From positions 62,001 through 126,000 of IMG/VR virus record IMGVR_UViG_3300018962_000001: 64,000 nucleotides of DNA. One strand, given 5' to 3'. The position numbers were made by a program, and so were the translations under genes. The notes beneath the pieces are model-generated. The model ran no database searches. It worked only from the letters and a program-made list of their open reading frames with translations, and was not told the origin of the DNA. This document shows, in pieces, positions 1 to 64,000 of this stretch; within the stretch, counting starts at the first letter, position 1; every line of letters starts with the position of its first letter.

Positions 1-4
1 GGGC

Positions 5-256
5 TTGCCGCGGGTAAAACATATGGCCGCCAGTCCGCACCATGCGATCGGAACCTGGGTGACGGCAGAACACCCGACGAAAGGCATCCGCATTAAGGTG
101 TTGATCGTGGACTGTCCCCAGCCGCAGCATTGGCAGCGGATCGTGAACAAGGGGATCGTCTTAGAGTTCGACTTCAAAACCGCCCAAATGCTGTATAACA
201 TTAAGCGGGTCAATCAAAAGGCTCCCCGCGACTGTCCGATCGTGGTGTACGGATAG
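5..256 (+). CDS. RlpA-like double-psi beta-barrel protein (probably 5'-truncated by window)
   Basis: IGTWVTAEHPTKGIRIKVLIVDCP resembles the DPBB GTxVxV...VxIxD pattern. Confidence 0.4.
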   Translation: MPRVKHMAASPHHAIGTWVTAEHPTKGIRIKVLIVDCPQPQHWQRIVNKGIVLEFDFKTAQMLYNIKRVNQKAPRDCPIVVYG

Positions 257-262
257 AAAGAG

Positions 263-934
263 ATGGGCGTGACCGATCAGGCAACGCAGGAGCGCTGGCT
301 CTATGGTGGTGATCCCGACGCCGTTCCGACGCAGGATGACATCACGCATGAGCATTTTCGCACGCCGCTGTGGGTGATTGATGCGGCCATCCGCTTAATC
401 ACCTGGATTCCCTCCGATTGCCCGCTCCGCATCTTGGATGCTGGAGCGGGCAATGATGCCCGCTGGGGCGTGGGAGCCAAGACTCGCTGGCCGTCCTCGC
501 AGCTCACGGCAGTCGAGGCCCGTGCGGTTCCGGCGGCGGCGGCGGTGGATCGGTGGGTCCATGCCAGCCTCTTTGATTCCTGGGACCCGGAACCGTACGA
601 TCTGATCGTGACCAATCCGCCGTTTAGCCGGTCTCTCGATTGGGCACAGTGGTGTATCGCGCACTGTGCCCCCGGTGGAACGATCCTGCTGTATATGCGC
701 AACGCATTCGGGCACGGCTGGCGACGCTATTCGCAACTGCATCGCCAGCAGCCGTTTGCAATCGAGGGGAAGCTGGTGCAACGCCCCGTGCATGAACATG
801 GCTCGTCCGACCGCGCGCAGGAATATAGTTGCTACTACTGGCGTGATCCCTGGCCCAACGCCACCCCCGATCCAATCATTAAATGGCTCAGTCGCGTGGA
901 TCTGCCCCCCGAACAACAACAATCCTTTCTATAG
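263..934 (+). CDS. DNA N6-adenine methyltransferase
   Basis: motif I RILDAGAG and motif IV IVTNPPF. Confidence 0.85.
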   Translation: MGVTDQATQERWLYGGDPDAVPTQDDITHEHFRTPLWVIDAAIRLITWIPSDCPLRILDAGAGNDARWGVGAKTRWPSSQLTAVEARAVPAAAAVDRWVHASLFDSWDPEPYDLIVTNPPFSRSLDWAQWCIAHCAPGGTILLYMRNAFGHGWRRYSQLHRQQPFAIEGKLVQRPVHEHGSSDRAQEYSCYYWRDPWPNATPDPIIKWLSRVDLPPEQQQSFL

Positions 935-945
935 CCTGGGATGCC

Positions 946-974
946 TTGACGTATGCACTATTGTGCGCTATACT
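946..974 (+). promoter_or_regulatory. sigma70-type promoter
   Basis: TTGACG-N17-TATACT. Confidence 0.75.
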
Positions 975-1009
975 CTGCCTGTGGAACTGCACGAATCAAG
1001 CGAGGCGCT

Positions 1010-1228
1010 ATGGATGGCCCAGTAGAAATTGTTTGTCCAACCTGCCGCACCCCCGTCCGCGATAAGTGGTGGTTCAGCCACTTCCGCCAGGGATCAACTG
1101 AGCTGCCCTGCCTGGATGGGTGTGGGCAATCGTTTCTCGTGATCCGTACGGGCGCGGAGATCACCACTACTGCCATTCACACCGTGGAACCGGCGAGCCA
1201 GGTGTGGATCGGGCCACCCGGAGAGTAG
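1010..1228 (+). CDS. small Zn-ribbon protein
   Basis: CPTC...CLDGC; ATG downstream of promoter. Confidence 0.6.
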   Translation: MDGPVEIVCPTCRTPVRDKWWFSHFRQGSTELPCLDGCGQSFLVIRTGAEITTTAIHTVEPASQVWIGPPGE

Positions 1229-1265
1229 ATCGTGTCCACTGGACACTGCCCGAAAGGAGACTCGG

Positions 1266-1508
1266 ATGGTCCCAGAATACATCACCTTTGCCTGTCCGGT
1301 CGGCGAGCCATTTGTGTTGATGAACGGAGAGATGATCGCGCTCCGTGAGCTGTCTGGACAAACCTGCGGCTGCTGGTTTGTTGGGTGGGCTTCCGGGCGG
1401 GAGTATCCAATCTTTCCAGCCCAGGACACGCCCACGATTACCCTGTGGGCCGAAGCGTGCGCGCCGTGGATGCCGCAGCGCCCTGATCAGGAGATGACCC
1501 CTGTATGA
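1266..1508 (+). CDS. hypothetical protein
   Basis: AAGGAG RBS, overlaps next gene. Confidence 0.6.
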   Translation: MVPEYITFACPVGEPFVLMNGEMIALRELSGQTCGCWFVGWASGREYPIFPAQDTPTITLWAEACAPWMPQRPDQEMTPV

Positions 1509-2221
1509 GCGACCTTAAACACGGTCGGTGGTATTACTTTGAAACCGGACGTGAGTTTCCAGACAAGGAATCCGCCGCGCGTGCCTGGAACCATGCCGTT
1601 GTGCCTTCGGCCATCGGCTGGACCGACTATATCCAGGGCACGGCGGTTGCCGAAGGTGGGGAGTGCCTCCTTCCGCCGGAGCGCTGCCGGTGTAATCGAG
1701 TCTGGACCTATTGGCAGACCGAGAATCAAACGCCCGCCCGCCCGATTCATTCCCTGGTGTTTGAAGCGGCGCGCGACTCGCTTGGTATCTATCCTCAATC
1801 GATCAGGCGTGCTGGGGTTCAGGTCGAGCGCACTCCGTGGCAGGATGGCTGGAATGCCGCGATCTTCGCTATGCTGGAGGCGAGTGCCGTCCTCCATGCC
1901 TGGTATGCCGAGTTAACCCCTGAACAGGCGGATGCCTTGCTGGTGCTCTTGCGGGCAGATGCCGCCTTTTTCTCCCTGAATGCCGCGACCATTAAGTGCT
2001 ATCTGATTATGAACGACACCTTTGGCTATGCCGAGGCGAACGCCGTCGAGCTACGCCTGGGCGACATTCCCTTTGTAGCCGAGCTGTGGCGACTGTTCGA
2101 ATGGCATGGGCTGACGGCCTGGGCCTCGCTCATCTCCGGCGACGACGTGATCACGGAGCACAAAACCGACCAGTATGCTGCGGCCCTCGCCTACATCAAA
2201 CAGCACCGGCTGGTGCTCTAA
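1505..2221 (+). CDS. hypothetical protein
   Basis: 238 aa ORF in + strand chain. Confidence 0.7.
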   Translation: MSDLKHGRWYYFETGREFPDKESAARAWNHAVVPSAIGWTDYIQGTAVAEGGECLLPPERCRCNRVWTYWQTENQTPARPIHSLVFEAARDSLGIYPQSIRRAGVQVERTPWQDGWNAAIFAMLEASAVLHAWYAELTPEQADALLVLLRADAAFFSLNAATIKCYLIMNDTFGYAEANAVELRLGDIPFVAELWRLFEWHGLTAWASLISGDDVITEHKTDQYAAALAYIKQHRLVL

Positions 2222-2244
2222 ACGGGCACAGCGTTTAATGAAGG

Positions 2245-2544
2245 GTGGTCTGTCCCACTCGACAAGAAAGGGCGGCTATGAAAGCAGTGATCCAGGCACT
2301 CGTCGTGATTGAAATCCCTGACGTGTGGAGCGAGGCGGAGGCGCATCAGGAACTTGACTCCATTGAACGCCTGTGTCCCAGCCTGCGAACGCGCGGGGGC
2401 GCATTGAATGCGCGTAATCCGCGCATTGCAGCGGTCTTAAGCTCCCAGGAGTATCCCGCGATCCAGATCGTCGCGAATGAGGTCACGATCGCAACGGCCT
2501 TGGGGTGGGAGTCTCCTGCATCCGACGACGCGCAGGCTGGTTGA
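2245..2544 (+). CDS. hypothetical protein
   Basis: ORF in chain; start may be ATG 2278. Confidence 0.55.
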   Translation: MVCPTRQERAAMKAVIQALVVIEIPDVWSEAEAHQELDSIERLCPSLRTRGGALNARNPRIAAVLSSQEYPAIQIVANEVTIATALGWESPASDDAQAG

Positions 2545-2556
2545 TCGTAAAGCCCC

Positions 2557-2585
2557 TTGACTTCTGCGTGCGTCTGCGCTATTCT
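2557..2585 (+). promoter_or_regulatory. sigma70-type promoter
   Basis: TTGACT-N17-TATTCT. Confidence 0.7.
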
Positions 2586-2614
2586 GACAGCGTAGCACAC
2601 GAAAGGAAGTCACG

Positions 2615-2824
2615 ATGTCACAGCCCGTCTCGCAGCCCGGATCTTTTCACGCGGATATTGAAGATCCCGTCTTTTGGATCGACGATCAGCCGTCCACGGA
2701 CTTAACCCATCTTTCGGATGATCCAGCAGGCCATTATGCAACGCCGATCGCCGAATCAGTGACGACCGATGCCGCTTGGCAGGGGCATCGAAGTGTGTTG
2801 GAAGATTATCTCGCCTGGCGGTGA
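2615..2824 (+). CDS. hypothetical protein
   Basis: AAGGA RBS after promoter. Confidence 0.6.
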   Translation: MSQPVSQPGSFHADIEDPVFWIDDQPSTDLTHLSDDPAGHYATPIAESVTTDAAWQGHRSVLEDYLAWR

Positions 2825-2842
2825 CGCCAGGCGCAGGAGTAG

Positions 2843-3178
2843 GTGATGACCGGAGATCGACAATCCTTGCTGCCCAACACGGGCAGCAATCTTATTCTCG
2901 TGTATGCCGATCCCCCGTGTCGTGATCTGGTGGACGGTGAGGCCATTGTGGAGGTCCGCGACGTTCCGCGGGGCGAGTGGCATCCACTGTGGTGGTGGCA
3001 GGAAACCGGGGTGGAGGTCTGCGTGTTTCCTTCGGTGGCAGCCGCGCAGTCCTGGGTTGAGAACCGGAACCGGGATCGCTATGATCAGTACGAGATCAAG
3101 GTCTGGCAGGATGGCCGTCTGATCCTGGCTCCCCCGTGTCATCCCTATCGTTGGGAGTCTCGCTATGGGAGTGTATGA
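2843..3178 (+). CDS. hypothetical protein
   Basis: AGGAG RBS, chain. Confidence 0.6.
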   Translation: MMTGDRQSLLPNTGSNLILVYADPPCRDLVDGEAIVEVRDVPRGEWHPLWWWQETGVEVCVFPSVAAAQSWVENRNRDRYDQYEIKVWQDGRLILAPPCHPYRWESRYGSV

Positions 3179-3545
3179 CTATCAAAGCCTGCGGGCACAT
3201 TACGGGCATCGGATCGTCTGCGCGGGCTATGGAACAGCACCCAACTTCGACAACATCGCCCTGGAATGCGAAACCTGTGGGGAGGTGTTGGTCGACTTTA
3301 ATCATCCGGCGGTGGAGCCGCCCGATTCGCCGCCCGTGTGTGTTGAGTGCGGCCAGCCGGGTACGGCGGGGTATCCGCTGGTTGAAACGGCTCCGGAGTT
3401 CGTTCATCGTGAAGGCTGTCCTGCTCCGCCTCCCACTGAGGCGGAGATGACTTTGCACTATACGACCTGCCCTGGATTCTACGGCCAACCGCACTGCTGC
3501 TGCAACGAGATTGCAGCGGAGATTCGGGGGAGTGACGAGGAGTGA
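3165..3545 (+). CDS. Cys/His-rich hypothetical protein
   Basis: CETC, CVEC, HCCC motifs. Confidence 0.6.
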   Translation: MGVYDYQSLRAHYGHRIVCAGYGTAPNFDNIALECETCGEVLVDFNHPAVEPPDSPPVCVECGQPGTAGYPLVETAPEFVHREGCPAPPPTEAEMTLHYTTCPGFYGQPHCCCNEIAAEIRGSDEE

Positions 3546-4291
3546 GGATCGTCATGGAGTATGAACCAACACCGGCTGAACGAAGCCGGATCGTCTGGAT
3601 TACGCGCAAACTCGAAGCTGCTCGGAGACGCCTGGCGCGGTTAGAGCGGAAACGGTATCCAGGGGATGAGCTACGGGAGCACTTTCACCTGGGCATGGTT
3701 GGTGGATCGGGCCGACAGAGCGCGCGCCTGAACCGGCGCAAGGAGCGTGCCTTCGATCGGTTTCTCGACGATAACCGGACGAAGATCGATCTCCGCGCAC
3801 GGATCACCGCGTGGGAATCTGAGATCGAAGCTATTCAGGCCGGGCGACGGGCGCAGGAACAGGCGGAACGTCTCGCCCGGCGGAAGCCCAAAGTGCCCGC
3901 CCGTCCGCGCCGTCCCCGGCCCGCTGCGCCGCCATTTGACTATGCTGCCTATAATGCCCGCGCGGATGCCCTGTATGCCTTCTGTGAGGCGCAGATCCAG
4001 ACGGTTGCGGGGATCTGCCCGAAGGAGTGGACCAACCTGGAGGGTCGCCGGGCGGATGGCTTGCGGTGGGCCTGGATCACCGTCCAAGGATGCTTAGCTG
4101 CCGCCCATATGCGCCCCGAACCGGCGACGCTGACGATGATCCAACAATCCTTGCAGCGGGAACGCAGGCGCTGCGAGCAGCAGCTGGCGGACGCCGGGAC
4201 GACGATCCCGTATCGTGTGTTTCTCCAGACCGTGCTAACGACTATTACGGAGATCGAGTCGCATATTGAGGCGGGCGTGGTCAGTCTGTGA
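3542..4291 (+). CDS. hypothetical coiled-coil protein
   Basis: 249 aa, GTGA overlap. Confidence 0.65.
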   Translation: MRIVMEYEPTPAERSRIVWITRKLEAARRRLARLERKRYPGDELREHFHLGMVGGSGRQSARLNRRKERAFDRFLDDNRTKIDLRARITAWESEIEAIQAGRRAQEQAERLARRKPKVPARPRRPRPAAPPFDYAAYNARADALYAFCEAQIQTVAGICPKEWTNLEGRRADGLRWAWITVQGCLAAAHMRPEPATLTMIQQSLQRERRRCEQQLADAGTTIPYRVFLQTVLTTITEIESHIEAGVVSL

Positions 4292-4309
4292 GTCTGGTGA
4301 GGAGGGACG

Positions 4310-4687
4310 ATGTACGGCTATGAATCCGATGCACTGGGATTGCGCATCACGTGTGACGGGCAGGACTGGCTTACCCTGGTCGGACTGGGCCAGGAGGATC
4401 AGGTGCAGCAGATCGTCGAAGCGCTTAACCTTCAGGCAACCTATGCTCAGGCCGGAGCGGCGGCGGCTCCCTCGGCGAAAATCAAGGGGTATGCCGTTGA
4501 AGGATTCCAGTATTGCACCGACTGCGCCTCGGTGGTCGATTCGATGATTCGTGAAACCGGCGATCCGATCACCGACGCAGACCTGCGTATCTGGCCGTTT
4601 GGGGTTGCCTGTACTGAATGTCGGACGCTGATCATTGCGCCCGATGATGCGGCCTTTTGTGAGCTGCTTGCGCAGCTTGGACATTAA
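4310..4687 (+). CDS. hypothetical protein with CxxC pairs
   Basis: CTDC, CTEC; GGAGG RBS. Confidence 0.65.
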   Translation: MYGYESDALGLRITCDGQDWLTLVGLGQEDQVQQIVEALNLQATYAQAGAAAAPSAKIKGYAVEGFQYCTDCASVVDSMIRETGDPITDADLRIWPFGVACTECRTLIIAPDDAAFCELLAQLGH

Positions 4688-4914
4688 TGATGTCCAGTGC
4701 CGTGTCCGGGGGGAATGTCCCTGGACACGCGGCTCCTGGTGCGGCGTGATTACGGGGACGTGGGTGGGTGTCACCCCAGCAAAGGGGACAGCAGAACCGC
4801 CAGCAGCATGTCAGGCATACCATTCGATAGCAACCCCAGCAGGAGGATCGACAGGATGGTACACATACAGGAATCAGGGTGCTTGCGGTGGATACGTGAA
4901 CCAACGGAGGGGCG

Positions 4915-5520
4915 ATGAGAGAGGATGCTTGGCTAGAGTTCATTGGTCGGGGTGACCCGATCTATCCAGGGCATCCAGTGACGATTGCCTGCCAAATCGC
5001 CCGTGCATTCCCGTCGCTTCATGCTGCCCAGCACGACACTGGAAACGGGATGCCAGCGGCACGCGCATCGATCTTCGTCACTGGGAGTGGAGAGGCAATC
5101 TATACAGCCTTGATCGCCTGCGATCAAATTGCAGCGGGAGAACCCCTCGCAACGGTTCGGACCTGGGCGAATACCGAATGGCTCAAGTTAGCTGCTCGGT
5201 ACCAGCTAACCGCTCCGGCCATTTCGGTCGGTCGGGCACAGGCAGACGACTGGCTGGCCGATACCGATCTGGTTGGTTGGATTCGCGATCAGTCGGTGCC
5301 GCAGATCCTTGATCCCGATATTCGGCGCTGTCTGGTGGCTGCGGCCTATCGCCATGCGCCGAGGTATGCGACAGCGTTCATGGCCGTGGTTGAGTCGAGT
5401 CTCGATTTCCAGGTTGCCCTGAGTTTCAATGGACCAGATGGCCTGCGCGCGCTTGTCGCCGAAGGGTTGCGTGCCGCGCAGGCCGCAACCCTGCCCAGGT
5501 CACCATCTCATACCCCTTGA
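4915..5520 (+). CDS. hypothetical protein
   Basis: 201 aa; stop overlaps next -35 box. Confidence 0.65.
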   Translation: MREDAWLEFIGRGDPIYPGHPVTIACQIARAFPSLHAAQHDTGNGMPAARASIFVTGSGEAIYTALIACDQIAAGEPLATVRTWANTEWLKLAARYQLTAPAISVGRAQADDWLADTDLVGWIRDQSVPQILDPDIRRCLVAAAYRHAPRYATAFMAVVESSLDFQVALSFNGPDGLRALVAEGLRAAQAATLPRSPSHTP

Positions 5521-5545
5521 CTTGTGCATAGGTATGCGCTAATCT
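5517..5545 (+). promoter_or_regulatory. sigma70-type promoter
   Basis: TTGACT-N17-TAATCT. Confidence 0.7.
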
Positions 5546-5573
5546 GCTGGCAGATGAAGGAAAGGAAGCCCGA

Positions 5574-5771
5574 ATGAGCCGCCAGCAGTTGCAGATCATG
5601 CCGGTTATCACCGAGAACGACGTTCTGGCCCTTGATCCTGATGGGGGACGATGTGATCCGATCCTGATCGCGCCGAATGATCCCTTTGACTGGGATGCGT
5701 ACGCCGACCAGTACGCGCCGGAGGATGGTGAGGGTGTGTTGGCGGAGTGGAGCGATCATCATTTTTGGTAG
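5574..5771 (+). CDS. hypothetical protein
   Basis: AAGGA RBS after promoter. Confidence 0.6.
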   Translation: MSRQQLQIMPVITENDVLALDPDGGRCDPILIAPNDPFDWDAYADQYAPEDGEGVLAEWSDHHFW

Positions 5772-5786
5772 GTCCGGGAGGATACG

Positions 5787-6203
5787 ATGGATCGATGGAT
5801 CGATGACCGCTGGACGCCTGTTTCGGTCACCAGCCAGGCCGAGGATCAGGCGTCCGTGATTGTCCATTCAGGGTGTGGAACCACCCTGGATCGCTGCCGT
5901 TGTCCGCGCGTCGCGCAGTGTGTGGTTTGTGGGTGCCTGTACGAAACACTCCAGTACAATCCCCACACCCATTGGACCGATACCGTGCTGTGCCCCTGTG
6001 AGTCAGTCCTACCCAGTCGTGAGGACTGCTATCGCGAGGCGGCAGCAGCCGTGAATGGAACCGATCTGTACGAAACCGATCCGATCTACCGCAGGCGACT
6101 CGAACGTGAAGTGGATCTGGTGTACGCCGAGCGATGCGAAGGCAATGATCATGATCACCCGTTTTGCCACTGCGCGGACGAGGACTCGGAAGGAGTCGGG
6201 TAA
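5787..6203 (+). CDS. Cys-rich hypothetical protein
   Basis: GGAGG RBS, several CxxC. Confidence 0.6.
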   Translation: MDRWIDDRWTPVSVTSQAEDQASVIVHSGCGTTLDRCRCPRVAQCVVCGCLYETLQYNPHTHWTDTVLCPCESVLPSREDCYREAAAAVNGTDLYETDPIYRRRLEREVDLVYAERCEGNDHDHPFCHCADEDSEGVG

Positions 6204-6880
6204 TGGGCCGATCAAGTTATGGCCGGAGCCTGTGTGAGTATTGTCGCCGCACGATCTCCGTGGGTGGATTTGCGCGCTATCAGCACCTCATGGCGCATGT
6301 TCGGCAAGGATTTCTGACCCACGATCCGACTCGGAAGCCACGCTTTCAACGAACCTCCGCAGGCAATGATATTGCGCGGGCACTTAGCCACGAACGGAAG
6401 ATTGAGCATGAACGGGAGCGCGCGGACCTGCCGCCGCTCTGGTTTGAGGAGCTGCTGCTTTCGGTCGCTGAATCCGAAGGGCGGACCGATCTTCCGAAAA
6501 TTGTCTATCACCGCAGTGAGTATGTAACCGGCCATTTCCATTTTTGGCCGGAGCCGGAATTAACGTTTGCCGGACCCAGCGTACCCACCGACCACGCCTA
6601 CCAGCTCGCCCTGCACGAGATGGCGCACTGGATCACCGGGCCGCGTGCGGAAGTCACCTCCACCCCAGACGGCACGCCGATCGATGTCGAGATTATCTGG
6701 CATGGGCTGGAGTTCTATGAGACGGCCTGGCGGTTGTATCATCGGCACTGGGCCAACGTGGCACTGGCGGTAGAGTTCGAAGTTGGCTACCAGGGCCAGA
6801 TCGCGATCGACGGTGCTCGGCGGGCGGGCTATGATCTCGATCCGCTCCTGAAGAACCGACCACGCAAGGAGTCTGTATGA
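6203..6880 (+). CDS. putative zinc metallopeptidase (SprT/YgjP-like HExxH)
   Basis: LALHEMAHW followed by WHGLEF; N-terminal C2H2-like CEYC...HLMAH. Confidence 0.5.
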   Translation: MGRSSYGRSLCEYCRRTISVGGFARYQHLMAHVRQGFLTHDPTRKPRFQRTSAGNDIARALSHERKIEHERERADLPPLWFEELLLSVAESEGRTDLPKIVYHRSEYVTGHFHFWPEPELTFAGPSVPTDHAYQLALHEMAHWITGPRAEVTSTPDGTPIDVEIIWHGLEFYETAWRLYHRHWANVALAVEFEVGYQGQIAIDGARRAGYDLDPLLKNRPRKESV

Positions 6881-7284
6881 ATACGGCGCATCTGGATGCC
6901 CTGCTCGACCAGGAGTTGGAACGGCGAAAGGCCGACGAAGATGCGCTCACGGCACGGGAGGAAGCTGCCGCCCCGGAGCGCATCGCGGCGTGCTCCACCG
7001 CGCTCTTGGAGGCGATTGGGCTGCCGTGGTACGCGGCCTTGTGTGAGGCGGGATTAACGATCGTGCATCGGCCATCGGTGCTGGGCGATACCTGGGAAAC
7101 CGTCGCGTTGTGGGAATATGGCGATCATGGGTTTTCGATCGAGTTTCATCCGGGCAAAGAACCACAATGGCGCTTGGAGCAGGATGGATCGGGCAAATGG
7201 CTCCCTTCCGATCGGTTGGTCACCACGATTCGCGATTGGCTGCTGCTCGTGCGCGGAACTCAGCGACGAGTCTCGACGCAGTGA
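6877..7284 (+). CDS. hypothetical protein
   Basis: ATGA overlap. Confidence 0.65.
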   Translation: MNTAHLDALLDQELERRKADEDALTAREEAAAPERIAACSTALLEAIGLPWYAALCEAGLTIVHRPSVLGDTWETVALWEYGDHGFSIEFHPGKEPQWRLEQDGSGKWLPSDRLVTTIRDWLLLVRGTQRRVSTQ

Positions 7285-7318
7285 TCCATCCGACCATAGA
7301 GTAGTGCAGCGCATCCCC

Positions 7319-7347
7319 TTGACATACGCTCAGGGATGCGCTATGAT
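7319..7347 (+). promoter_or_regulatory. sigma70-type promoter
   Basis: TTGACA-N17-TATGAT. Confidence 0.85.
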
Positions 7348-7372
7348 GCTGGTATAGCAAGGGGGATGCACG

Positions 7373-8041
7373 ATGCGACGGGAACAAGTCACCAGCACCA
7401 ATCTTTCGGAGATCGGATTTGAGGAGGATGACACCGGCCAATCGGCCACGCTGGAAGTCCGCTTTCAGTCCGGTATCGTCTATCAATATACCGCCACAGG
7501 GCGGTTAGTCGTCAATCGATTACGCGCGGCGCACGCAGAGCTGCTGCGCCGGAATCGCGAAGGGGAGTCGGTCGGGCAATACTTTAACCGGGAAGTTCGC
7601 GATGCCTTTGCATATCAGGTGATCGCTTACCCAACATGTCTCCATAACACACCCGCTGATCAGCTCTGCGATGTGTGTCACCCGCCGGAGCCGGAGCCGC
7701 ACATTGGACTCCAGCACCTCCCAGGGTCGGAAGGGACGATCGGGACGCTGGGGCGGGGCACACCCATTGAATGGACCGATCACCCGGCAGTCGAGCGTGA
7801 TGCCACGACCCAGGCGGCGTTTGTTGAGTCACGCCTGGCGGCGTGTGGCTGTGGCGAGGACCACGTTCCTGCCCCAACCCCGGCGGCGGCGGCGGCAGTC
7901 GGCCAGATCGATCCGACCAATGCCTTGCTGGCAATCGATGCCGCGATCCTGGCAGCCCGCGCGCAACTGAATCAACTCGAAGTGGCCCGGCGACTCATCC
8001 TCGCCGCTCAGGGAGGCCAAAGCCATGCTGATCCTACTTAA
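7373..8041 (+). CDS. KTSC domain protein
   Basis: VTSTNLSEIGF...TLEVRFQSGIVYQY...SVGQYFNREVRD fits the KTSC pattern. Confidence 0.75.
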   Translation: MRREQVTSTNLSEIGFEEDDTGQSATLEVRFQSGIVYQYTATGRLVVNRLRAAHAELLRRNREGESVGQYFNREVRDAFAYQVIAYPTCLHNTPADQLCDVCHPPEPEPHIGLQHLPGSEGTIGTLGRGTPIEWTDHPAVERDATTQAAFVESRLAACGCGEDHVPAPTPAAAAAVGQIDPTNALLAIDAAILAARAQLNQLEVARRLILAAQGGQSHADPT

Positions 8042-8633
8042 TCTCGTCGGCGATGAGTTGATGGTGCTGAAGGATGCAGTGATGCGGCAGGCGCGGGTCT
8101 ATAGCCGTGCCAAACATCGCCATGCGCAGATCGTACATACCGTCGCCACCAAGGTCGCCAATATCTCGATGTCCCGCACGGACACGACCGGCAGTGATAC
8201 CTGGGTCTTCAGGCCAACGGACGATTCAGAGACAGAATCTCCGGTGCAACTATGGGGGGCGGCATACCAGGCACTCAAATACAGTCTGCATATGTTGGCG
8301 GATGTCACCCTCCGCCCCGAAGATCTCGCGGTCGCGCGTTTGCATACGCTTTGTGCGACCGAGATTCTGGCGCGGGCTGCTGGCGAACGGTCTGATCCGT
8401 TGGTTGTGGCCGCGACCGCGTATCTCCTGGCGCGCAATGGAAGTTGGACGGATACGCCCTATCAAGCTCGACGGTTTGCCGAAATCGCCCTGGACTCGCT
8501 GGCGTTGGATGCCGCAACGATTGAGGAGGTCAGCACCCAAATCGATCAGTGTGCCCAGCGAGCGGCAGGGCCGTGGGAGTTTCGGCGTCTGGTCCAGATT
8601 ACGATGCAGATGCGCGACGAGGCGACGCCATGA
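8025..8633 (+). CDS. hypothetical protein
   Basis: GGAGG RBS, chain. Confidence 0.65.
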   Translation: MLILLNLVGDELMVLKDAVMRQARVYSRAKHRHAQIVHTVATKVANISMSRTDTTGSDTWVFRPTDDSETESPVQLWGAAYQALKYSLHMLADVTLRPEDLAVARLHTLCATEILARAAGERSDPLVVAATAYLLARNGSWTDTPYQARRFAEIALDSLALDAATIEEVSTQIDQCAQRAAGPWEFRRLVQITMQMRDEATP

Positions 8634-9070
8634 TCGTGATTGTAGATCTGACCGACGAGGAGATCGCGGCAGTACGGCGGCTGGCCTGGAACGATGTCCA
8701 TGCGGCGGGGGATCGGCGCGACTGGGATTCTGCCGCCGCCGCGGAATCGCCAACCTCTCCTGCGCGCGTCCTGGCGAACAAAATCACCGAAGCAACCGCG
8801 CAGGATGCCGTCACCACCGAGCTTGCGCCTGCGCTCCGGCGACTCCTTTGGGTGTACGAGGCCCGTATGCGCCCTGACACCGCTCCGGCATCCATTCGCG
8901 CGGATTTAGCCGCGCTGTATGCCCGCGAACGTGCCGCTGGCGCAACGGCGGCGACCGCCTGGGCAACACTCTATCACCGGGCGACTCGCGTGCATGGTCT
9001 CACCGACACCCCGGCCATCGGCATTCTGATTAGCGAGATCCACAATGTCTGGCGGGAGGAGCATGGATGA
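8630..9070 (+). CDS. hypothetical protein
   Basis: ATGA overlap. Confidence 0.6.
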   Translation: MIVIVDLTDEEIAAVRRLAWNDVHAAGDRRDWDSAAAAESPTSPARVLANKITEATAQDAVTTELAPALRRLLWVYEARMRPDTAPASIRADLAALYARERAAGATAATAWATLYHRATRVHGLTDTPAIGILISEIHNVWREEHG

Positions 9071-9318
9071 TCCCCTTTATCGCCGAGGAGGCGCTGCCCT
9101 ACTGGCCGATCGTGCAAGGTCTGCTGGCAGCGGGCTATCGTGAACACCTGCCGTCGCCTGCCGCCGCCGCCATCGATGCACGCATTGCCGAGGCCGCCTG
9201 CTGTCCCCACTGTCATCGTCTGATGGTGTACCGACCCTGGTTGGCCGAGTCGTTTGCCCGGCGCTCGTATCGCGCCTTTAGTGTCTGCCTGATGTGCGAT
9301 CTGGCAGCGGAGTTTTAA
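9067..9318 (+). CDS. small Zn-finger protein
   Basis: CPHC...CLMC. Confidence 0.6.
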   Translation: MIPFIAEEALPYWPIVQGLLAAGYREHLPSPAAAAIDARIAEAACCPHCHRLMVYRPWLAESFARRSYRAFSVCLMCDLAAEF

Positions 9319-9322
9319 GACT

Positions 9323-9973
9323 ATGCACCGTGTAACCTTGATCTTGCTGTATGCCCAACGCGATCTCCTCCGACGTGCCCTGAATGATCTGATACACCAT
9401 TTGGGGGAAACTCCGCTGGTGAACGAGTTAACGCAGCCGACCCCCGACCGTGACCAACGGTTGCTCCGCGCGATCCGGGGGCAAGTCATCTGGGCTGCCG
9501 AGTCGATCGCTGAATCCGACCCCTTCTCTATTGTGCTGGGGGAGCGTCAAGTCGAGTTGTTGGACCAGGCCATCCGTCTGTATCACCAGCACCTGCGAGC
9601 AACGCTGCCAACGTACAATCCTGTCATTGCCGAAACGGGCGTGGTGGTCTCGCTGATCGATCGGGCGCTGACGGATCGGCAGTCCCTCGGCATTGTGCCG
9701 CACCTGTGCGACTATTGTGGGTGCTCGGTTGCTCCACAGGAAGACGCAGCCCTCCTGCGACGCCTGCTGTATCTGGCGAATGAAGACCTCCTCTCGCCGT
9801 TTGAGGTGCCGGATCGCAATGCCAGCCGCCATCTGTTTCCAAGCGCGACGTGTCCGGGGTCGCCATCGACCGCGCAATACCTGGAGGGGCAGCCGCGTGA
9901 TCCGCGCTATCCCTATAAATCCACGTATGAAGCGCCAAGCCGGGCGGCCTATGCTCAGATGCAGGAGGGATGA
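9323..9973 (+). CDS. hypothetical protein
   Basis: 216 aa, chain. Confidence 0.65.
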   Translation: MHRVTLILLYAQRDLLRRALNDLIHHLGETPLVNELTQPTPDRDQRLLRAIRGQVIWAAESIAESDPFSIVLGERQVELLDQAIRLYHQHLRATLPTYNPVIAETGVVVSLIDRALTDRQSLGIVPHLCDYCGCSVAPQEDAALLRRLLYLANEDLLSPFEVPDRNASRHLFPSATCPGSPSTAQYLEGQPRDPRYPYKSTYEAPSRAAYAQMQEG

Positions 9974-10299
9974 TGGCTGATCCACAAATCCCCATCCTCG
10001 TCACCTTTGGCGGCAAGGAGCGGGGAAGCGGTCGTCCGGTGGTAGGATCATTTCTGATGCTGGCTCGGCATCCGGTGGACGCCGAGCCGTTTAGTCGTGA
10101 GATCGTGGGTCGCATGATTGCGGCTCCGTTCTACTATGATCAGCAGGTCGTCTCGTTGCTCCCGCTCGTCCAGGCCCAACTCATCGTCGGCACCGATGGG
10201 CAGGAATATCGCGTGGAAGTTGTGGTCCAGGTGGCAACCGATGCCGATCGTGCGCTGCTCACACGACGCATGGAGGACCCATTCCTTGACGAGCGCTAA
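9970..10299 (+). CDS. hypothetical protein
   Basis: ATGA overlap, GGAGG RBS. Confidence 0.6.
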   Translation: MMADPQIPILVTFGGKERGSGRPVVGSFLMLARHPVDAEPFSREIVGRMIAAPFYYDQQVVSLLPLVQAQLIVGTDGQEYRVEVVVQVATDADRALLTRRMEDPFLDER

Positions 10300-10314
10300 G
10301 GCACGCGCTATCAT
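10286..10314 (+). promoter_or_regulatory. sigma70-type promoter
   Basis: TTGACG-N17-TATCAT. Confidence 0.7.
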
Positions 10315-10343
10315 ATAGGCTATTCGTAGCAGAAGGAATCCTG

Positions 10344-10685
10344 ATGACCACCAACCAATCCACCGCCAGCCTCGGCGCGACCGTTGCTTTTAAGCTCCGG
10401 CATGTGTCCGGCGTGAGTCATGGCGTCGTGATCGCCGAACATCCAAACGGGTATCGTGGCGATAAACCGGCGATCCGAGTCTATGATCGCACCACGAATA
10501 CCGTGTATCTCTTTCATCGAGGACGCGGCTATCGGGTCGTCACCCCGGCTCCGAGTGATCCGGCGGCGGTCACCACCATTCTGGAGGCGGAGCGCGATGC
10601 CCGCCGCGCGCATTTACGGACGATCCCGGCCTGGCGTGATCGGCTGGCGGACGATCCACACGTTGATGTGTTTGAAGGAGCGTAA
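10344..10685 (+). CDS. hypothetical protein
   Basis: AAGGA RBS after promoter. Confidence 0.65.
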   Translation: MTTNQSTASLGATVAFKLRHVSGVSHGVVIAEHPNGYRGDKPAIRVYDRTTNTVYLFHRGRGYRVVTPAPSDPAAVTTILEAERDARRAHLRTIPAWRDRLADDPHVDVFEGA

Positions 10686-10688
10686 GGC

Positions 10689-11282
10689 ATGCCGCGTACG
10701 GAACCGGGAGTGCGTTGGACGAAGCTGATCGCGACCCAACGAATCGTGCTTGAAGGGCTGCCCGCCGTGCAGTATGCCGTGTGGTCGCAACATCGTCAGC
10801 GTGTTGCCGATTCGCTGGTCGGCGAATCGTGGACCGATGTCGAGCGGTCGGCCCTGTATCGCCACGCGGCGGCGCTCCGGCTCGACGACATTACCATCGA
10901 ATATCTTTTGATTGGCAAACAGCGCACGCTGCGACCGGCGGCGGACACGCCGTGGCATACCATCGCCCTTGGGGCAGACTTGCGCGTTGGCTATCGCATC
11001 GTCGACGCAGCGCTGCTGGAGCAGCGACCCTTTACCCCGCCGCCGCCGGTGCTGGATCTCGACGCTGCGTGGGCCGTGCATGGCGCTGCGGAGCAGCTGG
11101 TCGATGACGCGAAGGCGCTCGCCGAGCAGGCGAGCATGCTCCTCATGCCGCCTGGCCTCGTGGCCCAGCCGACCGTGGAGAGTCTGTTGGTGATCCTGAG
11201 CCGCGTCGAGGCAGCGGCAGCAACCATCCGCACCTCGCTCCCTGGATTACCACCCCTTGACATACGCACGTCAATGCCGTAA
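10689..11282 (+). CDS. hypothetical protein
   Basis: 197 aa, AAGGAG RBS. Confidence 0.65.
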   Translation: MPRTEPGVRWTKLIATQRIVLEGLPAVQYAVWSQHRQRVADSLVGESWTDVERSALYRHAAALRLDDITIEYLLIGKQRTLRPAADTPWHTIALGADLRVGYRIVDAALLEQRPFTPPPPVLDLDAAWAVHGAAEQLVDDAKALAEQASMLLMPPGLVAQPTVESLLVILSRVEAAAATIRTSLPGLPPLDIRTSMP

Positions 11283-11285
11283 GCT
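11257..11285 (+). promoter_or_regulatory. sigma70-type promoter
   Basis: TTGACA-N17-TAAGCT. Confidence 0.75.
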
Positions 11286-11308
11286 GTGCCCAAGTAAAGG
11301 AGTGTAGT

Positions 11309-11557
11309 ATGGCAATGCAGCGAGTATCGGTCAGCGCTGTGCGACCGAACGATGTCTTGTTTCACATGGATCGAGAGGACGATCGGATTGTGGTGATCGA
11401 TCGGATGCCGCGCGCGGCGCGGGCCGAGGCTCGGTTTCGGATTCGACTCCCCAACGGCGATCAGGCAATCTGGACCATCTCATCCCTGCGTGCGCAGGGA
11501 TACACGCAGCTGTTTCGTCCGTCCGGCGTGGGTGAGATGCCGGTGGGAGAGTTGTAA
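11309..11557 (+). CDS. hypothetical protein
   Basis: AAGGAG RBS. Confidence 0.65.
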   Translation: MAMQRVSVSAVRPNDVLFHMDREDDRIVVIDRMPRAARAEARFRIRLPNGDQAIWTISSLRAQGYTQLFRPSGVGEMPVGEL

Positions 11558-11836
11558 ATGCACGGCCTTGAAGCAGCGATGGAGATCGAGCGGATCGTGA
11601 TTCGTGACGGGGGAGGTCCGCTCGACCACCGTCGCAACCTGCGCTGGCAGTTGTTCATTCACTTCTTGAACTATCCTCGACCAACCGCGGTGGCCGCCCT
11701 GGCGTGGCTGAACACCCCGCACCCGGTATTGGACGCACGAACCCCCGCAGCGGCCCTCGCCGCTGGAGATCTGGATGCGGTGGCCGCTGCGATAGCAACT
11801 ATCCCCCGGCTGCCTGACCCGGCGATGATCCCGTAG
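11558..11836 (+). CDS. Xre/MbcA/ParS antitoxin C-terminal (toxin-binding) domain protein
   Basis: ALAWLNTPHPVLDARTPAAALAAGDLDAV fits WLxxPxxxLxGxxP. Confidence 0.65.
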   Translation: MHGLEAAMEIERIVIRDGGGPLDHRRNLRWQLFIHFLNYPRPTAVAALAWLNTPHPVLDARTPAAALAAGDLDAVAAAIATIPRLPDPAMIP

Positions 11837-11876
11837 ATCTTCTTTGCGTATCCGCCCCAACAGATTCCAAGACCCC

Positions 11877-11905
11877 TTGACAAGCGCGACGACGAGCGCT
11901 AAGCT
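11877..11905 (+). promoter_or_regulatory. sigma70-type promoter
   Basis: TTGACA-N17-TAAGCT. Confidence 0.75.
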
Positions 11906-11914
11906 GCTCCCAAG

Positions 11915-13393
11915 ATGAGCAAAGGGGGGGGCAGTATGCACAGAGCGCCAATCAGCCAGATTGATTCCACAATCATTCCATTCGAGGTTCGCCAGATTAT
12001 GATGGCGATCGAGGATGCGGGGGGGCACCCCTGGATTGTCGGTGGCTTTATTCGGAATATCCTGATCCGGTCAATCCATCCGTCGATTCCCTGCGAGATC
12101 GACTTTAAAGATATTGACCTGGAAGTCTTCGATCTGGAGCCGGAGGCGGTTTTTGCCATTGTGCGGCCCTTGGTCCCGCATTGCCAGATGGATGTCGGGA
12201 ATCAGTTCCCGGTCATCAAGGCCCGGACCCACAGTGGAATCGAGCTGGATGTTGCCGCGCCACGGCGGGAGCGTAAGACTGGAGCGGGCCATCGGGGCTT
12301 TACGGTCACGGTAGATGTCCATATGCCACTGGCCGAGGCCGCCCGGCGACGAGACTTTCGGATGAATGCGATTGCGCTGGATCTGTGCGGTACGATCGCT
12401 GACCCAATGGACGGCATGGCCGATATTGTCCATCAGGTGATTCGCGTATGTGATCCGGCGGGGTTCCATGAAGATCCGAACCGCGTGCCGCGCGCCATGC
12501 AATTTGCCAGTCGCTTTGATTTTGCCCCGGATGCCGAGTGTATCGCCGCCGCCGCCGCCGCCATTGGCGAGGCTCCCCGGATTCCTGCCGAGATCTGGTG
12601 GGGGGAGTGGGAAAAGTGGGCATCGAAGGGCGTTCGACCCAGCCGAGGACTGCTGTTTCTCCGTGCCTGCGGCTGGATCGGTCTGTTCCCAGAGGCGGCT
12701 GCCTTGATCGGGACGGCCCAGGACCCGGAATGGCACCCGGAAGGCGATGTCTGGACGCATAGCTGCTTAAGCGCCGATCGTGCGGCGGAGATCGCCGCAC
12801 GGGACGGGATCACGGGACGCGCGCGCGCGGCCTTCGTGATTGGCTGCTTTGCGCATGATTTCGGGAAGGCCGAGCCGGGCGTCAGTTTCGTCAAAGACGG
12901 ACGGATTGTGTCACCCGGCCATGATGAGGCCGGAGTTGCTCCGGCGACTCGGTTCTTGAATCGAATCAACGCGCCGCATGCAGTACGCGATCAGGTCATT
13001 GCCTGTGTCCGTCACCATATGGCGCATGTTGGGGTTGAACCAAGTCAGCGAATCGTCAATCGCTGGGCAAAACGATTCCATCCGGCCTCGATTCAGGAGA
13101 TTGCGCGGGTCGCTGAGGCCGACCATTGCGCCCGCCCACCGTTGCCAGGCGGTGCCCCAATGGCTCCCTTTGTGGCGCTGGCCGAGTCCGAGGGGGTTGC
13201 CCATCAGCGCCCGAAGCGGATTATCGAGGGTGGCCGCATCATCGAGATATTTGGGATCGCACCCGGACCACAGGTAGGCATGATCGTCCGGGCTGCCGAG
13301 CAAGCCCAAATTGAAGATCGGGCTTTTAGCGATGAGGCGGGAGCCATTCAATGGATTGCCAACCAGTTCGATCTTGCTCTTGTAACCCCTTGA
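11915..13393 (+). CDS. cca: CCA-adding tRNA nucleotidyltransferase (class II) with HD domain
   Basis: VGGFIRN, KDIDL, RRDFRMNAIA, EDPNRVPRAMQFASRF, HPEGDVWTH...AHDFGK. Confidence 0.85.
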   Translation: MSKGGGSMHRAPISQIDSTIIPFEVRQIMMAIEDAGGHPWIVGGFIRNILIRSIHPSIPCEIDFKDIDLEVFDLEPEAVFAIVRPLVPHCQMDVGNQFPVIKARTHSGIELDVAAPRRERKTGAGHRGFTVTVDVHMPLAEAARRRDFRMNAIALDLCGTIADPMDGMADIVHQVIRVCDPAGFHEDPNRVPRAMQFASRFDFAPDAECIAAAAAAIGEAPRIPAEIWWGEWEKWASKGVRPSRGLLFLRACGWIGLFPEAAALIGTAQDPEWHPEGDVWTHSCLSADRAAEIAARDGITGRARAAFVIGCFAHDFGKAEPGVSFVKDGRIVSPGHDEAGVAPATRFLNRINAPHAVRDQVIACVRHHMAHVGVEPSQRIVNRWAKRFHPASIQEIARVAEADHCARPPLPGGAPMAPFVALAESEGVAHQRPKRIIEGGRIIEIFGIAPGPQVGMIVRAAEQAQIEDRAFSDEAGAIQWIANQFDLALVTP

Positions 13394-13418
13394 CAAACGC
13401 GCCGGGATGCGCTAAGCT
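13390..13418 (+). promoter_or_regulatory. sigma70-type promoter
   Basis: TTGACA-N17-TAAGCT overlapping the cca stop. Confidence 0.75.
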
Positions 13419-13445
13419 GTACGGGTAGCACACACGGAGGATGTA

Positions 13446-13745
13446 ATGCATGATCATGGATATGGGTACGGCCTGGACGATCTGAACGGCTGGGGATATG
13501 CGCGTTATGGTGGCCGCCGCGTCCGGGTCTGGGACTATGCCTGCCCTGATTTTGGGATTCCGCCTGCGCCGACGACACCACCGATGGCGCAGGCCGTGGG
13601 GCCGCAACCGAAGATCACCAGCCGCCAATGGCCGCGCAACAAGAAGCAGGTGGATCAGCAGACCCGCCGCCGCCGCCGGGATCAGAATAAGCGGGCCGGG
13701 GCAACCCGGACGCAGCAGCGCAAGGTCGCCAAGGGAAAGCGATGA
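13446..13745 (+). CDS. basic hypothetical protein
   Basis: GGAGG RBS; Arg/Lys-rich tail. Confidence 0.6.
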   Translation: MHDHGYGYGLDDLNGWGYARYGGRRVRVWDYACPDFGIPPAPTTPPMAQAVGPQPKITSRQWPRNKKQVDQQTRRRRRDQNKRAGATRTQQRKVAKGKR

Positions 13746-14059
13746 CACCCCGGAATAGCGATGAGCAGCAGATTCTTGCCTGGATGAATCAGGTCTATCT
13801 TCGGCTGGTGTACTGCCCCTTCAGATCTTGGATACTGGTTCGGGGTAATGGGCAACAACCGTGGATTGGCGATCGTATCCCTGCTGCCCCTGACTACTTC
13901 GCCCCCGATCCGCGGAGCTTTATCGATCCAGAGACCGCACAGCGCTTGGTGGACCAGGGAAAGGTGGAAATGCGGTATCTCCCGGATCATCCGGTCCAAG
14001 GTGTGCAGTATTACGTGGTCAAGGAGATCGGTGATGCCTCGTCAGAAACGCCAGTATAA
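13742..14059 (+). CDS. hypothetical protein
   Basis: ATGA overlap. Confidence 0.6.
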   Translation: MTPRNSDEQQILAWMNQVYLRLVYCPFRSWILVRGNGQQPWIGDRIPAAPDYFAPDPRSFIDPETAQRLVDQGKVEMRYLPDHPVQGVQYYVVKEIGDASSETPV

Positions 14060-14261
14060 CACCGTCCGAACCGATCAGTTTGAATCGTTGATCGGCCTGT
14101 ACGAAGCGAAGGGAAACTATGAAGCGGCGAGCGCGCTGCGCGGCCTGGCGCGGTCGGTTGGGGCACCCATCGATGAAGCCGTGATCACCACACACAAGGA
14201 GGGGGTCCGAGAAACACTGGCTCGCTGGCAGCAGCAGGATCGTGTGGTATCCAATGGCTGA
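14034..14261 (+). CDS. hypothetical protein
   Basis: AAGGAG RBS. Confidence 0.55.
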   Translation: MPRQKRQYNTVRTDQFESLIGLYEAKGNYEAASALRGLARSVGAPIDEAVITTHKEGVRETLARWQQQDRVVSNG

Positions 14262-14622
14262 TTGGGCCGTTGTTCTGGTTGATCTCACGTATCATGGCGG
14301 TCTGACCAACAGCCAGGATCAGGCCGCCCTGCTCCGCTTCGTTGAGATTGTTGCTCCTGATGATCTCGATGCTCAGCAGTATTTAGATCCGAGGTTTGAA
14401 GGATCGATCCATCAGCCTCCTGGCGTGCGGGAACGGATGCGCGCGGCATCTGTCCGGGTTCAAGGATACCAGGAGCGGCGGCGGCGCGCACTCACGCAGA
14501 TTGTGAAGAAGGGACTAGCGGAATCAGGCTGGGAAGGGACTGGAGAACGCGGAATGAATCGGTTTGGATCGACTCGCTTTCGCTGGTATCGGCTGCGCCC
14601 CCAACCAGGAGCAACGCCGTGA
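14242..14622 (+). CDS. hypothetical protein
   Basis: chain. Confidence 0.6.
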   Translation: MWYPMADWAVVLVDLTYHGGLTNSQDQAALLRFVEIVAPDDLDAQQYLDPRFEGSIHQPPGVRERMRAASVRVQGYQERRRRALTQIVKKGLAESGWEGTGERGMNRFGSTRFRWYRLRPQPGATP

Positions 14623-14912
14623 CTCGGTTGAGTAGCGCTGATCGGCTGTTGCTTGCCGTAGCCGGAGGCGACCGGCTTCTTCTCCTGGCAGAGTCGCGGA
14701 CCTATGTGCTTGCCGGGGCAGCGTTCCCGCATCGCGCGCCGGTCGCGGTGCGCACAGTAGAATCGTTGGTGGGCGCGGCGCTCCTGCGTCCAGAGCCACG
14801 ACCACCGTATCCGGGGTCATTCGACGGTATCCTGCGTACGTACACGTTAACGACACAAGGAATCGAGCGGGTCGCGCAGCTTCGCCGTCAGATCGGGCAA
14901 GAGCACCCTTGA
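14619..14912 (+). CDS. hypothetical protein (possible winged-helix)
   Basis: VESLVGAALL...YTLTTQG pattern; GTGA overlap. Confidence 0.55.
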   Translation: MTRLSSADRLLLAVAGGDRLLLLAESRTYVLAGAAFPHRAPVAVRTVESLVGAALLRPEPRPPYPGSFDGILRTYTLTTQGIERVAQLRRQIGQEHP

Positions 14913-14937
14913 CGTGCGCACTATAATGCGCTATACT
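14909..14937 (+). promoter_or_regulatory. sigma70-type promoter
   Basis: TTGACG-N17-TATACT. Confidence 0.75.
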
Positions 14938-14962
14938 GTTCTCATAGCCAAAGGAGTAGCAG

Positions 14963-15346
14963 ATGAGTGATTTGATTGTTCGTGACCGGACGGGGCGCGT
15001 GTATTCCCAGCAGGAGCAGGCCGAGTTGACCCAGTTGTGGGCAGAGCGCTTTGCGCGGGGCGAGTTTTCAGCAGGCGTGACCGGGATCGGCGAGTATCGC
15101 GAGATGAGCCAGAACGGTGATGAGCCGCTGGCCTATCCGGTGCTGGCGACTCTTGAGGTGCTGCCGACGATTAGCCGCGAGGAGCAGTTCGTGATCGATT
15201 TCATGCGCGCACACGTTGAGCACGAAGTCCGGAGTGGCCGTGCCCTCCTGGTCGGCGATCTGAACGGTGGGGGCGTGACCGGCGGGCGTCAGTTTAATCC
15301 CACGATGCCCAACCATCTGATGACGATCCGCACGGCAGGCGGCTAA
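14963..15346 (+). CDS. hypothetical protein
   Basis: AAGGAG RBS after promoter. Confidence 0.7.
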   Translation: MSDLIVRDRTGRVYSQQEQAELTQLWAERFARGEFSAGVTGIGEYREMSQNGDEPLAYPVLATLEVLPTISREEQFVIDFMRAHVEHEVRSGRALLVGDLNGGGVTGGRQFNPTMPNHLMTIRTAGG

Positions 15347-15411
15347 TCTGCCAGGTGATACATACCGTAAGGGGCGCGCGACGCGCGCCCCGTCGCGAGT
15401 AGGAGAAGTCT

Positions 15412-16635
15412 ATGTCCACCCGATCGCTTGCCAGTGGCTATTATCGCCCGCTGGCTGGTATTGAGTCCAGTAGTGCCCACGATCGCTGGTATATGGTTGC
15501 GATCGATCCCGCGGGCACGCTGAGTTGTGATTGTTCCGCCTGGACAACCAATGCGGCCAATCTGGAACGCCGGGCAGTGAAGCGCGGCGGAATCGTCATC
15601 GAACCTGCCGTGTATCGTGATGGGCCGCGCCGGTGTAAGCATACTGAGCCGATCGCGATCATCATGCAAGGCACCCAGCTTGCCGGGTGGACGCAAGTGC
15701 CCATCGGTTCGCCGCCGCCCCTCTCGCCGTGGCATCAGTCGTTGGTCGACGCCATTCGGGAGTCGTTCCGGGGACTCCACGGCGATTGGTGGGTGCAAGA
15801 ACGCGATTCACGGATTGGATCGGATCGGTATAAGTTTATTCTTATCCGTCTGCGCACAGGGAATGGTCGGGCTGCCGCTGGGGTCGTGGCCTTGGCCCTC
15901 GATCATCTCCACCAGGAAGGGTCACACGATCAGCAGGTTGCGTATATCCGTGAACAGGTCAGCGCCTGGATCGGCTATACCCTGATGGCCTCGATCGCAC
16001 GCCAGGAAGGCTGGACGCAGCTCGGTCAGCCGCCCGCCCGGTATCGCCATGAGGGGACCGCGCGCCGCCGACCCGCGCCGACTCCGGCGGCTTCCCCACC
16101 TCCCGCCCAGCGGCCCGCGCGTCCAACCCCACCGCCGCCGCTTCCCGCCCTCACGGATGTGCTGCGGATTGGGCAGCGTCGCGATCTCGGCGATGGCTTA
16201 ACGCCCCAGCAACGCGCAGAAAATATGCTGCGCTTGTTTCTCGGTGCGGACTATCAGCGCCTCGAAGCGCAGGGATTCTTGGATGTCTCCTCAACGGTCG
16301 TGCCAGGCCGCGTGTACCGGGTGCGCCGTGATCCTGATAAATGCGAAGCGCGCCGAGTCCGCGTTTTTGAACGTGGGCGGTATGTTGCCGACTATTGTAT
16401 TGTTCCCGATATGAGCGGCTTTCCCGAGGCCGACCACTGGCTGACCGTGTTCATGGGACTTATGACCGATGAACGCCAAGCCTGTGCCGTAGTCAATGGC
16501 GCAACCTGGCATATCGGCGCGCGGCCTGGGGATGGGAATAATGTGTTTTCTCCCTACTCGGACTGTTCGGATGACGAGGAAACGATTCCCGCTATCTGGC
16601 ACCAACGTCCGAATCAGATTGTGCGGGGAGGATAA
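15412..16635 (+). CDS. SWIM zinc-finger domain protein
   Basis: YMVAIDPAGTLSCDC...CKH; Pro-rich linker; separate C-terminal domain. Confidence 0.65.
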   Translation: MSTRSLASGYYRPLAGIESSSAHDRWYMVAIDPAGTLSCDCSAWTTNAANLERRAVKRGGIVIEPAVYRDGPRRCKHTEPIAIIMQGTQLAGWTQVPIGSPPPLSPWHQSLVDAIRESFRGLHGDWWVQERDSRIGSDRYKFILIRLRTGNGRAAAGVVALALDHLHQEGSHDQQVAYIREQVSAWIGYTLMASIARQEGWTQLGQPPARYRHEGTARRRPAPTPAASPPPAQRPARPTPPPPLPALTDVLRIGQRRDLGDGLTPQQRAENMLRLFLGADYQRLEAQGFLDVSSTVVPGRVYRVRRDPDKCEARRVRVFERGRYVADYCIVPDMSGFPEADHWLTVFMGLMTDERQACAVVNGATWHIGARPGDGNNVFSPYSDCSDDEETIPAIWHQRPNQIVRGG

Positions 16636-16637
16636 CG

Positions 16638-16952
16638 ATGCGCGTACCACGAACACGGCCTGTCTGGCGGGCAAGCGATCCTCTGGATCAGGGAATTGGA
16701 CAGTGGGGGCATGCGACCACGCGCATGAACAGTGCTTCCTATGGCCCGTACCAGCTCTTTATTGTTGAACACCAGATGAATGGAGCCACGTATGCGATCG
16801 ATGGCTCCGTCACCCTGGGAGACGACGTGGTGTTTCAAACCGACCGCATCAGGATCTCCGGGGAATGGGAAAAGCGGATGCGAATGATGGCCGATCGCTT
16901 AATGCGCCGTGCCCGCGCAGATGCCCGGCTGCGTCAAGAGACGGAGGGTTAA
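16638..16952 (+). CDS. hypothetical protein
   Basis: GGAGG RBS. Confidence 0.6.
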   Translation: MRVPRTRPVWRASDPLDQGIGQWGHATTRMNSASYGPYQLFIVEHQMNGATYAIDGSVTLGDDVVFQTDRIRISGEWEKRMRMMADRLMRRARADARLRQETEG

Positions 16953-16953
16953 C

Positions 16954-17748
16954 ATGGACTGGCTGGCCCTGAAAGCGCTCCTGACAGGAGCGCTCTGCGG
17001 TCTCGCTTTGGCGGCAGGGCTGATCGGGTGGCAGGTGTGGCTTTCGGCCCGATCGCGTCGGATGTCCTCGTGGATGTATGCCCGCAGTCTCTGCCGCTCG
17101 CCCCACGCTTTATATCCCCAGCACTATCCTGAGTACCCGCCCGAAGTCGTGGTGGAAGCGCCGACCAACCGTGGGGTGGTGGTGGTGACCTCGCTGGATG
17201 TGCCCGCACCCCTGCATGGCTGGATTTCCCGACGTGCGTTGCGGCAACACCTCCAGGCCGAAGTGGAATGGCGCGCGGCCCGGATTAACCTGCTTGCTCG
17301 CTGGATTCCGGTGCAGACCCGGATTGATGATCGCACCTATCACGCCCTGATTGAGCAGGCGTCCACGCGGTGTCGCCTCCACGGTCAGGGTGACGCCGAT
17401 CGACGCGCGGCGCAGATCGCGCGTCTGCTGGTCCGGCCTGAACCTCCTGGCCCTCCCTCCGATCCTCGGCGCATCTGGACCGCGCCCACCCCGGATGAGC
17501 AGCACCTGTGGAACTCGGCACGGGACGCTGCTGGGCTGGATGCTCCTGAAGATCGGGTGCTTGGGATCTGGCGTGATCTTGTCCATGCGCTTGATACGCG
17601 AGGACTCCCCCCGCCGCCACCCCGCGATGGCGCGCTGGCCGCACGGATGGCCGCGCAGGGGCATACCTGGGCCTATATTGCCCGGTATTGTGGCTTTGAG
17701 TCGGCGGCGGCGGCGGCGGCGGCGGCGCAGGAAGGACAGAATTTATGA
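16954..17748 (+). CDS. hypothetical protein with N-terminal TM helix
   Basis: hydrophobic N-terminus LALKALLTGALCGLALAAGLIGW. Confidence 0.6.
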   Translation: MDWLALKALLTGALCGLALAAGLIGWQVWLSARSRRMSSWMYARSLCRSPHALYPQHYPEYPPEVVVEAPTNRGVVVVTSLDVPAPLHGWISRRALRQHLQAEVEWRAARINLLARWIPVQTRIDDRTYHALIEQASTRCRLHGQGDADRRAAQIARLLVRPEPPGPPSDPRRIWTAPTPDEQHLWNSARDAAGLDAPEDRVLGIWRDLVHALDTRGLPPPPPRDGALAARMAAQGHTWAYIARYCGFESAAAAAAAAQEGQNL

Positions 17749-18044
17749 CCAATCCGCGGGATCGTCGAATCGAGTGGGAACGTGAACCCTATACGCTAGG
17801 ATCGACTGATCCTGATCGTATTCGTGAGATCCTGGCGCTGATGATTGGCAGCGGTCTCGGTCATGTGATCGCCCAGTTTGATGTTGGGGACCATGCCGCT
17901 GCCTATCCGAGTGTCCTGGTGATCCGGGTTCAAGTAACCCCGGAGCCTATCACCGATCCAAGCACGCAGGAATTCCTGGGGACCTTGCCCACCATTCGGA
18001 TTTCCGTTACCGCCCTGCCAACGCTGCTGCCAGACCTTGGCTAA
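17745..18044 (+). CDS. hypothetical protein
   Basis: ATGA overlap. Confidence 0.65.
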   Translation: MTNPRDRRIEWEREPYTLGSTDPDRIREILALMIGSGLGHVIAQFDVGDHAAAYPSVLVIRVQVTPEPITDPSTQEFLGTLPTIRISVTALPTLLPDLG

Positions 18045-18049
18045 TACCC

Positions 18050-18078
18050 TTGACGTGCGCGCCGTGATGCGATAAGAT
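18050..18078 (+). promoter_or_regulatory. sigma70-type promoter
   Basis: TTGACG-N17-TAAGAT. Confidence 0.7.
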
Positions 18079-18445
18079 GGGCAGAGGCAAGGAGCACAAA
18101 ATGGGACAGGGAAATGAGATCGCCCAGGAGACGTGGACACAGATCCCGCTCCGCACCAAGATAGCAGTCGGGGCACTCGCGCGTGAAGCGGTCGCGAACG
18201 GTCGGACGCTGTGGATTCGGGTACGGATTCGGCGCGGTGCGACCCATAAAATCAAGATTACGCTCGCTGGCAACGACACCTATTGCTTGGAGCTGCACCG
18301 TATCCTCGCGCTGCACGAGTGGACCCCGGACGGACCGCTCTCCGAAGTGATCACCACTGTTGACGACATCTATTTCGATATGTTGGGGCCAATGATTGAA
18401 CAGCTCTGTTTCCCCAGGCAGGAGACGATCTATGCAGATCGGTGA
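18077..18445 (+). CDS. hypothetical protein
   Basis: likely start ATG ~18101 after AAGGAG. Confidence 0.65.
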   Translation: MGRGKEHKMGQGNEIAQETWTQIPLRTKIAVGALAREAVANGRTLWIRVRIRRGATHKIKITLAGNDTYCLELHRILALHEWTPDGPLSEVITTVDDIYFDMLGPMIEQLCFPRQETIYADR

Positions 18446-18686
18446 CTCAGTGCAATGGACCGCAGGCGGCCAGTCGCGCAGGGTGCTTTCGCTGCGCCTC
18501 CGCACAGGCCGGTTGGTACAGATCGATGGGACGGACGGGATCGTGGAAACTAGCCGCAATCGCTTTGCGCGTGTCCCGCTGGCCGATCTGCAACCGGATG
18601 GGGCCACCAGCACGCTGGAATCGGTCGTGACCGCCCTACGTACGGCCCACCAAAAGGATGCTGGTGATGACTCTCCAGAGGCGTGA
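18432..18686 (+). CDS. hypothetical protein
   Basis: AGGAG RBS. Confidence 0.55.
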   Translation: MQIGDSVQWTAGGQSRRVLSLRLRTGRLVQIDGTDGIVETSRNRFARVPLADLQPDGATSTLESVVTALRTAHQKDAGDDSPEA

Positions 18687-19287
18687 TCGTGCGTTTCTCT
18701 TTACCTCTGTGATGATTCAGGCCATCGAGCAGGTCGATCATCCCAAAACACAAACGCGGCGTGTCGTGTCTGCGGCGGGAACGCCGATTGCGCAGGTCGG
18801 GGATCTCGGATGGATACGTGAAACCTGGGCGACCCTTGCACAGTATGATTCCCTTCCCCCGTCACAGATCCCGCTGCACGACCGTCCGCCAAGCCTGGTC
18901 TATGGAGCCTGGACGGGCGCGGCACGCGACATCGAGTGGCGGGGGCGGTGGCGATCTGGGCGATTTATGCCGAAATGGGCGGCACGCATCTGGATTGAGG
19001 TTCTGGGCGTTCGCCAGGAGTATCTGCATGACATCTCCGAAGCCGACTGTCTGGCCGAAACAGGCGCGGTGCCTGTCTGGCCTGGGCCTGGACCAGAACC
19101 GTATCGTCGCAATATCCGTGGCGTGTTTGCCAGTTTGTGGGATGTGATCAACGGCCAGCGCGCTCCCTGGGACAGTAACCCCCTGGTATGGGTGGTGACC
19201 TTCCGTCGATTATCGCAGGAGGAGACCGATGTCCACCGATTCCGTGCCTTCGCCGATGCCAAACGACGACTCGCCCGCGCCGCCTGA
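18658..19287 (+). CDS. ASCH/PUA-like phage protein
   Basis: KTQTRRVV...GDLGWIRETW...FMPKWAARIWIEVLGVRQEYLHDISEAD...WDSNPLVWVVTF. Confidence 0.75.
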   Translation: MLVMTLQRRDRAFLFTSVMIQAIEQVDHPKTQTRRVVSAAGTPIAQVGDLGWIRETWATLAQYDSLPPSQIPLHDRPPSLVYGAWTGAARDIEWRGRWRSGRFMPKWAARIWIEVLGVRQEYLHDISEADCLAETGAVPVWPGPGPEPYRRNIRGVFASLWDVINGQRAPWDSNPLVWVVTFRRLSQEETDVHRFRAFADAKRRLARAA

Positions 19288-19493
19288 TCGTTCTCTGCCG
19301 CCGATCGACCATGCGCGCTATGCGCTATGGCGATTCGAGCAGTGGTGCGCCGATCAAGGAAGCTACCGTGACATCGACGAGAAAGTTGCGCGTGGCGACT
19401 TAACGCCACCACCGGAGATCTGGCCGCCGGAAAATCTGGCGGCGATGCGGGCCGCCTACGCCCGCCTGCGGGCCGCCGAGGAAGGATCGGTAT

Positions 19494-19847
19494 ATGAGCG
19501 TGAGTGATGCCTTTGGCCCCGTGGATGCCGTGAATCGGGCGATTGTTGCGGCGAATACCTGGGGCCATCTCGCGCCGGAACCACGACGCCCCTATCCGGG
19601 CTATATCGTGTTTACGTACGGCCAGTGGGGCGATATTATCCCGATCGATGCCGCCTTTGTAGGCTTGCCGGATTCGCCGTGGTTCTACGACGATCTGTGC
19701 TCGTTTATTGACGACCGTGCCGTGACTCGCGGCACGATCTATCGCTTTGATGGGTCGTATATGAAATATAAGAACGGGAAGGGCTGCTTTCGCGGAACGA
19801 TCCGAACGCTCGTATGGGAGGATCATGATCCAGTTCTTTCCAAGTGA
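19494..19847 (+). CDS. hypothetical protein
   Basis: chain. Confidence 0.6.
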   Translation: MSVSDAFGPVDAVNRAIVAANTWGHLAPEPRRPYPGYIVFTYGQWGDIIPIDAAFVGLPDSPWFYDDLCSFIDDRAVTRGTIYRFDGSYMKYKNGKGCFRGTIRTLVWEDHDPVLSK

Positions 19848-20139
19848 GGATGAATTCTATGTGTGCCGCCTCACCGATGGTCGGGTGATCAGTGTAATCC
19901 CCCTTACCTTTGGACGGGCACGAGTACATATCAGTCCGCCGTACTGCACCCTGATCTATGATGACGGATGGTGATATGACGACCCACTAGAGGCGGTCGT
20001 CTCTGCGCATAGATGGACCCCAGCGCCGATCGGTACTCCGTATGGGCCGGACAATGAGCCGGTCGGCTGGATGCGGCATTTAGGATTGGCCCGTCGCCGT
20101 CCCGGCGGCGATCCCACCCAGGAGTATATTTTGCCATGA
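19825..20139 (+). CDS. 104-codon gene interrupted by in-frame TGA (19972-19974): recoded gene or pseudogene
   Basis: hand translation MIQFFPSEDEFYVCRLTDGRVISVIPLTFGRARVHISPPYCTLIYDDGW*YDDPLEAVVSAHRWTPAPIGTPYGPDNEPVGWMRHLGLARRRPGGDPTQEYILP; fills the gap and ends in an ATGA overlap with 20136. Confidence 0.6.
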
Positions 20140-20462
20140 CCGAGATTCCTTATCTGCGGCAGCTGGACGCCATTCAGAACCTGTTGGAGGTGACCGCCCG
20201 CCAAACCGACTCGCCAATTCACGAAATTTGTGGAGCCACGAGCGCGTTAGTGCAAGCACATACCCTCCGGTCACGCGCCGCGTTTATTCAGGCCGTCCGT
20301 ACGCACCTGCAAAGTGCGACGGCGGCGACGGCGGCGGCGGATCACACGACGGCTGGATTTCATGCGGCGGCGGCAGGAACATTGGGAGCGTTGGGTATGC
20401 AGCTTTGGCGCGAAAATCCCCCGATTCAGGTGATCCGGGGGGGCGTGAGGTTTGTCGAATGA
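20136..20462 (+). CDS. hypothetical protein
   Basis: ATGA overlap. Confidence 0.6.
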   Translation: MTEIPYLRQLDAIQNLLEVTARQTDSPIHEICGATSALVQAHTLRSRAAFIQAVRTHLQSATAATAAADHTTAGFHAAAAGTLGALGMQLWRENPPIQVIRGGVRFVE

Positions 20463-20776
20463 GTGATCCCCTGGCTCGAAAACGGGCGTTGATCCACATC
20501 CTGATGCTCCTGAATGCCAGTGATACCGACGACCTGACGCCGGAAGGTCAATCGGCACGGGCGGGGATCGCCTGGGCCTTGGGAGAAGCGACCATGATCC
20601 CCACCGAATCGGCGCTCCGGGCGGCATCGCGCGCGCATCTCGATCAGGCCCATGCTGCTGAACGGCGCGGCCTCCTCGCCGACGTTCACTTTTATGCGGC
20701 GGCGGCGGCGGTGCAGCACGAACTCGCTGATCGGGTCTGGCCGCCCCGTTCCGACCTTCCTATCTCCCTTGACTAG
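20459..20776 (+). CDS. hypothetical protein
   Basis: ATGA overlap. Confidence 0.6.
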   Translation: MSDPLARKRALIHILMLLNASDTDDLTPEGQSARAGIAWALGEATMIPTESALRAASRAHLDQAHAAERRGLLADVHFYAAAAAVQHELADRVWPPRSDLPISLD

Positions 20777-20797
20777 CGCAGTAATATGCGCTATGAT
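20769..20797 (+). promoter_or_regulatory. sigma70-type promoter
   Basis: TTGACT-N17-TATGAT. Confidence 0.8.
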
Positions 20798-20821
20798 ACA
20801 GCTATGCTGGAAGGAGACGGT

Positions 20822-21301
20822 ATGATTCACACGGACCAATGGCGGGCGCGTCGGACGCTGTGCTGGGATGGTACCCCCATTCCCCGTGCGCAGTGGGGCG
20901 GCGATCACTGGAGTGTCCTGGCGTATGTCCATTCTGTGGTTGTCAACGGGGCAGCGATCGAGCCGAGTCGGATGCAAACGAATCCAACGCGCCATCCATT
21001 GCTGCAAGGAGAGGCGCAACGGCGCTCCTTGCTCCCCTACAACCCCGATCACTGCACGCGCCTGATCGACCCTGATGGAGTCGTCACCTATCTGCACGAG
21101 CATGATGACTGGGATTGTCTCGATGAGTTAGAGGACGCAGGGTTGGTGGAGATTGTCTCGCTCATCAACGGCATCGTTCGTCTGACCCCAGATGGGTTTG
21201 CTGTGGCTCAGGCACTGGTGGCACATCGGGGCCAAGGCGGATCATACGCCACCTTCCAGCCGTGGCGTACAGGGGCGGATTCAGCCGTGAGGATTCAGTG
21301 A
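20822..21301 (+). CDS. hypothetical protein
   Basis: AAGGAG RBS; HEHDDWDCLDELE motif. Confidence 0.7.
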   Translation: MIHTDQWRARRTLCWDGTPIPRAQWGGDHWSVLAYVHSVVVNGAAIEPSRMQTNPTRHPLLQGEAQRRSLLPYNPDHCTRLIDPDGVVTYLHEHDDWDCLDELEDAGLVEIVSLINGIVRLTPDGFAVAQALVAHRGQGGSYATFQPWRTGADSAVRIQ

Positions 21302-21630
21302 TGACCACGCAGGAACGTGACGCGGGAGCGCCGAGAACCTGGCAATCGATTATCCACGCGCATTGGCGGCGTGAGATGACCGAGCGACTTGCGATCTTTC
21401 AAACACAAGCACACCCCGCCGTCTATCGCCAGGTGGTTGCCGATCTTGCGACCTGTACACCGGGTGATGTCGTGTGGGAAGCCATCGATCGCTTTGTTGC
21501 CCATCGTATCGGTGTGGACCCGCGATTTCCCTTGCTCGATCCGCCACGCCACCAGGCCGAGGGCGATTATCTGCATGCCCTGTTGTGGGATGCCATTGAG
21601 CGCCAGATGGAACAGGAGCCTCTATGTTAA
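21301..21630 (+). CDS. hypothetical protein
   Basis: stop/start overlap. Confidence 0.6.
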   Translation: MTTQERDAGAPRTWQSIIHAHWRREMTERLAIFQTQAHPAVYRQVVADLATCTPGDVVWEAIDRFVAHRIGVDPRFPLLDPPRHQAEGDYLHALLWDAIERQMEQEPLC

Positions 21631-21908
21631 TCCACCTTGATCATCGGTATCTTTGGCTTGATTTTGATCGCATCCGTGAAATTCGGTTTTTTGAGGCCGG
21701 TACTACTGGGCGCACGGAGTCGGGAATCACGATCGAATGGGTAACAACCCAGGGCGTCCTCGACGAACGCCGGGAATATACCTGTTCGCCCGAAGCCCTG
21801 GAGCGCGTCCGGGCGATTCTGGATGCAGTGCAGGCCGCCACTACGGAACCGCTTGTGACCCGAAAGGAGCCGGTATCGACCGTTCGCCGCCACGCCGCCC
21901 GACCATAA
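21624..21908 (+). CDS. hypothetical protein
   Basis: AGGAG RBS. Confidence 0.55.
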   Translation: MLIHLDHRYLWLDFDRIREIRFFEAGTTGRTESGITIEWVTTQGVLDERREYTCSPEALERVRAILDAVQAATTEPLVTRKEPVSTVRRHAARP

Positions 21909-22046
21909 CCTACGATCGCGAGGTGCGCCTGTTTCGCCTGGCGTATCGTGATCGCCTGATCGATCTGTTTGTTTCCTATATCGCTGCGGATGAGTACTGG
22001 CAGACTCAGTGTGTGCCTCGGCTCGATTCCAGCGGGGAGCTTCCCT

Positions 22047-22463
22047 ATGACGACGTACCCCCTACCCTTTAATACCGCCCGCCATCATCTGCTCGTGCAG
22101 TTGCCGGATGATCAGATTTTCGAGCTGGCCGTGGTCGCCGACTGGTTGGGGACCACGCCCGGCGGCACTACGCCGACGCTCGAAGATTTCATGGAGCGGC
22201 AGTGCCAGGGGCTTGATCGCGACCATGCTCGGCAGGCGGTTCTTGGCTTTCTCCGTACCTGCCTGGCAATGGAGTGCGACGATGCCGCCGGATGCCAGTG
22301 TGCGGTGGTGCAGGCCGAGGTCGAACGCCGGTATGCAGCGCTTGATCCCACGGCGTATCGCACGCCCGCCGTGTACGACGGCCTGCTACTGCCGGACATC
22401 CTGACGTATTTCACAATGGTGGAAGCGTTTGAGGGAACGCATCGGTCGGTCGCAACTGCCTGA
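22047..22463 (+). CDS. hypothetical protein
   Basis: GGGGAG RBS. Confidence 0.6.
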   Translation: MTTYPLPFNTARHHLLVQLPDDQIFELAVVADWLGTTPGGTTPTLEDFMERQCQGLDRDHARQAVLGFLRTCLAMECDDAAGCQCAVVQAEVERRYAALDPTAYRTPAVYDGLLLPDILTYFTMVEAFEGTHRSVATA

Positions 22464-22473
22464 GGAGGATGCG

Positions 22474-22728
22474 ATGGAATCGCTTCGTATGACCGGCACG
22501 TGGCCCACTTGGGGAATCATGCTGCCCGTGATTCAGAGCAACATCCCCTATCTCATTCGATCACGTGATCGGGTGCTCATTCTTCAACCGGACGCTGAGG
22601 ACCGGATTCAAGAAGCATGCGATCAGATGCTTTCGTTGCCCGAATTGCCGTTTGATCCGGCATCCGATCTGCTCGCGCTGTGGAGCGATCAGGCGGCGCT
22701 TGAACGCGAGGTGGGCGATGATGGATGA
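22474..22728 (+). CDS. hypothetical protein
   Basis: GGAGG RBS. Confidence 0.6.
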   Translation: MESLRMTGTWPTWGIMLPVIQSNIPYLIRSRDRVLILQPDAEDRIQEACDQMLSLPELPFDPASDLLALWSDQAALEREVGDDG

Positions 22729-23212
22729 TCTCATGGCCCGCCTTGCCCGCGCCGAAGCGCGCCTTACCCGTGCCGAGTCGGAACTGCGCGCGGCCTATGC
22801 CGCCCATGACTCCGAATGGGGTAAGCCCGGCGATCAGATCGATTGGGCGCGTATGGGCGCGCTCGAATCCTCCGTGCGCGCGCGTGCCCAGCAAGCCGAT
22901 CATTGGCACGCGCGCTATGACGAGCAACGGGCCATCGTGAATCGGTTGCACGCGACCCACCAGATCCTCGGTACCTGCGATTGGGGCGGGTGCGAGGCCC
23001 GCGCGGTCGCGCTTCGCGAGGCCGAGGCGGGGGCCTGGGTCGCCGTATGCCAGGAGCATACAGCGCAAGCAGACGAGCTGCGGGCGATCTATGCGGCCTT
23101 CGGCTGGGAGTATGGTGTTGATGACGTGCGGTGGACGACCGTTGCCCATGTGACCGGCCTCGATCCTGACCGCAGTTCCCCCGTACAGGAGTCCGACCAT
23201 GCCGAGCATTGA
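22718..23212 (+). CDS. coiled-coil hypothetical protein
   Basis: GAGG RBS, chain. Confidence 0.6.
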   Translation: MMDDLMARLARAEARLTRAESELRAAYAAHDSEWGKPGDQIDWARMGALESSVRARAQQADHWHARYDEQRAIVNRLHATHQILGTCDWGGCEARAVALREAEAGAWVAVCQEHTAQADELRAIYAAFGWEYGVDDVRWTTVAHVTGLDPDRSSPVQESDHAEH

Positions 23213-23411
23213 TCAACGGCCCATTGTATTATCGCTGGATCTGGACCAGGCCCTTCGCCTGGTCCTGCTGCTGCGCGCACAAAGTGCCGTGGCGCGTAAC
23301 ACCCCGGACTATCCCCAGGCGCAATCACTGGCGGAGTATGTGGAAGCCCGCTGTGCCGCGACCTTTGGCCCCGGCTTTTTTGGATCACTCAGCGAGGACC
23401 AACCAGCATGA
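23199..23411 (+). CDS. hypothetical protein
   Basis: AGGAG RBS. Confidence 0.55.
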   Translation: MPSIDQRPIVLSLDLDQALRLVLLLRAQSAVARNTPDYPQAQSLAEYVEARCAATFGPGFFGSLSEDQPA

Positions 23412-23668
23412 CGATGGCTCGCATTGAAGTCACCTATGAAGCCGAGTCCGAGACCGCTACGACCGTGTGGGAAACATACACAATGAAATATCCCACGTGG
23501 TCACGGACCTTTCTTGAGGAGCAGGTCGAACGGATTGCTCAGCGAGGATTCTGGCTAGACACCCTTCCGGCAGACAGCGACTGGTTGGCGGAGTCGGTGC
23601 AGGCACAATTTGTCCCCGCCTGCCGTATTTGGCGGTTGGTGATTCTGATTCCTGCGAGTGCCCCTTGA
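23408..23668 (+). CDS. hypothetical protein
   Basis: ATGA overlap. Confidence 0.55.
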   Translation: MTMARIEVTYEAESETATTVWETYTMKYPTWSRTFLEEQVERIAQRGFWLDTLPADSDWLAESVQAQFVPACRIWRLVILIPASAP

Positions 23669-23768
23669 CAAGCGCTCATTGGCGCGGTAAGATGAGTAGA
23701 GCAGGCTGTACGGATTCTGGTATGAGCAGGTCGTGCCCCTTGACAGGCTGGGGGGCAATCAGTACGCT
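23665..23768 (+). promoter_or_regulatory. tandem sigma70-type promoters
   Basis: TTGACA-N17-TAAGAT (23665) and TTGACA-N17-TACGCT (23740). Confidence 0.7.
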
Positions 23769-23794
23769 TGGGAGGTGTCTGTAGGAGGAGATCC

Positions 23795-24178
23795 ATGAGT
23801 ATTATCATGTCACGTGAGTTCAAACACGATCTCACCGCGATGGAACGACTGACTGCCGTTGTCTTAGACGTGCCGACCTTGTTTCATATCCAGCGTCTGA
23901 CTCAGCAGTACGAGTCCGCGCTCCATGAGGCCTTAGAAGCCTTGGGTGCCGATCCGACAACCCGCGCCCACTATGAGATTATCCGGTGGCGCTATGGCTT
24001 TGATGACGGCCAGTGGACCTCGCTGGAAAAGATCGGCAAGGAACGGGGGCCGGTGACCAAGGAGCGTATCCGGCAGGTTGAAGAAAGCGCCCTCAACCGG
24101 CTGCGCCGGGCAATCGGGGCACACCGGCAACATTTGAGTCATGTTCGGGCGCGCGAAGCGGCAGCGGTCGGCTCCTAA
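23795..24178 (+). CDS. sigma-70 region 4 (HTH) domain protein
   Basis: EIIRWRYGFDDGQWTSLEKIG...VTKERIRQVEESALNRLR. Confidence 0.85.
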   Translation: MSIIMSREFKHDLTAMERLTAVVLDVPTLFHIQRLTQQYESALHEALEALGADPTTRAHYEIIRWRYGFDDGQWTSLEKIGKERGPVTKERIRQVEESALNRLRRAIGAHRQHLSHVRAREAAAVGS

Positions 24179-24188
24179 GGAGGGAATC

Positions 24189-24653
24189 GTGGCGGGATTA
24201 ACCCACACGCAGCGCTGTTTGGAGGCGCAGGCCCGGCGGGAACGTCGCCGGACTCGTTGGTTCGATCGGTGGCCGCAGGCATGTCGGACCTGTGAGGCGC
24301 AGACCGAGGGATCGTGGCCGTGCCTGGGTGATCATACCCGCAGTTGTCTGGAAGGGCACTGCTCACCGAGGCACCAGCGCTCGTGTTTATACGCGCTCAC
24401 CTGTCCGCGGTGTGGTCAGGCGGAGGCGCTGCATCCTGAAAATGCGCTGGTGCCGTGCCGGTTTTGTAACTGGCAGGAGGTCGCTATGGACACCGTGAAT
24501 CCAATGGGGTGTCCACCACCGTACGAATGTTGCTGCCGTGTCGCCCGCGCCGCCGCCGCCGAGCAGACCCGTGAGCTCCTCCTGCGCGAACGTGATCGCT
24601 TGGATCAGGAAATTCGCCGCGTCGGGCAGGTCCGTAATCGGATTCGATCATGA
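24189..24653 (+). CDS. Cys-rich hypothetical protein
   Basis: multiple CxxC; GGAGG RBS. Confidence 0.6.
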   Translation: MAGLTHTQRCLEAQARRERRRTRWFDRWPQACRTCEAQTEGSWPCLGDHTRSCLEGHCSPRHQRSCLYALTCPRCGQAEALHPENALVPCRFCNWQEVAMDTVNPMGCPPPYECCCRVARAAAAEQTRELLLRERDRLDQEIRRVGQVRNRIRS

Positions 24654-24859
24654 TGATCCTGCTGGTGCTGACTCATTTAATCATTGGCGCACTGTGCCTG
24701 GGGTTAGCGCAGTGGTTGTTTCAGAATCGCGCTCAGCGCGGCCCCTGGCAGGGCTGGGGGCTGCCCGTGATTCTGGTCCCGGTGGCGATTATCGTATTTT
24801 TGTCGGCCCTCGGAACCGTGCTGTACGGCGAGTCGTCCTCGTCGCTCGGAATCGACTAG
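24650..24859 (+). CDS. small two-TM membrane protein
   Basis: two hydrophobic segments. Confidence 0.6.
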   Translation: MMILLVLTHLIIGALCLGLAQWLFQNRAQRGPWQGWGLPVILVPVAIIVFLSALGTVLYGESSSSLGID

Positions 24860-24863
24860 ATCC

Positions 24864-25256
24864 ATGTCAAAACGACCCAGACTCACGCCGCTGCGGACGC
24901 GAATCAACATCCAGCTTCCGCGCCGTGGCGATTTTCTGCTGCCCGATGGTCGGCGTCTTGTGTACTGGCGAGAATACCAGTCTCCGCACGTGATTGCCGG
25001 ACGCTTATGGCGGCTGGCGCAGGCGGAAGGATCGGCCCTGGTGATTACCGGATCACTTGATCCGACGCCCACCGGCCCGATCCTGCATCTCAGCATCACT
25101 GGAACCGAGTCGCTCGTCGATTGGCCGACCGTGCTGGCCGTGCGCGACGTACTGGCTCCGCCACCGTTGACACTGATGGTGGCGCTTCCGCGCCCGATCG
25201 ATCTGGAGAAGCACATGCTGCATCTCTTTCAGGTTCCGCCGTGGAGGAAATCATGA
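24864..25256 (+). CDS. hypothetical phage protein
   Basis: LHLSIT...WPTVLAVRD...HLFQ. Confidence 0.6.
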   Translation: MSKRPRLTPLRTRINIQLPRRGDFLLPDGRRLVYWREYQSPHVIAGRLWRLAQAEGSALVITGSLDPTPTGPILHLSITGTESLVDWPTVLAVRDVLAPPPLTLMVALPRPIDLEKHMLHLFQVPPWRKS

Positions 25257-25549
25257 CCATGCCCGAAACGCCGCAAGCAACGGTCTTACGCATCGTCGCC
25301 AAGGCGCTGGATGTCGATGCGACCATGATCGATCAGCTGCAAAATCATGCGCAGGATTGTACCTGCGTTCCGTGCCTGCATTTTATGGCCGCCGATCCCG
25401 ATCGGGACCACCATCCCTGTCCCCATCCGCACTGGCCGCCGAACTGCATCTTTTGTAAGGTCGTGCGCGAGGCAGGCATTCCGCCTGCCGATCCGGCGTG
25501 GCTTGCGAAGGTTCTGGCGGTGTATCACCCGGAGGATGGTGATGCCTGA
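25253..25549 (+). CDS. Cys/His-rich hypothetical protein
   Basis: ATGA overlap. Confidence 0.6.
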   Translation: MTMPETPQATVLRIVAKALDVDATMIDQLQNHAQDCTCVPCLHFMAADPDRDHHPCPHPHWPPNCIFCKVVREAGIPPADPAWLAKVLAVYHPEDGDA

Positions 25550-25907
25550 TCTTGATCCCACCCTGTTTATGACCAATCTTGACACGGCGCTGCTTGCCGC
25601 AGTCCAGGCCATTGTGGATCAAGTGCCGCTGGCCGAGCGCGAGTCCGTCGCCGATCAGACCGCAGACTCCGCGCTCCCCATCGTCCAAACCCTCGTTGGT
25701 GTTGCGATGGTCCTGGAGTCGGTCACGCCGGAGGAATACCCGCAGGCCATGAAGTCCATCACGATGTTTGGTCGTCTCTTGGTGCTGCTAGGCTACATCC
25801 ACGGGCGCGACCTGTGGAATCCATCGAGGAGGAAGGCTGATGACGATGTACGACCGGCATCCAGCGATGCTATTGGAAACCGCCCTGCAAGCGATCCTGT
25901 CGTTTGA
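25542..25907 (+). CDS. hypothetical protein
   Basis: GGAGG RBS. Confidence 0.6.
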   Translation: MPDLDPTLFMTNLDTALLAAVQAIVDQVPLAERESVADQTADSALPIVQTLVGVAMVLESVTPEEYPQAMKSITMFGRLLVLLGYIHGRDLWNPSRRKADDDVRPASSDAIGNRPASDPVV

Positions 25908-26133
25908 GGAACGGGGCGCGGTGCTTGATGCGAATCTGCCGGTGCTCACCACCTTTACCGAGCAGATTGATCGTCTGGTCGGGGCTATCCCTGGCCTGGC
26001 GGGCGAGGATCGTCACAAGGTCAGAACTGGCCTGTATATTCTGGCCGAGGATCTGGTGCTGGCCGGATATGTGCATGGCCGGACAGGACACCCGATCTCC
26101 GTTCTGTCGCCATCCGCGAGAGAATCGCGATGA
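25840..26133 (+). CDS. hypothetical protein
   Basis: GGAGG RBS; C-terminal LxGYxHGR shared with the previous ORF. Confidence 0.55.
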   Translation: MTMYDRHPAMLLETALQAILSFEERGAVLDANLPVLTTFTEQIDRLVGAIPGLAGEDRHKVRTGLYILAEDLVLAGYVHGRTGHPISVLSPSARESR

Positions 26134-26867
26134 GCGAGTGGCTCCACTGGACCCATATCACCAGCTACCGCGAGGAACGCTGGACCGCGGCACTCTATGA
26201 TCCGACGACTGAGCGCATGATCACGGCGGTTGTCCATGCCATCGGGCGCATGCGGCAATCCGAGTCCGAGGGCACGTTTACGGCCTGGATCAACTGGGGA
26301 ACGGACGCCTTGCCCGAACGGCCCACGAAACCGCTCAAGGATCGGCAGGCGGCGCAGCGCTGGTGTGAACGCCGGTTGCAACGAGTCGGTGTCACCAACC
26401 AGGATACAAAATCACAGGAGACTCCCCCGATGGATGAAGTAAGCCCGCGATCGCTCGCCCAGGCCCAGCTCATTGCCGCAGAGGCCGTGCTTGCCAAACG
26501 CCAGCAAACCGTGAGCCTGGTTGCGACGCGCGATGAGAAAGGGACCAGCGATCATGGTGGAGGAACCTCTCTGGAGACGGCCCTGCACGAGTATGCCGTA
26601 GCCTGGGATGCTCGTGAGCGGGTGCTGACCCGGTGTAGTCAGATCGATGCGGAGTCGATTGATTGGACTCGGCATTTGTGGAGCGTTCTGGAGCAGTTTC
26701 GTGCCGTGATCCGGCAACGCCAGATTGATCCGGCGGCGGCGGTGGTCTTTATCACCGGAGAGCTTACTGTGTCGATCGATTTTGGCCCAGGCCAGCCGCA
26801 GGTGACCGGACGAGACCTCTTTGATGTCTTGGGCGCATTAACAGCGCTGGAGGAGGATTTGGCATGA
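26130..26867 (+). CDS. hypothetical protein
   Basis: 245 aa, ATGA overlap. Confidence 0.65.
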   Translation: MSEWLHWTHITSYREERWTAALYDPTTERMITAVVHAIGRMRQSESEGTFTAWINWGTDALPERPTKPLKDRQAAQRWCERRLQRVGVTNQDTKSQETPPMDEVSPRSLAQAQLIAAEAVLAKRQQTVSLVATRDEKGTSDHGGGTSLETALHEYAVAWDARERVLTRCSQIDAESIDWTRHLWSVLEQFRAVIRQRQIDPAAAVVFITGELTVSIDFGPGQPQVTGRDLFDVLGALTALEEDLA

Positions 26868-27196
26868 CACGCATTTCCCGGCGGCGGCGGTGGTGGCAAT
26901 GGTGGAACCTTCGTATCGGTGGTCGGCTGCACATCGATTGGGAGGATGGCAGGCAGATGCATCTGCTGGTCGGCGATACGCTGCGGTTGGCGATGACCTG
27001 CGACACCTGCCATGTCGATATACTGGTGTACTCGTTTGAGCCGCACGCGGTTGCGCCGTGGCACCGTTGGCGGGAATCGGTGCGATTGAAGGCGGTTGCC
27101 GAGGCCGTGCCGCATGGCGAACCCTGCCGGAGCCTGGGAAAGCAAACGCCCCGAAAGTCCTGGATCTGGGCCAATTCGGACGAATCGCATGAGTGA
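26864..27196 (+). CDS. hypothetical protein
   Basis: ATGA overlap. Confidence 0.55.
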   Translation: MTRISRRRRWWQWWNLRIGGRLHIDWEDGRQMHLLVGDTLRLAMTCDTCHVDILVYSFEPHAVAPWHRWRESVRLKAVAEAVPHGEPCRSLGKQTPRKSWIWANSDESHE

Positions 27197-27758
27197 TACC
27201 TGGATTGCGGTTGTTCCGCTCGATCCGGGGACGGAGGCCGAAGATCGCGTGTCTGGTGGCGTGGTGCTGGCGCGGCTCCGTGAGTCCCTGTGGTATCGAT
27301 TCCAAACGCACTGCTTCCCGCAGGTGGTCGGCCAGTGGTGGTATGGAACCGTGCAGTTGTATCTGCATCGCCCCCCCCGGTCGGATGATCTCCTACCGCC
27401 GCCGCCGCCGCAGATGCGCCTCAGTAGTACGGAAGCGGCGAGAGACATTCAGGCGCGGTGGGGCAGCTATTCCGGGGCGGAAGCAACCCAGCGCATCCGC
27501 CGGTTTGATCTTGATCGCGTCTGGACGCGCGCGCTGCTTCAGCAGCGGTGGACGGGACGTTCCCAGGCGGTCGATCGGGCACAATACACGGTATGGCAAA
27601 CCTTTTGTTGGGATGCACTGTATCCCATCGTGGTGCAGGGTCGCCCGATTCACCTGCGCCTGGGAGTGCATGCCACGGAACTCCCAGAACCTGATCCGAT
27701 GATCCTTGAAGGGCTGCGGGTCCGGGTCAGTGGTTGGGTCGAGGAGGTCACCGAATGA
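27189..27758 (+). CDS. hypothetical protein
   Basis: chain. Confidence 0.6.
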   Translation: MSDTWIAVVPLDPGTEAEDRVSGGVVLARLRESLWYRFQTHCFPQVVGQWWYGTVQLYLHRPPRSDDLLPPPPPQMRLSSTEAARDIQARWGSYSGAEATQRIRRFDLDRVWTRALLQQRWTGRSQAVDRAQYTVWQTFCWDALYPIVVQGRPIHLRLGVHATELPEPDPMILEGLRVRVSGWVEEVTE

Positions 27759-28150
27759 GCCACTCCCCCGATGATCGTACGCTCCTGAGCCGCCTGTGGG
27801 CCGGACCAGATTTAGGCGTGATCGACGCCTTGGAAGATCGCCTCCGCGCGTCTCGGCGCGGACGGATACCGATGCAGATTCTGCTCGCGCTCCGGGCGGC
27901 ATGGGTGGAAAACCGGCGGCTCCGCCAGCAGGTTGAGGAGCTGCAACGCCTCCATGCCCTGACGAGTCATGGACACCACTGGTTCCCCTTAACCCGGCCA
28001 CCCTATGGCCCATTCGGCTCCGATGCGCCCGATCGACCGATCACGCTCTACGTGCTCACCGAGAATCGGGCAGTCGCGATCTGTGATCTTGGACCGGGCG
28101 ATAGCCTGGTGGTCGGACGCGCCCCAGCCCCTGATCTTCCTACCGATTAA
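27755..28150 (+). CDS. hypothetical protein
   Basis: GGAGG RBS, ATGA overlap. Confidence 0.6.
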   Translation: MSHSPDDRTLLSRLWAGPDLGVIDALEDRLRASRRGRIPMQILLALRAAWVENRRLRQQVEELQRLHALTSHGHHWFPLTRPPYGPFGSDAPDRPITLYVLTENRAVAICDLGPGDSLVVGRAPAPDLPTD

Positions 28151-28157
28151 TCACCCC

Positions 28158-28186
28158 TTGACATATGCTTATCTCTGCGCTAAGCT
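28158..28186 (+). promoter_or_regulatory. sigma70-type promoter
   Basis: TTGACA-N17-TAAGCT. Confidence 0.75.
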
Positions 28187-28385
28187 GCTCCCATCATCGG
28201 ACGGCGGAGTGGCAGACGGAGGCCCATCCCTTATCGCCAGCGGCAGACGAGCAGGCCAAGGCGGACGACTCCGAACCGGACGGCCCAGGCAATCGGGAGG
28301 TCTTGGCTGGGGGCAGGCACGGCGTCTGTACGCCGTTCGTTCGGATCACCGGACCTCCCATCCGATCTGTTATGGTGGGGAACCT

Positions 28386-28910
28386 ATGATCACCTATCGC
28401 TTTATCTCATGCTCGGCGGCCCAGCAGTTTAAGGATGTTATGCTGGTTGCCACTATTCTGCGGGCAAAAGGGTATCTTGTCGATACCGATACCACAGCGG
28501 GAACGATCTCCTTTGATTCGTCCTACGCTATCCCGCTGCTCCGTTCAATCATAAAAAGTCGCCCGCTGCGCGCGGTTCTGGTGCCGACCGATCACGCTTT
28601 GGTCAATCTGGCGCGGTCGGAATCCGAATGGGATTCCGTGCCACGCTGGTATGCCCTTACCCAAACCGGGGCCAGCCGACACTATCTGCCGGACACGCCC
28701 TGGTATTTGGTTGTCCGCGATCCTGCGCCAAATGCGGAGCTTGCCCGCCAGGTCGCCCTGGCCCATATTGGCGACGGGGATGGCGATTCCTACTTGCAGG
28801 AGGAGCTTGATCACCTTCAGATCGTCAGTTATAGCGATCTCACGCGGTACCACATCGATCTGGAGCATTTGCGTAACGCGCAGGTTCGATCCTGGTATGT
28901 CGTTGAGTAA
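28386..28910 (+). CDS. hypothetical protein
   Basis: starts after a ~190-nt leader. Confidence 0.6.
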   Translation: MITYRFISCSAAQQFKDVMLVATILRAKGYLVDTDTTAGTISFDSSYAIPLLRSIIKSRPLRAVLVPTDHALVNLARSESEWDSVPRWYALTQTGASRHYLPDTPWYLVVRDPAPNAELARQVALAHIGDGDGDSYLQEELDHLQIVSYSDLTRYHIDLEHLRNAQVRSWYVVE

Positions 28911-28931
28911 CGGGCACGTGGGAGGATTCTC

Positions 28932-29186
28932 ATGGCAAGTCCATACACCTTTACGCGAGCAACAGAACTCGCCAAAAACTTCTTCTTGCACGATCGCCAC
29001 GGCACGATTGCGGATATGTACACCTCAGAATTGTGGGTTGCCCAGATCGTGTATGCCCTCAATTTTGTCGCGCTGATCCGAAAGATCCTGCGTATGCCCC
29101 TGCAACCGGAGGCGCGGGACCAGATGATTTTGGAAGAAGTGAGAAACTGGTTGAGTCCGCCGCCGCCGGGCTTCGAGGAGGAATAG
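28932..29186 (+). CDS. hypothetical protein
   Basis: GGAGG RBS. Confidence 0.6.
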   Translation: MASPYTFTRATELAKNFFLHDRHGTIADMYTSELWVAQIVYALNFVALIRKILRMPLQPEARDQMILEEVRNWLSPPPPGFEEE

Positions 29187-29513
29187 ATGAAAGTCTTAAT
29201 GACCGCCGATCTCGTGGAATCGAACCGGAAGCGATTGCAGCATATCTATCCCCTCCCGGTGGGGCTATTGGAGCGGGCAGATCCAGAAGGGCTGCATATT
29301 TTCTGTCGAACCTTTCTCCATGATACGGGGAAGGTGGTGACGATGCGCGGCACGCTGCTGGTGAAGCTTATCGATCAGGACGCTCCGTTCATGGTTGAGT
29401 TTGTGGATATTGAGCTGGATGTGTATAACCGCACGCTTGGGCCACAAGCGTTTGCCGATCTTGTGGCCCAGATGGAAGCCGCGATCGAGACCGAATCGCA
29501 GGAGCCAGCATGA
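29187..29513 (+). CDS. hypothetical protein
   Basis: abuts previous stop. Confidence 0.65.
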   Translation: MKVLMTADLVESNRKRLQHIYPLPVGLLERADPEGLHIFCRTFLHDTGKVVTMRGTLLVKLIDQDAPFMVEFVDIELDVYNRTLGPQAFADLVAQMEAAIETESQEPA

Positions 29514-29845
29514 TCGATTGGAAGGCAAAGTATCTGGAGGCAGACGCGGAGCGCGAACGGCTCGAACGCGCGCTGGCAACCGAACGTGGCCGACTTGCGC
29601 CAGCGGTCCCCCGAATCGTTGATGTTGAGTTAGAATCCCGGCTGACAGAGCTGGTGGAGCAGTACAACCGAATCTTTGCGATTCTGCGGTCGCATGGCCT
29701 GGAAACCTATGGACGTACCCAGGGATCGGTGCTTGTGTGGTACTACAAACTCCACGGTGTCGAGTATGGCGACTATGTGGATGAGTGGGCTGCCCTAAAC
29801 GCGCTGATTGCGCATGTCGCCGGGCAGAGCCTCATCGAAATGTAA
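29510..29845 (+). CDS. hypothetical protein
   Basis: ATGA overlap. Confidence 0.65.
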   Translation: MIDWKAKYLEADAERERLERALATERGRLAPAVPRIVDVELESRLTELVEQYNRIFAILRSHGLETYGRTQGSVLVWYYKLHGVEYGDYVDEWAALNALIAHVAGQSLIEM

Positions 29846-29856
29846 TGGGAGTCAGC

Positions 29857-30135
29857 ATGCCCCAGTTTGTCACCCATGCCATCCAGATCTGCGGCATCGC
29901 GCCGGATGACGTGCCGCAGCAGCTCGACCTGCTGAACAATGACGAGGGGGACGGTCCTTTTCTGCTTCGGCTGTGGGCGTTGTCCTTTGAGTCGCGCGGG
30001 TATTTGGTGCGGCAGCATGGCGAGCACGTGTATCAACTGCGCCGGGAAACCGCCCAGGCGACCCACGTGTACTATCTCCGGTTGGTTGCGATCTTAGACG
30101 AACGAACACTGGAATGGGATCATCATACCCCTTGA
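29857..30135 (+). CDS. hypothetical protein
   Basis: GGGAG RBS. Confidence 0.6.
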   Translation: MPQFVTHAIQICGIAPDDVPQQLDLLNNDEGDGPFLLRLWALSFESRGYLVRQHGEHVYQLRRETAQATHVYYLRLVAILDERTLEWDHHTP

Positions 30136-30160
30136 CTTGTGCTTATCTATGCGCTATGAT
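30132..30160 (+). promoter_or_regulatory. sigma70-type promoter
   Basis: TTGACT-N17-TATGAT. Confidence 0.8.
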
Positions 30161-30277
30161 GGCTCCATCAAGCATCGCCGGGTAGCCAGGGCATCACCGG
30201 CGGGGCAGGCTGGAGTCCTGGGGTGGCTGGGCCACCGGAGCCGTATCCGGTGGCATCTCAATCGAAGGAGCGATGGC

Positions 30278-30661
30278 ATGTTTGCAGGGATGCTGGAAGG
30301 CCATGATTGCATTGTGATTTTGCACGATCGCGAAACGGGGCGGTATCATCCGGCGCTCTATGTAGAGTCGCCGCTACCGGGACCGCCAGAGCCGCGCAGC
30401 TTTGTCCGATTGAAGTCGAAGATGCACCACACGACCGGATTTGAGTCACTTACCGAGGCGCAGGCGGAAGTTGACCGGATGAATACCATCTTCGCCGATA
30501 AGGGCTGGGGCACGGTTCCCGACTCGAATAGGTGTCTCCTGCCGATCGCATGGTCCGGCTGGAATGATGGCGAAGGGGCCGCGACCTGGGTACTGCCCGA
30601 CTGGATCGCGCTAGACCGCACGATCGGCGATTTTCTGGAAACGGAGCCGATCGGAATCTAA
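30278..30661 (+). CDS. hypothetical protein
   Basis: AAGGAG RBS. Confidence 0.65.
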   Translation: MFAGMLEGHDCIVILHDRETGRYHPALYVESPLPGPPEPRSFVRLKSKMHHTTGFESLTEAQAEVDRMNTIFADKGWGTVPDSNRCLLPIAWSGWNDGEGAATWVLPDWIALDRTIGDFLETEPIGI

Positions 30662-30823
30662 TGGCGAATGTTTCGCAAGTCCGTTTCACCAAACGGCGGG
30701 ACTGGCCCTCCAAGGGGCTGGGTGGCAGCAGGCCCATCGAATACCTGCGACGATCGAGCCGCCTTCGGGCGGATTCGGCGGTCACAGAGCCATGATCGTT
30801 GCTCTACAGATACGGAGAAGCAT

Positions 30824-31141
30824 ATGGCACCACACCAGAAACAGGCGGATACCGTCTCGCAGGATTTCCCCTATATCCGCCTGTGGGGTCGGATGATGGG
30901 GAGCATGTCCTATTACATCGAGGATCAGCTGCGCCTGGCACGGCGCACGAATGCCCCCGTGAACGCCACCTATTATCGCGAGGGCCATCCTCGGAATAAT
31001 GGCTGGCAGACCACGGACGATATTTCCAACTGGCAGACGCGGCGCTACCTGGGGCTGCGGGAACTGACACCGGCAGAGATCGCCGCGATCGAGGTTCAGT
31101 CGGCGAAGGATGAGGAGGCAGGACGTGCCCTCCCCGCCTAA
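30824..31141 (+). CDS. hypothetical protein
   Basis: GGAG RBS. Confidence 0.6.
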   Translation: MAPHQKQADTVSQDFPYIRLWGRMMGSMSYYIEDQLRLARRTNAPVNATYYREGHPRNNGWQTTDDISNWQTRRYLGLRELTPAEIAAIEVQSAKDEEAGRALPA

Positions 31142-31361
31142 CCATCGTCCACCGCGCCTGAGCCATCCCTTCGTGGTATGGATGGCACTCGTGCTCATCC
31201 TCGGCGGGAGTATTGCGATTGAAGTCGCAATCAATCAACCATTTGTGAGTGTGGGGGGATTGATTCTCGCGCTTGTGCTTGCGTTGGGCGCGGCCCTCCG
31301 CCGGGCACAGCTCCGTGGTGATTTCGATCCTTCGGCGAACCGAGGAGACGACCCACTATGA
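31110..31361 (+). CDS. small two-TM membrane protein
   Basis: two hydrophobic segments. Confidence 0.55.
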   Translation: MRRQDVPSPPNHRPPRLSHPFVVWMALVLILGGSIAIEVAINQPFVSVGGLILALVLALGAALRRAQLRGDFDPSANRGDDPL

Positions 31362-31597
31362 TTCAGGTGATCATTTATGACTGGGATCGCGGGTGGGAGG
31401 CTGAACCGCGATTTGCGGGAGCGATGCTGCAAGAAACGGGAGATACAGGGTTTGTGTGGGTGATTACGATCACCTCGCTCGATCATCTGTTGGAGATTGC
31501 GCACCACTATGGAGCCATTGCTCTCGTTCGGCCCAAGGAGTCGGGGCAGAACTGGATTCTCATGGTTACCCGGTATAGCAGGTTCAGTCAACGCTAA
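31358..31597 (+). CDS. hypothetical protein
   Basis: ATGA overlap. Confidence 0.6.
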   Translation: MIQVIIYDWDRGWEAEPRFAGAMLQETGDTGFVWVITITSLDHLLEIAHHYGAIALVRPKESGQNWILMVTRYSRFSQR

Positions 31598-31605
31598 GGA
31601 GCAGT

Positions 31606-31989
31606 ATGAGTACCGGATCATATGTCGTTCATGGCCCCACACGGCGGCGGGTCCGGCTGGATGTTCTCGACTTTCGCGAGGATGGGCAGGACCGGGTGGT
31701 GTTCACGGTGCGGAGCTTGCCCGTCGATGCCCACGCATCGACGGCCTATTCCTCCCGGCAGCTTGGGCGGTATCACTACCACGGTGCGGATTTCGCCGCC
31801 GCCGCCGCCGCGATGCTTCAGGCAAGTGGGCTGGCATCGATCGTCTATCCTCGGCCCTTTGAGCCGTTTATGCCCCCGGAGATGCGCGCGTGGAACGCCC
31901 AGCGGATGGATGAGATCGAGTCCCGCGCCCGGCGGATGCGCGGGCTGATGAAGCGTCCAACTGCCCGGACGCCTGAGGAGACCCTATGA
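31606..31989 (+). CDS. hypothetical protein
   Basis: AAGGAG RBS. Confidence 0.65.
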   Translation: MSTGSYVVHGPTRRRVRLDVLDFREDGQDRVVFTVRSLPVDAHASTAYSSRQLGRYHYHGADFAAAAAAMLQASGLASIVYPRPFEPFMPPEMRAWNAQRMDEIESRARRMRGLMKRPTARTPEETL

Positions 31990-32261
31990 TCGGCACAATT
32001 GCCTTTGATGTGAACCAGCGACGACCAGGGTGTGTGATCATCCAGCGTCTATATGGAGCGGACCTTGCCGACTTTCAGCGGCACTTCCCCGTGGAAACCT
32101 GGCTGTTAAGCCCAACGCCTACAATGGCGCTCTTTGCCGTTGAGAACGAGCAGCAGCTCCTCGCGTTAGCACATATGGCTGGGCGTGCGGTCCAGAAAGC
32201 CCCCGCCGATTGCAAGGACGTGGACAATGGCCCTGATCCAGACCCCAACCGGCACGTATGA
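31986..32261 (+). CDS. hypothetical protein
   Basis: ATGA overlap. Confidence 0.6.
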   Translation: MIGTIAFDVNQRRPGCVIIQRLYGADLADFQRHFPVETWLLSPTPTMALFAVENEQQLLALAHMAGRAVQKAPADCKDVDNGPDPDPNRHV

Positions 32262-32493
32262 TGATTCCGGCATCTATACCGCCTGGGATTTGGCGGGGGA
32301 TTGGTGGTGGAATGAGGCGGGGTATGAGGCGGTGATCGTGGGTGGGCGAACCCCTTACGAAACTGCGACCGCCACCACTGGGCGCTTCGTGCGGCTGTGG
32401 CGGCTTCGCTACTTGGGAGCGGGCCAACTCACCGACTGCTACCGTTACGTCGATCCTGAAACACCGATGCGGTTAGTCAAACTGCACCTATAA
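32227..32493 (+). CDS. hypothetical protein
   Basis: chain. Confidence 0.5.
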   Translation: MALIQTPTGTYDDSGIYTAWDLAGDWWWNEAGYEAVIVGGRTPYETATATTGRFVRLWRLRYLGAGQLTDCYRYVDPETPMRLVKLHL

Positions 32494-32502
32494 CCTGATT
32501 GG

Positions 32503-32697
32503 ATGACTATGATTATTCGGAATATGGCTCAATGCCGCCGGTGTGGGTCCGTGCTGGAATCGACGGCGACCTGGCCGCGCAGAACCTGTGCTTGCGGCCT
32601 CTTAACGATTGATGGGGCGACCGAGGAACTCCGCCGGACTGGGGACCCGGATGCCTTTATCGAATTGTCGATGATCCAAGATCGGGAATCCCCATGA
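32503..32697 (+). CDS. Zn-ribbon phage protein (paralog 1)
   Basis: IIRNMAQCRRCGSVLES...CACG..TIDGA. Confidence 0.65.
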   Translation: MTMIIRNMAQCRRCGSVLESTATWPRRTCACGLLTIDGATEELRRTGDPDAFIELSMIQDRESP

Positions 32698-33053
32698 TTG
32701 TTGAAATCTTCCATAATCGCATTCAGTGCCGCCGGTGTGGCGGTGTGATCGAATCGTTGCACGTCAACGATTTTCGCTGGTGTCCCTGTCGCGCCGTTGC
32801 AGTTGATGGGGGGCATGAGTATCTGCGCTGGCTGGGGAATCGTGAAGACATTGTTGATCTGTCGGAGACGCGCGAGATCCCTGACGAGCAGTGGGAAGCC
32901 CAGATGGATGCCGATCTGAATGCCGAGGTTGCGGCTATCATTGGCGAGGTGGCATGCGATTCTGAACCGCGCCCTGATTTCCCCCGGTTTCGGGCCGCGC
33001 TTGCCGATCTGCTTGCCGATCGGCAACGTCACCCTCCTCGCACGAGCGAGTGA
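32694..33053 (+). CDS. Zn-ribbon phage protein (paralog 2)
   Basis: IFHNRIQCRRCGGVIES...CPC..VAVDGG. Confidence 0.7.
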   Translation: MIVEIFHNRIQCRRCGGVIESLHVNDFRWCPCRAVAVDGGHEYLRWLGNREDIVDLSETREIPDEQWEAQMDADLNAEVAAIIGEVACDSEPRPDFPRFRAALADLLADRQRHPPRTSE

Positions 33054-33060
33054 TCACTCC

Positions 33061-33089
33061 TTGACGTATGCTTGTATTTGCGCTACTGT
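33061..33089 (+). promoter_or_regulatory. sigma70-type promoter
   Basis: TTGACG-N17-TACTGT. Confidence 0.65.
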
Positions 33090-33117
33090 GAGGCATACCG
33101 AATCAGGAGGACTCACG

Positions 33118-34383
33118 ATGGCTGAGGTATTGGACTCCATCGCCCTGTACTGCGGTACGGGCGGATCAAACAAGGTCTGGGGAGCTGCGGTCGTGCAGGA
33201 CGGCGATACTGTCACGTATCTGTACTGCAACGGCGCGGTTGGTACGGCGATGACTCCCAAGATCGAACGCATGGCGGATTCTCCAACGGCCCGCAAGCAT
33301 TACGAAAAAAAGGTCCGCGAGAAGCGAGGCAAGGGCTACGTGCCGGTGGACCTGGGCGATCCCTTTTATGGTGTCGGTCGCGTGCTCGCGGCAGCCCATC
33401 CCGCGCTTGCGGACTCCGGCGGCGGCGGCGCAGCCAGCTATGTTGCCGAAACGGTGGCCCGCGATACGCGCGTGGTCGTGAGCCGCGTGTTGCCGGTGGA
33501 TGAGTCCCGCTTTGCGGCAGTGATGGCCGATCCCGCCTATGGCCTGACCGAGAAGGCCAACGGGAAGCGAGTCACGGTGGAGTGGACCGGCACGGAACTG
33601 CGCGCCTATAACCGGAAAGGCCAGCGCCTCCCGGTCGTGCCACGCGCGGCGGAATCCCTCCCCAGCATCGGCATCCCCTTTTTGATCGACGGTGAAGACA
33701 TCCCTGGCGGGGGATATGTCATGTTCGATCTCTTAGAGTTCAACGGCGGTTCGATCCGGCACCTGGAATTTGCGAGTCGGATTCGGACCTTAGCGCGGCT
33801 CGTGACCGAGGCCGGATTGCTGATCATGTATGGAGCGGAGGTCGCCGATAGCCTGAGCGATACGCCAGGGCTGGCGCTCCTCTCGCCGGTGACGAGCACC
33901 GACGAGAAACACTCCACCTTGCAGGCGATTCGGGCCGCGAACGGCGAGGGCGTGATCCTGCGGCGCATGGACGCGCCTTCGGTCGAGGGGAATAGTCGGG
34001 ACGAACTCAAATACAAGTTTACGCCGCAGATTGATGCGGCGGTGATCGGTATGAAACCTGGGCGTCAACATGGATCGCTGCGCCTGGGGCTGTATCGCCC
34101 TGATGGATCACTCATTGAGATCGGATTTGTGTATAACGGGTTAACAACCGCTGATCTCGAACACATCACCCAGCTCTATCTCAACGGCCAGGAGCCGGTG
34201 TTAGCGGTGAGCTTCCTGCAAGCACGCACCGTGGGTATCCGCCTGGTCGAGCCAACCACAACAATCGCCGATCTTCGCACCGATAAGAGAGCCAGAGATT
34301 GCACCACCGAGCAGCTGATCGAGATTTTAGGAGCCGATCGCGCCCCGTTGATCGCCGCAGCGCCTGCGGTTGTGCCGAATTGA
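33118..34383 (+). CDS. WGR-domain ATP-dependent polynucleotide (DNA) ligase
   Basis: N-terminal SNKVW...KVREKRGKGY (WGR-like); ligase motifs TEKANG, LIDGE, YVMFDLL, GEGVILR, ELKYK; C-terminal OB-like region. Confidence 0.7.
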   Translation: MAEVLDSIALYCGTGGSNKVWGAAVVQDGDTVTYLYCNGAVGTAMTPKIERMADSPTARKHYEKKVREKRGKGYVPVDLGDPFYGVGRVLAAAHPALADSGGGGAASYVAETVARDTRVVVSRVLPVDESRFAAVMADPAYGLTEKANGKRVTVEWTGTELRAYNRKGQRLPVVPRAAESLPSIGIPFLIDGEDIPGGGYVMFDLLEFNGGSIRHLEFASRIRTLARLVTEAGLLIMYGAEVADSLSDTPGLALLSPVTSTDEKHSTLQAIRAANGEGVILRRMDAPSVEGNSRDELKYKFTPQIDAAVIGMKPGRQHGSLRLGLYRPDGSLIEIGFVYNGLTTADLEHITQLYLNGQEPVLAVSFLQARTVGIRLVEPTTTIADLRTDKRARDCTTEQLIEILGADRAPLIAAAPAVVPN

Positions 34384-34396
34384 TCGTATTCACCCC

Positions 34397-34425
34397 TTGA
34401 CATACGCTACATTCAGCGCTAATAT
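34397..34425 (+). promoter_or_regulatory. sigma70-type promoter
   Basis: TTGACA-N17-TAATAT. Confidence 0.8.
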
Positions 34426-34607
34426 ACTCGTATCCACACGGGCCACGGTGCTCTAGGGCGACGGGGAAGGGGAGCCTTCCCCCGATGATCAGGACAGGCG
34501 GAGAGACGCCGGGGTGTGGGAATGCACCTGCTCAGAGGCGTGGTTGGATCTACAACGCGGCTCCCTCATTCCAATAGGCGAGGCGGGTATTTACCCGCCT
34601 CGCTGCA

Positions 34608-34904
34608 ATGAGAGGGGATGTGGTGATGGAGGATCGACAGCACTATCATATGTATATCCAGCGGGTCACGCCTCCACCGCTTCGATGGGAGGATGTCCGC
34701 TATTACGATCGTGCGCTGGCGCGCGTCGGATTTGCATTTGGTATCCCTACGGACAGGCCGGAGCGCGACTCTCCGCAGGGCATTGTGCTCGCTCGCTATT
34801 GTGGCCGGTCTCTGCGGTTAGCACGAGCATTACTGGCGGCCAATGGCCTCGCCATTGTTGAGGCGATTCTGATCCCCCAGGGTCAGGACGAAAGGAATGC
34901 ATGA
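34608..34904 (+). CDS. hypothetical protein
   Basis: after structured leader. Confidence 0.55.
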   Translation: MRGDVVMEDRQHYHMYIQRVTPPPLRWEDVRYYDRALARVGFAFGIPTDRPERDSPQGIVLARYCGRSLRLARALLAANGLAIVEAILIPQGQDERNA

Positions 34905-35305
34905 TGTCCACAATCGCTCTGCGCGTACCAACCCGCCTGCCGGATCGCGTGCTGCTGGCTACCGGCCAGTGCTATATTTTGTTTGAGGCTGGACCCATCA
35001 GCGTCCGGGCACTGATAGCCGAAAAAGTCCGCGCGGAGCTGCGCAAAGCCCGTGCCGGAGGGATCGCGATTACCTCATTACCGCTCCTGCTTGCCACCGA
35101 TCTTCCCATCGGCCTTAGCCCCCGTGACGAGCAGCGGGCGATTCTGCGGGCCGAGGAGCTATTTTCTGAATGCCATTACCTACTGCTCCATAACGGGCTG
35201 CCCCTGGTGGATCTAGATGAGCAGGTGGTGTTAACACGTCAGTCGTCAGTGCAATTTCTGGTCGTCCCATCTGCGGTACCCCTGGAGCGCGAGGTGGGCG
35301 CATGA
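34901..35305 (+). CDS. hypothetical protein
   Basis: ATGA overlap. Confidence 0.65.
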   Translation: MMSTIALRVPTRLPDRVLLATGQCYILFEAGPISVRALIAEKVRAELRKARAGGIAITSLPLLLATDLPIGLSPRDEQRAILRAEELFSECHYLLLHNGLPLVDLDEQVVLTRQSSVQFLVVPSAVPLEREVGA

Positions 35306-35616
35306 GCTGGATTGTTGCCGATCTGGATACTGTTTATGCCGAGTGTGAGTCGTATTCGGCGGCGCGGCAGTGGTGTCTTACCGCGTATCGCGACACTCGT
35401 CGCGCGCCCACCTTCCACAAGCGGCAGCCCGGCTGGTATGAGTATTGGCCGGACGCAAGCATTCGCGGACGACAAACTCTTTTTATTGTGCAGCATCCCC
35501 TTACTGAACCTATCCTCCATCTGTCGTTGGCGGCATGTCGGGCGGCCATTGCGGCACGTTTCACGGCCCCGTCCTCCCAAGGAACGTACGTGAAATGGCC
35601 CGGCACACTGGGCTAG
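35302..35616 (+). CDS. hypothetical protein
   Basis: ATGA overlap. Confidence 0.6.
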   Translation: MSWIVADLDTVYAECESYSAARQWCLTAYRDTRRAPTFHKRQPGWYEYWPDASIRGRQTLFIVQHPLTEPILHLSLAACRAAIAARFTAPSSQGTYVKWPGTLG

Positions 35617-35624
35617 GAGCACTT

Positions 35625-35921
35625 ATGGACGATCAACGACTATCAGCGCGTTGTATCACCGTGTATCCGGTTGAGATCGGTGAAAGCACCATTGACCTTC
35701 CGCTGGGAAGCAGCATTAAGGATGTGTGTTGTCGAGCGGACCATTCAGGGGTGGCCCTTGTCGTCCAACGCCCCCTTCATGTTCTGGTCCTCGTCACCCA
35801 TCACATTCGCGTGGTTCGTGAGGATGAATACTTTGCCCCAGAATATCGATCAACCTATCTTGGCTGTGTTGATGTTCCCCAGATTGGTCCCCTCTACACC
35901 TTCAGCGAAGGGACTGGTTGA
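35625..35921 (+). CDS. hypothetical phage protein
   Basis: AGGAG RBS. Confidence 0.6.
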   Translation: MDDQRLSARCITVYPVEIGESTIDLPLGSSIKDVCCRADHSGVALVVQRPLHVLVLVTHHIRVVREDEYFAPEYRSTYLGCVDVPQIGPLYTFSEGTG

Positions 35922-36024
35922 CAATCTGCGGGGAGTCTACTAGACTCCTGGGTACATCGGTTGGCACTCCGGGTACCATTTTCCTCCCCCCACTGGCCGG
36001 TGGCGGATCAAAGGAGGAATCTGT

Positions 36025-37599
36025 ATGCCAAGTGCTATCTTCAGGCCGAAAGAGTTGCCCTGGAGCGCGCCTGAACTGCCACGCACGCTCGCGGGCTTGT
36101 ACACGTGGAACGGGCAAACCTACCTGTGTCGCCCCGGCCAGGCCAGCAACCAGGATCGCTATCGACGGCGGAACTGGGCGGAGTTGGAACCCACTCGTGG
36201 GACGTATAACTGGAGCAAATTCCAGCAGGAGATCGACGCTGCAAAAGCCAAGAAGCAGCGCGTCTGGCTGGGCTTGCCGGTGTATGCGGGAGCATCTGAG
36301 TATGGGCCGTACGTGCCTGAGTATCTTGCCAAAGCCGGACCCAGTGAGTGGTACGAAGATTCGTGGTATCCCAACTTCAATAAGCCCGACACGTTCGCCG
36401 CGTTAGCCGATCTTCTCACCGCATTTGATGCTTGGCTCACCAGTACGAACCAGTATAAATATGTGAGTCATATCCAGTGCCTCGCCTTCGGGCGCTACGG
36501 AGAAGGCTACTATCCCTGGCAGTTGTACGCGAAACATCGGGCGGATCGAACCGATCATCCCCTCCTGCCTACCGAAGCGACCACTCGTAAGATCATCGAT
36601 CTCTACCACCGCCTGTTTGGGTCCAAAGTGCGACTCGACATGACCTTACGGAATGATTTTCGCTTTGGCTACGCAATGCTCCAAAAGCCCTTCTGGGGGT
36701 GGAGTCGGATGGCGCTGGGTCATCCCGGCCAGATGGCGAATATCGCGGAAGCCGTGAATAGCGCGCTCACCATTGATGGCGTTCGGATCGGCCCGCTTGT
36801 CGCGGAGCGCTGGCAACGGGCTGCGGTGCTGCTGGAGTGGATCGGACTCGCGAAGGAACATGCGCCGCTGCAATGGAAACACGCGCTTGGGCAGATTAAG
36901 GATGTCCACCCGGCCTTGGTTGGGAACGGCAACTTCATCGAGTATAGCACTGGCCCGTATAACTTCTGGAACGGCAGCTGTGCGGATCAGCCAACAACGA
37001 AGTGGACGGCTGAGAATATCGCCGACATGGTGCAGATCGGGAAGCAGGCCGGGTATCGATTTGTGGTCGAGGAGTTAGCGCTCAGTGGCGATTTCACGCC
37101 GGGGAGCGTGCTACGCGCGCAGGGTCGTATCCTGAATCGTGGTCTTACGCCAGCGCATGAGCCGATTGAGGCGCGTCTCCATCTCCATGCGGTTGATCAG
37201 CCAGGGCGCGTGGCCTTTGCGCTCCCGCTGGGCGTGAACTTCCAAACCTTGTTAACCGCCGCGCCCGTTGATGCAGGCCAGAAGTTACCGGACGATCTTC
37301 CCCCTGGCCGCTATGAAGCGCATGTGTATCTCCCTGGCATTGAGGGAGTTACCCGTCCGATTCCCCTGGCAATCGAGGGCGTGAATCCGGGCGGTGGGTA
37401 TCCACTAGGAGCCTTCGACATTACGAAGGCTGCGCCGCCGCCGCCGCCGGACGACACAGATACCCCGCCGCCGCCGGTACCGAATGCGGCCTTGCTCGCC
37501 CTCGTATCCCGGCTCACCGCTGTTCAAGGCGAGATCGACTCGATCGTCACTGCCCTCCAGGGGGAAGCCCAGCCCCGTCCCACGACCGGCCAGGACTAA
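36025..37599 (+). CDS. putative glycoside hydrolase (beta-galactosidase-like TIM barrel, DUF4832-like C-terminus) with Pro-rich tail
   Basis: RRNWAELEPTRGTYNWS, PEYL, FGRYGEG, GYRFVV...GRILNRGLTP. Confidence 0.6.
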   Translation: MPSAIFRPKELPWSAPELPRTLAGLYTWNGQTYLCRPGQASNQDRYRRRNWAELEPTRGTYNWSKFQQEIDAAKAKKQRVWLGLPVYAGASEYGPYVPEYLAKAGPSEWYEDSWYPNFNKPDTFAALADLLTAFDAWLTSTNQYKYVSHIQCLAFGRYGEGYYPWQLYAKHRADRTDHPLLPTEATTRKIIDLYHRLFGSKVRLDMTLRNDFRFGYAMLQKPFWGWSRMALGHPGQMANIAEAVNSALTIDGVRIGPLVAERWQRAAVLLEWIGLAKEHAPLQWKHALGQIKDVHPALVGNGNFIEYSTGPYNFWNGSCADQPTTKWTAENIADMVQIGKQAGYRFVVEELALSGDFTPGSVLRAQGRILNRGLTPAHEPIEARLHLHAVDQPGRVAFALPLGVNFQTLLTAAPVDAGQKLPDDLPPGRYEAHVYLPGIEGVTRPIPLAIEGVNPGGGYPLGAFDITKAAPPPPPDDTDTPPPPVPNAALLALVSRLTAVQGEIDSIVTALQGEAQPRPTTGQD

Positions 37600-37638
37600 C
37601 CCGCCACCGCACGCCAGGGAGTTGTCCCTGGCGTGCCC

Positions 37639-37667
37639 TTGACACTAGCACCCTTCTGCGCTATGCT
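37639..37667 (+). promoter_or_regulatory. sigma70-type promoter
   Basis: TTGACA-N17-TATGCT directly before the tRNA. Confidence 0.8.
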
Positions 37668-37683
37668 TCCCGCAGCTAATCAC

Positions 37684-37766
37684 GGGGAGGTGGCCGAGTG
37701 GCAAGGCAGCGGTCTTCTAAACCGCCGGGCGAGCAGCCCGCACAGGTTCGATCCCTGTCCTCCCCG
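37684..37766 (+). tRNA. tRNA with TCT (Arg) anticodon in a Ser-type body
   Basis: GGGGAGG/CCTCCCC, loop CT-TCT-AA, long variable arm CGGGC/GCCCG, G73, no CCA. Confidence 0.85.
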
Positions 37767-37789
37767 CAAGAAGTCCTTATAGGAATCCC

Positions 37790-37984
37790 ATGTATCTGAC
37801 GAAAGCAGAGCGAAACACGCTCCTCCTCGTGGTGAATGAGCGCCTGGCGGGAGGACCTGACGATCTTGCCGATGCGTTGGGTATTGATCTTGATGAAGCC
37901 GAGCAGGAGGTGAGTCGCCTTCAGTTGATCGCAACCAAGCTGGCTCACTCATTAGGAGGACGCGATCGTGGACCCCATCGTTGA
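37790..37984 (+). CDS. hypothetical protein
   Basis: AGGA RBS. Confidence 0.55.
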   Translation: MYLTKAERNTLLLVVNERLAGGPDDLADALGIDLDEAEQEVSRLQLIATKLAHSLGGRDRGPHR

Positions 37985-38510
37985 TCAAATTGGTCATCTT
38001 ACCGCAGCCGATCTCGGTAATCTGCTGTATGAGGGCCGGGCCATGCCGGATCGTCCACCATTAACGGATGATTTGCTCGAACAGGCGCAATACGCCTTTG
38101 CCCGCTGGGTACAACTTGCCTCAGTTACCACAACCTTTCCTGATTGGCACACCGCATGGGCCGCATACCGCGCCGCTGGAAAGCCCCACTGGCCGTTGCC
38201 GCCCGCGTCGATTGTGGATCGCTGGATCTGCCAGGGTGGGTGGCGTGCCTGGGTAAAGGGCGAACGGGGACAAGTCTTTATCGATCTCATCAGGTTAGAG
38301 TCCTATGATTGGATCATGAGTCTTCGACGATCGTTTCGTGGCGGGACGGACTCGGATCTTCTGATGAGCAAGCGGCTCACGGGCACCCTGGAATCTGTTC
38401 AGCAGCAAGCGGAGGAGGCTGCCGCAACCCACCTTGGCTATTACCGCTGGCAGGACATGGATCTGAACCGTCCCTATCACCCCTTCGCTGAGCGGCGGCG
38501 GACCCTATGA
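37968..38510 (+). CDS. hypothetical protein
   Basis: GGAGG RBS. Confidence 0.65.
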   Translation: MDPIVDQIGHLTAADLGNLLYEGRAMPDRPPLTDDLLEQAQYAFARWVQLASVTTTFPDWHTAWAAYRAAGKPHWPLPPASIVDRWICQGGWRAWVKGERGQVFIDLIRLESYDWIMSLRRSFRGGTDSDLLMSKRLTGTLESVQQQAEEAAATHLGYYRWQDMDLNRPYHPFAERRRTL

Positions 38511-39166
38511 GTGTGCGGATCAAGTACCCGCGCACACCGCATTTCATGTGGTCACGAGGAGTGGCTTCCGATGATCAGCTCCTGGCCTACCTGCGCCATT
38601 GGATTGACCAGCCGGTGGTGATCACCGCGAAGATGGACGGAGAGAACACCACCATCTATGGTGATGGACTCCATGCCCGATCGATTGATAGCCGGAGCCA
38701 TCCCTCGCGATCGTGGGTCCAGCAGTGGTCGGCGACCTGGAGGCATGAACTCCCTCGCGGCTGGCGGGTATGCGGCGAAAATCTGTATGCCCGGCACTCG
38801 ATCCACTACCGGCATTTAACGAGCTATTTCTACGGGATCTCGATCTGGAATGACGAGAACCTATGTCTGGCCTGGGATGATACAACCATGTACTTTACAC
38901 TGCTTGGCATCACGCCGGTCCCGGAGCTATGGCGCGGGGTGTGGAGTCCGCGTACGGAGCGCTGGCTGCGGGATGGCGCACTTGCAGCAGAAACACATGC
39001 GGGTGATCCGCTCGAAGGTTATGTGGTGCGCCTGGCTGGGCCGATTCGGTATCGTGATTTCTCAGACTCGGTTGCCAAGTATGTCCGCGCGCACCACGTC
39101 CAAACCACGGATCGCTGGAGTCGCGATCAGATCGTCCCCAATCGGCTTCGCCAATCCGACAGCTAG
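38507..39166 (+). CDS. ATP-dependent RNA ligase family protein
   Basis: KYPRTPH, motif I TAKMDGEN, CGENLYARHSIHY, FYGISIW, EGYVVR, KYVR. Confidence 0.85.
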   Translation: MSVRIKYPRTPHFMWSRGVASDDQLLAYLRHWIDQPVVITAKMDGENTTIYGDGLHARSIDSRSHPSRSWVQQWSATWRHELPRGWRVCGENLYARHSIHYRHLTSYFYGISIWNDENLCLAWDDTTMYFTLLGITPVPELWRGVWSPRTERWLRDGALAAETHAGDPLEGYVVRLAGPIRYRDFSDSVAKYVRAHHVQTTDRWSRDQIVPNRLRQSDS

Positions 39167-39202
39167 ATCCTCCCCGACCAGGCACTCCTTTGAGATCAGT
39201 AC

Positions 39203-39231
39203 TTGACACGCGCACAATTCCGCGCTATGAT
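39203..39231 (+). promoter_or_regulatory. promoter of the Ubl-Ro60 operon
   Basis: TTGACA-N17-TATGAT. Confidence 0.85.
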
Positions 39232-39284
39232 ACAGCCCTGCGTAGCGTTGTACGCTCTGTATCAGGACTCGTAGGAGGGTCGCG

Positions 39285-39512
39285 ATGGCTGATGTTACCG
39301 TGGAAAAGATGATGATCCATATTCGCTACGGCGGAACGTCGCAGGACGTTCCGGCGGATACGCTGGATATTGGCAACTTGTCGAGCGATACCGATGTCCG
39401 TAATGCGCTGGCCCGGCACCTGGGTGTCGATCCGGGGCGCTTGAGCGGGTATCGCGTTGACCGCGAGCCAACCGGCAATCTCACCGTTCGTCCAGAAGCC
39501 GTTTTCGGCTAG
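39285..39512 (+). CDS. ubiquitin-like (beta-grasp) modifier ending in Gly
   Basis: 75 aa, C-terminus LTVRPEAVFG*, co-operonic with JAB and E1. Confidence 0.7.
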   Translation: MADVTVEKMMIHIRYGGTSQDVPADTLDIGNLSSDTDVRNALARHLGVDPGRLSGYRVDREPTGNLTVRPEAVFG

Positions 39513-39574
39513 TGAGCCGCACCAACCAACTTGCGCGTGCTGGCCGCAGCACGCGCTCACACCCGGAGGAGTCT

Positions 39575-46681: not shown

Positions 46682-46905
46682 GATCGCCGCATCCTTATCC
46701 GGTGAGCGTACATGCTTTCGGTTGAAACCCGAGAGGTCCCTGGTTCGATCCCAGGTCTCCCCACCAGTCCCGTAGGCGCGGGAGCCGTCGCAAGCGGCTA
46801 ACTCGTGAGTATCCGGGTGGCGGACTCGCTTCGCCACGCGGGGGGAGATAGCTCAGTTGGTAGAGCGCTTATGTTTGTTCCGCTCGACGACCTTGTGCGG
46901 CGATC
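46682..46905 (+). ncRNA. handle RNA 8: permuted tRNA-Phe(GAA); 3' half 46719-46766, 5' half 46842-46869
   Basis: GATCGCCGCA/TGCGGCGATC outer stem; halves join to a perfect 76-nt cloverleaf. Confidence 0.8.
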
Positions 46906-47251
46906 TCCACTCCTGCCTTCGGCCTCGTGGCACCGATGTGCTGGGTTAAAGATCCCAAGGGAGCTTGCCACGTCCATTCACCGCAGGCCATCACCGTGAG
47001 GCGGCCACGATCCAGCGTGCTGGTGACAAAAGCGGTTGACTTTGCTGGGTGGAACAGGAACCTGGCTGCCAGCGCCACCTGCTGGGAGAAGTTCTGATAA
47101 GGCCAGCGGGACGCTCCTGCGACACCTGCTGTGCGGACGAACGTGGTGGCTTGCCATAGGCATGGGACTCGCTTCGGCGGGGAGCGACCAGCGGCCTGAT
47201 TGCGGGGCGTGAGTTTGCCGGTCTCGCCTTAGACAAAACCGGCGTATCTAT

Positions 47252-47329
47252 CGGGATGTGGCTCAGTCTGGCTAGAGCACTGCGTTCGGGACGCAGGGGT
47301 CGCAGGTTCAAATCCTGCCATTCCGACCA
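47252..47329 (+). tRNA. tRNA-Pro(CGG)
   Basis: canonical cloverleaf, ACCA. Confidence 0.95.
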
Positions 47330-47618
47330 GGATCAGGCCAGCGGCGCGGCACGGGGGAAACCGGCGGCGGCGGCGTTTCTTCGGAAGGGCCGGGATGCCG
47401 TGCATGATTACACTCCGTGCGCGTCGCGGACGATCTCGTCCGGCCAGCACCCGCAAGCAACCTCCCTTGCGTGTGTTGCTTGCAGCGGTCGGCTCCGAGC
47501 CGTGGACGATTCGGGCACGACAAGACCAGATCTGGCGTCCCCTTATCATCGGCGCTTACATTCGTGATGAGATTGACGCGCCGTGTCCTTGGACGCCAGA
47601 TCCCCGACAGGAGTGCGT

Positions 47619-47879
47619 ATGTCCACAATGCCTCCGGCCACTCAGATCGCGTCACTTCCTTCGGTGGCCGATCTGGAGCGGATGTACCAGGAGATCGATG
47701 ACGACCCGCATATTGCGCCGGACCAGAAGCAGATGCGGAAGGAGGCAGTCCTGGGCGACTGGGTGGATGGTCGTCGTCGCCAGGCGGAACAGACGATCGA
47801 GTCCCTTCGGTCTGGGACCGCAGGCCGTCCCTTGGGGCCGCCCCGCCGCCGCCGCCGGGGACTTTGGTGTTATTGGTAG
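47619..47879 (+). CDS. hypothetical protein
   Basis: AGGAG RBS. Confidence 0.5.
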   Translation: MSTMPPATQIASLPSVADLERMYQEIDDDPHIAPDQKQMRKEAVLGDWVDGRRRQAEQTIESLRSGTAGRPLGPPRRRRRGLWCYW

Positions 47880-47888
47880 GAGCGTGCT

Positions 47889-48386
47889 GTGGGTCATGTT
47901 GTCTCACGTTGGATCAAAGCCGGTCGTCTGCGGCGGGAGGCCGAAGACATTGGGAATACCGCAGAACGGATGGGTGTCGATGATTTAGCGTGTCGAGCCT
48001 TTGCCTTCGCGGCACGCATCCAGAGGTATGAGCAACGCTGGCGACAGCGCCTGACTGTTCCCCCGGAGAATCCCGTACCCAAGACTCGTTCTGAGGCCGA
48101 GGAGGCGTTTTGGGCCTATTGGGACACCCTTTCCGCCAAGCAGAAGCAGCAGATCCGCGAAATGCACGCTCCTGATCTGTGTCAGCGGATCGCGGCCATT
48201 ACTCACGAAATACGAACGCTGCCGGTGACAATCGCACATCACTGGCAGGTAGGGGCGTACGACCTGGCGAAAGCAGCGATTGCACGCTTGCACCGACTCA
48301 ACACCGAGGAGCATGCGTTGCGCAACGAGTGCCTGAACCGCGTAAAACACCACCTTGTCGACTATCGTACGGGCTTGAGGTCCTGA
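47889..48386 (+). CDS. hypothetical protein
   Basis: AGGAG RBS; 3' end overlaps tRNA-Ala. Confidence 0.6.
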   Translation: MGHVVSRWIKAGRLRREAEDIGNTAERMGVDDLACRAFAFAARIQRYEQRWRQRLTVPPENPVPKTRSEAEEAFWAYWDTLSAKQKQQIREMHAPDLCQRIAAITHEIRTLPVTIAHHWQVGAYDLAKAAIARLHRLNTEEHALRNECLNRVKHHLVDYRTGLRS

Positions 48387-48446
48387 AGGGAGGACGCCTG
48401 GTTTGCACCCAGGAGGTAGCGGGTTCGATCCCCGCCGAGTCCACCA
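48371..48446 (+). tRNA. tRNA-Ala(TGC)
   Basis: G3-U70, loop TT-TGC-AC, ACCA; A8. Confidence 0.9.
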
Positions 48447-48543
48447 TTGGTCCCGGCCTATCCGGGGGCAGCTCTGCGGGTAAGCTTGCCGGATGAATAA
48501 TGGAGTACTCCATGAAAAATCCTAGCACCCCCGCCCCTTCTGA

Positions 48544-48616
48544 TCCACGCTAGGCGAATTGGTAAGCCGTGAAGCTTTGGACTTCAAGATTCCTGGTTCG
48601 AGTCCAGGGCGTGGAA
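48544..48616 (+). tRNA. tRNA-Gln(TTG)
   Basis: T1-A72, loop CT-TTG-GA; no encoded CCA. Confidence 0.9.
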
Positions 48617-48621
48617 TCTTT

Positions 48622-48704
48622 GGGTTGGATGCGGCAGGGACCGCGTGCGGGCTGTAACCCCGTTGCCTTTGGCTAGGGAGGTTCGATACCTCTCCAACCC
48701 ACCA
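48622..48704 (+). tRNA. tRNA-Tyr(GTA)
   Basis: long variable arm, ACCA. Confidence 0.85.
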
Positions 48705-48896
48705 ATCCTCCGCTGCTGCCCGCCCTTCGTACGGAGGCCCGGCGGCGGCGGCGGTATCCGCGCCGTATAGGCCGCTCTGGATACGTCTCTGGAGCATGCC
48801 CGTAAGTCAATCCCCATCACCCCCGGTGGCACGAGCGCGGGAGTCGGGCAGCGTTGGACGACGAGGCGCTGCCCGGCGAGGGGGAAACGAGGAAGT

Positions 48897-49124
48897 ATGG
48901 ACCGCAAGGAGATCGGGCGCGAGATCAATGCCCTTGCTCAACGAATCAAGCCCCATAATGTCGCCGTGGGCCGACTTTTACAAGTTGTGGCGGGGGCGGT
49001 CTTTTCGCACCGCGAAGGTCTGCTGATCCAGGTAATTCACCCAGCAGCCGAGTTGATCCTGAGTGCGTTGAAGCTGGCGCGGATTCAACAGTCTGAGCAT
49101 AGTGAAAGGGCATCCGACCCATGA
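48897..49124 (+). CDS. hypothetical protein
   Basis: GAGG RBS. Confidence 0.55.
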   Translation: MDRKEIGREINALAQRIKPHNVAVGRLLQVVAGAVFSHREGLLIQVIHPAAELILSALKLARIQQSEHSERASDP

Positions 49125-49330
49125 GCCGCTACACACAGCGTGAACAGGACGTAGCAGACCTCTTAGATCGGGTAGAATCGGGATCTGGAGTCATCAGTGA
49201 TTTCACCGTTGACGACATTCTGCGCTACTTGATCCGGGCAACCGATCTGGAAGAAGTCACGATGTGTCTGGAGTTTATTCGTGCCGAGCAGGAATCGGCC
49301 CCCACCGATCCTGAACGGCTCTCATGGTAG
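49121..49330 (+). CDS. hypothetical protein
   Basis: ATGA overlap. Confidence 0.6.
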   Translation: MSRYTQREQDVADLLDRVESGSGVISDFTVDDILRYLIRATDLEEVTMCLEFIRAEQESAPTDPERLSW

Positions 49331-49339
49331 GAGGATACG

Positions 49340-49585
49340 TTGGTTGGGGGACAGGTGATTGATACCATTGTCCTTGTGGACAAGGTGTGGGTGAATACGC
49401 AGGCAGGGCGCGACACGTGCGCTATCTATGTCGAACGATCGCCAGATACGGAGCGGATTGCGCTCGGCGATTCGGTGTGGTGGCAAGGTCGGGAAGCGTA
49501 CTGGACCTCGGAGTCAATGGGGTGTGTCGATCGACCCATCCCGCGCATCGGGTACTCCGGTGTGGAACGCCCGGACGAGGCATAA
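49340..49585 (+). CDS. hypothetical protein
   Basis: GGAGG RBS. Confidence 0.6.
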   Translation: MVGGQVIDTIVLVDKVWVNTQAGRDTCAIYVERSPDTERIALGDSVWWQGREAYWTSESMGCVDRPIPRIGYSGVERPDEA

Positions 49586-49609
49586 GACCGCGATGATCGG
49601 AGCGCAGAG

Positions 49610-50020
49610 ATGTTTCCACGACGTATGAGCGATTTGCTGGATCTCGGGGTGAGCGTTCGAGTTGCCGAGCCGGATACCGATCCGTGGGATGGTGTGATCA
49701 TCCGATTTACGGAGGGAAGCTTCTCTGCTCCGGGCGAAGAAGAAGTCATCGTGATGCGAAAAGCTGACTATGATACGAGTGGTCAATCGCACGCGGGGAA
49801 TACGGCGCGGGTCGAAGTACAATACCTTACCCCGCTTGATCCGGGGGCTTCATTTCGGACGGCGGCGGCGGCGGTCTTGGAGTGGTTGAGTCGTGAATAT
49901 ATTATCGCTGAGGATAATATCGTCCGAGAGATATTCCCAACGTCCAAGACGATAGAAGAATTGGCGACCGATTTTGCAGAAACGCAGCTTCGAACGATGG
50001 CAGGCGAGGAGTGGGAATAA
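49610..50020 (+). CDS. hypothetical protein
   Basis: GGAG RBS; stop abuts tRNA. Confidence 0.65.
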   Translation: MFPRRMSDLLDLGVSVRVAEPDTDPWDGVIIRFTEGSFSAPGEEEVIVMRKADYDTSGQSHAGNTARVEVQYLTPLDPGASFRTAAAAVLEWLSREYIIAEDNIVREIFPTSKTIEELATDFAETQLRTMAGEEWE

Positions 50021-50096
50021 CGCGGTGTAGCTCAACTGGTGGAGCAGGCGTCTCATACGCGCCGGGCTGGTGGTTCGAATCCACCCATCGCGACCA
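50021..50096 (+). tRNA. tRNA-Met/Ile2(CAT), elongator type
   Basis: paired C1-G72, loop CT-CAT-AC, ACCA. Confidence 0.9.
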
Positions 50097-50195
50097 GGAC
50101 GCACAGGTATTTGCTGTACGGCTGTGCGGCCATGTTTCCTCGTTTGAGGCGTGGCAGGGGCGGATCGAGTCCCCGCTCCTGCCAGTCTCGATTAT

Positions 50196-50271
50196 GCGCG
50201 AGTAGCTCAGCTGGCAGAGCGGCGGATTCCCATTCCGCAGGTCGCGGGTTCGATCCCCGTTTCGCGCTCCA
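50196..50271 (+). tRNA. tRNA-Gly(CCC)
   Basis: U73, CCA. Confidence 0.95.
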
Positions 50272-50410
50272 GTCCGATTGCCTGCGGGAGAACAGTCATG
50301 TTGTCGGGCTGACTCAAGCGCTTGGGTGATCCATTCGTGGGAGGCCGTGCGTCGACGCGGTGTGTGCAGACCAGCCTCCAAAATAGCCCCATGTGGGCAG
50401 TCGGATATAC

Positions 50411-50486
50411 GTGCTTGTAGCTCAGTTGGTAGAGCATCTGTCTGAAAAGCAGAAGGTCGCGGGTTCGATCCCCGCCGAGTACACCA
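50411..50486 (+). tRNA. tRNA-Phe(GAA)
   Basis: canonical cloverleaf, ACCA. Confidence 0.95.
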
Positions 50487-50575
50487 GGGCGTAAGCCCTC
50501 CTTATTGTTCCCGCCCGGATGGACTTCTCACATGAAAGGGAAGTCCTCCCAGACGCTAACCTCCGGGCGGGGTTT

Positions 50576-50651
50576 GCGGCGGTAGCTCAAATGGTAGAGT
50601 GCCGTTCTTCCAAATCGGATGTTCCCGGTTCGAGTCCGGGTCGCCGCACCA
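50576..50651 (+). tRNA. tRNA-Gly(TCC)
   Basis: loop CT-TCC-AA; A73 instead of the usual U73. Confidence 0.9.
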
Positions 50652-50787
50652 TAGGTAAGGGAGTGGCAGACTCTCGGTGCCAGGGCGCAGCGGTGGTTGG
50701 GGCTGCGGCACCATCGCGAAGGATACGGATCAGGAGTTCGCACAGCACTCCTGATCCGGCCTTCGATCTGCCGATATAGCTTAGTTG

Positions 50788-50863
50788 GCCGGTATAGCTC
50801 AGTTGGGAGAGCATTTCCTTGGTAAGGAGAAGGTCCTGGGTTCGAGTCCCAGTGCTGGCCCCA
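50788..50863 (+). tRNA. tRNA-Thr(GGT)
   Basis: cloverleaf, CCA. Confidence 0.95.
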
Positions 50864-50883
50864 TTCGTTTGTTCGGAGGATGT

Positions 50884-51183
50884 ATGCATCTCGTGTTCCT
50901 GTTAGCTCCTGATGGCCGTCCGACCACGTTCCAAGTTGGCGAAGGTGATCCTTCAACGGGGGCTGTCTGCGATGACGAGTATGTGCTTGGGTTTGGTATG
51001 GCCTCGGAGGTCGATCCTGCCGGGCCGGACGCGGGCGATGAGGAGCGAGAGCACTTTGTCGCGCTGGTCCGCACCACGGGGCGCGATCTGGTCATGTACC
51101 GGATGACGGAGGATGGCAGCGCGATTGATATGGCGCGTCCGATCGGCATGTTCCTCTGGAGGGACTTTAGTAATGCCGGGTGA
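50884..51183 (+). CDS. hypothetical protein
   Basis: GGAGG RBS. Confidence 0.6.
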   Translation: MHLVFLLAPDGRPTTFQVGEGDPSTGAVCDDEYVLGFGMASEVDPAGPDAGDEEREHFVALVRTTGRDLVMYRMTEDGSAIDMARPIGMFLWRDFSNAG

Positions 51184-51403
51184 TTCCGTGGACGTGTCCC
51201 GGATGCGCCGAGTCGATGAGATCCAGGTGGGTCTGCCCTATCTTGTCGCCTTTCATGCCGATTGTGTCTCCGGTCAGTTTCTTGCGACCCTGATTCATCG
51301 GGACACGAACCCCTATGATCCACCGGAGTATATCCTTTTCTGGAGTAATGGGGTTCGTCTCGCAGGCTATATCGACAACTTCACGATTGAGGAAATGCTA
51401 TGA
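51173..51403 (+). CDS. hypothetical protein
   Basis: chain. Confidence 0.55.
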   Translation: MPGDSVDVSRMRRVDEIQVGLPYLVAFHADCVSGQFLATLIHRDTNPYDPPEYILFWSNGVRLAGYIDNFTIEEML

Positions 51404-51669
51404 GCTGGCGCGATCGGGTCGAGGTCGATGAGCTAGAGGTCGGTGAATTCTACTGGGTCCGCATTGATGCTGATCCAATTCGCGCCAGCTTTGTTGCCCT
51501 GTTACTCGGTGTTGAATCGAGTCAGGATGACACGGAAACGGTGTACACCTTTCACTGGGGCACCGGCGCGGAACTGACCGGCCCGGCCCGGTCGTTTATT
51601 TTCGAGAAGGCGTACATGCCCTCCTATAGTCGAATTCTTTGGAGCGGGAAGGGGTCGACGCCGACTTAG
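51400..51669 (+). CDS. hypothetical protein, probable paralog of 51173-51403
   Basis: VDELEVGEFYWV vs VDEIQVGLPYLV; FHWGTG vs LFWSNG. Confidence 0.6.
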   Translation: MSWRDRVEVDELEVGEFYWVRIDADPIRASFVALLLGVESSQDDTETVYTFHWGTGAELTGPARSFIFEKAYMPSYSRILWSGKGSTPT

Positions 51670-51683
51670 GGACCTTCAGCAAT

Positions 51684-51759
51684 GCCTGCCTAACTCAACT
51701 GGTAGAGTGGCTCTTTTACACGGAGTAAGTTGGGGGTTCGAGTCCCTCGGCGGGCACCA
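51684..51759 (+). tRNA. tRNA-Val(TAC)
   Basis: cloverleaf, ACCA. Confidence 0.95.
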
Positions 51760-51990
51760 CAGGTAGGGCGGCTGTAACCAATGGCCTGCCAGATCGTACC
51801 GGATAGACGTATTCGCCACCTCGATCTGGAAAACCGCCGCCCACACCCGAACGCAACGCGGCGATATGACGTGTTGAGCAACGTGACCTTGCTAGGTGGA
51901 GACAACGGTGAGGACCATCTCTTTGAGGGTGCGACATCGCAAGATTAGCGCCGTTCCACCAATCGGGGAAGGACCGATCGTTCGGGGCGT

Positions 51991-52063
51991 GCCGGAGTGG
52001 CGCAATTGGCAGCGCAGCGGGTTTGTATCTCGCGGGTTGGCGGTTCGACTCCGCCCTTCGGCC
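51991..52063 (+). tRNA. tRNA-Thr(TGT)
   Basis: cloverleaf; CCA not fully encoded. Confidence 0.9.
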
Positions 52064-52086
52064 CACACTATGAAGGATGCCTGATC

Positions 52087-52437
52087 GTGGATGGTGATTC
52101 GATCAATGTGACGGCGATGAACATTCAGCTTCAGCCAGGGCAGCAGATTCAGGCGTATCTCTGGCAGTGCGGCGACGAGTACTGCCAATGCACCGAACCA
52201 CGCATCCAAATTATGGATGCGATGCCGACGTTGCCACCGAGGCAACCGTACTGGACTCCTCGCCGGGATCTCTGGATCGGACCGTTCGGATCGGGCATCC
52301 ATGATTTCCCTGATGAATACGCCCAGACCAAAGCCCAGACTGTTGCAGCAGTGCGAGCGTTTCAGGCGGCAGGATTTGAGGTAAAGCTCGACACCACGAT
52401 CGAGTGGTGGTTGGAAGAATCCACAGACCAGGAGTAA
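52087..52437 (+). CDS. hypothetical protein
   Basis: GTG start after GAAGGA; CGDEYCQC. Confidence 0.55.
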   Translation: MDGDSINVTAMNIQLQPGQQIQAYLWQCGDEYCQCTEPRIQIMDAMPTLPPRQPYWTPRRDLWIGPFGSGIHDFPDEYAQTKAQTVAAVRAFQAAGFEVKLDTTIEWWLEESTDQE

Positions 52438-52608
52438 ACACGAGCGAGGCGATGGGCGAGTGTGGCAGGATGACACCTTTCTGGACCGGCGGCGGCGGCG
52501 GATCTGCCTGGGACGCCACCACGTCCCCAGAAGCGCGGCAGCGCGGGCAGGCAGCCCGACCGAAGGAATCGCTGCACGAGCCGGATCGAGACCGGCCCAC
52601 GCCACCAT

Positions 52609-52683
52609 GCGGCTATCGTCTAGGGGTGAAGATGGGATCTTGCCATGATCCAGACGGCGGTTCGAGTCCGCCTAGCCGCACCA
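52609..52683 (+). tRNA. tRNA-Gly(GCC)
   Basis: cloverleaf, ACCA (A73). Confidence 0.9.
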
Positions 52684-52687
52684 GCAC

Positions 52688-52772
52688 GCAAGCGTGGCGA
52701 AATTGGGAGACGCGCCGCACTTAAACTGCGGTGGCTTCGGTCATGCGGGTTCGAGTCCCGCCGCTTGCACCA
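52688..52772 (+). tRNA. tRNA-Leu(TAA)
   Basis: long variable arm, ACCA. Confidence 0.95.
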
Positions 52773-52803
52773 ACAAAGGATCGCTAGTATCGGGGCTTTC
52801 TCT

Positions 52804-52879
52804 GCCGGTGTGGCGCAATTGGTAGCGCACCTCATTCGTAATGAGGGGGTTGTGGGTTCAAGTCCCACCATCGGCCCCA
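52804..52879 (+). tRNA. tRNA-Thr(CGT)
   Basis: cloverleaf, CCA. Confidence 0.95.
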
Positions 52880-53059
52880 TTCCCGGTTCTCGCTCCGGGT
52901 TAGGACCGAAAGGGCAAGGTCGTCGCGAGTCGACACGACCACCACCAAAAGCGAAACAAGACGCGCGTGCGGGAACCCGGCACTTGGTCGTGACTAGCCG
53001 ATCAGGCGTGGCATGTCGGTCTGTGCGAATCCCACGTCCCGCAACGTAGCTTCTCCTTC

Positions 53060-53088
53060 TTGACATACGCGCTATCTTGCGCTATGAT
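53060..53088 (+). promoter_or_regulatory. sigma70-type promoter
   Basis: TTGACA-N17-TATGAT. Confidence 0.85.
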
Positions 53089-53114
53089 GCAAAGGTAGCA
53101 TACAAGGAGGCGAT

Positions 53115-53471
53115 ATGGAGGCTGAGGCAAAGATTGAGGTATCGTGGCACCAAGTCGAAGCGATTCGGGCGCGCATAGCCTTAATCTTGAAACATGATCG
53201 CTGTTTTGATGCCAGTCCGTTACGAGTCGCCGCGGCGCAGGTGTGCTTTGACCTGTATCGGATTCATCACTTGCGGGTTGACCGGCCCACAGCGGATTAT
53301 GCCGCTGCCCTATTTGCGATGGTCGAGCACAAAGGGCACCTGTTGTTTGGAAGTCGTCCTGGATGTGCCTATTGTCAAGGTCTGATTCGCTTTAATGAGC
53401 GCGATGCGGCGGCACTCCGGGCTACCTATGAGTCCGCAGATCGCGCGGTGGAGACTGTTGCGCATGAGTGA
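53115..53471 (+). CDS. hypothetical protein
   Basis: AAGGAGG RBS. Confidence 0.7.
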   Translation: MEAEAKIEVSWHQVEAIRARIALILKHDRCFDASPLRVAAAQVCFDLYRIHHLRVDRPTADYAAALFAMVEHKGHLLFGSRPGCAYCQGLIRFNERDAAALRATYESADRAVETVAHE

Positions 53472-53661
53472 TGCGTATGATTTTACCGTCGCCCTTGGCC
53501 GATCCTTTGCCAATCCTGCGGCGGCGGCGGCGTGGCTCAATACGCCGAGTCCTGCATTAAAGGGCGAGCGGCCCGTTGTGGTGGCGCACCGTGGCGAGTA
53601 TGACGCGGTGATCGCGGCCATCTCGGCGGATCGTGAATCCGCCGAGAAAGAGATCGTATGA
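53464..53661 (+). CDS. Xre/MbcA/ParS antitoxin C-terminal domain protein
   Basis: AAAWLNTPSPALKGERP...GEYDAVIAAI. Confidence 0.7.
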   Translation: MSDAYDFTVALGRSFANPAAAAAWLNTPSPALKGERPVVVAHRGEYDAVIAAISADRESAEKEIV

Positions 53662-53858
53662 AGATCTTGTTCGCCTATCATACCGATCAAGACCAGCTCC
53701 GTGCCTTTGCCGATAAAGTACAGGCGGATGTTCGGGCACATATCGGTACCTATTGTGAGGATGAAGAATCCTCGGTGGATCTCCATATCGAGGAAGCAGA
53801 TCTGTTTGAGGTTCGGACGATCGCACATGCCTTTGGCGTCGACCTCGAAGAAGCCTGA
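53658..53858 (+). CDS. hypothetical protein
   Basis: ATGA overlap. Confidence 0.6.
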   Translation: MKILFAYHTDQDQLRAFADKVQADVRAHIGTYCEDEESSVDLHIEEADLFEVRTIAHAFGVDLEEA

Positions 53859-53871
53859 TCGCTGTTCTTGA

Positions 53872-53946
53872 TGTCCGGTAGCTCAATGGTAGAGCGGCGC
53901 ACTGTTAATGCGCTGGTTGTGGGTTCGAGTCCCACCTGGGCAGCCA
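53872..53946 (+). tRNA. tRNA-Asn(GTT)
   Basis: cloverleaf, GCCA. Confidence 0.95.
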
Positions 53947-54095
53947 GTCGATCGAGGTCTGCGGAATCTGGGTCGGACCCCGTGTACGCCGGGCGGCTAC
54001 GGCGTAGCTAGGTGCTGGGACGTGCAGCATCCCTTGTATCTCGCCAGGGGCGAAGCGAGTACCTGCCGGATGATCCGCAGATCGATCCGGCACGC

Positions 54096-54169
54096 TGCGG
54101 AGTAGAGGAGTGGTCGTCCTCATCTGGCTCATAACCAGAAGATCGGTGGTTCGAATCCACCCTCCGCGA
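54096..54169 (+). tRNA. tRNA-Met(CAT), initiator-like
   Basis: weak T1-G72 and A11-U24, but only two G-C pairs at the AC stem end; no CCA. Confidence 0.85.
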
Positions 54170-54173
54170 CTAT

Positions 54174-54248
54174 GGGGGCGTATGCTATGGGTAATGCAGC
54201 GAGACTTTCAATCTCGTGATGGGGGTTCGAGTCCCCCCGTCCCTACCA
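54174..54248 (+). tRNA. tRNA-Glu(TTC)
   Basis: loop CT-TTC-AA, ACCA. Confidence 0.9.
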
Positions 54249-54269
54249 TTTTGTTGGATCGGAGGCCCT

Positions 54270-54965
54270 ATGTGGCACCCGGCGATGCCGGAGGCGTATC
54301 AGAACCAGATCCTTACGGCGGATTGCCGGGCATTTGCCGCGCAGATCCCGGACGAAAGCTGTGACTTGATCTTTACTGATCCCGTGTACGAGCGCATCGA
54401 GGACTATGCCTGGCTCGCGGAAACGGCGCAGCGAATCTTGAAACCAAACTCGGCCTGTCTCGTCTGGTATGATCATCCACGTTTTGATGCTGCCTATCGT
54501 GTGATGGTTCCACCCCTCACCTATGTGTGGCAGATGTACTGGCAGCGGTATGGCGCACCTACGGCGGGGCGTGCGGGCATTACGGTGATTACGCCGTGTC
54601 TTTGGCTTGAAAAGGGGCGAAGTCGAACGTATCGCAAAATCGGGGATGCCTACGGCGCTGGATTTGGTGGGGATCGGCTCTTTGAGCATAAGTGGTCAAA
54701 GCCCTATGGCCTTGTGCGCAAATGGGTGGATGCCTTTACCAAACCGGGGATGGTGGTCGCCGATTTCTTCTGTGGGTCAGGCGTGGTACCGGGTGCGTGT
54801 ACCGAGCTAGGGCGCAACTATCTCGCCTGCGAGATCGATCCGCACACGGCAAGCAAAGCCCGGCAGGCGGTCAGTCGGATTCAGGTCCCCCATCCCGATC
54901 TTGTCGGTCAGGAGGGCTGGGACATGGGCGCTCAGAAAAAGAAACGGAAAGGATCACGGACATGA
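54270..54965 (+). CDS. DNA methyltransferase (N4-C/N6-A, beta class)
   Basis: DLIFTDPVY precedes VVADFFCGSG. Confidence 0.85.
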   Translation: MWHPAMPEAYQNQILTADCRAFAAQIPDESCDLIFTDPVYERIEDYAWLAETAQRILKPNSACLVWYDHPRFDAAYRVMVPPLTYVWQMYWQRYGAPTAGRAGITVITPCLWLEKGRSRTYRKIGDAYGAGFGGDRLFEHKWSKPYGLVRKWVDAFTKPGMVVADFFCGSGVVPGACTELGRNYLACEIDPHTASKARQAVSRIQVPHPDLVGQEGWDMGAQKKKRKGSRT

Positions 54966-55708
54966 GGGTTGAGTCATTTGAGGTAGCGATCCCGGAAGGG
55001 TTGGAGAGTGGTGAGGGCTATGTGCATGTCGCCTCCGGGCAGGTATTTTCGGTCGCCCTGCACAATTACGATCCGACCCATCGGTGTAACGCGACCGTGA
55101 CGGTCAATGGCCGTCCGGCGGGAACCTTCCGCCTGGACCGCGGAGGATTGGCTCAGGCAGTGACTCGCATCACCCATCCATCGGATTCCCAACAACTATT
55201 TACGGCGTTCGCCGTGGAGAGCACTGCCGGACAGATTGTGGGTGCAGCACCAACGGCCCAGGAGGGCGGCCTCATCGAGGTTCGCTTTGTGCCGGAGGAT
55301 CGGAGGCCCTATCGTCCGGTGCCTCTGGTTGTGTCAGAGGCATCTCCAACCTCGACCTGGCCGGGCGTCCCCAAGCGAATGATGCCAGGCGCTCCGCCGA
55401 TCTCGTATGACTCGGAAGGGCTTATGGGCGCGGCGGGTGCGGCGATTGATATGGGCGACATCGCCTTTGCCAGCCCCGGTCCCGCGCGGCGTTCAACGCC
55501 AGCGCCGGAATCGACACTCCAGGCTGCGACGGTCGGCTTAACGGGCCACACGAGCCATCAGTACCGGAGCGCTCCCGCCATGCCACTTGATGAGGCACGG
55601 GCCGTCACGATCCGCCTCCGGCTGGTAATCAATCCCGGCCTGGCACCGCAGGGCACGTCTGGGCAGGGTGTCGATCGGGGCAATCCGATCCCGCCACCGA
55701 TCGGGTAA
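54962..55708 (+). CDS. hypothetical protein
   Basis: ATGA overlap; beta-rich N-terminus. Confidence 0.65.
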   Translation: MRVESFEVAIPEGLESGEGYVHVASGQVFSVALHNYDPTHRCNATVTVNGRPAGTFRLDRGGLAQAVTRITHPSDSQQLFTAFAVESTAGQIVGAAPTAQEGGLIEVRFVPEDRRPYRPVPLVVSEASPTSTWPGVPKRMMPGAPPISYDSEGLMGAAGAAIDMGDIAFASPGPARRSTPAPESTLQAATVGLTGHTSHQYRSAPAMPLDEARAVTIRLRLVINPGLAPQGTSGQGVDRGNPIPPPIG

Positions 55709-55718
55709 GGGCAACGAT

Positions 55719-56012
55719 ATGCGTAATTGGCAGGCGGATCTTACCCGGTATTGTGAACTGTATCCGATGTACTATGCCGATCTGGTGGAACGGTGGACGA
55801 TTGAACAGGTCGGCGATCGCTGGGTGCTCTGTGAAGCAGGGCGGATCGCGACTCCCGACGAGTATGAGTCGGCGGCGGCGGCGGATACCGATCGATGGCT
55901 CCAGATTTATATCGCCCTGGATCAGCACGACCAATGTCGATCGATCGATCGAGCACTCCGACGTGAACTGGCGCATCGCATGGACGCCTATCGTGATGTC
56001 TTAGAACCCTAA
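55719..56012 (+). CDS. hypothetical protein
   Basis: stop abuts tRNA-Cys. Confidence 0.6.
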   Translation: MRNWQADLTRYCELYPMYYADLVERWTIEQVGDRWVLCEAGRIATPDEYESAAAADTDRWLQIYIALDQHDQCRSIDRALRRELAHRMDAYRDVLEP

Positions 56013-56088
56013 CTCGGCGAGGCGAAATGGGAACGCGGCTGTCTGCAAAACAGCTATTGAGCGGGATCGTAACCCGCCGCCGAGTCCA
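56013..56088 (+). tRNA. tRNA-Cys(GCA)
   Basis: U73, CCA; A8 and T loop ATCGTAA. Confidence 0.85.
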
Positions 56089-56209
56089 TGAGCCACCGAT
56101 GGTTGGTAACGCCCAGCGGTGCAGTGACGGCGTGATCCCCGTACCGTGCTCAACGGGGATGCCTGGGACCGAGGCGAGCTAAGAACTGCCCTCAATCGGT
56201 CCACCTTAC

Positions 56210-56286
56210 GGCGCTGTCGCCAAGCGGATCAAGGCACTGGTCTTCGGAACCAGCATCCGCAGGTTCGAATCCTGCCAGCGTCGCCA
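56210..56286 (+). tRNA. tRNA-Arg(TCG)
   Basis: loop CT-TCG-GA, GCCA. Confidence 0.95.
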
Positions 56287-56438
56287 GAGTGTCCGATCTC
56301 TAGTGTGGTGCATGGGGGGATCGGTCGGGCCGGGGTGGAATCCGGTACCATTGCGGTGTGGTTTCCGTGCCGCGCTCAACGGAAACAGCCTCCCGGAGCC
56401 AGGGCGAGTTCTCCTTTCACTCACATGGCTCCAGTTTT

Positions 56439-56515
56439 GGCCCGGTCTTACTAACGGTCGAGGTGGCATGATTCTCAATCATGAGGTACGGGTTCGATTC
56501 CCGTCCGGGCTACCA
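56439..56515 (+). tRNA. tRNA-Glu(CTC)
   Basis: loop TT-CTC-AA, ACCA; weak D stem. Confidence 0.85.
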
Positions 56516-56527
56516 CGGAGATCACGG

Positions 56528-57064
56528 ATGTATCGACTACGATTTGAGTTTGATGAGGAGGGCGTTCCCCCGAAACAGATGATTTGTACGGCGGATGGAA
56601 CCGCCGTGGTTGAGGTACTCGACGAGCCAAGCTGCAAGCTGGGCGGGAAACTGGTTGAAACTCCCGGTGCAGCCTGGACATGGGAATGGCACGGGCCGTG
56701 GTCATGGGAGCCGAATGATTGGGCCGCCTCGCCGTTGACCGTCCAGATTCTTGCTCTCCTCAACCACCAGACGTTGCCGAACACTAACCCGATTGTCCGA
56801 GATACGTTTCTTGATCTCTCCGATCGGGAATGGACAGTGGGCGAATGGTGCGCGGCCTATATGCTGCGTGGTGCCCCCTCCGTTGAACAAGCAAAAGTGC
56901 TTGCGGATCGAGTCCGCTGGTACCTCGCCATCCATGACGCCACCTGGGGACCACCACGTGAATCTGCCGATCCCACGATTCGGGCATTGGCGGAACAAGC
57001 CGATTCATCCGTGTTGGTGTTTCGTCGTTACGATGGCTGGGCGCGCGAGCACTACGATGTTTAA
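56528..57064 (+). CDS. hypothetical protein
   Basis: GGAG RBS. Confidence 0.65.
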   Translation: MYRLRFEFDEEGVPPKQMICTADGTAVVEVLDEPSCKLGGKLVETPGAAWTWEWHGPWSWEPNDWAASPLTVQILALLNHQTLPNTNPIVRDTFLDLSDREWTVGEWCAAYMLRGAPSVEQAKVLADRVRWYLAIHDATWGPPRESADPTIRALAEQADSSVLVFRRYDGWAREHYDV

Positions 57065-57071
57065 GCCGCTC

Positions 57072-57100
57072 TTGACATTCGCGGCGCGATGCACTACAGT
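57072..57100 (+). promoter_or_regulatory. sigma70-type promoter
   Basis: TTGACA-N17-TACAGT. Confidence 0.65.
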
Positions 57101-57107
57101 GATAGCG

Positions 57108-57254
57108 ATGGAAGTGCGGTATCTGTACTGGCTGTTTCAGCGGTGTCGTCAGTGCCGACATCCACAATGGCAGCATCGGATTATTCGATCGTGGGGCAGC
57201 TATATCGAATTGTGCCACGCACCAGAGTGTTTGTGTGACCATTTTGTTGAATGA
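57108..57254 (+). CDS. small Cys/His-rich protein
   Basis: CRQCRHPQWQH...CHAPECLCDHF. Confidence 0.5.
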   Translation: MEVRYLYWLFQRCRQCRHPQWQHRIIRSWGSYIELCHAPECLCDHFVE

Positions 57255-57330
57255 TCCCGGTTGGTCTAACTGGTAGGACGCCTGCCTCTGGAGCAGGAAG
57301 TCTGGGGTTCGAATCCTCGACCGGGAACCA
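57255..57330 (+). tRNA. tRNA-Gln(CTG)
   Basis: T1-A72, loop CT-CTG-GA, ACCA. Confidence 0.9.
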
Positions 57331-57645
57331 ATGGTCGGATCGGCAGTTTGGCTCGCGGCCATACAAACACAAAGCTATTCCGATCCGGCCATACCATCCG
57401 GCGGAACGTTGAAGGAGCGGCTGTTTGCTACGACATTGCAGGCCGTCACCGCTCACAAATCAGGGATAAGGTGGACGTAAAAACAAACCCCCTGTACGCC
57501 GGACCCAACCCCGATCATCAGACTGGCAATCCTCGACGGGCGTGCACACCCGCGGACGTAATCGAGGTGGAGGGGTCATCGATGTTAGCGCCAGTCGGAA
57601 CGGGAGCGATTTCCCTCAATAGGGGAGGCTTCGCTCCCAGTTTCT

Positions 57646-57719
57646 ACCCCGCGCGCACGAGGGCGTGCACCAATCTCTGAGGTTGGACGATTCAGGTTCG
57701 AGTCCTGAGCGGGGAACCA
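57646..57719 (+). tRNA. tRNA-Gln(CTG), atypical second copy
   Basis: A1/A72 mismatch, G8, loop CT-CTG-AG, ACCA. Confidence 0.7.
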
Positions 57720-57720
57720 T

Positions 57721-57792
57721 GTGGCTATCGTCTATAGGTAAGACGGCTGATTGTGGATCAGCAGAACCGGGATCGCTGGCCCGGTAGCCACC
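57721..57792 (+). tRNA. tRNA-His(GTG)
   Basis: C73; no encoded G-1 or CCA; 8-nt T loop. Confidence 0.8.
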
Positions 57793-57820
57793 TAGTTTCA
57801 CTCGATCGCGGGAGAGATAC

Positions 57821-58117
57821 ATGACGAAACGTGATGAGCAATCAACGCTAGGGGATCATCTCTGGCCCTTGGGGAAGATGTTAGCGTCGGGGATGTCACC
57901 CTCACGGTCCGATTCAAAGGCCCGCTATATTCTTCAAATTCCTGAGATCCTTGATCAAGAACTGCACGCCATCGCCCAACGGCGCGGCGAGACACCAGAG
58001 GAGCTGATTCGGCAAGGGCTGAAGATGTTGCTCCTGGCGATCAAGGTTGAAGAAGATCCGGAGGCAGATTTTCTGATTCGCGACCAGCAAGGTGAACGAG
58101 TCGTCACCTTGATCTAA
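57821..58117 (+). CDS. ribbon-helix-helix (CopG-like) regulator
   Basis: RYILQIPEILDQELHAIAQRRGETPEELIRQGL. Confidence 0.65.
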   Translation: MTKRDEQSTLGDHLWPLGKMLASGMSPSRSDSKARYILQIPEILDQELHAIAQRRGETPEELIRQGLKMLLLAIKVEEDPEADFLIRDQQGERVVTLI

Positions 58118-58127
58118 ATATTGTTAA

Positions 58128-58199
58128 GCCTGCGTAACTCAACGGTAGAGTACCTGCCTTTTAAGCAGGGAGTTGTGGGTTCGAGTCCCACCGCAGGTA
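58128..58199 (+). tRNA. tRNA-Lys(TTT)
   Basis: cloverleaf; 3' end TCA instead of CCA. Confidence 0.9.
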
Positions 58200-58208
58200 T
58201 CACTATAT

Positions 58209-58334
58209 GGGCCTGCTGGTGAAAGTGGAAGTCACCACGTTGTGGAACCGATAGCAACGCGCGGCAGATCGGTTTCGGGACGGCGATCGCCTTCAGGGGT
58301 GTACGTCTCCAGGTTCGAGTCCTGGGCAGGCCCT
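58209..58334 (+). ncRNA. tRNA-like RNA with enlarged AC loop and long variable region
   Basis: GGGCCTGC/GCAGGCCC, D arm, CGTTG/CAACG with 12-nt loop, canonical T arm. Confidence 0.6.
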
Positions 58335-58444
58335 CCTCCTACCGCCGCGTACAAAAGTGAGGTTTTACTCCCGCTCCACCGGAGTGCCCTCGAATCGACG
58401 TAGGGTTTTAAGGCGCGGTGGTGGGGACCGATCGAAGGAGCTGT

Positions 58445-58702
58445 ATGAGCGGCGATGAGATCAGCATGGAGATTCGGGCCTTCCAGGGCGATCAGACCGC
58501 CCTAACGATCATGGCGCGGCACTCCGGGCGGCAGCGCCCGCTTGCCGAGGCGTTGGCAGAACAAGTCGTTGCTGATTCACGTGACTTCGGCGCTGGGCGA
58601 TTTGATCAGAAGCTGTTGGTCGTGGTGGTGGACGGGGATCTGTATCAGGTGATCGTCCGTCGCCTCTATAACGAGGCTGATCCACCAGCGGAGTCTTCAT
58701 GA
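58445..58702 (+). CDS. hypothetical protein
   Basis: AAGGAG RBS. Confidence 0.6.
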   Translation: MSGDEISMEIRAFQGDQTALTIMARHSGRQRPLAEALAEQVVADSRDFGAGRFDQKLLVVVVDGDLYQVIVRRLYNEADPPAESS

Positions 58703-58824
58703 TCCGAGATGACTTTTGCGATAGCTGCGGTACCTGGAACCGGACGATCGAGTTCGTGACCAATACTGGGCACCCCCTGTCGGTTGTGCCTTTCCTGTGT
58801 GCGCGGGGCCGTTCGGATCTTAGA

Positions 58825-58911
58825 GGAGAGTTGGCCGAGTGGGAAGGCACCGCTTTGCTAAAGCGGCGAGGCCGTAAGGTTGCGTGGGTTCGATCCCCAC
58901 ACTCTCCCCCA
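58825..58911 (+). tRNA. tRNA-Ser(GCT)
   Basis: long variable arm, CCA; C73. Confidence 0.9.
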
Positions 58912-58925
58912 TAGGAAAGGCTGCG

Positions 58926-59903
58926 ATGGGCCGAGGCGCATTCGAGCATCAGTATCAAAGTATCGACGTTCCGGGTATCCGCACCGATCAGCCGGATAGC
59001 AGCCCTGTGTCCTTGGCGGTCCCTTGGGATCTGACGGCGCAGGGAGTCCGAGCGGATCTCATCTGTGGCGATAACGTGGCTCCCGCGATCTGGATGCTGG
59101 AGCAACAACGGTCGTTTCGGCTGATCTATCTCGACCCGCCGTTTGCCAGTGGGAAGGGATACGCCGCGCGGGTGAATGGCGCGAAAGGCGTGCAGTCGCA
59201 AGTGGTTCCGGCGTACACCGATCGTGATGATCTCGATACCTATCTGGCATGGCTCCAGCCACGCCTGCGCCTGGCGCGCGATCTGCTGGCCGAGGATGGG
59301 ACGCTCTATGTGCATCTTGACTGGCACGCGGTTCACTACGTCAAAGTGATGCTGGATCGGTTGTTTGGGCGGGATCGGTTTCTCAACGAGATTATCTGGT
59401 GCTATCACGGGCCGTCACCGATTACCTCGGCCTTTAATCGGAAGCACGACACGATTCTGGCCTATACCAAGAGCCGCAGCTACTATTTCAATGCTGACGC
59501 GGTGCGGACTCCTTATGATCCAGCAACCGTGCGGACCTTTCAAAGTAGCTCGAAGGCGGGATTTGGGAAGGTACCAAATCTGGAGCGCGGCAAAGTGCCG
59601 GAAGATTGGTGGTATTTCCCGGTTGTGGCCCGGCTGCACGGTGAGCGAGTCGGCTACCAGACCCAGAAGCCGGAGGCGCTGCTCAGGCGGATTGTGCTGG
59701 CGTCGAGCGCGCCCGACGATGCGATCCTGGATTTCTTCTGTGGGTCCGGGACAACGGGCGTGGTTGGTGCGGCGCTGGGGCGGCATCCAACCTTGTGTGA
59801 TCGCAACCCGATCGCGATTGAGAAGGCCGTGTATCGCCTGCGCCGCCTGGACCCCGTTCCAGACGTGCATGTGTGGCGCTACGCGACTGATCCGATAGCA
59901 TGA
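58926..59903 (+). CDS. DNA adenine methyltransferase (beta class, Mod-like)
   Basis: LIYLDPPF, NEIIWCY, YQTQKPEALL, ILDFFCGSGTT. Confidence 0.9.
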   Translation: MGRGAFEHQYQSIDVPGIRTDQPDSSPVSLAVPWDLTAQGVRADLICGDNVAPAIWMLEQQRSFRLIYLDPPFASGKGYAARVNGAKGVQSQVVPAYTDRDDLDTYLAWLQPRLRLARDLLAEDGTLYVHLDWHAVHYVKVMLDRLFGRDRFLNEIIWCYHGPSPITSAFNRKHDTILAYTKSRSYYFNADAVRTPYDPATVRTFQSSSKAGFGKVPNLERGKVPEDWWYFPVVARLHGERVGYQTQKPEALLRRIVLASSAPDDAILDFFCGSGTTGVVGAALGRHPTLCDRNPIAIEKAVYRLRRLDPVPDVHVWRYATDPIA

Positions 59904-59908
59904 GATAC

Positions 59909-59994
59909 GGAAGGACAAGCCGATTGGCGACGGCATCCGGCTCGAACCCGGACGAGCGCAAGCCTTGGGGGTTCAACTCCCTCTCCTTCCGCCA
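59909..59994 (+). tRNA. tRNA-Ser(CGA)
   Basis: long variable arm, GCCA; C8. Confidence 0.9.
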
Positions 59995-60016
59995 GAAACC
60001 TTGAAAGGATGAGCCA

Positions 60017-60280
60017 ATGCCCCATGTACCACCATTTGAGCCAGATTTAGACCAGCCCACGTTTAGTTCCGAGCAGTGGGATGCGATCGAAGCCTTGCAG
60101 CGAGTATTCAAGCGTTGCGCGCGCTTAGGTATCGGTATGTATGCGCAGTGCGATACGTTATATGTCTTTCAGGCTGCCGAAGAAGCCAAAATCCCGATTG
60201 CAGAGATTCATGACTTTTTACAGCGGCGCGGCCACGACATCGACCATCATCGAGTCTTTAAAGATTGCGGAGCGTTCTAG
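60017..60280 (+). CDS. hypothetical protein
   Basis: AAGGA RBS. Confidence 0.6.
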   Translation: MPHVPPFEPDLDQPTFSSEQWDAIEALQRVFKRCARLGIGMYAQCDTLYVFQAAEEAKIPIAEIHDFLQRRGHDIDHHRVFKDCGAF

Positions 60281-60292
60281 CGGATTGACTAC

Positions 60293-60368
60293 GCCCGCAT
60301 AGCTCAGTGGACAGAGCAGCAGCCTTCTAAGCTGCGTGTCGCCGGTTCGATCCCGGCTGCGGGTGCCA
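60293..60368 (+). tRNA. tRNA-Arg(TCT)
   Basis: canonical, A20 present, GCCA. Confidence 0.95.
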
Positions 60369-60372
60369 GAGC

Positions 60373-60612
60373 ATGATCGTGAAAGGAGACTCGATGCCGC
60401 TTGATCCCTTTGCGCGAACCTATGCGGGTTGGGCCGAGGCATTCAGCATCTTTGCCCGCTATCCTGATGACGAACCGGGAGTTGCCGTTGAACGGGATAA
60501 AATTCTGGCTGGGCCAGATCCCAATATCGTCTCGCTTCCCGACCTGGCCCGGCTGCTGGCATTAGGGTGGTATTCTGATGACACCCTGGAATGCTTTTAT
60601 CGTCTGGTCTAA
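60373..60612 (+). CDS. hypothetical protein
   Basis: likely start ~60394 after AAGGAG. Confidence 0.6.
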   Translation: MIVKGDSMPLDPFARTYAGWAEAFSIFARYPDDEPGVAVERDKILAGPDPNIVSLPDLARLLALGWYSDDTLECFYRLV

Positions 60613-60623
60613 GGGGATCGCCG

Positions 60624-60842
60624 ATGCGTCCAGTCATTCATATGTGTGGCGTGGTGATCGAATATCTCCGCGAATCAGGATTCTTTGATCCGAGAACCTA
60701 TGAGCAGATTCACCAATGTCCCCAGTGCAAGGAATACCTGTGCCTGACCGACTGCCTGGATTTGGGAGGCCAGCCCGTGTTTATTCCGTTTCAGAGTGAC
60801 TGGAGCCGCCGCCGCCGCCGGGAACGAGGATGGCCTGAGTAG
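60624..60842 (+). CDS. small Zn-finger protein
   Basis: HMCG...CPQC. Confidence 0.55.
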   Translation: MRPVIHMCGVVIEYLRESGFFDPRTYEQIHQCPQCKEYLCLTDCLDLGGQPVFIPFQSDWSRRRRRERGWPE

Positions 60843-60845
60843 TCC

Positions 60846-60874
60846 TTGACAACAGCGTAAATATGCGCTATCCT
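60846..60874 (+). promoter_or_regulatory. sigma70-type promoter
   Basis: TTGACA-N17-TATCCT. Confidence 0.75.
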
Positions 60875-60910
60875 GGTGGAAACGATGGATAGCTGAAAGG
60901 ATCAGGCACC

Positions 60911-61564
60911 ATGTCTCAAGGACCAACGAGTGGATCGGACGATGATCGCGAGGTTGAAGGAATTGTCCGGCTCGGACTCAGGACCTATCTTGGCCGGATT
61001 TGTACCAAGTGTCAGCAGCCCCTCGCAACCCAGGGGGATTGCATTACGAACATTCACGTGGGCGGCGGCGAGATTCAACATTTCGACTGCCACTATGATC
61101 GGACAACCCTCGCACCAGGGGCATTGGAGCTGCCCGCCTGGGCGATTCAGGATCTGGAACGGCTAGGGGATGATCGCGCGCAATTCTTCCGTCCACGTGT
61201 GGCCTGGACTCCCACGATTATCGTGGAACGAGTACCTCCACCCTTGTTGACGACAACTGTTCCCCTACAACAGCTCATGGTCGATAGTCGAACCGCCCTG
61301 GATACCTTGGATGTGGAGCTTCAATCGCCGGTGGACGATAGCCCCAAGGCAGGCGACCGGATTCGCTTCTTAGCCACGCCGGAGACGAGCGGGCGCGGGA
61401 TTGCGGGCGGCCCTGGCGTGATTGAGTCGGTGCTTGAAGGAGGCACCGAAGTGCTGGCGTTGTACACCGATCCACTCTTTGGCCCGGCAGGACCGTATCG
61501 ATTGCCCGTTACAGCGATCGAGGTCGTTCGTCCAGCCCAGGAGCGACCGCATGCCCAAGATTGA
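60911..61564 (+). CDS. hypothetical protein (N-terminal CxxC...HxxC, C-terminal SH3-like)
   Basis: CTKC...HFDC; KAGDRIRF...GVIESV. Confidence 0.6.
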   Translation: MSQGPTSGSDDDREVEGIVRLGLRTYLGRICTKCQQPLATQGDCITNIHVGGGEIQHFDCHYDRTTLAPGALELPAWAIQDLERLGDDRAQFFRPRVAWTPTIIVERVPPPLLTTTVPLQQLMVDSRTALDTLDVELQSPVDDSPKAGDRIRFLATPETSGRGIAGGPGVIESVLEGGTEVLALYTDPLFGPAGPYRLPVTAIEVVRPAQERPHAQD

Positions 61565-61850
61565 AGTTACAACGATCTATGGCGTGAATACGCAAACGCC
61601 GATCGTTGAGATTCGATTTCCCAAGCCCGCCAAAGGAGCGCCCCCACATCGGGAACGCCTAATCCAGATGACGGTCCCTGAAGCGCGGAACCTGGCGGTT
61701 AATATCTTGCAAGCGGCAGAAGCAGCTATTCAGGATGCATTTCTGGTCGAGTTCTTTAAGGAGCTGGGAATCGATGACGCGGAGGTGTCAGCCCTTCTCT
61801 CGCAGTATCGTCTCCGTCGCCGTGATCGCCAAACCGATTCCACAGCCTAG
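61551..61850 (+). CDS. hypothetical protein
   Basis: AGGAG RBS. Confidence 0.65.
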   Translation: MPKIEVTTIYGVNTQTPIVEIRFPKPAKGAPPHRERLIQMTVPEARNLAVNILQAAEAAIQDAFLVEFFKELGIDDAEVSALLSQYRLRRRDRQTDSTA

Positions 61851-61868
61851 CCAGGAGCAGAACAGGTA

Positions 61869-62105
61869 GTGGATATTCCCGATCTCGTCCTAAGCCGGAA
61901 TCAGGAGCGCGTGGTGAAACGGACGGCCACCGTCGTGATGACGCGCAGTCGCGATGTTGGTTCGGCGGATCATCGTCCGACCTTCACCTACCACGTGTAC
62001 TTCTACGAGGACGGCACCTGGCATCAGCAGCGCGGTCTGTCGGGAGTCAAACGGGACGTGGAACGGTCCTATCGTGGATGGACCGCTGCCGTTGAGTTAG
62101 GGTGA
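61869..62105 (+). CDS. hypothetical protein
   Basis: chain. Confidence 0.55.
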   Translation: MDIPDLVLSRNQERVVKRTATVVMTRSRDVGSADHRPTFTYHVYFYEDGTWHQQRGLSGVKRDVERSYRGWTAAVELG

Positions 62106-62140
62106 ATCCCTAGCAAGGATCTCATCCTCCTGGATCATGG

Positions 62141-62362
62141 ATGTCGGGCGAAAGGAGTGCTCTGATGCGAATCTGGGGGATTGGTTGGCTGGGCCGTCCG
62201 TCGTTCTGGGAGGGCATCGCCCGCATTGTCGATCTGGGGGGGACGCTGAGTGATCCCTTGCCCGATTCCGACTATCAGGGATGGAACGCAGATCAGGCGG
62301 CTCTTGCCGAGGATTGGCGTGTCGTGCTGGATGATCTGCTGCGGTTCCCACCACACGAGTAA
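62141..62362 (+). CDS. hypothetical protein
   Basis: SFWEGIARIVDLGG...DQAALAEDW. Confidence 0.55.
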   Translation: MSGERSALMRIWGIGWLGRPSFWEGIARIVDLGGTLSDPLPDSDYQGWNADQAALAEDWRVVLDDLLRFPPHE

Positions 62363-62372
62363 GGAGCGCTGG

Positions 62373-62612
62373 ATGCCATTTCGGCCATCGCCACGTCGTC
62401 TGGTCCGCTGGGGATCAGCCGGTGCAATGCACCGGCTCTATGAGTATCTCTTTGCGATCCCGTACCTGGGCATGGTCTGCCCGATCTGTGATGTGCCGAT
62501 TGACGATCTCGACACGTTTAAACAGGCCCGGTTCGGCCATCCCGGCGATCTGGTGCATCGGGCCTGTTGGCCGATCTACCTTATACGCTACCCGAAGGAT
62601 CATCCACGATGA
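62373..62612 (+). CDS. small Zn-finger protein
   Basis: CPIC...HRAC; AAGGAG RBS. Confidence 0.55.
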   Translation: MPFRPSPRRLVRWGSAGAMHRLYEYLFAIPYLGMVCPICDVPIDDLDTFKQARFGHPGDLVHRACWPIYLIRYPKDHPR

Positions 62613-63016
62613 CACCGATACGACGACTTACCTCGGCTGAGGAGCACCAGGAAGCGCTGGAACGCCTGGGCACACTTGTGGAATCTGATCCGCCCCGCGA
62701 TAGCCCACTCGGCCAGGAAGCGTATCTCCTGGGGCTGGTAATCGAGGACTATGAACGCCAGGCGTTCCCGATGCGATTTCCCGATCCCATTGACGCCATT
62801 CACTTTCGGATGGAGCAGCAGGGTCTAGGATTGGGCGATCTCGTTCCCATCCTCGGAACACGCGTTGTCGTTTATGAGGTAATGCACCGACAGCGTCGTC
62901 TGACTCTCTCGATGATCCGCAAAATCCATGCGGCCCTCAAGATTCCAGCCGAGAGCTTAATCCAACCGTACTTCCTGACTGGAAAGGGTCCATACGATGA
63001 TGCGAGGATCACATGA
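62609..63016 (+). CDS. higA: HigA-type antitoxin (HTH-Xre), no adjacent HigB
   Basis: EEHQEALER...LGLVIEDYE...PDPIDAIHFRMEQQGL...RRLTLSMIRKIHAALKIPAESLI. Confidence 0.85.
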   Translation: MTPIRRLTSAEEHQEALERLGTLVESDPPRDSPLGQEAYLLGLVIEDYERQAFPMRFPDPIDAIHFRMEQQGLGLGDLVPILGTRVVVYEVMHRQRRLTLSMIRKIHAALKIPAESLIQPYFLTGKGPYDDARIT

Positions 63017-63324
63017 TCTATGTTGATGAACTCCGTCGCTACTTCCAAGCGCCCAAGCCAGGATCGGAGCGCTGGTTTGGCAATGGCAAAGAGTCCTGCC
63101 ACCTGACCGCAGACACCCCGGAGGAGCTGCATGCCTTTGCCCAGCGACTCGGCCTCCGGCGATCGTGCGCACAAAGTAGTGGCTATACCCTTCACTATGA
63201 TCTCATTCCGCAGAAGCGCGCACGCGCCGTCGCGCTTGGGGCCAGGGAAGTCACCGCACGCGAGCGTGCGCGGATGATCGCGGCGCAGATTGAAAAGGAT
63301 CGCCCTGATGTGTCCGGCGTGTGA
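63013..63324 (+). CDS. DUF4031 family protein
   Basis: IYVD...CHLTADTPEELHAFAQRLGLRR...HYDL...RARAVALGA. Confidence 0.8.
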   Translation: MIYVDELRRYFQAPKPGSERWFGNGKESCHLTADTPEELHAFAQRLGLRRSCAQSSGYTLHYDLIPQKRARAVALGAREVTARERARMIAAQIEKDRPDVSGV

Positions 63325-63565
63325 GGGGCGGGGGGGATCGGAGGTTATCGCCTGTCCGGGCGCACGGCTCCTGTGGAAGTCCTGCGGGGCATGCGGGGGA
63401 CGCGGAACCATGACCGAGGCCGAGATCGCGGCGTATCACGAGCGGCAGGTGGTTGCGCGGGCCTTGCGCGAGGACCGGCGGCGGCGGCGGCGGACGATCG
63501 CCGAGGAAGCGGCGGCGCGCGGGATGGATCTGGTTGCCTATAGTCGGTTGGAACGGGGGTATTGA
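63308..63565 (+). CDS. DnaJ-type Zn finger plus HTH protein
   Basis: CPACEGRG, CGACGGRG, EEAAARG...YSRLERG. Confidence 0.6.
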   Translation: MCPACEGRGGSEVIACPGARLLWKSCGACGGRGTMTEAEIAAYHERQVVARALREDRRRRRRTIAEEAAARGMDLVAYSRLERGY

Positions 63566-64000
63566 TGGAGGGTGGATCGAGTCTCCAGGAAATCCGCGCG
63601 GTGGATCTGTGGATGGCGGTGCAGTATTTGAGTTGGGAACCGCTGGGCGAGGATCGCTACGCCACGCCTGACGGGGAGCGGCGGGCAGATGACGCTCCCT
63701 ATCTCACGAGCAGCTGGGATTGGATGCTTCCACACCTCCCGCCCGGATGGTATGTATTCCGGGTTGAGCGCCTTGATCTGTGGAATGTCTGTGAGCGACG
63801 TTGGCCGTATGCGCCTGATCGGATCTGGGCACAACACTGGAATGGCCCTCTGGCGATTGGCCTTGCCCTCCAAGCGCATGCCCAGGGCCAGATCCATCAG
63901 ATCCCGCTTGATCCCAAGAACCCGTGGCTCTACATCGATGTCGATGGCGTGTTGAACGGTACCTATGAGGGATGGGTCCAACTCCGCCCAAATGCGATCG
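63565..64000 (+). CDS. fusion protein with HAD-superfamily phosphatase motif I (3'-truncated by window)
   Basis: hand translation from ATG 63565 is open to the window end: ...PLAIGLAL...WLYIDVDGVLNG. Confidence 0.6.
   Translation, partial: MEGGSSLQEIRAVDLWMAVQYLSWEPLGEDRYATPDGERRADDAPYLTSSWDWMLPHLPPGWYVFRVERLDLWNVCERRWPYAPDRIWAQHWNGPLAIGLALQAHAQGQIHQIPLDPKNPWLYIDVDGVLNGTYEGWVQLRPNAI

Follow-up and report, generated by a model that had tools for sequence, protein, structure and literature searches.

A module that joins a Ro60-shaped ring, its own tRNA-like RNAs and ubiquitin-like tagging is widespread in bacteria and phages and has apparently gone undescribed. One copy lies in the stretch of viral DNA analysed here (the window, 64,000 nucleotides), where the original prediction had seen a dispersed toolkit for RNA end healing and sealing. 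What was there called the Ro60 operon (39203-43916) forms a self-contained unit that carries a promoter of its own and is homologous to a cassette spanning bacterial phyla. With about even confidence, we read the interval as holding two separate things: a 36-gene tRNA island with scattered RNA-maintenance genes, and a self-contained module of a Ro60-fold protein and a ubiquitin-like protein (Ubl), for which a mechanism is proposed. The analysis establishes the gene content of the module, its conservation, the folds of its proteins, its RNA family and the position of that family, and the predicted docking of E1 with Ubl. Its likely function, by inference, is that of a ribonucleoprotein resembling those of Y RNAs, under the control of ubiquitin-like conjugation. 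All features given below with coordinate ranges lie on the + strand, and coordinates are those of the window.

The Ro60-fold protein

The gene at 39575-41089 (frame open from 39512) encodes a protein of 504 aa with a helical-repeat ring and a vWA domain carrying a DxSxS..TD MIDAS motif. Its description as Ro60-like holds for the fold but not for the sequence. Full-length matches to the AlphaFold model (pLDDT 84.7) are confined to Ro60, Rsr and phage Ro60 (TM 0.6-0.68, E 3e-10), which also account for all of the top 13 PDB matches, while among Swiss-Prot models the matches are Ro60, p80 and TEP1. Identity to Ro60, however, is 12-16%, and no sequence match was found in Pfam TROVE, PHROG, NCBIfam or the PDB.

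The ring and the vWA domain with its MIDAS are shared with bacterial Ro60 (Rsr), which goes with the tRNA-like Y RNAs YrlA/YrlB, including Rsr of the Salmonella rsr-yrlBA-rtcBA operon and Ro60 of Thermus phage phiLo; as in these systems, which likewise occur in phages, a sequence for a structured RNA whose arms resemble those of tRNA lies next to the protein gene on its strand. Unlike its counterparts, the phage protein is not recognised by the Pfam TROVE model, and its RNA is matched by none of the Rfam Y RNA models, the hallmark of the cassette RNA being a 5' CUUACAAAC motif and that of Y RNA the known Ro-binding helix. The phage genome, moreover, is without the RtcB/RtcA of the Salmonella operon, and the Ro60-like gene is mostly embedded with Ubl, E1, JAMM and p289 genes, an arrangement that the literature searched does not report for rsr.

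A cassette conserved across bacterial phyla

The cassette comprises, in order, Ubl, the Ro60-fold ring with vWA, an optional vWA-HTH protein, p289, a JAMM peptidase and a ThiF-type E1, together with one or more tRNA-like RNAs on the same strand. In the window it is preceded by a sigma-70-like promoter (TTGACA-17-TATGAT, 11/12; 39203-39231), located between the stop of the ligase gene (39166) and the start of Ubl (39285). Relatives of the Ro60-like gene, mostly within the cassette, occur in at least 244 bacterial species (GTDB) and in a 595-kb phage, LR756511.1, which has all five core cassette genes with tRNAs interleaved. Among 84 homologous loci, Ubl is present at 53, p289 at 55, E1 at 52, JAB at 30 and vWA-HTH at 14, and among 80 metagenome loci at 50, 51, 29, 26 and 9, respectively, the loci being phylogenetically non-independent and some of them near-duplicates. 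The cassette is not in the 2006 catalogue of prokaryotic ubiquitin-like operons (PMC1779556).

The core protein p289 (289 aa, 41845-42714) begins with a helix, continues with two OB-like barrels and further helices, and closes with a small C-terminal domain whose Cys252 (AGICLSG) is invariant and whose tail is acidic; its structure matches OB folds only, and weakly (Foldseek E 3e-3, VIA Z 7.6). The vWA-HTH protein (251 aa, 41086-41841; Pfam VWA_4 1.4e-7, HTH_23 2e-5) keeps the same position in the 14 of 84 and 9 of 80 loci that have it. The first reading overlooked that these genes make up a cassette for ubiquitin-like conjugation, which includes a tRNA-like RNA of its own.

Genes for probable ubiquitin-like tagging

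Ubl (75 aa, 39285-39512) ends in ...RPEAVFG-stop, with FG before the stop codon in 50 of 53 cases, and three protein clusters have it joined to the Ro60-like protein as an N-terminal fusion. The JAMM/JAB metallopeptidase (42644-43108, probable start ATG 42701) matches Pfam Prok-JAB (1.1e-7) and the NCBIfam desampylase (1.3e-6), and its translation carries an HTH..S..D motif. It is followed by the ThiF-type E1 adenylyltransferase (219 aa, 43130-43789; Pfam ThiF 6.6e-24), in which GxGxxG, DxxDN and Cys173 are invariant and whose best family matches are ThiF/MoeB adenylyltransferases. A predicted complex of two E1 and two Ubl chains reached an ipSAE of 0.88, against 0.15 for the best control, the mark for E1-Ubl being one that 58 of 80 solved complexes and 2 of 110 mismatched pairs attain; the docking score could owe something to the likeness of the pair to MoeB-MoaD or ThiF-ThiS complexes of known structure. 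Over three runs, agreement extends to at least 96% of contacts, partner pLDDT is at least 85, and in the model Ubl residues 69-75 dock in the E1 ATP site, the tail touching GxGxxG and DxxDN.

The cassette has three components in common with Bil, Bub/6E, CBASS Cap2-Cap3, archaeal SAMP/UbaA/JAMM and Thermus TtuB/TtuC: a small protein that is beta-grasp-like and exposes a C-terminal Gly, a ThiF-type E1 whose ATP site is intact and which has a conserved Cys, and a JAMM peptidase. Some versions of these prokaryotic conjugation operons likewise encode Ubl as a fusion requiring cleavage. The cassette differs in having no DUF6527, CD-NTase or UBC-fold E2 (none of the last was found in it) and in adding the Ro60-fold protein, the OB/Cys protein and the tRNA-like RNAs. 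The characterised bacterial E1/JAB/Ubl operons all so far act in, or adjoin, defence (PMC11601596), which raises the prospect of a conflict system like Bil, Bub or CBASS Cap2/Cap3: a bacterial anti-phage or stress module that would sense tRNA damage via tRNA-like decoy RNAs, the phage copy being a captured counter-defence. The patchy spread of the cassette across phyla and its carriage by two huge phages would suit such a role, as would the proposal that tRNA arrays are themselves anti-defence elements (PMC12803027). We nevertheless consider it rather improbable, given a cassette with no recognisable effector (nuclease, pore or NADase) and no defence-island neighbours in the locus contexts examined.

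Sulfur transfer would be another use for the same genes. Paired in the manner of ThiS/ThiF, MoaD/MoeB, TtuB/TtuC and Urm1/Uba4, the E1 and Ubl would yield a C-terminal thiocarboxylate as sulfur donor for tRNA thiolation while the ring held the tRNA, in keeping with the ThiF/MoeB affinity of the E1, the terminal Gly of Ubl, the invariant Cys in both E1 and p289 and the tight linkage of the cassette to tRNA and tRNA-like genes. Such a sulfur carrier is improbable, however: the cassette contains no rhodanese, cysteine desulfurase or PP-loop thiolase, Ubl ends in FG rather than GG, and the JAMM peptidase together with the natural Ubl-Ro60 fusions points to protein processing or conjugation.

tRNA-like RNAs and tRNA genes

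The tRNA-like RNAs associated with the cassettes share the conserved 5' motif and lie on the cassette strand. Profile matches to this family number 46 in 39 of 162 sequences, on the + strand throughout; a strict pattern occurs 24 times on the + strand of 1.47 Mb and 0 times on the - strand, always within 1.5 kb upstream of a Ro60-like gene; and all 58 matches to a covariance model in 38 further loci are on the + strand. The pattern and models were built from the same kind of loci as were counted; independent of this are the bias in strand and position and the 38 loci held out. Within the family, pairing extends to 94% of cells, compared with 67% in shuffles, and compensatory cells number 144 against 39. 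The element in the window (43836-43916, after a promoter-like site at 43786-43813, 11/12 with TG) carries the 5' motif as CAUACACA and has all three of the D, anticodon and T arms, but its acceptor stem of 4 bp is degenerate and it lacks CCA. It follows the E1 gene, whereas the usual place is ahead of the Ro60-like gene.

The predicted link between the Ro60-like gene and tRNA genes was upheld by an excess of same-strand tRNA genes beside homologous cassettes (88 in 323 kb upstream versus 8 in 230 kb downstream). As for the 33 tRNAs counted originally, a large set is present but the number differs, ARAGORN finding 36 in the window and Rfam 31. A promoter-like site (37639-37667) precedes a tRNA-Arg(UCU) gene with a long variable arm (37684-37767), and the island proper (45029-60368) holds 34 further tRNA genes, most with encoded CCA. 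Long tRNA arrays are known from bacteria, plasmids and phages, and the cassette is often their immediate neighbour; four bacterial cassette loci have arrays of 10-24 tRNA genes immediately upstream of Ubl, and the phage has 36. The tRNA-array literature searched makes no mention of ThiF, vWA or ubiquitin-like neighbours.

The adjacency might be incidental, the cassette being carried by mobile islands with tRNA genes as their integration sites, or the tRNA islands acting as insertion hot spots, and phage tRNA islands do commonly house unrelated small genes, for example the DNA methylase at 58884. Yet the tRNA-like elements are located within the cassette itself, in the gap from the Ubl to the Ro60-like gene and never on the opposite strand, and share a motif missing from ordinary tRNAs, while many have no D arm or acceptor stem and their anticodon loops are arbitrary. 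We regard mere adjacency as very improbable.

Proposed mechanism

For the ribonucleoprotein under ubiquitin-like control that we favour, we infer RNA binding by the ring protein, a conjugation target and a biological role. The ring protein may bind the tRNA-like RNA, as Ro60/Rsr does tRNA-like Y RNAs, and the resulting ribonucleoprotein would handle tRNAs or tRNA-like molecules. E1 would adenylate the C-terminal glycine of Ubl, which would then pass via E1 Cys173 and/or p289 Cys252 to a part of the ribonucleoprotein or to one of its clients, and the JAMM peptidase could free Ubl from the natural Ubl-Ro60 fusions or from conjugates. Standing at the head of the tRNA island, the phage module probably helps to keep the phage tRNA pool functional in infection.

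RNA-maintenance genes in the interval

The presence of RNA-maintenance genes typical of tRNA-rich jumbo phages is supported: besides the Ro60-fold protein there are an enzyme of the CCA-adding kind, an RNA ligase that depends on ATP, and a HAD possibly of RNA-repair type. The CCA-adding enzyme, correctly recognised at the outset, is a class II nucleotidyltransferase of the CCA-adding type with an HD phosphohydrolase domain (492 aa, 11915-13393), identified by Pfam (PolyA_pol head 5.1e-11, HD 1.6e-4), PHROG (phrog_2244, tRNA nucleotidyltransferase, 8.4e-52), NCBIfam (multifunctional CCA addition/repair protein, 5.9e-41, under the equivalog cut-off) and the PDB (best solved relative 1miv, a bacterial CCA-adding enzyme, 4.8e-11). 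It is not needed to mature the island tRNAs, because most of these encode CCA already. The maturation originally proposed was that of permuted tRNAs, of which no sign was noticed.

The RNA ligase is equally real. Encoded at 38507-39166, it is a minimal ATP-dependent enzyme of 219 aa with the nucleotidyltransferase domain only (Pfam PF09414, 1.4e-25), in whose family motifs I, III, IV and V are invariant; the invariant residues are K42, E91, E170-G171 and K191. Its 6427 homologues are mostly ~210 aa long, and the closest solved structure is the Naegleria Rnl5 ligase, at an E of only 0.22. Rnl2/Rnl5 enzymes seal nicks using an accessory domain, which the phage ligase lacks. In the phage collection its clade is restricted, among the matches listed, to tRNA-rich genomes of 234-735 kb. 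An ORF of 180 aa (37968-38510), whose end overlaps the ligase start, has no match in Pfam, PHROG or NCBIfam, is unrelated to the N-terminal domain of long ligase homologues and was found in none of the homologous cassette loci.

At 63565-64000 lies the 5' part of a gene for a protein with a HAD-like C-terminal half and the motif DVDGVLNG; the stop falls 362 bases past the window end, and the whole product in the genome is 265 aa. The motif and the Atlas structure, which resembles NIF/FCP1 and Swiss-army-knife HADs (TM ~0.5), agree with the HAD assignment, but the identification is weak, Pfam offering HAD_SAK_2 alone, under the cut-off (E 0.009-0.03).

All five features listed originally exist, with Ro60 a matter of fold, the HAD weak and the tRNAs 36 rather than 33. 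These genes of RNA-repair type are genuine, yet nothing unusual in a giant phage, exactly this set having been described for jumbo phages (PMC7824862). Set against the tRNAs, Rnl1/Rnl2, PNK-HAD or Swiss-army-knife HAD, CCA-adding enzyme and Ro/TROVE of those phages (Iyer et al. 2021), the window has tRNAs, a PF09414 ligase that is minimal and domain-only, a CCA-adding/HD enzyme, a weak HAD_SAK_2-like HAD and a Ro-fold protein from a different, cassette-bound family, in a phage without kinase, RtcB, 2H or RlaP. With T4, in which Pnkp/Rnl1 repair PrrC-cleaved tRNA, it shares an ATP-dependent RNA ligase beside phage tRNA functions; here, however, no Pnkp-type kinase or phosphatase was found, and the ligase belongs to the PF09414 and not the Rnl1 family.

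That the CCA enzyme, ligase, HAD and Ro60-like protein form one healing-and-sealing pathway repairing tRNAs cut by host anticodon nucleases, with the ligase replacing RtcB as the partner of Ro60, appears unlikely. All four gene types are present and match the jumbo-phage description, the ligase clade is confined as stated to large tRNA-rich genomes, the ligase has a tRNA gene to one side and the cassette to the other, and LR756511.1 likewise encodes PF09414 ligases and a CCA-type enzyme. The healing arm is nevertheless incomplete: no AAA_33 kinase, polynucleotide kinase, PNK3P, RtcB, 2H or RlaP gene was found in the CheckV-complete 205-kb genome. The genes are scattered over 52 kb, the ligase is without the nick-sealing accessory domain, and the HAD is identified below threshold. 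By position the ligase is directly upstream of the cassette, but the separate cassette promoter stands between it and Ubl. Nor is the supposed pairing with Ro60 conserved, since the ligase is missing from all 161 homologous bacterial and metagenomic loci, adjoining the cassette in none, and lies >120 kb from it in LR756511.1, the sole other phage with the cassette. The CCA enzyme, ligase and possible RNA-repair-type HAD phosphatase form no demonstrable pathway; of the toolkit there survive the RNA-maintenance genes themselves and the link of the Ro60-like gene to tRNA genes, but not the full healing arm or the Ro60-ligase pairing. The sequencing runs that contain the sequence are of biocrust DNA only.

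Conserved cassette and its distribution

The virus record, of which the window covers bases 62001-126000, is a single sequence of 204,685 bp (100% complete by CheckV, ~60% G+C, genes on the + strand) from a biocrust metagenome, and a search for RNA-seq located it only in DNA runs of one biocrust study. The virus is a jumbo phage. As judged from sequence comparison, its Ro60 operon is a conserved module that unites a Ro60-fold protein, its own tRNA-like RNAs and a set of ubiquitin-like activation and deconjugation proteins. The genes lie on the + strand: a 75-aa ubiquitin-like protein (Ubl, 39285-39512), which is the small ORF of the conserved gene order; the 504-aa Ro60-like protein (39575-41089); a vWA-HTH gene (41086-41841) placed between the Ro60-like and p289 genes; p289, a protein of 289 aa (41845-42714); a JAMM peptidase (42644-43108; Prok-JAB 1.1e-7, with an HxH..S..D motif); and a ThiF-type E1 adenylyltransferase (43130-43789; ThiF 6.6e-24). 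Bacterial homologue contexts repeat the same order, namely small ORF, Ro60-like, an unknown protein of ~300 aa, Prok-JAB and ThiF, and relatives of the Ro60-like protein occur in 244 GTDB species genomes of the Chloroflexota, Planctomycetota, Abditibacteriota, Cyanobacteria, Myxococcota and Desulfobacterota.

Homologous loci were searched by tblastn (E 1e-4) with the proteins of the window as queries, in 84 GTDB and context loci and 80 metagenome loci; the counts are lower bounds, because many contigs are short. Ubl was detected in 53/84 and 50/80 loci, respectively, p289 in 55/84 and 51/80, E1 in 52/84 and 29/80, JAB in 30/84 and 26/80, and vWA-HTH in 14/84 and 9/80. Clustering all ORFs of 82 loci yielded no recurrent gene families beyond the known members; overlapping frames in the GC-rich DNA made these clusters noisy. 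The same tblastn search placed the RNA ligase, the 180-aa ORF upstream of it and the CCA enzyme at 0/84 and 0/80 loci.

Among viruses the cassette was found in one further case. Neither the Ro60-like protein nor its alignment detected relatives in scans of IMG/VR, and megablast of the cassette against GenBank phages gave no matches; tblastn finds exactly one other phage record, LR756511.1 (595 kb). It has the full set of five core genes, with seven tRNA or tRNA-like genes scattered among them; two of the seven are members of the motif family described below and end in NCCA. The PF09414 ligases and the CCA-type enzyme of this phage are encoded over 120 kb away from its cassette. The original prediction had paired Ro60 with an ATP-dependent ligase in place of RtcB. 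Across these loci the pairing is not conserved, the Ro60-like gene occurring without the ligase beside it.

The complete genome of Abditibacteriota IAD-21 carries two cassette copies (loci L030 and L034), and in this lineage (L030, L034, L026, L037, L124) a pair of genes for tRNA-Tyr(GUA) and tRNA-Ser(UGA) lies 62-74 bp before the Ubl gene of each copy. In another set of loci, mostly from Gemmataceae (L016, L063-L070, L077, L079, L082), the 6 kb around the Ro60-like gene yielded no match to Ubl, p289, JAB or E1, and several of these loci keep tRNA-like elements just upstream; they may represent a stand-alone sub-type or a diverged cassette.

The Ro60-like protein

The Ro60 label, as modelling indicates, holds for the fold and not for family membership by sequence. 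No TROVE match (PF05731) was obtained in Pfam at E <= 0.01, nor was there a PDB sequence, NCBIfam or PHROG match. An AlphaFold model built with 26 homologues (pLDDT 84.7) has the helical-repeat ring and the vWA domain with MIDAS that mark the Ro60/TROVE system, with D321, S323, S325, T406 and D407 invariant. Its full-length structure matches are Ro60 proteins only (human, Xenopus, Deinococcus Rsr and Thermus phage phiLo; TM 0.6-0.68, E ~3e-10), other vWA domains trailing far behind, and Swiss-Prot models add p80 and TEP1, the other TROVE proteins. The family is itself large and tightly conserved, with at least 921 matches at 50-59% identity among 8000 scored candidates.

The ubiquitin-like arm

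With known ubiquitin-like conjugation systems the cassette shares a ThiF-type E1 with an ATP site, a modifier with a C-terminal Gly (docked in prediction) and a JAMM/JAB peptidase; it differs in that no cassette protein matches a UBC-fold E2 family in Pfam or NCBIfam. The Ubl ends in ...RPEAVFG, and in 50 of 53 loci the stop codon comes immediately after this ...FG terminus. The E1 keeps the GxGxxG motif, the DxxDN metal site (D117/D120/N121), R125 and an invariant C173. A predicted 2:2 complex of E1 and Ubl scored 0.88, a mark attained by 58/80 solved complexes and 2/110 mismatched pairs, versus 0.15 for the best control, with partner pLDDT of at least 85 and agreement between runs in at least 96% of contacts. 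This predicted complex places residues 69-75 of Ubl at the ATP-binding loop and metal site of the E1, which supports a likeness to activation of the MoeB-MoaD type.

Natural in-frame fusions of Ubl to the N-terminus of the Ro60-like protein occur in three protein clusters (P0061, P0100, P0107) and therefore link the two functionally; they also give the JAMM peptidase an obvious job. In loci L004 and L012 the fused gene (8001-9803) joins Ubl residues 11-76 to the Ro60-like N-terminus in a product of ~600 aa, and the tRNA-like elements of these loci are placed after the E1 gene.

In its model (pLDDT 91), p289 begins with a helix, continues with two OB-like barrels and a helical region, and closes with a small C-terminal domain, in which Cys252 is invariant, and an acidic tail. 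Structure matches are weak and of OB-fold type only (N-domains of proteasomal ATPases, S1/cold-shock-type domains). A search of the Atlas was without match, and a profile run against 1.8 billion representatives recovered no proteins outside the p289 family. The candidacy of p289 as the E2 was rejected, since Foldseek (PDB and AFDB clusters) and a second structure search independent of Foldseek both gave weak OB-folds only. One p289 homologue carries an N-terminal zinc ribbon.

A family of tRNA-like RNAs

Bacterial cassettes have tRNA genes grouped beside them. Across 81 non-redundant GTDB and context loci, the upstream sequence (323 kb) holds 88 tRNA genes and the downstream sequence (230 kb) 8. 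A tRNA gene lies within 700 bp of the cassette start in 14 loci, and in four loci arrays of 10, 16, 18 and 24 tRNAs end 54-195 bp before the Ubl gene. ARAGORN calls in 26/80 metagenome loci all share the strand of the cassette, and most of them separate Ubl from the Ro60-like gene. Many calls at cassettes are atypical, with Leu or Ser anticodons and no long variable arm, and some have anticodon loops of 6 or 8 nt. Acceptor pairs number fewer than 5/7 in about half of the elements, and an NCCA end is present in 11/35.

All tRNA-like elements share the 5' motif C[U/A]UACAAAC (CUUACAAAC). A sequence profile recovered 46 elements in 39/162 sequences, all on the + strand, and a strict pattern occurs 24 times on the + strand versus 0 on the - strand in 1.47 Mb, in every case within 1.5 kb upstream of a Ro60-like gene. 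A covariance model built from 35 members reveals many more elements in loci without earlier calls: in 38 such held-out loci, 58/58 matches at E <= 1e-4 are on the + strand. On held-out sequences 94% of cells were paired, versus 67% when shuffled and 38-54% when slid, and compensatory cells numbered 144 versus 39, in an alignment fitted to the model, which favours the pairing result. The D arm is missing from short members, in which the T arm, an anticodon-like hairpin and the 5' motif are retained. The elements stand singly or in tandem, with up to four copies, just upstream of the Ro60-like gene; if Ubl abuts that gene, which is the arrangement in the window, they directly follow the E1 gene. 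Elements were detected in at least 75/161 loci, some of these being near-duplicates, and among the remaining loci many have no upstream sequence.

The member in the window (43836-43916, +), called tRNA-Ser(UGA) by ARAGORN, starts 47 nt past the E1 stop, with an 11/12 promoter-like site ahead of it. It scores 50.1 bits with the Rfam tRNA model RF00005, covering only model positions 4-67. Bacterial tRNA-Ser carries a long variable arm; here the UGA anticodon occurs without one, the acceptor has 4/7 pairs and CCA is not encoded, so that the element departs from an ordinary tRNA with a 7-bp acceptor cloverleaf and an architecture consistent with its amino acid. No Rfam Y RNA matched the family.

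RNA-maintenance genes

The original prediction combined a CCA enzyme, an RNA ligase, Ro60, a HAD protein and tRNAs into a dispersed toolkit for RNA healing and sealing. The observation was largely right, a CCA/HD-type enzyme, a PF09414 ligase, a Ro60-fold protein and tRNAs all being present; the interpretation holds only in part. Such a set has already been described for jumbo phages, with tRNAs, Rnl1/Rnl2 ligases, HADs including the Swiss-army-knife type, a CCA-adding enzyme and Ro/TROVE (PMC7824862), and the toolkit is an ordinary one, here incomplete. The gene types bear the prediction out; the complete healing arm is missing, since family-model searches of the whole genome found no RtcB (PF01139), AAA_33 kinase, PNK3P, RlaP or 2H phosphoesterase. 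The phage thus differs both from Rsr-RtcB repair operons, in which RtcB and RtcA accompany rsr, and from the T4 Pnkp system, in which a P-loop 5'-kinase is paired with a 3'-phosphatase.

The CCA-type enzyme (11915-13393, +) has the class II architecture, a Pol-beta head with a bacterial-type HD domain (PolyA_pol 5.1e-11, 43.4 bits versus a cut-off of 23; HD 1.6e-4, 22.4 bits versus 22). It matches the PHROG tRNA nucleotidyltransferase at 8.4e-52, and its closest solved relative is a bacterial CCA-adding enzyme, although poly(A) polymerases also stand among the PDB matches beside CCA enzymes. The enzyme is probably specific for CCA, with a score that stays under the NCBIfam equivalog cut-offs (top match, CCA addition/repair protein, 140.6 bits versus 451).

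The 219-aa product of 38507-39166 (+) is by family assignment an ATP-dependent RNA ligase (PF09414, 1.4e-25). Nucleotidyltransferase motifs I (KxDGxN), III, IV and V are invariant in the family (K42, D44, G45, N47, E91, E170, G171, K191), which has 6427 members, mostly stand-alone proteins of ~210 aa and some of ~343 aa with an extra N-terminal domain. Nick sealing by Rnl2/Rnl5-like ligases needs an accessory domain, either the Rnl2 C-domain or the Rnl5 N-terminal OB; the phage protein has none and spans only positions 134-341 of the 342-position phrog_24030. The upstream 180-aa ORF was ruled out as the source of the missing N-terminal domain, having no similarity to that of the long forms. 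Among solved structures the Naegleria Rnl5 ligase comes closest, with an E of only 0.22. The ligase occurs in 33 records of the GenBank phage collection, all of those listed having genomes of 234-735 kb. In the window, an 11/12 promoter-like site (39203-39231) lies between the ligase and the cassette. In three metagenomic contexts its homologues lie near NAD/ADP-ribose genes: jumbo-phage-like contigs L086, L087 and L088 (232-673 kb) carry NADAR, NAMPT, NMNAT-Nudix, ADP-ribosylglycohydrolase and WGR-PARP genes near short-ligase homologues, and in L086 the NADAR gene is flanked by two tandem PF09414 genes.

The HAD candidate starts at 63565 (+) and extends 362 bases beyond the window end. HAD motif I (DxDGxL) is present as DVDGVLNG in its C-terminal half, as predicted, and the Pfam assignment is below threshold, the single match being HAD_SAK_2 (E 0.009-0.03; 15-17 bits versus a cut-off of 27.5). 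HAD_SAK_2 is the 'Swiss-army-knife' RNA-repair HAD. Structure neighbours in the Atlas are NIF/FCP1 and HAD_SAK_2 clusters (TM ~0.5 by query, 0.47-0.79 by hit).

Possible function and significance

The anatomy of the cassette is well supported, and its mechanism we infer. As a working model, the module, which recurs beside tRNA arrays, most likely forms a Y-RNA-like ribonucleoprotein that works on the tRNA pool under the control of ubiquitin-like conjugation. Highly improbable, in our estimate, is a ubiquitin-like system with an RNA substrate. Here the E1 would activate the C-terminal Gly of Ubl, which would then form an ester with the 3'-terminal adenosine of the tRNA-like RNA while the Ro60-like ring holds that RNA, and the resulting aminoacylation-like protein-RNA conjugate would be reversed by the JAMM enzyme; an NCCA end is present in about one-third of the tRNA-like RNAs. 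In a milder version of this reading, to which we would give somewhat less than an even chance, the cassettes would encode Ro60-like/Y-RNA-like particles of a new class, with ubiquitin-like conjugation as their control and a link to tRNA arrays.

Neither the 2006 catalogue of prokaryotic ubiquitin-like operons (PMC1779556), outside of which an earlier description may exist, nor the Bub/Bil work (PMC11601596) reports a Ro-like or vWA partner or this cassette, and the tRNA-array papers make no mention of them. An Asgard-virus preprint has Ro60, RNA ligase and E1-like genes in one virus, not linked to each other. What Ro60 and its Y RNAs do has long been puzzling in bacteria and animals alike, and the targets of most prokaryotic ubiquitin-like systems are a second puzzle; the cassette physically joins both in a compact system of five or six proteins and an RNA. 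The cassette adds a defined, conserved tRNA-like RNA and recurs near tRNA arrays in bacteria and two unrelated huge phages, which suggests that phage tRNA islands can bring a dedicated RNA-protein handling module, beyond repair enzymes.

The tRNA island and neighbouring features

The abundance of tRNAs was correctly predicted, the count of 33 standing against 36 by ARAGORN (at 37684, at 43840 and 34 between 45029 and 60368), of which 31 are confirmed by Rfam; most encode their own CCA end. The tRNA-Arg at 37684-37767 (+, 84 nt, anticodon UCU) has a long class II-type variable arm, no encoded CCA and a 10/12 promoter-like site upstream. Between the tRNA-like element and the island, an 11/12 sigma-70-like promoter (44268-44296, +) is followed by ~700 bases (to 45000) without convincing ORF or tRNA, with terminator-like hairpins at 44599-44626 and 44953-44971; the region 44268-45000 may encode a so far undescribed noncoding RNA. 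A mir-4436 match there is below the Rfam threshold and probably due to chance.

Two aberrant tRNA-like genes (45538-45612 and 45765-45836, +) have a common 5' end, AUGCUUAC, and a ...UAC leader, one scoring 39 bits in Rfam and the other being missed at gathering; UAC also immediately precedes the 5' end of several ordinary tRNAs of the island. Weak matches to the tRNA-like covariance model (17-27 bits) at 44098-44147, 46274-46391 and 46694-46767 (+), uncalled by ARAGORN, may be degenerate tRNA-like elements inside the island. Upstream, a 487-aa protein (32920-34383, +) combines a WGR domain (1.5e-6) with an ATP-dependent DNA ligase-like region (NCBIfam NHEJ ligase domain 7.6e-18, below cut-off); a WGR-PARP gene lies near the ligase homologue in the 673-kb contig L088. 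Within the island itself lies an N6/N4 DNA methyltransferase gene (58884-59903, +; PF01555, 3.6e-45).

What the first reader, a model, noticed from the sequence alone, without database searches (positions are those of the whole stretch)
37639..37766. Stand-alone tRNA with an Arg (UCU) anticodon on a serine body
Seen: own promoter; long variable arm, G73, C20 rather than the A20 seen in the canonical Arg(TCT) at 60293; D arm almost identical to Ser(GCT) at 58825. TCT is one change from GCT. Established: bacterial SerRS ignores the anticodon and reads the variable arm, while ArgRS needs A20. Inference: it would insert Ser at AGA codons, giving targeted mistranslation (for example of AGA-rich host or defence genes) or acting as a nuclease decoy.
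Basis: partly seen in the sequence, partly recalled or inferred. Interest (0 to 1): 0.65.

Follow-up and report, generated by a model that had tools for sequence, protein, structure and literature searches.

The report
Phage serine-type tRNA with arginine anticodon
A 205-kb soil-crust phage carries a well-formed tRNA with the body of a bacterial serine tRNA but the anticodon for the rare arginine codon AGA, so it probably puts serine where arginine is coded, though nothing yet shows that it is made, charged or used.

Summary
Window 37684-37766 (+) is a real tRNA (Rfam 60.2 bits, every stem fully paired). It has a 16-nt variable arm, G73, G1-C72/G2-C71, C20 and the anticodon loop CUUCUAA (UCU).

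From U8 to C43 it matches the widespread bacterial tRNA-Ser(UGA), apart from a D loop 2 nt shorter (plus one base change) and anticodon bases 35-36. So it is two changes from UGA, not one from GCU.

The promoter belongs to a family of about 18 copies in this phage. No terminator follows the tRNA, so it probably leads a unit of tRNA, orf64, orf180 and an RNA ligase, rather than standing alone.

The phage has no SerRS or ArgRS. It encodes a CCA-adding enzyme. Its three canonical Arg tRNAs all keep A20. It almost never uses AGA (43 or fewer of 55,191 codons).

The most likely reading is a serine-charged decoder of AGA(/AGG), a natural missense suppressor (confidence about 0.42). Charging, expression and conservation are untested, and no relatives were found. 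Rivals are Arg or dual charging, a non-translational role linked to RNA repair, and a tolerated relic. The closest precedents are the (9/3) allo-tRNAs with AGA/AGG anticodons and tRNAProX.

The parts
37609..37636 (+). 12-bp GC-rich hairpin just after the stop codon of the upstream DUF4832 gene; probably the terminator or insulator of the upstream unit
   Evidence: -26.6 kcal/mol, z -5.0, 0 of 200 shuffles fold as well. No T run follows.
37639..37667 (+). Sigma-70-type promoter (TTGACA, 17 nt, TATGCT), one member of a repeated phage promoter family with a conserved TGCGC block before the -10 element
   Evidence: 10 of 12 matches; about 18 sites in the genome share TTGACA...(T)GCGCTAT(G/A)(C/A)T, most of them before genes or tRNA blocks. 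These include 43786 (head of the tRNA array) and 39203 (the next unit).
37684..37766 (+). tRNA with a Ser(UGA)-type long-arm body, canonical 7/5 cloverleaf, anticodon UCU (37716-37718), C20 (37702), variable arm 37726-37741, G73 (37766), no encoded CCA
   Evidence: gene call, 60.2 bits. (83% identity to bacterial tRNA-Ser(UGA); 115 of 120 genomic tRNAs with this D arm and anticodon stem are Ser(UGA)).
37790..37984 (+). orf64, which starts 24 nt after the tRNA and has an AGGA 5 nt before its ATG; no family match
   Evidence: Also called as a gene in the public contig. There is no hairpin between the tRNA and this ORF.
37968..38510 (+). orf180, whose ends overlap orf64 and the RNA ligase gene; an orphan
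   Evidence: no family; no Atlas lead; only itself among 5.8 billion proteins.
38507..39166 (+). RNA ligase (PF09414 nucleotidyltransferase domain, 219 aa); last gene before the next promoter at 39203
   Evidence: 1.4e-25; phrog_24030, 1.7e-63; next promoter at 39203-39231.
60293..60368 (+). Canonical tRNA-Arg(UCU) of the same phage (short-arm body, A20, G73, encoded CCA) with the same anticodon loop CUUCUAA; it would compete for AGA
   Evidence: 65.7 bits.
11915..13393 (+). Phage CCA-adding/repair enzyme, which could complete the CCA-less tRNA
   Evidence: phrog_2244, 8.4e-52; the best match is the multifunctional CCA addition/repair protein, 5.9e-41, but below the curated cut-off.

Best explanation
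This is an intact tRNA gene that descends from a bacterial-type tRNA-Ser(UGA). Its anticodon has become UCU through changes at positions 35 and 36.

Proposed mechanism:
1. Host RNA polymerase transcribes it from a phage-family sigma-70 promoter, as the 5' element of a short unit (tRNA, orf64, orf180, RNA ligase).
2. It is cut out of the transcript and given CCA by the phage or host CCA-adding enzyme.
3. The host seryl-tRNA synthetase charges it with serine, because that enzyme reads the long variable arm, the tertiary shape and the acceptor end (G1-C72, G2-C71, G73), not the anticodon. It lacks A20, so ArgRS should charge it poorly.
4. On the ribosome it pairs with AGA (and AGG if U34 is modified) and inserts Ser in competition with Arg-tRNA(UCU).

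The phage's own genes almost lack AGA, so the cost falls mainly on host or other foreign messages.

Shown: the gene, its fold, its Ser(UGA) ancestry, the missing A20, the promoter family, the operon layout and the AGA scarcity. Inferred: transcription, serylation, decoding and any benefit.
For: - Real and well formed: 60.2 bits, all stems Watson-Crick, and the usual conserved bases present (U8, A14, G18G19, U33, GTTCGA, G15:C48).
- Ser body: 115 of 120 genomic tRNAs sharing its D arm and anticodon stem are Ser(UGA), and none is UCU. Best full-length identity is 69/83, against 69% to the nearest tRNA of the phage itself, Ser(GCU).
- In 94 distinct bacterial Ser(UGA) tRNAs, G73 occurs in 92 and G1G2 in all 94. 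The variable region spans 14-20 nt, and 16 nt (as in the target) occurs in 15.
- Contigs in the same biocrust runs match 37687-37727 with a TT insertion and 2-3 other letters. That is the difference expected of a canonical Ser(UGA).
- Arg control inside the genome: Arg(UCU) 60293, Arg(UCG) 56210 and Arg(GCG) all have A20; the target has C20.
- Identity rules: PMC9976931.
- Ser-identity tRNAs with non-Ser anticodons do insert Ser in E. coli (PMC5389517).
- No phage SerRS or ArgRS, so host enzymes decide the charging.
- The promoter is one of about 18 family members, and no terminator follows the tRNA.
- A CCA-adding enzyme is present.
- AGA accounts for 43 of 55,191 codons in my gene calls. At least 10 of these lie in SD-like GGAGA just before an alternative start codon.
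Against: - There are no RNA data, no charging data and no relative carrying the same gene, so selection on the UCU anticodon cannot be shown.
- The D loop has 7 nt, against 9 nt in all 94 bacterial Ser(UGA) tRNAs. Position 3-70 is G-C rather than A-U. SerRS recognises tertiary shape, so serylation efficiency is uncertain.
- C35, U36 and G73 are Arg determinants that the tRNA does carry.
- A phage long-arm tRNA with a CCA anticodon and a Trp-like acceptor end (L218) shows that a Ser-type body need not mean Ser identity.
- The phage also carries a canonical Arg(UCU), and AGA is probably rare in a high-GC host too, so the effect may be small.
- The host is unknown.
Confidence: 0.42

Rival explanations
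1. It is an arginine-accepting or dual Ser/Arg tRNA. Host ArgRS uses C35, U36 and G73 and tolerates C20, so the tRNA mostly or partly delivers Arg to AGA. It would then be an odd extra Arg(UCU) isoacceptor on a foreign body, for example one that a nuclease recognising the normal tRNA-Arg body cannot cut.
For: C35, U36 and G73 are listed Arg determinants. All three canonical phage Arg tRNAs have G73. The anticodon loop CUUCUAA is identical to that of the canonical Arg(UCU). In yeast, position 20 matters little and C35 with U/G36 dominate. L218 shows a long-arm body carrying the acceptor and anticodon features of another amino acid. The phage carries three UCU tRNAs despite about 0.05-0.08% AGA codons, which fits an anti-defence role better than codon supply.
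Against: A20 is the main determinant for bacterial (E. coli) ArgRS and is recognised in the T. thermophilus complex. The phage keeps A20 in all three canonical Arg tRNAs but not here. Every Ser determinant checked is present, so SerRS would compete strongly.
Confidence: 0.15
2. It has a non-translational role tied to RNA repair or anti-defence. The tRNA would act as a decoy or sponge for a host nuclease that reads the UCU anticodon loop, as a substrate or partner of the co-transcribed RNA ligase, or simply as an RNase P-processed leader that shapes the 5' end of the ligase mRNA.
For: The tRNA is first in a unit that ends with an RNA ligase, with no terminator between them. The phage also encodes a CCA addition/repair-type enzyme. 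Phage tRNAs are known to counter anticodon nucleases (PMC10264068, PMC11464382 and PMC11555353). Some Ser-like allo-tRNAs are charged or present but not used in translation (PMC5389517). RNA-ligase genes of distant phages also sit among tRNA genes.
Against: No nuclease specific for tRNA-Arg(UCU) is known for this unknown host. A decoy would not need a fully canonical, chargeable cloverleaf. orf64 and orf180 give no functional clue. Gene order is not conserved in the ligase relatives.
Confidence: 0.2
3. It is a tolerated relic. A duplicated or acquired Ser(UGA) gene drifted at its anticodon, and it persists because the phage almost lacks AGA codons, so the harm is negligible and there is no selected function.
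For: The phage holds other irregular tRNAs: a short-arm body with a UGA anticodon and a broken acceptor stem at 43840; a weak Arg(UCU) at 45538 that shares its ends with Gly(UCC) at 45765; and five ARAGORN calls below the Rfam threshold. Ser-type tRNAs with UCU turn up sporadically in metagenomes, some by a single G34U change. AGA is nearly absent from the phage.
Against: Both changes lie exactly in the anticodon while all 25 stem pairs stay Watson-Crick. It outscores every other long-arm tRNA in the window. It keeps a family-type promoter. An expressed, chargeable missense tRNA is rarely neutral: allo-tRNAs kill E. coli on induction.
Confidence: 0.2
4. It is an assembly or sequencing error of a normal serine anticodon.
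For: Only one sample covers the tRNA.
Against: Two different assemblies of that sample agree, at depth 12.5 with no variant listed. The anticodon stem points to a UGA ancestor, which would need two adjacent errors.
Confidence: 0.03

Closest known systems
(9/3) allo-tRNAs of Acidobacteria and soil metagenomes (Mukai et al. 2017, PMC5389517)
   Same: They are Ser-identity tRNAs (long variable arm, G73) that carry non-Ser anticodons. The paper states that the 9/3 class has anticodons for AGA/AGG, Leu codons and UAA. Tested members insert Ser at Leu codons in E. coli and are toxic. They also come from soil.
   Different: Allo-tRNAs are defined by an 8/4 or 9/3 acceptor/T-stem layout, whereas this tRNA is a canonical 7/5 cloverleaf. 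Those are bacterial and often lie near toxin-antitoxin genes; this one is on a 205-kb phage, in a unit with an RNA ligase.
tRNAProX / ProRSx of Streptomyces and Kitasatospora (reviewed in PMC11415595)
   Same: These are natural bacterial tRNAs whose body specifies one amino acid and whose anticodon specifies another, causing deliberate missense decoding.
   Different: They have Pro identity, unusual A33/G33, and are paired with a dedicated synthetase paralogue. Here U33 is normal and the phage encodes no synthetase.
Engineered tRNASer(UCU) in yeast (10.1101/2021.05.12.443880; also PMC12082455)
   Same: The design is the same: a serine tRNA given the UCU anticodon, used there to study arginine-to-serine mistranslation (titles and term counts only; I did not read the text).
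   Different: That tRNA is synthetic, eukaryotic and attenuated by a secondary mutation. This one is natural, bacterial-type and phage-borne.
Phage tRNAs that counter tRNA-cleaving defences (PMC10264068, PMC11464382, PMC11555353)
   Same: It is a phage-encoded tRNA lying beside RNA repair genes, and the phage's tRNA set does not track its codon use.
   Different: Those tRNAs keep the identity of the host tRNA they replace. This one pairs an Arg anticodon with a Ser body.
Other phage tRNAs with a Ser(UGA)-type body and a changed anticodon, found here (L218; L189/L227)
   Same: They share the D arm and anticodon stem and lie on large viral contigs. Their anticodons are CCA (L218) and UUA, the ochre-reading anticodon (L189/L227).
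   Different: L218 also has a Trp-like acceptor end (A1-U72, G73). L189/L227 have a 41-nt variable region and read a stop codon. None is related to the target outside the shared core.

Membership tests
Bacterial long-arm (type II) tRNA-Ser | Long variable arm with a paired stem | tested here: met
   16-nt region with a 5-bp stem. This lies within the 14-20 nt range of 94 bacterial Ser(UGA) tRNAs.
Bacterial long-arm (type II) tRNA-Ser | G73 discriminator, G1-C72, G2-C71, C11-G24 | tested here: met
   Read. G73 occurs in 92 of 94 and G1G2 in 94 of 94 reference tRNAs. Position 3-70 is G-C instead of the usual A-U.
Bacterial long-arm (type II) tRNA-Ser | Ser-type D arm: 3-bp stem, G13.A22, G15:C48, and a 9-nt D loop | tested here: inconclusive
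   The stem and the G15:C48 pair are met. The loop has 7 nt, against 9 nt in all 94 references. The phage's own Ser(GCU) also has a 7-nt loop.
Bacterial long-arm (type II) tRNA-Ser | Anticodon for a serine codon (NGA or GCU) | tested here: not met
   The anticodon is UCU.
Bacterial long-arm (type II) tRNA-Ser | Charged by SerRS | not testable with these tools
   This needs an aminoacylation assay.
Bacterial tRNA-Arg | A20 in the D loop | tested here: not met
   C20 at window 37702. The three canonical Arg tRNAs of the phage have A20.
Bacterial tRNA-Arg | C35, U/G36, A/G73 | tested here: met
   UCU anticodon and G73.
Bacterial tRNA-Arg | Short (4-5 nt) variable region | tested here: not met
   The variable region has 16 nt.
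allo-tRNA (8/4 or 9/3) | Acceptor stem of 8 or 9 bp with a T stem of 4 or 3 bp | tested here: not met
   The layout is 7 bp plus 5 bp. An eighth acceptor pair would be U.U.
tRNA-Sec | 8/5 layout, long D stem, UCA anticodon | tested here: not met
   The layout is 7/5, the D stem has 3 bp and the anticodon is UCU.
tRNAProX-type mistranslation module | Dedicated synthetase paralogue encoded with the tRNA | tested here: not met
   The phage genome has no class II core (PF00587) and no ArgRS core (PF00750); all 14 control genomes were positive.
attP-type tRNA copy of a temperate element | Integrase in the element; partial or junction-type tRNA | tested here: not met
   The genome has no PF00589 or PF00239 match, and the tRNA is full length. 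By contrast, L143-145 do look like this case.

The most novel reading that the evidence does not exclude
A large lytic phage deliberately expresses a serine-charged decoder of AGA/AGG from an early-type promoter, together with an RNA ligase. Its own genome is purged of AGA. Host or rival-element messages that use AGA, such as low-GC defence islands, are therefore mistranslated, or AGA decoding survives a host attack on tRNA-Arg(UCU), while phage proteins are spared. Together with the Ser-bodied CCA and UUA tRNAs found on other viral contigs, this would make reuse of the anticodon-blind SerRS a recurring phage strategy.
Probability: 0.2. Interest if true: 0.85.

Novelty: new variant of a known kind. 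Interest (0 to 1): 0.58.

Why it matters
Natural tRNAs that break the codon table on purpose are known from only a few bacterial cases (allo-tRNAs and tRNAProX). The 2024 review of mistranslating tRNAs does not contain the word 'phage'. A phage-borne, canonical-shaped Ser tRNA reading an Arg codon would extend deliberate or tolerated sense-codon ambiguity to viruses. It would link that ambiguity to the current debate on why phages carry tRNAs: codon supply or counter-defence. It would also supply a compact natural part for Arg-to-Ser recoding. The claim needs only one in vitro charging assay and one reporter experiment to test.

Tried and rejected
- Relatives. Megablast of 37000-39000 against cultured phages found nothing. 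The RNA-ligase relatives in IMG/VR are about 50% identical or less, share no gene order and lack the tRNA. The DUF4832 neighbour has no viral relative. DnaB relatives are 36% identical or less. Conservation therefore could not be tested.
- Expression. No RNA run holds the region.
- AGA meaning from conserved columns. Only 18 AGA codons lie beyond codon 30, and none sits at a position I could call conserved. One is next to an M23-like HxGxD motif and two are in the tail of the ligase-like protein. This gave no verdict.
- orf180. No match in Pfam, PHROGs, NCBIfam, the Atlas or the word search. I did not fold it, because there is no alignment.
- Host. Not identified. The Ser(UGA) core is shared across many phyla, so it gives no resolution.
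- attP idea: rejected.
- allo-tRNA and tRNA-Sec membership: rejected on stem layout.
- Descent from the phage's Ser(GCU): rejected, because the anticodon stems are unrelated and identity is only 69%.
- The first viral pattern scan returned only an ordinary short-arm Arg tRNA.

Full report
**Setting.** The window is bases 62001-126000 of a 204,685-bp IMG/VR virus record rated complete, with 59-62% GC. It was assembled from a biocrust metagenome. ARAGORN finds 39 tRNA genes in the genome, 36 of them in the window, nearly all in an array from 43.8 to 60.4 kb. No cultured or IMG/VR phage within reach is close to it. The best protein identities are about 50% for the RNA ligase and 36% or less for DnaB.

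**The object.**
- Window 37684-37766 (+) is a tRNA by ARAGORN and Rfam (60.2 bits, E 3.7e-12).
- Among the 31 tRNAs above the Rfam threshold in the window it ranks 14th, above every other long-arm tRNA: Leu(UAA) 57.8, Ser(GCU) 56.8, Leu(CAA) 50.8. Ser(CGA) and Tyr fall below threshold.
- All stems are Watson-Crick: acceptor 7 bp, D stem 3 bp plus G13.A22, anticodon stem 5 bp, variable stem 5 bp, T stem 5 bp.
- U8, A14, G18G19, A21, U33, GTTCGA and the G15:C48 pair are all in place.
- The layout is the ordinary 7/5, so it is neither an allo-tRNA nor a tRNA-Sec.
- The anticodon loop is CUUCUAA, the same seven letters as in the phage's canonical tRNA-Arg(UCU) at 60293.
- Position 20 is C, the discriminator is G, and CCA is not encoded. 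Several other tRNAs of this phage also lack CCA, and the phage encodes a CCA-adding/repair-type enzyme at 11915-13393.

**Whose body is it?**
- I scanned one genome per prokaryotic species for tRNAs with the target's D arm and anticodon stem, leaving the anticodon free. Of these, 115 are tRNA-Ser(UGA), one is Ser(CGA), one is Ser(ACU), three are short Cys(GCA), and none is UCU.
- From U8 to C43 the target equals the common bacterial Ser(UGA), apart from a D loop 2 nt shorter (plus one base change) and anticodon bases 35-36.
- Full-length identity reaches 69/83. The nearest tRNA in the phage itself, Ser(GCU), is 69% identical and has an unrelated anticodon stem.
- Parts not fixed by the search pattern agree with a Ser body. 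In 94 distinct bacterial Ser(UGA) tRNAs, G73 occurs in 92 and G1G2 in all 94. The variable region spans 14-20 nt, with 16 nt in 15 of them.
- Other contigs in the same biocrust runs match 37687-37727 with a TT insertion and 2-3 other letters. That is the difference expected of a canonical Ser(UGA).
The likely ancestor, however, is Ser(UGA) (two anticodon changes), not Ser(GCU) (one).
- Two departures from the bacterial consensus matter for charging: the 7-nt D loop (9 nt in all 94 references, though the phage's Ser(GCU) also has 7) and G3-C70 instead of A3-U70.

**Who would charge it?**
- The phage has no class II synthetase core and no ArgRS core, while all 14 control genomes were positive. 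Host enzymes therefore decide.
[quoted passage not shown] G1-C72 and G2-C71 are conserved in bacterial tRNA-Ser. G73 is a determinant in vivo and blocks LeuRS and TyrRS.
- The same review gives arginine identity as A20 (the main determinant in E. coli), C35, U/G36 and A/G73.
- The target carries every Ser element that I could check. It carries three of the four Arg elements but not A20.
- As an internal control, the phage's Arg(UCU) at 60293, Arg(UCG) at 56210 and Arg(GCG) all keep A20 and G73.
- Serylation is therefore the best prediction, and some arginylation cannot be excluded.
- Ser-identity tRNAs with foreign anticodons do work in a bacterial ribosome. Allo-tRNAs inserted Ser at Leu codons in E. 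coli and were toxic when induced (PMC5389517).

**Transcription unit.**
- TTGACA-17-TATGCT at 37639-37667 is not a chance hit. About 18 sites in the genome share TTGACA, a spacer ending in (T)GCGC, and TAT(G/A)(C/A)T. They include the head of the tRNA array (43786) and the next unit downstream (39203).
- A strong hairpin (-26.6 kcal/mol, z -5) closes the upstream gene at 37609-37636.
- Nothing terminator-like lies between the tRNA and orf64, which starts 24 nt later behind an AGGA.
- orf64, orf180 and a 219-aa RNA ligase (PF09414, 1.4e-25; phrog_24030, 1.7e-63) overlap end to end.
- The tRNA is thus most likely the first element of an operon of tRNA, orf64, orf180 and RNA ligase. This qualifies the description 'stand-alone, own promoter'.
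- orf64 and orf180 are orphans.

**Codon use.**
- My own gene calls give 267 genes and 55,191 codons. AGA occurs 43 times (0.78 per 1000; 0.9% of Arg codons) and AGG 151 times.
- Out of frame, the AGA triplet is 12-18 times more frequent.
- 25 of the 43 lie in the first 30 codons of longest-ORF calls. At least 10 of those sit in SD-like GGAGA just before an alternative start. The true count is therefore nearer 25-33.
- The phage is nearly blind to AGA misreading. From memory, this level of AGA is also usual for GC-rich genomes, so it is not proof of adaptation.
- Three of the 39 tRNAs carry UCU, so the tRNA set does not follow codon demand.
- The 18 internal AGA codons gave no usable signal on whether Ser or Arg is meant.

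**Is it an error?** A contig built by a different assembler from the same sample is identical across 36000-39500, at depth 12.5 and with no variant listed. A second sample holds parts of the phage but not the tRNA. An error would need two adjacent wrong letters in the anticodon. I consider it very unlikely, but no independent sample confirms the sequence.

**How common are such tRNAs?**
- A metagenome scan for a Ser-type D arm, the loop CUUCUAA and a long variable arm gave nine loci, eight with long-arm UCU tRNAs.
- Two of them (L139, L141) are Ser(GCU)-type bodies one base away from GCU.
- One tRNA, seen in three samples (L143-145), has a mismatched 5' acceptor end and sits beside integrases, a primase and an RHS protein. 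It is probably a junction copy in an integrative element.
- None is related to the target.
- A viral scan for the Ser(UGA) core with a free anticodon gave 98 loci, 91 of them with UGA.
- That scan also found an 88-nt long-arm tRNA with anticodon CCA and a Trp-like A1-U72/G73 end, inside a 19-tRNA array of a 153.6-kb phage (L218).
- It further found a Ser-like tRNA with G73, encoded CCA, anticodon UUA (ochre-reading) and a 41-nt variable region on two viral contigs (L189, L227).
- Re-aiming the Ser(UGA) body therefore recurs in phages. L218 also warns that a Ser-type body does not guarantee Ser identity.

**Verdict.** The most likely mechanism is a serine-charged decoder of AGA(/AGG) co-expressed with an RNA ligase. 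This remains a prediction at confidence about 0.4, because expression, charging and conservation are untested. The three main rivals cannot be excluded with sequence alone:
- Arg or dual charging.
- A non-translational role in an RNA-repair or counter-defence unit.
- A tolerated relic in a phage whose tRNA set contains several irregular members.

The proposed purposes, targeted mistranslation of AGA-rich host genes or a nuclease decoy, have no direct support. The closest known things are the (9/3) allo-tRNAs with AGA/AGG anticodons and tRNAProX. This tRNA differs in being a canonical 7/5 cloverleaf, phage-borne and without a dedicated synthetase. I rate it a new variant of a known kind.

Noticed in passing
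whole genome; in the window e.g. 7319, 20769, 30132, 37639, 39203, 43786, 44268, 53060: About 18 copies of an extended promoter motif: TTGACA, a spacer ending in (T)GCGC, then TAT(G/A)(C/A)T. Almost all are on the + strand in the early/tRNA half of the genome. This looks like the phage's own class of host-RNA-polymerase promoters.
   Followed up: partly
window 43840-43910 (flanks 43831-43838 and 43921-43928): ARAGORN calls 'tRNA-Ser(tga)' here, but it is a 71-nt short-arm body with a Phe-like D arm and only 4 acceptor pairs; Rfam matches only model positions 4-67. It is enclosed by an 8-nt inverted repeat (GGAGAGCA ... TGCTCTCC) and sits right after a consensus promoter at 43786. So a Ser(UGA) anticodon sits on a non-Ser body while the Ser(UGA) body carries UCU.
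   Followed up: partly
window 45538-45612 and 45765-45836: A second tRNA with anticodon UCU (39.2 bits, U20, mismatched 1-72 pair) and a Gly(UCC) (below the Rfam threshold) share the same 5' end and the same T arm and 3' acceptor strand. This looks like a duplicate pair whose anticodon arms diverged.
   Followed up: no
window 45655-45731 and genome 128911-128987: tRNA-Leu(UAG) is a 77-nt short-arm tRNA with A73. It shares 22 identical bases of T arm and 3' acceptor strand with Arg(GCG). This is another case where body and anticodon may have been re-paired.
   Followed up: no
window 58825-58911: The phage's tRNA-Ser(GCU) has C73 instead of the G73 found in 92 of 94 bacterial Ser(UGA) tRNAs. The UCU tRNA is therefore the more Ser-like of the two at the acceptor end.
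   Followed up: no
window 45765, 48622, 56013, 57646, 59909: Five ARAGORN tRNA calls (Gly tcc, Tyr gta, Cys gca, Gln ctg, Ser cga) do not reach the Rfam tRNA gathering score.
   Followed up: no
window 11915-13393, 32920-34383, 38507-39166, 43130-43789: A set of nucleic-acid repair and modification genes surrounds the tRNA region: a CCA addition/repair-type enzyme, a WGR domain fused to an ATP-dependent DNA-ligase-like protein, an RNA ligase and a ThiF-family protein.
   Followed up: partly
window 34288-34296; genome 46119-46133: Two of the rare internal AGA codons occur as close pairs: codons 457 and 459 of the ligase-like gene, and codons 184 and 188 of a 309-aa gene. By my rough estimate about 0.03 such pairs are expected if 18 codons were spread evenly. 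This may reflect local composition or a stalling site.
   Followed up: no
L218:28-115 (IMGVR_UViG_3300031993_000018, 153.6 kb): An 88-nt long-arm tRNA with the Ser(UGA)-type D arm and anticodon stem but anticodon CCA, A1-U72 and G73 (Trp-like acceptor features). It comes first in a 19-tRNA array.
   Followed up: partly
L189:9080-9193 and L227 (viral contigs of 98.8 and 52 kb): A Ser-like tRNA (G73, encoded CCA, Ser(UGA)-type core) with anticodon UUA, which reads the UAA stop codon, and a 41-nt variable region. ARAGORN does not call it. It may be a phage ochre suppressor.
   Followed up: partly
L141:1380-1568; L139:3983-4073: These are metagenome contigs with a Ser(GCU)-type tRNA whose anticodon is UCU, one base from GCU. 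In L141 it lies directly after a normal Ser(UGA). It could be a polymorphism, an error or real AGR-reading Ser tRNAs in bacteria.
   Followed up: no
L143, L144:8762-8849, L145: The same Ser-like UCU tRNA with a mismatched 5' acceptor end appears in three samples. It lies next to two integrases, a primase, an HTH protein, an IS110 transposase and an RHS/DUF6443 protein, so it is probably an att-junction copy in a Bacteroidota-type integrative element.
   Followed up: partly
L119 (Patescibacteria MAG): A Ser(UGA)-type body with anticodon ACU, which would read the Ser codon AGU. This is an unusual choice, since bacteria normally use GCU.
   Followed up: no
window 37428-37453: A (GCC)n run inside the DUF4832 gene encodes a proline-rich stretch. 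Similar short runs occur at several other places on the same contig.
   Followed up: no

What the first reader, a model, noticed from the sequence alone, without database searches (positions are those of the whole stretch)
46682..46905. Permuted tRNA-Phe whose halves rejoin into a perfect 76-nt cloverleaf
Seen: the 3' half (46719-46766, ending ACCA) precedes the 5' half (46842-46869), separated by a 75-nt hairpin-rich linker. Joining gives a 7/7 acceptor GGGGAGA/TCTCCCC and a 5/5 AC stem CTCGG/CCGAG. A canonical tRNA-Phe also exists at 50411, so this copy is not simply needed for decoding. Such perfect complementarity argues for selection on the joined fold.
Basis: seen in the sequence. Interest (0 to 1): 0.85.

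Follow-up and report, generated by a model that had tools for sequence, protein, structure and literature searches.

The report
Phage Y RNA shaped as permuted tRNA-Phe
The "permuted tRNA-Phe" is real, but it is best read as one of seven tandem Y-RNA-like tRNA mimics that a huge phage encodes next to a highly divergent Ro60 protein gene, rather than as a tRNA gene whose halves are spliced back together.

Summary
Window 46719-46766 (3' half, ends ACCA) and 46842-46869 (5' half) join into a perfect 76-nt tRNA-Phe(GAA) cloverleaf. It is not a one-off. The element 46682-46905 is copy E7 of seven tandem, same-strand cassettes (43815-46905) that share one frame: outer stem, internal loops, a second stem ending GAGCR, then UACAY. 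E6 is a second permuted tRNA (Gln-UUG) broken at the same place, 28|29. E3 is a third (anticodon UUA) with a closed acceptor hairpin. Homologous cassettes occur in unrelated metagenomic contigs and beside a conserved bacterial operon. A covariance model built only from those outside copies finds E7 at 61.7 bits (E 5e-13). Rfam's YrlA (bacterial Y RNA) model matches outside copies at up to 52 bits (E 3e-9), below its cut-off of 69. The 504-aa protein encoded 2.7 kb upstream on the same strand folds as a full-length Ro60 (TM 0.60-0.65) despite 13-15% identity. Best reading: a divergent YrlA-class Y RNA, that is, a circularly permuted tRNA mimic. It is probably cut by RNase P and trimmed to its encoded CCA, giving a two-piece RNA, as shown for M. 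smegmatis YrlA. Rejoining into a decoding tRNA is not supported. New variant of a known kind.

The parts
46682..46905 (+). Cassette E7: the whole Y-RNA-like element that contains the permuted tRNA-Phe(GAA)
   Evidence: MFE fold closes the element and forms all tRNA arms. Frame parse. CM built from outside copies hits 46683-46905 at 61.7 bits, E 5e-13.
46682..46692 (+). E7 outer stem, 5' strand (GAUCGCCGCAU); pairs with 46895-46905
   Evidence: 11-bp helix. Own-flank helices are 10-14 bp against 5-9 bp for mismatched flanks.
46693..46713 (+). E7 5' internal loop (CCUUAUCCGG), stem 2 5' strand (UGAGCG) and the conserved UACAU motif
   Evidence: Frame alignment of the 7 copies. The motif GAGCRTACAT occurs exactly 4 times, all in the array. 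It lies where YrlA has its GGCGAAUGC region.
46714..46718 (+). E7 leader GCUUU between UACAU and tRNA position 29
   Evidence: Homologous GCAUU / GCAUUU leaders in L211 cassettes.
46719..46766 (+). 3' part of the tRNA-Phe body: positions 29-76 (rest of the anticodon arm with GAA, variable loop AGGUC, T arm, acceptor 3' strand UCUCCCC, A73, CCA)
46767..46841 (+). 75-nt linker with three hairpins, sitting in the position of the YrlA acceptor-stem loop; predicted to be removed
   Evidence: Treated as a 78-nt insertion in the acceptor loop by the family CM. Relatives have 4-14-nt loops here.
46842..46869 (+). 5' part of the tRNA-Phe body: positions 1-28 (acceptor 5' strand GGGGAGA, U8 A9, D arm GCUC AGUUGGUA GAGC, G26, C27 U28)
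46870..46905 (+). E7 trailer UAUGUUUGUUC, stem 2 3' strand CGCUCG, 3' loop ACGACCUU, outer stem 3' strand
   Evidence: Trailer nearly identical to that of L211 cassette D in a 37% GC contig. The AUGU of the trailer pairs with the ACAU of the motif.
46304..46595 (+). Cassette E6: second permuted tRNA, Gln(UUG)-like. 3' half 46343-46390 (ends ACCA), 138-nt linker 46391-46528, 5' half 46529-46556; outer stem 46309-46317 / 46581-46589
   Evidence: (ARAGORN tRNA-Gln when rotated; same 28+48 split).
46201..46295 (+). Cassette E5: frame plus a T arm and a UUCG hairpin only
   Evidence: Weak Rfam YrlA hit with the same bounds, 46202-46297.
45505..45643 (+). Cassette E4: frame enclosing a non-permuted tRNA-like body (ARAGORN 'tRNA-Arg tct' 45538-45612; 5-bp acceptor, no CCA)
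44065..44202 (+). Cassette E3: permuted tRNA-like body with anticodon loop CUUUAAC (UUA) and a closed 7-bp acceptor hairpin with loop GCCUAU
   Evidence: (rotated: ARAGORN tRNA 'Stop' tta). CM 55.1 bits, E 2e-11.
43958..44044 (+). Cassette E2: frame plus a single hairpin, with no tRNA-like part
43815..43946 (+). Cassette E1: frame enclosing a non-permuted tRNA-like body (ARAGORN 'tRNA-Ser tga', 71 nt, no CCA) plus a GNRA hairpin
   Evidence: CM 43.3 bits, E 1e-8.
43786..43813 (+). Sigma-70-type promoter (TTGACA-16-TATACT) directly in front of E1
   Evidence: The same promoter type precedes the bacterial cassette in L200 and the L212/L213 cassette.
39512..41089 (+). Divergent Ro60 (TROVE ring + vWA) gene; the called product is 504 aa (from about 39575). 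Proposed protein partner of the cassettes
   Evidence: No Pfam TROVE hit, only a faint vWA_Ro60 hit. AF2 pLDDT 88.5. Top 12 PDB fold matches are all Ro60/Rsr, TM 0.60-0.65, E 1e-10 to 2e-8.
39285..43789 (+). Operon around the Ro60-like gene: 75-aa Ubl-like protein (39285-39512, ends AVFG), Ro60-like, VWA (41086-41841), 289-aa protein (41845-42714), JAB (42644-43108), ThiF/E1-like (43130-43789)
   Evidence: Same gene order in bacteria.
38507..39166 (+). ATP-dependent RNA ligase (PF09414) immediately upstream of the operon
11915..13393 (+). CCA-adding enzyme

Best explanation
The element 46682-46905 is a non-coding Y RNA of the YrlA class, meaning a circularly permuted tRNA mimic whose 5' and 3' ends pair into a long stem. 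It belongs to a divergent subfamily that partners with a divergent Ro60-like protein. SHOWN: it is one of seven homologous cassettes. Its frame and tRNA-like core are homologous to cassettes that sit beside Ro60-like operons in bacteria. A Ro60-fold protein is encoded 2.7 kb upstream of the array on the same strand. Its module order (closing stem, hairpin, T arm, acceptor hairpin, D arm, closing stem) is that of YrlA. INFERRED: the RNA is released from the tRNA/cassette polycistron by the processing of its tRNA neighbours (tRNA-Pro ends at 46680). It folds into a tRNA L-shape from which the three-part stem branches at the 28|29 break in the anticodon stem. The conserved stem 2 / UACAY / GACUY region is the binding platform for the Ro60-like protein. 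Because the acceptor stem has 7 bp and is followed by A73-CCA, RNase P cuts 5' of G1 (46841|46842). The 75-nt linker is then trimmed back to the encoded CCA, with repair by the phage CCA-adding enzyme if needed. This is what was demonstrated for M. smegmatis YrlA. The product would be a two-piece RNA (85 nt + 64 nt) held together by the acceptor stem, pairs 27-43 and 28-42, and the frame helices. It would display a free CCA end and a Phe anticodon loop. Its likely job is to tether or gate the Ro60-like protein towards tRNA-binding factors in an RNA-repair or quality-control setting; an RNA ligase, a CCA-adding enzyme and 36 tRNAs are nearby. It may also act as bait for enzymes that recognise particular anticodon loops.
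For: Family membership: seven cassettes share one frame. Each 5' flank pairs best with its own 3' flank (10-14 against 5-9 bp). Relatives found by a metagenome scan and beside bacterial operons have the same frame, the same 28|29 break and the same D/T scaffold. RNAalifold on 8 outside copies gives 19 of 27 pairs with compensatory changes. A CM built only from outside copies hits E7 at 61.7 bits, E 5e-13, full length; E3 scores 55.1 and E1 43.3, while the best tandem-tRNA false positive scores 30.5. Link to YrlA: Rfam RF02553 matches L213/L212 cassettes full length at 51.9/51.5 bits, E about 3e-9, and the operon-adjacent bacterial copies at 36-40 bits. Partner: Ro60 fold of the 504-aa protein. 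Cassettes lie beside the operon in four of the six distinct bacterial loci examined (L200/L201 counted once) and in the phage. Processing: the acceptor loop begins N73-CCA in E6, E7, L211B, L211D, L213_1/L212_1, L213_2, L200_1 and L218_1, and N73-CC in E3. For M. smegmatis YrlA, RNase P cleavage, nibbling and CCA addition give 82- and 65-nt halves (PMC4201824; bioRxiv 10.1101/312249). The E7 pieces would be 85 and 64 nt and cofold at -65.4 kcal/mol against -36.0 apart, keeping all arms.
Against: The YrlA Ro-site motif GNCGAAN0-1G is absent from all 17 copies tested. No copy reaches Rfam's gathering score of 69, and window copies score only 17-19 bits with that model. Classical YrlA lacks an anticodon loop, while these RNAs have canonical 7-nt anticodon loops, which is unexplained for a mere scaffold. 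Binding to the Ro60-like protein, RNase P cleavage and the mature ends are all inferred; no expression data exist. In L200/L201 the cassettes are on the opposite strand to the operon, and two operon loci (L199, L217) have none within 10 kb. No close relative of this phage exists, so the E7 linker cannot be compared with an orthologue.
Confidence: 0.68

Rival explanations
1. A genuine permuted tRNA-Phe gene. Leader and trailer are removed, the 28|29 nick in the anticodon stem is sealed (for example by the phage RNA ligase encoded at 38507-39166), RNase P and 3' trimming remove the linker, and a normal 76-nt chargeable tRNA-Phe results. This would resemble the permuted tRNA genes of red and green algae and archaea.
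For: The cloverleaf is perfect, with a canonical 7-nt anticodon loop, A73 and an encoded CCA. The break lies inside a helix, where a nick is templated by the opposite strand; from my own knowledge, that is the substrate type of Rnl2-like ligases. An RNA ligase gene lies 8 kb upstream. Pairs 27-43 and 28-42 are kept across the split in five distinct copies with four different sequences. The anticodons are diverse across the family.
Against: There is no bulge-helix-bulge that puts both cut sites at 28|29: the 5' exon end abuts the ACAU/AUGU helix without a bulge. From established knowledge, bacteria lack the tRNA splicing endonuclease. Canonical tRNA-Phe and tRNA-Gln(UUG) are present. The same frame carries cargoes that cannot become tRNAs (E2, E5, L213_2, L200_2). 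All copies share one D/T scaffold rather than those of the cognate tRNAs: E6 has G1-C72 where the window's own tRNA-Gln has U1-A72, the UAG copy lacks the long Leu variable arm, and the Ile and Arg copies have C73 and U73 (the identity rules are from my own knowledge). Some bacterial copies lack CCA in the loop.
Confidence: 0.1
2. A closed, unprocessed Y RNA. The 224-nt transcript stays in one piece, the 75-nt linker is simply an enlarged acceptor-stem loop (possibly a further protein-binding module), and the ACCA is never exposed.
For: Most YrlA RNAs are thought to keep a closed acceptor loop (10.1101/312249). E5, L211A, L219 and L220 copies have loops without CCA. The linker is itself well structured.
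Against: N73-CCA at the start of the loop or linker recurs far more often than the 1/64 expected per copy, including in copies not selected for it (L211D, L213_2, L200_1, L218_1). The 7-bp acceptor plus T arm is the canonical RNase P determinant and sufficed for M. smegmatis YrlA.
Confidence: 0.17
3. Debris or artefact: decayed tandem duplicates of a tRNA-Phe gene, an integration-site remnant, or a mis-assembly.
For: tRNA arrays do accumulate fragments, and other T-arm-like fragments exist in the window.
Against: The same architecture recurs twice in the window with different sequences and compensatory changes. It recurs in independent assemblies from other samples and in a bacterial MAG. It is found by a model trained elsewhere at E 5e-13. 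Stems are intact in all copies.
Confidence: 0.02

Closest known systems
YrlA-type bacterial Y RNAs (Rfam RF02553), especially Mycobacterium smegmatis YrlA
   Same: The 5' and 3' ends pair into a long stem. The effector module is a circularly permuted tRNA in the order hairpin, T arm, acceptor stem-loop, UA, D arm, with conserved GCUC/GAGC D stem and T loop. It is encoded next to a Ro60 gene and is also found in phages. The M. smegmatis RNA has a 7-bp acceptor stem, is cut by RNase P, nibbled and given CCA, and yields 82- and 65-nt halves (PMC4201824; 10.1101/312249). E7 would give 85 and 64 nt. There is significant though sub-threshold similarity to the Rfam model.
   Different: The GNCGAAN0-1G Ro-site motif is replaced by GAGCR-UACAY. 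A full anticodon stem-loop is present as an insertion relative to the YrlA model, so the closing stem branches off at 28|29 instead of replacing the anticodon stem. In E6/E7 the ACCA is encoded and followed by a 75-138-nt structured linker instead of a short loop. There are up to seven tandem copies with varied cargo, including non-permuted tRNA-like bodies. The Ro60 partner is so divergent that Pfam TROVE misses it, and it sits in an operon with Ubl, VWA, JAB and ThiF genes.
Permuted tRNA genes of Cyanidioschyzon merolae, prasinophyte algae, some archaea and prasinovirus BpV1
   Same: The 3' half is encoded upstream of the 5' half on one transcript, with a linker joining the CCA end to position 1. 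Leader and trailer pair with each other.
   Different: Those genes are matured through a bulge-helix-bulge cut by the splicing endonuclease, ligation to a circle, and then RNase P / tRNase Z. They are the only genes for their isoacceptors, and their junctions lie in loops (own knowledge; PMC3673656 for the viral case). Here the host is bacterial (sigma-70 promoters), there is no BHB, the break is inside the anticodon stem, the copies are redundant, and the frame is conserved beyond what processing would need.
Two-piece (permuted) tmRNA of alpha-proteobacteria, cyanobacteria and others
   Same: A bacterial tRNA-like domain is encoded in permuted order, and excision of an intervening segment leaves a two-piece RNA with a free CCA end.
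   Different: There is no tag reading frame or pseudoknots. ARAGORN finds no tmRNA. The Rfam tmRNA models give only fragmentary hits.

Membership tests
YrlA / bacterial Y RNA | 5' and 3' ends pair to form a long stem | tested here: met
   11-bp outer stem plus stem 2 in E7. All seven copies have outer stems of 9-14 bp specific to their own flanks.
YrlA / bacterial Y RNA | tRNA-like module in permuted order: (V hairpin), T arm, acceptor stem-loop, UA, D arm | tested here: met
   The Rfam YrlA alignment lays T, AS and D of the L213/L212 copies on the model. The family CM aligns E7 the same way.
YrlA / bacterial Y RNA | GNCGAAN0-1G motif near the 5' end (presumed Ro60 site) | tested here: not met
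   Absent in 17 of 17 copies. R-UACA-H lies at nt 25-30 instead. It is aligned under the YrlA GGCGAAUGC region.
YrlA / bacterial Y RNA | Reaches the Rfam RF02553 gathering score (69 bits) | tested here: not met
   Window copies score 17-19 bits. Relatives score 24-52 bits, best E 2.5e-9. No positive control with a known YrlA could be run.
YrlA / bacterial Y RNA | Encoded within about 4 kb of a Ro60 (TROVE) gene, usually on the same strand | tested here: met
   Ro60 fold of the 39512-41089 product. The array starts 2.7 kb downstream on the same strand, and E7 itself is 5.6 kb away. Bacterial copies lie 0.02-0.5 kb from the operon. Pfam TROVE itself does not hit.
YrlA / bacterial Y RNA | Bound by Ro60 in vivo | not testable with these tools
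   Needs pull-down or EMSA.
YrlA, M. smegmatis type | 7-bp acceptor stem cleaved by RNase P, with the 3' end carrying CCA | tested here: inconclusive
   The 7-bp stem and the encoded A73-CCA are present. Cleavage itself cannot be tested here.
Permuted tRNA gene (algal/archaeal type) | 3' half upstream of 5' half; the rotated sequence is a canonical tRNA | tested here: met
   Cross-join control.
Permuted tRNA gene (algal/archaeal type) | Bulge-helix-bulge at the leader/trailer junction with both cut sites in bulges | tested here: not met
   By inspection of the fold and sequence. The 3' site follows a 5-nt bulge, but the 5' site abuts the ACAU/AUGU helix. A BHB reading would leave UAUG on the 5' exon.
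Permuted tRNA gene (algal/archaeal type) | Splicing endonuclease in the host; the gene is needed for decoding | tested here: not met
   Sigma-70 promoters indicate a bacterial host. Canonical tRNA-Phe and tRNA-Gln(UUG) are present. The absence of EndA in bacteria is established knowledge and was not tested here.
Two-piece tmRNA | Tag peptide reading frame and tmRNA pseudoknots | tested here: not met
   ARAGORN finds no tmRNA. Only weak fragmentary Rfam hits.

The most novel reading that the evidence does not exclude
These cassettes are a bacterial/phage system of 'stored' permuted tRNAs. After RNase P and CCA processing, the Ro60-like-bound two-piece RNAs are chargeable. They are either used as such or sealed at the templated 28|29 nick by the adjacent RNA ligase to release functional tRNAs (Phe, Gln, and an ochre-reading UUA species) when host defences destroy the normal tRNA pool. 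That would be the first permuted tRNA genes matured in the bacterial domain, and a concrete function for the tRNA-like module of Y RNAs.
Probability: 0.12. Interest if true: 0.9.

Novelty: new variant of a known kind. Interest (0 to 1): 0.62.

Why it matters
Y RNAs with tRNA-like modules are known, but what the module does is an open question. This subfamily keeps everything a tRNA needs: a 7-bp acceptor stem, N73-CCA, D/T elbow and a canonical anticodon loop whose identity differs between copies. It adds a conserved stem that branches from the anticodon stem, and it travels with a Ro60 so divergent that standard annotation misses both partners.

That gives concrete experimental handles: RNase P cleavage, charging, and Ro60-like binding. 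It also reveals a large unannotated Ro60-like family (>900 members) in an operon with ubiquitin-like conjugation genes. For genome annotation, it warns that tRNA finders call parts of these cassettes as tRNAs (E1 and E4 here) and miss the permuted ones. For phage biology, it suggests that huge phages import an RNA-surveillance module (RNA ligase, Ro60-like, Y RNAs, CCA enzyme, tRNAs) as one block.

Tried and rejected
1. Close relatives of the phage. megablast and distant blastn against deposited phages found only ordinary tRNA similarity. Three IMG/VR pattern scans and one protein scan returned only the window's own contig or chance hits. The ORFan gene 47889-48386 has no homologue among 5.8 billion proteins.

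2. The loose frame filter was mostly noise and was abandoned.

3. LR756511 (a 595-kb phage) was at first taken as a relative, but the shared protein belongs to a horizontally spread bacterial operon, so I did not pursue it.

4. I first judged the operon unrelated to the RNAs, because L199 has none. I reversed that after Rfam and sequence reading of L200, L218, L219 and L220.

5. Known self-cleaving ribozymes and group I introns: no Rfam hit at E <= 1-10 across 43750-50000.

6. UACAU as a MazF-type cleavage site (own knowledge): cutting there would not give a position-29 end, and part of the motif is base-paired. I left it as an idea only.

7. Positive control with M. smegmatis YrlA: two primer-derived patterns gave no hit in the representative genomes, and the paper's supplements are not held.

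8. RNA ligase typing: no PDB or NCBIfam sequence match.

9. The reviews that might describe the Ro60/Ubl operon (PMC5062991, PMC10870794) are not held.
Full report
**1. The observation**

The window is part of IMG/VR contig IMGVR_UViG_3300018962_000001. It looks like a huge phage: 36 tRNA genes, a CCA-adding enzyme, and mostly ORFan proteins.

A 48-nt 3' half ending ACCA (46719-46766) is followed by a 75-nt linker and then a 28-nt 5' half (46842-46869). Joined in silico, they give a 76-nt sequence that ARAGORN calls tRNA-Phe(GAA), with every stem perfect. In the native order nothing is called. A canonical tRNA-Phe is present at 50411. The break falls between positions 28 and 29, in the 5' strand of the anticodon stem.

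One caveat: only two of the five anticodon-stem pairs are contributed by the 5' half, and the native leader CUUU can close the hairpin on its own.

**2. It is one member of a repeated element**

An HMM scan for orphan tRNA pieces found a second 3' half ending ACCA (46343-46390) and a second 5' half (46529-46556) in the same permuted order. Rotated, this copy is called tRNA-Gln(UUG), and it is split into the same 28 + 48 nt.

Both permuted tRNAs, and five further elements between 43815 and 46905, sit in one conserved frame. That frame consists of:
- an outer stem of 9-14 bp whose sequence differs in every copy;
- a 5' internal loop, about UCCCAUCWG;
- a second stem whose 5' strand ends GAGCR;
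- the motif UACAY;
- a variable cargo;
- the 3' strand of stem 2;
- a 3' loop ending ACUY;
- the outer stem's 3' strand.

Profile HMMs of the frame recover exactly these seven copies in the window. Each copy's 5' flank pairs with its own 3' flank over 10-14 bp, against 5-9 bp for any other copy's flank.

The cargoes differ:
- E1 and E4 hold non-permuted tRNA-like bodies without CCA, which ARAGORN had called tRNA-Ser and tRNA-Arg.
- E2 holds a single hairpin.
- E5 holds a T arm and a UUCG hairpin.
- E3 holds a permuted tRNA-like body (anticodon UUA) whose 7-bp acceptor helix is closed by the loop GCCUAU.
- E6 and E7 hold complete permuted tRNAs whose acceptor helices are closed by 138- and 75-nt linkers that begin ACCA.

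E6 and E7 differ by eight compensatory double changes in 21 tRNA pairs. Three of these (5-68, 27-43, 28-42) span the split, and one pair is broken. Misassembly, chance and decay are therefore excluded.

**3. Relatives**

The phage has no sampled close relative. It returned six contigs.

Five of the six carry the full architecture (L215 shows the motif and a 3' half but no 5' half nearby), including features that were not in the pattern. These are the outer stem, stem 2 (GAGC/GCUC), loops of similar size, and, right after N73-CCA and 1-10 further nucleotides, the acceptor 5' strand, UA, and a D arm GCUC...GAGC. The next two nucleotides after the D arm complete the anticodon stem, so the break is again at 28|29.

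One 37% GC contig (L211) has at least five tandem cassettes. Its cassette D has the same GAGC-G-CU end and nearly the same trailer (UAUGUUUAUU) as E7 (UAUGUUUGUU). Rotated, the relatives are called tRNA-Asn(GUU), Leu(UAG), Met(CAU) and Ile(GAU). In a cross-join control, own halves were always called, and 17 of 30 mismatched joins were not.

**4. What family this is**

From the published description, YrlA Y RNAs have paired ends, a presumed Ro60 site near the 5' end, a conserved YUAY, and a tRNA-like module in the order V hairpin, T arm, acceptor stem-loop, D arm. They are encoded within about 4 kb of Ro60 on the same strand, also in phages (PMC4201824). The structure paper calls them circularly permuted tRNAs with closed acceptor stems. 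It also records that the M. smegmatis RNA, which has a 7-bp acceptor stem, is cut by RNase P, nibbled and given CCA (10.1101/312249).

Rfam's YrlA model matches the L213/L212 cassette over its full length at 51.9/51.5 bits (E about 3e-9). It matches the L211 cassettes at 27-29 bits and the window copies only at 17-19 bits. All are below the curated cut-off of 69. In the alignment, our stem 2 is YrlA's terminal helix, GAGCAUAC lies under YrlA's GGCGAAUGC, the T, acceptor and D arms coincide, and the anticodon hairpin is an insertion. The published Ro-site motif GNCGAAN0-1G is absent from all 17 copies examined.

**5. The protein partner**

The 525-codon ORF 39512-41089 (called product 504 aa) has no Pfam family apart from a faint vWA_Ro60 hit. 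It has more than 900 homologues at about 55% identity in diverse bacteria, all unannotated.

An AlphaFold model built from 41 homologues is confident (pLDDT 88.5, pTM 0.85). Its twelve best PDB matches are all Ro60, Rsr or TROVE structures, aligned over about 500-540 columns with TM 0.60-0.65, E 1e-10 to 2e-8, and 13-15% identity. It is therefore a highly divergent Ro60.

In the phage it lies in an operon with these genes: Ubl-like 75-aa protein, Ro60-like, VWA, a 289-aa protein, JAB, and ThiF. An RNA ligase lies directly upstream, and cassette E1 starts 26 nt after ThiF behind a consensus promoter.

The same operon occurs in bacteria. In four of the six distinct bacterial loci examined, cassettes of this family lie directly beside it:
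- two after ThiF in a Ktedonobacterales MAG, on the opposite strand (L200/L201);
- two after ThiF in L218;
- three in L219 and two in L220, upstream of the Ro60-like gene (most in the gap after the small-protein gene), on the operon strand.

The first L200 cassette has almost the same outer stem as E1 (UCAGGCGUGC against GGAGGCGUGC). It carries a permuted Arg(UCU)-like body with acceptor loop U-CCA-UUAU and the 28|29 break.

RNAalifold on eight outside copies gives 19 of 27 pairs with compensatory change. A covariance model built only from those outside copies ranks E7 first in the window (46683-46905, 61.7 bits, E 5e-13, full length, linker treated as an insertion). E3 follows at 55.1 bits and E1 at 43.3. 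The best tandem-tRNA false positive scores 30.5.

**6. Mechanism**

Shown: homology, architecture, covariation, and genomic linkage to a Ro60-fold protein.

Inferred: the RNA is released by the processing of flanking tRNAs and folds as an L-shaped tRNA body. From that body a three-part stem (ACAU/AUGU, stem 2, outer stem) branches at 28|29. The Ro60-like protein binds the conserved stem 2 / UACAY / GACUY region.

N73-CCA begins the acceptor loop or linker in most complete copies, including several that were not selected for it. The acceptor stem also has 7 bp. I therefore think RNase P cuts before G46842 and the linker is trimmed to the encoded CCA. This would give 85- and 64-nt pieces, which cofold at -65.4 kcal/mol against -36.0 apart. 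The sizes are close to the 82 and 65 nt reported for M. smegmatis YrlA.

Rejoining into a decoding tRNA is unlikely for five reasons:
- There is no bulge-helix-bulge consistent with a 28|29 junction.
- Bacteria lack the splicing endonuclease (established knowledge).
- Canonical isoacceptors exist in the window.
- Non-tRNA cargoes share the frame.
- The copies share one scaffold whose identity elements often do not fit the anticodon: E6 has G1-C72 where the window's own tRNA-Gln has U1-A72; the UAG copy has no long variable arm; the Ile and Arg copies have C73 and U73. The identity rules here are from my own knowledge.

Ligation is not excluded. The nick lies in a helix, and a ligase gene is nearby.

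**7. Novelty and limits**

The papers held here describe permuted tRNA genes in archaea, algae and one algal virus, but none in bacteria or phages. They describe YrlA RNAs as lacking an anticodon loop and a free CCA, except after processing in M. smegmatis. A jumbo-phage survey mentions TROVE proteins with a tRNA-like partner in a few phages. I could not read the reviews that might already describe the Ro60/Ubl operon.

On this evidence the finding is a new variant of a known kind. It is a YrlA-related Y RNA subfamily with a restored anticodon arm, an encoded CCA, a different protein-site motif, tandem arrays and a cryptic Ro60.

Nothing here is experimental. Binding, cleavage, mature ends and charging are all predictions.

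Noticed in passing
window 39285-43789: A complete operon: Ubl-like 75-aa protein (ends AVFG), divergent Ro60, VWA, a 289-aa protein, JAB and ThiF/E1-like. The same order recurs in Ktedonobacterales, Gemmataceae and other bacteria, with >900 unannotated Ro60-like homologues. A Ro60 embedded in a ubiquitin-like conjugation operon is unexpected, and I could not find it described in the papers held.
   Followed up: partly
window 43840-43910 and 45538-45612: ARAGORN's 'tRNA-Ser(tga)' (71 nt, no long variable arm) and one 'tRNA-Arg(tct)' lie inside cassettes E1 and E4. They have 5-bp acceptor stems that run on into the frame helix, and no CCA. They are probably not ordinary tRNAs, so the phage's tRNA count is inflated by two.
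   Followed up: partly
window 44065-44202 (E3): The permuted tRNA-like body in E3 has a canonical 7-nt loop, CUUUAAC, with anticodon UUA, which would read the UAA stop codon. Its acceptor loop is G-CC-UAU, one A short of CCA.
   Followed up: partly
window 46011-46116: A further tRNA-like element lies outside any frame. It has an 8-bp acceptor-type helix (CGAUCCCG/CGGGAUCG), a normal T arm, no CCA, and about 35 extra nucleotides in the middle. Rfam tRNA scores 26.8 bits, just under the cut-off.
   Followed up: no
window 44300-45029, 46906-47252, 47330-47889, 48704-50021, 54248-56013: Long stretches of the tRNA island hold only ORFs whose codon-position GC does not look coding (for example 47395-47988 and 54692-55708, GC2 0.58-0.63 against 0.45-0.49 in confirmed genes). 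A long hairpin lies at 44541-44674, and a second strong promoter at 44268-44296. Other non-coding RNAs may be there.
   Followed up: no
window 38507-39166, 37968-38510: A 219-aa RNA ligase (PF09414, nucleotidyltransferase domain only) with no PDB or NCBIfam sequence match is preceded by an overlapping 180-aa ORF of unknown function. Together they could form an end-healing/sealing pair.
   Followed up: partly
window 32920-34383: A 487-aa protein combines a WGR domain with a LigD-like ATP-dependent ligase domain.
   Followed up: no
L213 5870-6120 (minus strand): Directly downstream of the two cassettes lies a tandem array of about 15 copies of a 17-nt unit, GGGTAGTGGTCGGCA(C/T)T.
   Followed up: no
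L199 15381-17384 and L217 19916-20851: The two bacterial operon loci without cassettes have RlaP genes next to ThiF. RlaP is the RNA-ligase-associated Pol-beta nucleotidyltransferase, which again links the operon to RNA repair.
   Followed up: no
L211 4662-4834 (cassette C): A cassette with the family frame (outer stem 12 bp, UACAU) carries a 114-nt cargo with no recognisable tRNA part. L216, a 97-98% identical contig, additionally carries a phage-type HNH endonuclease gene (3065-3607, minus strand).
   Followed up: no
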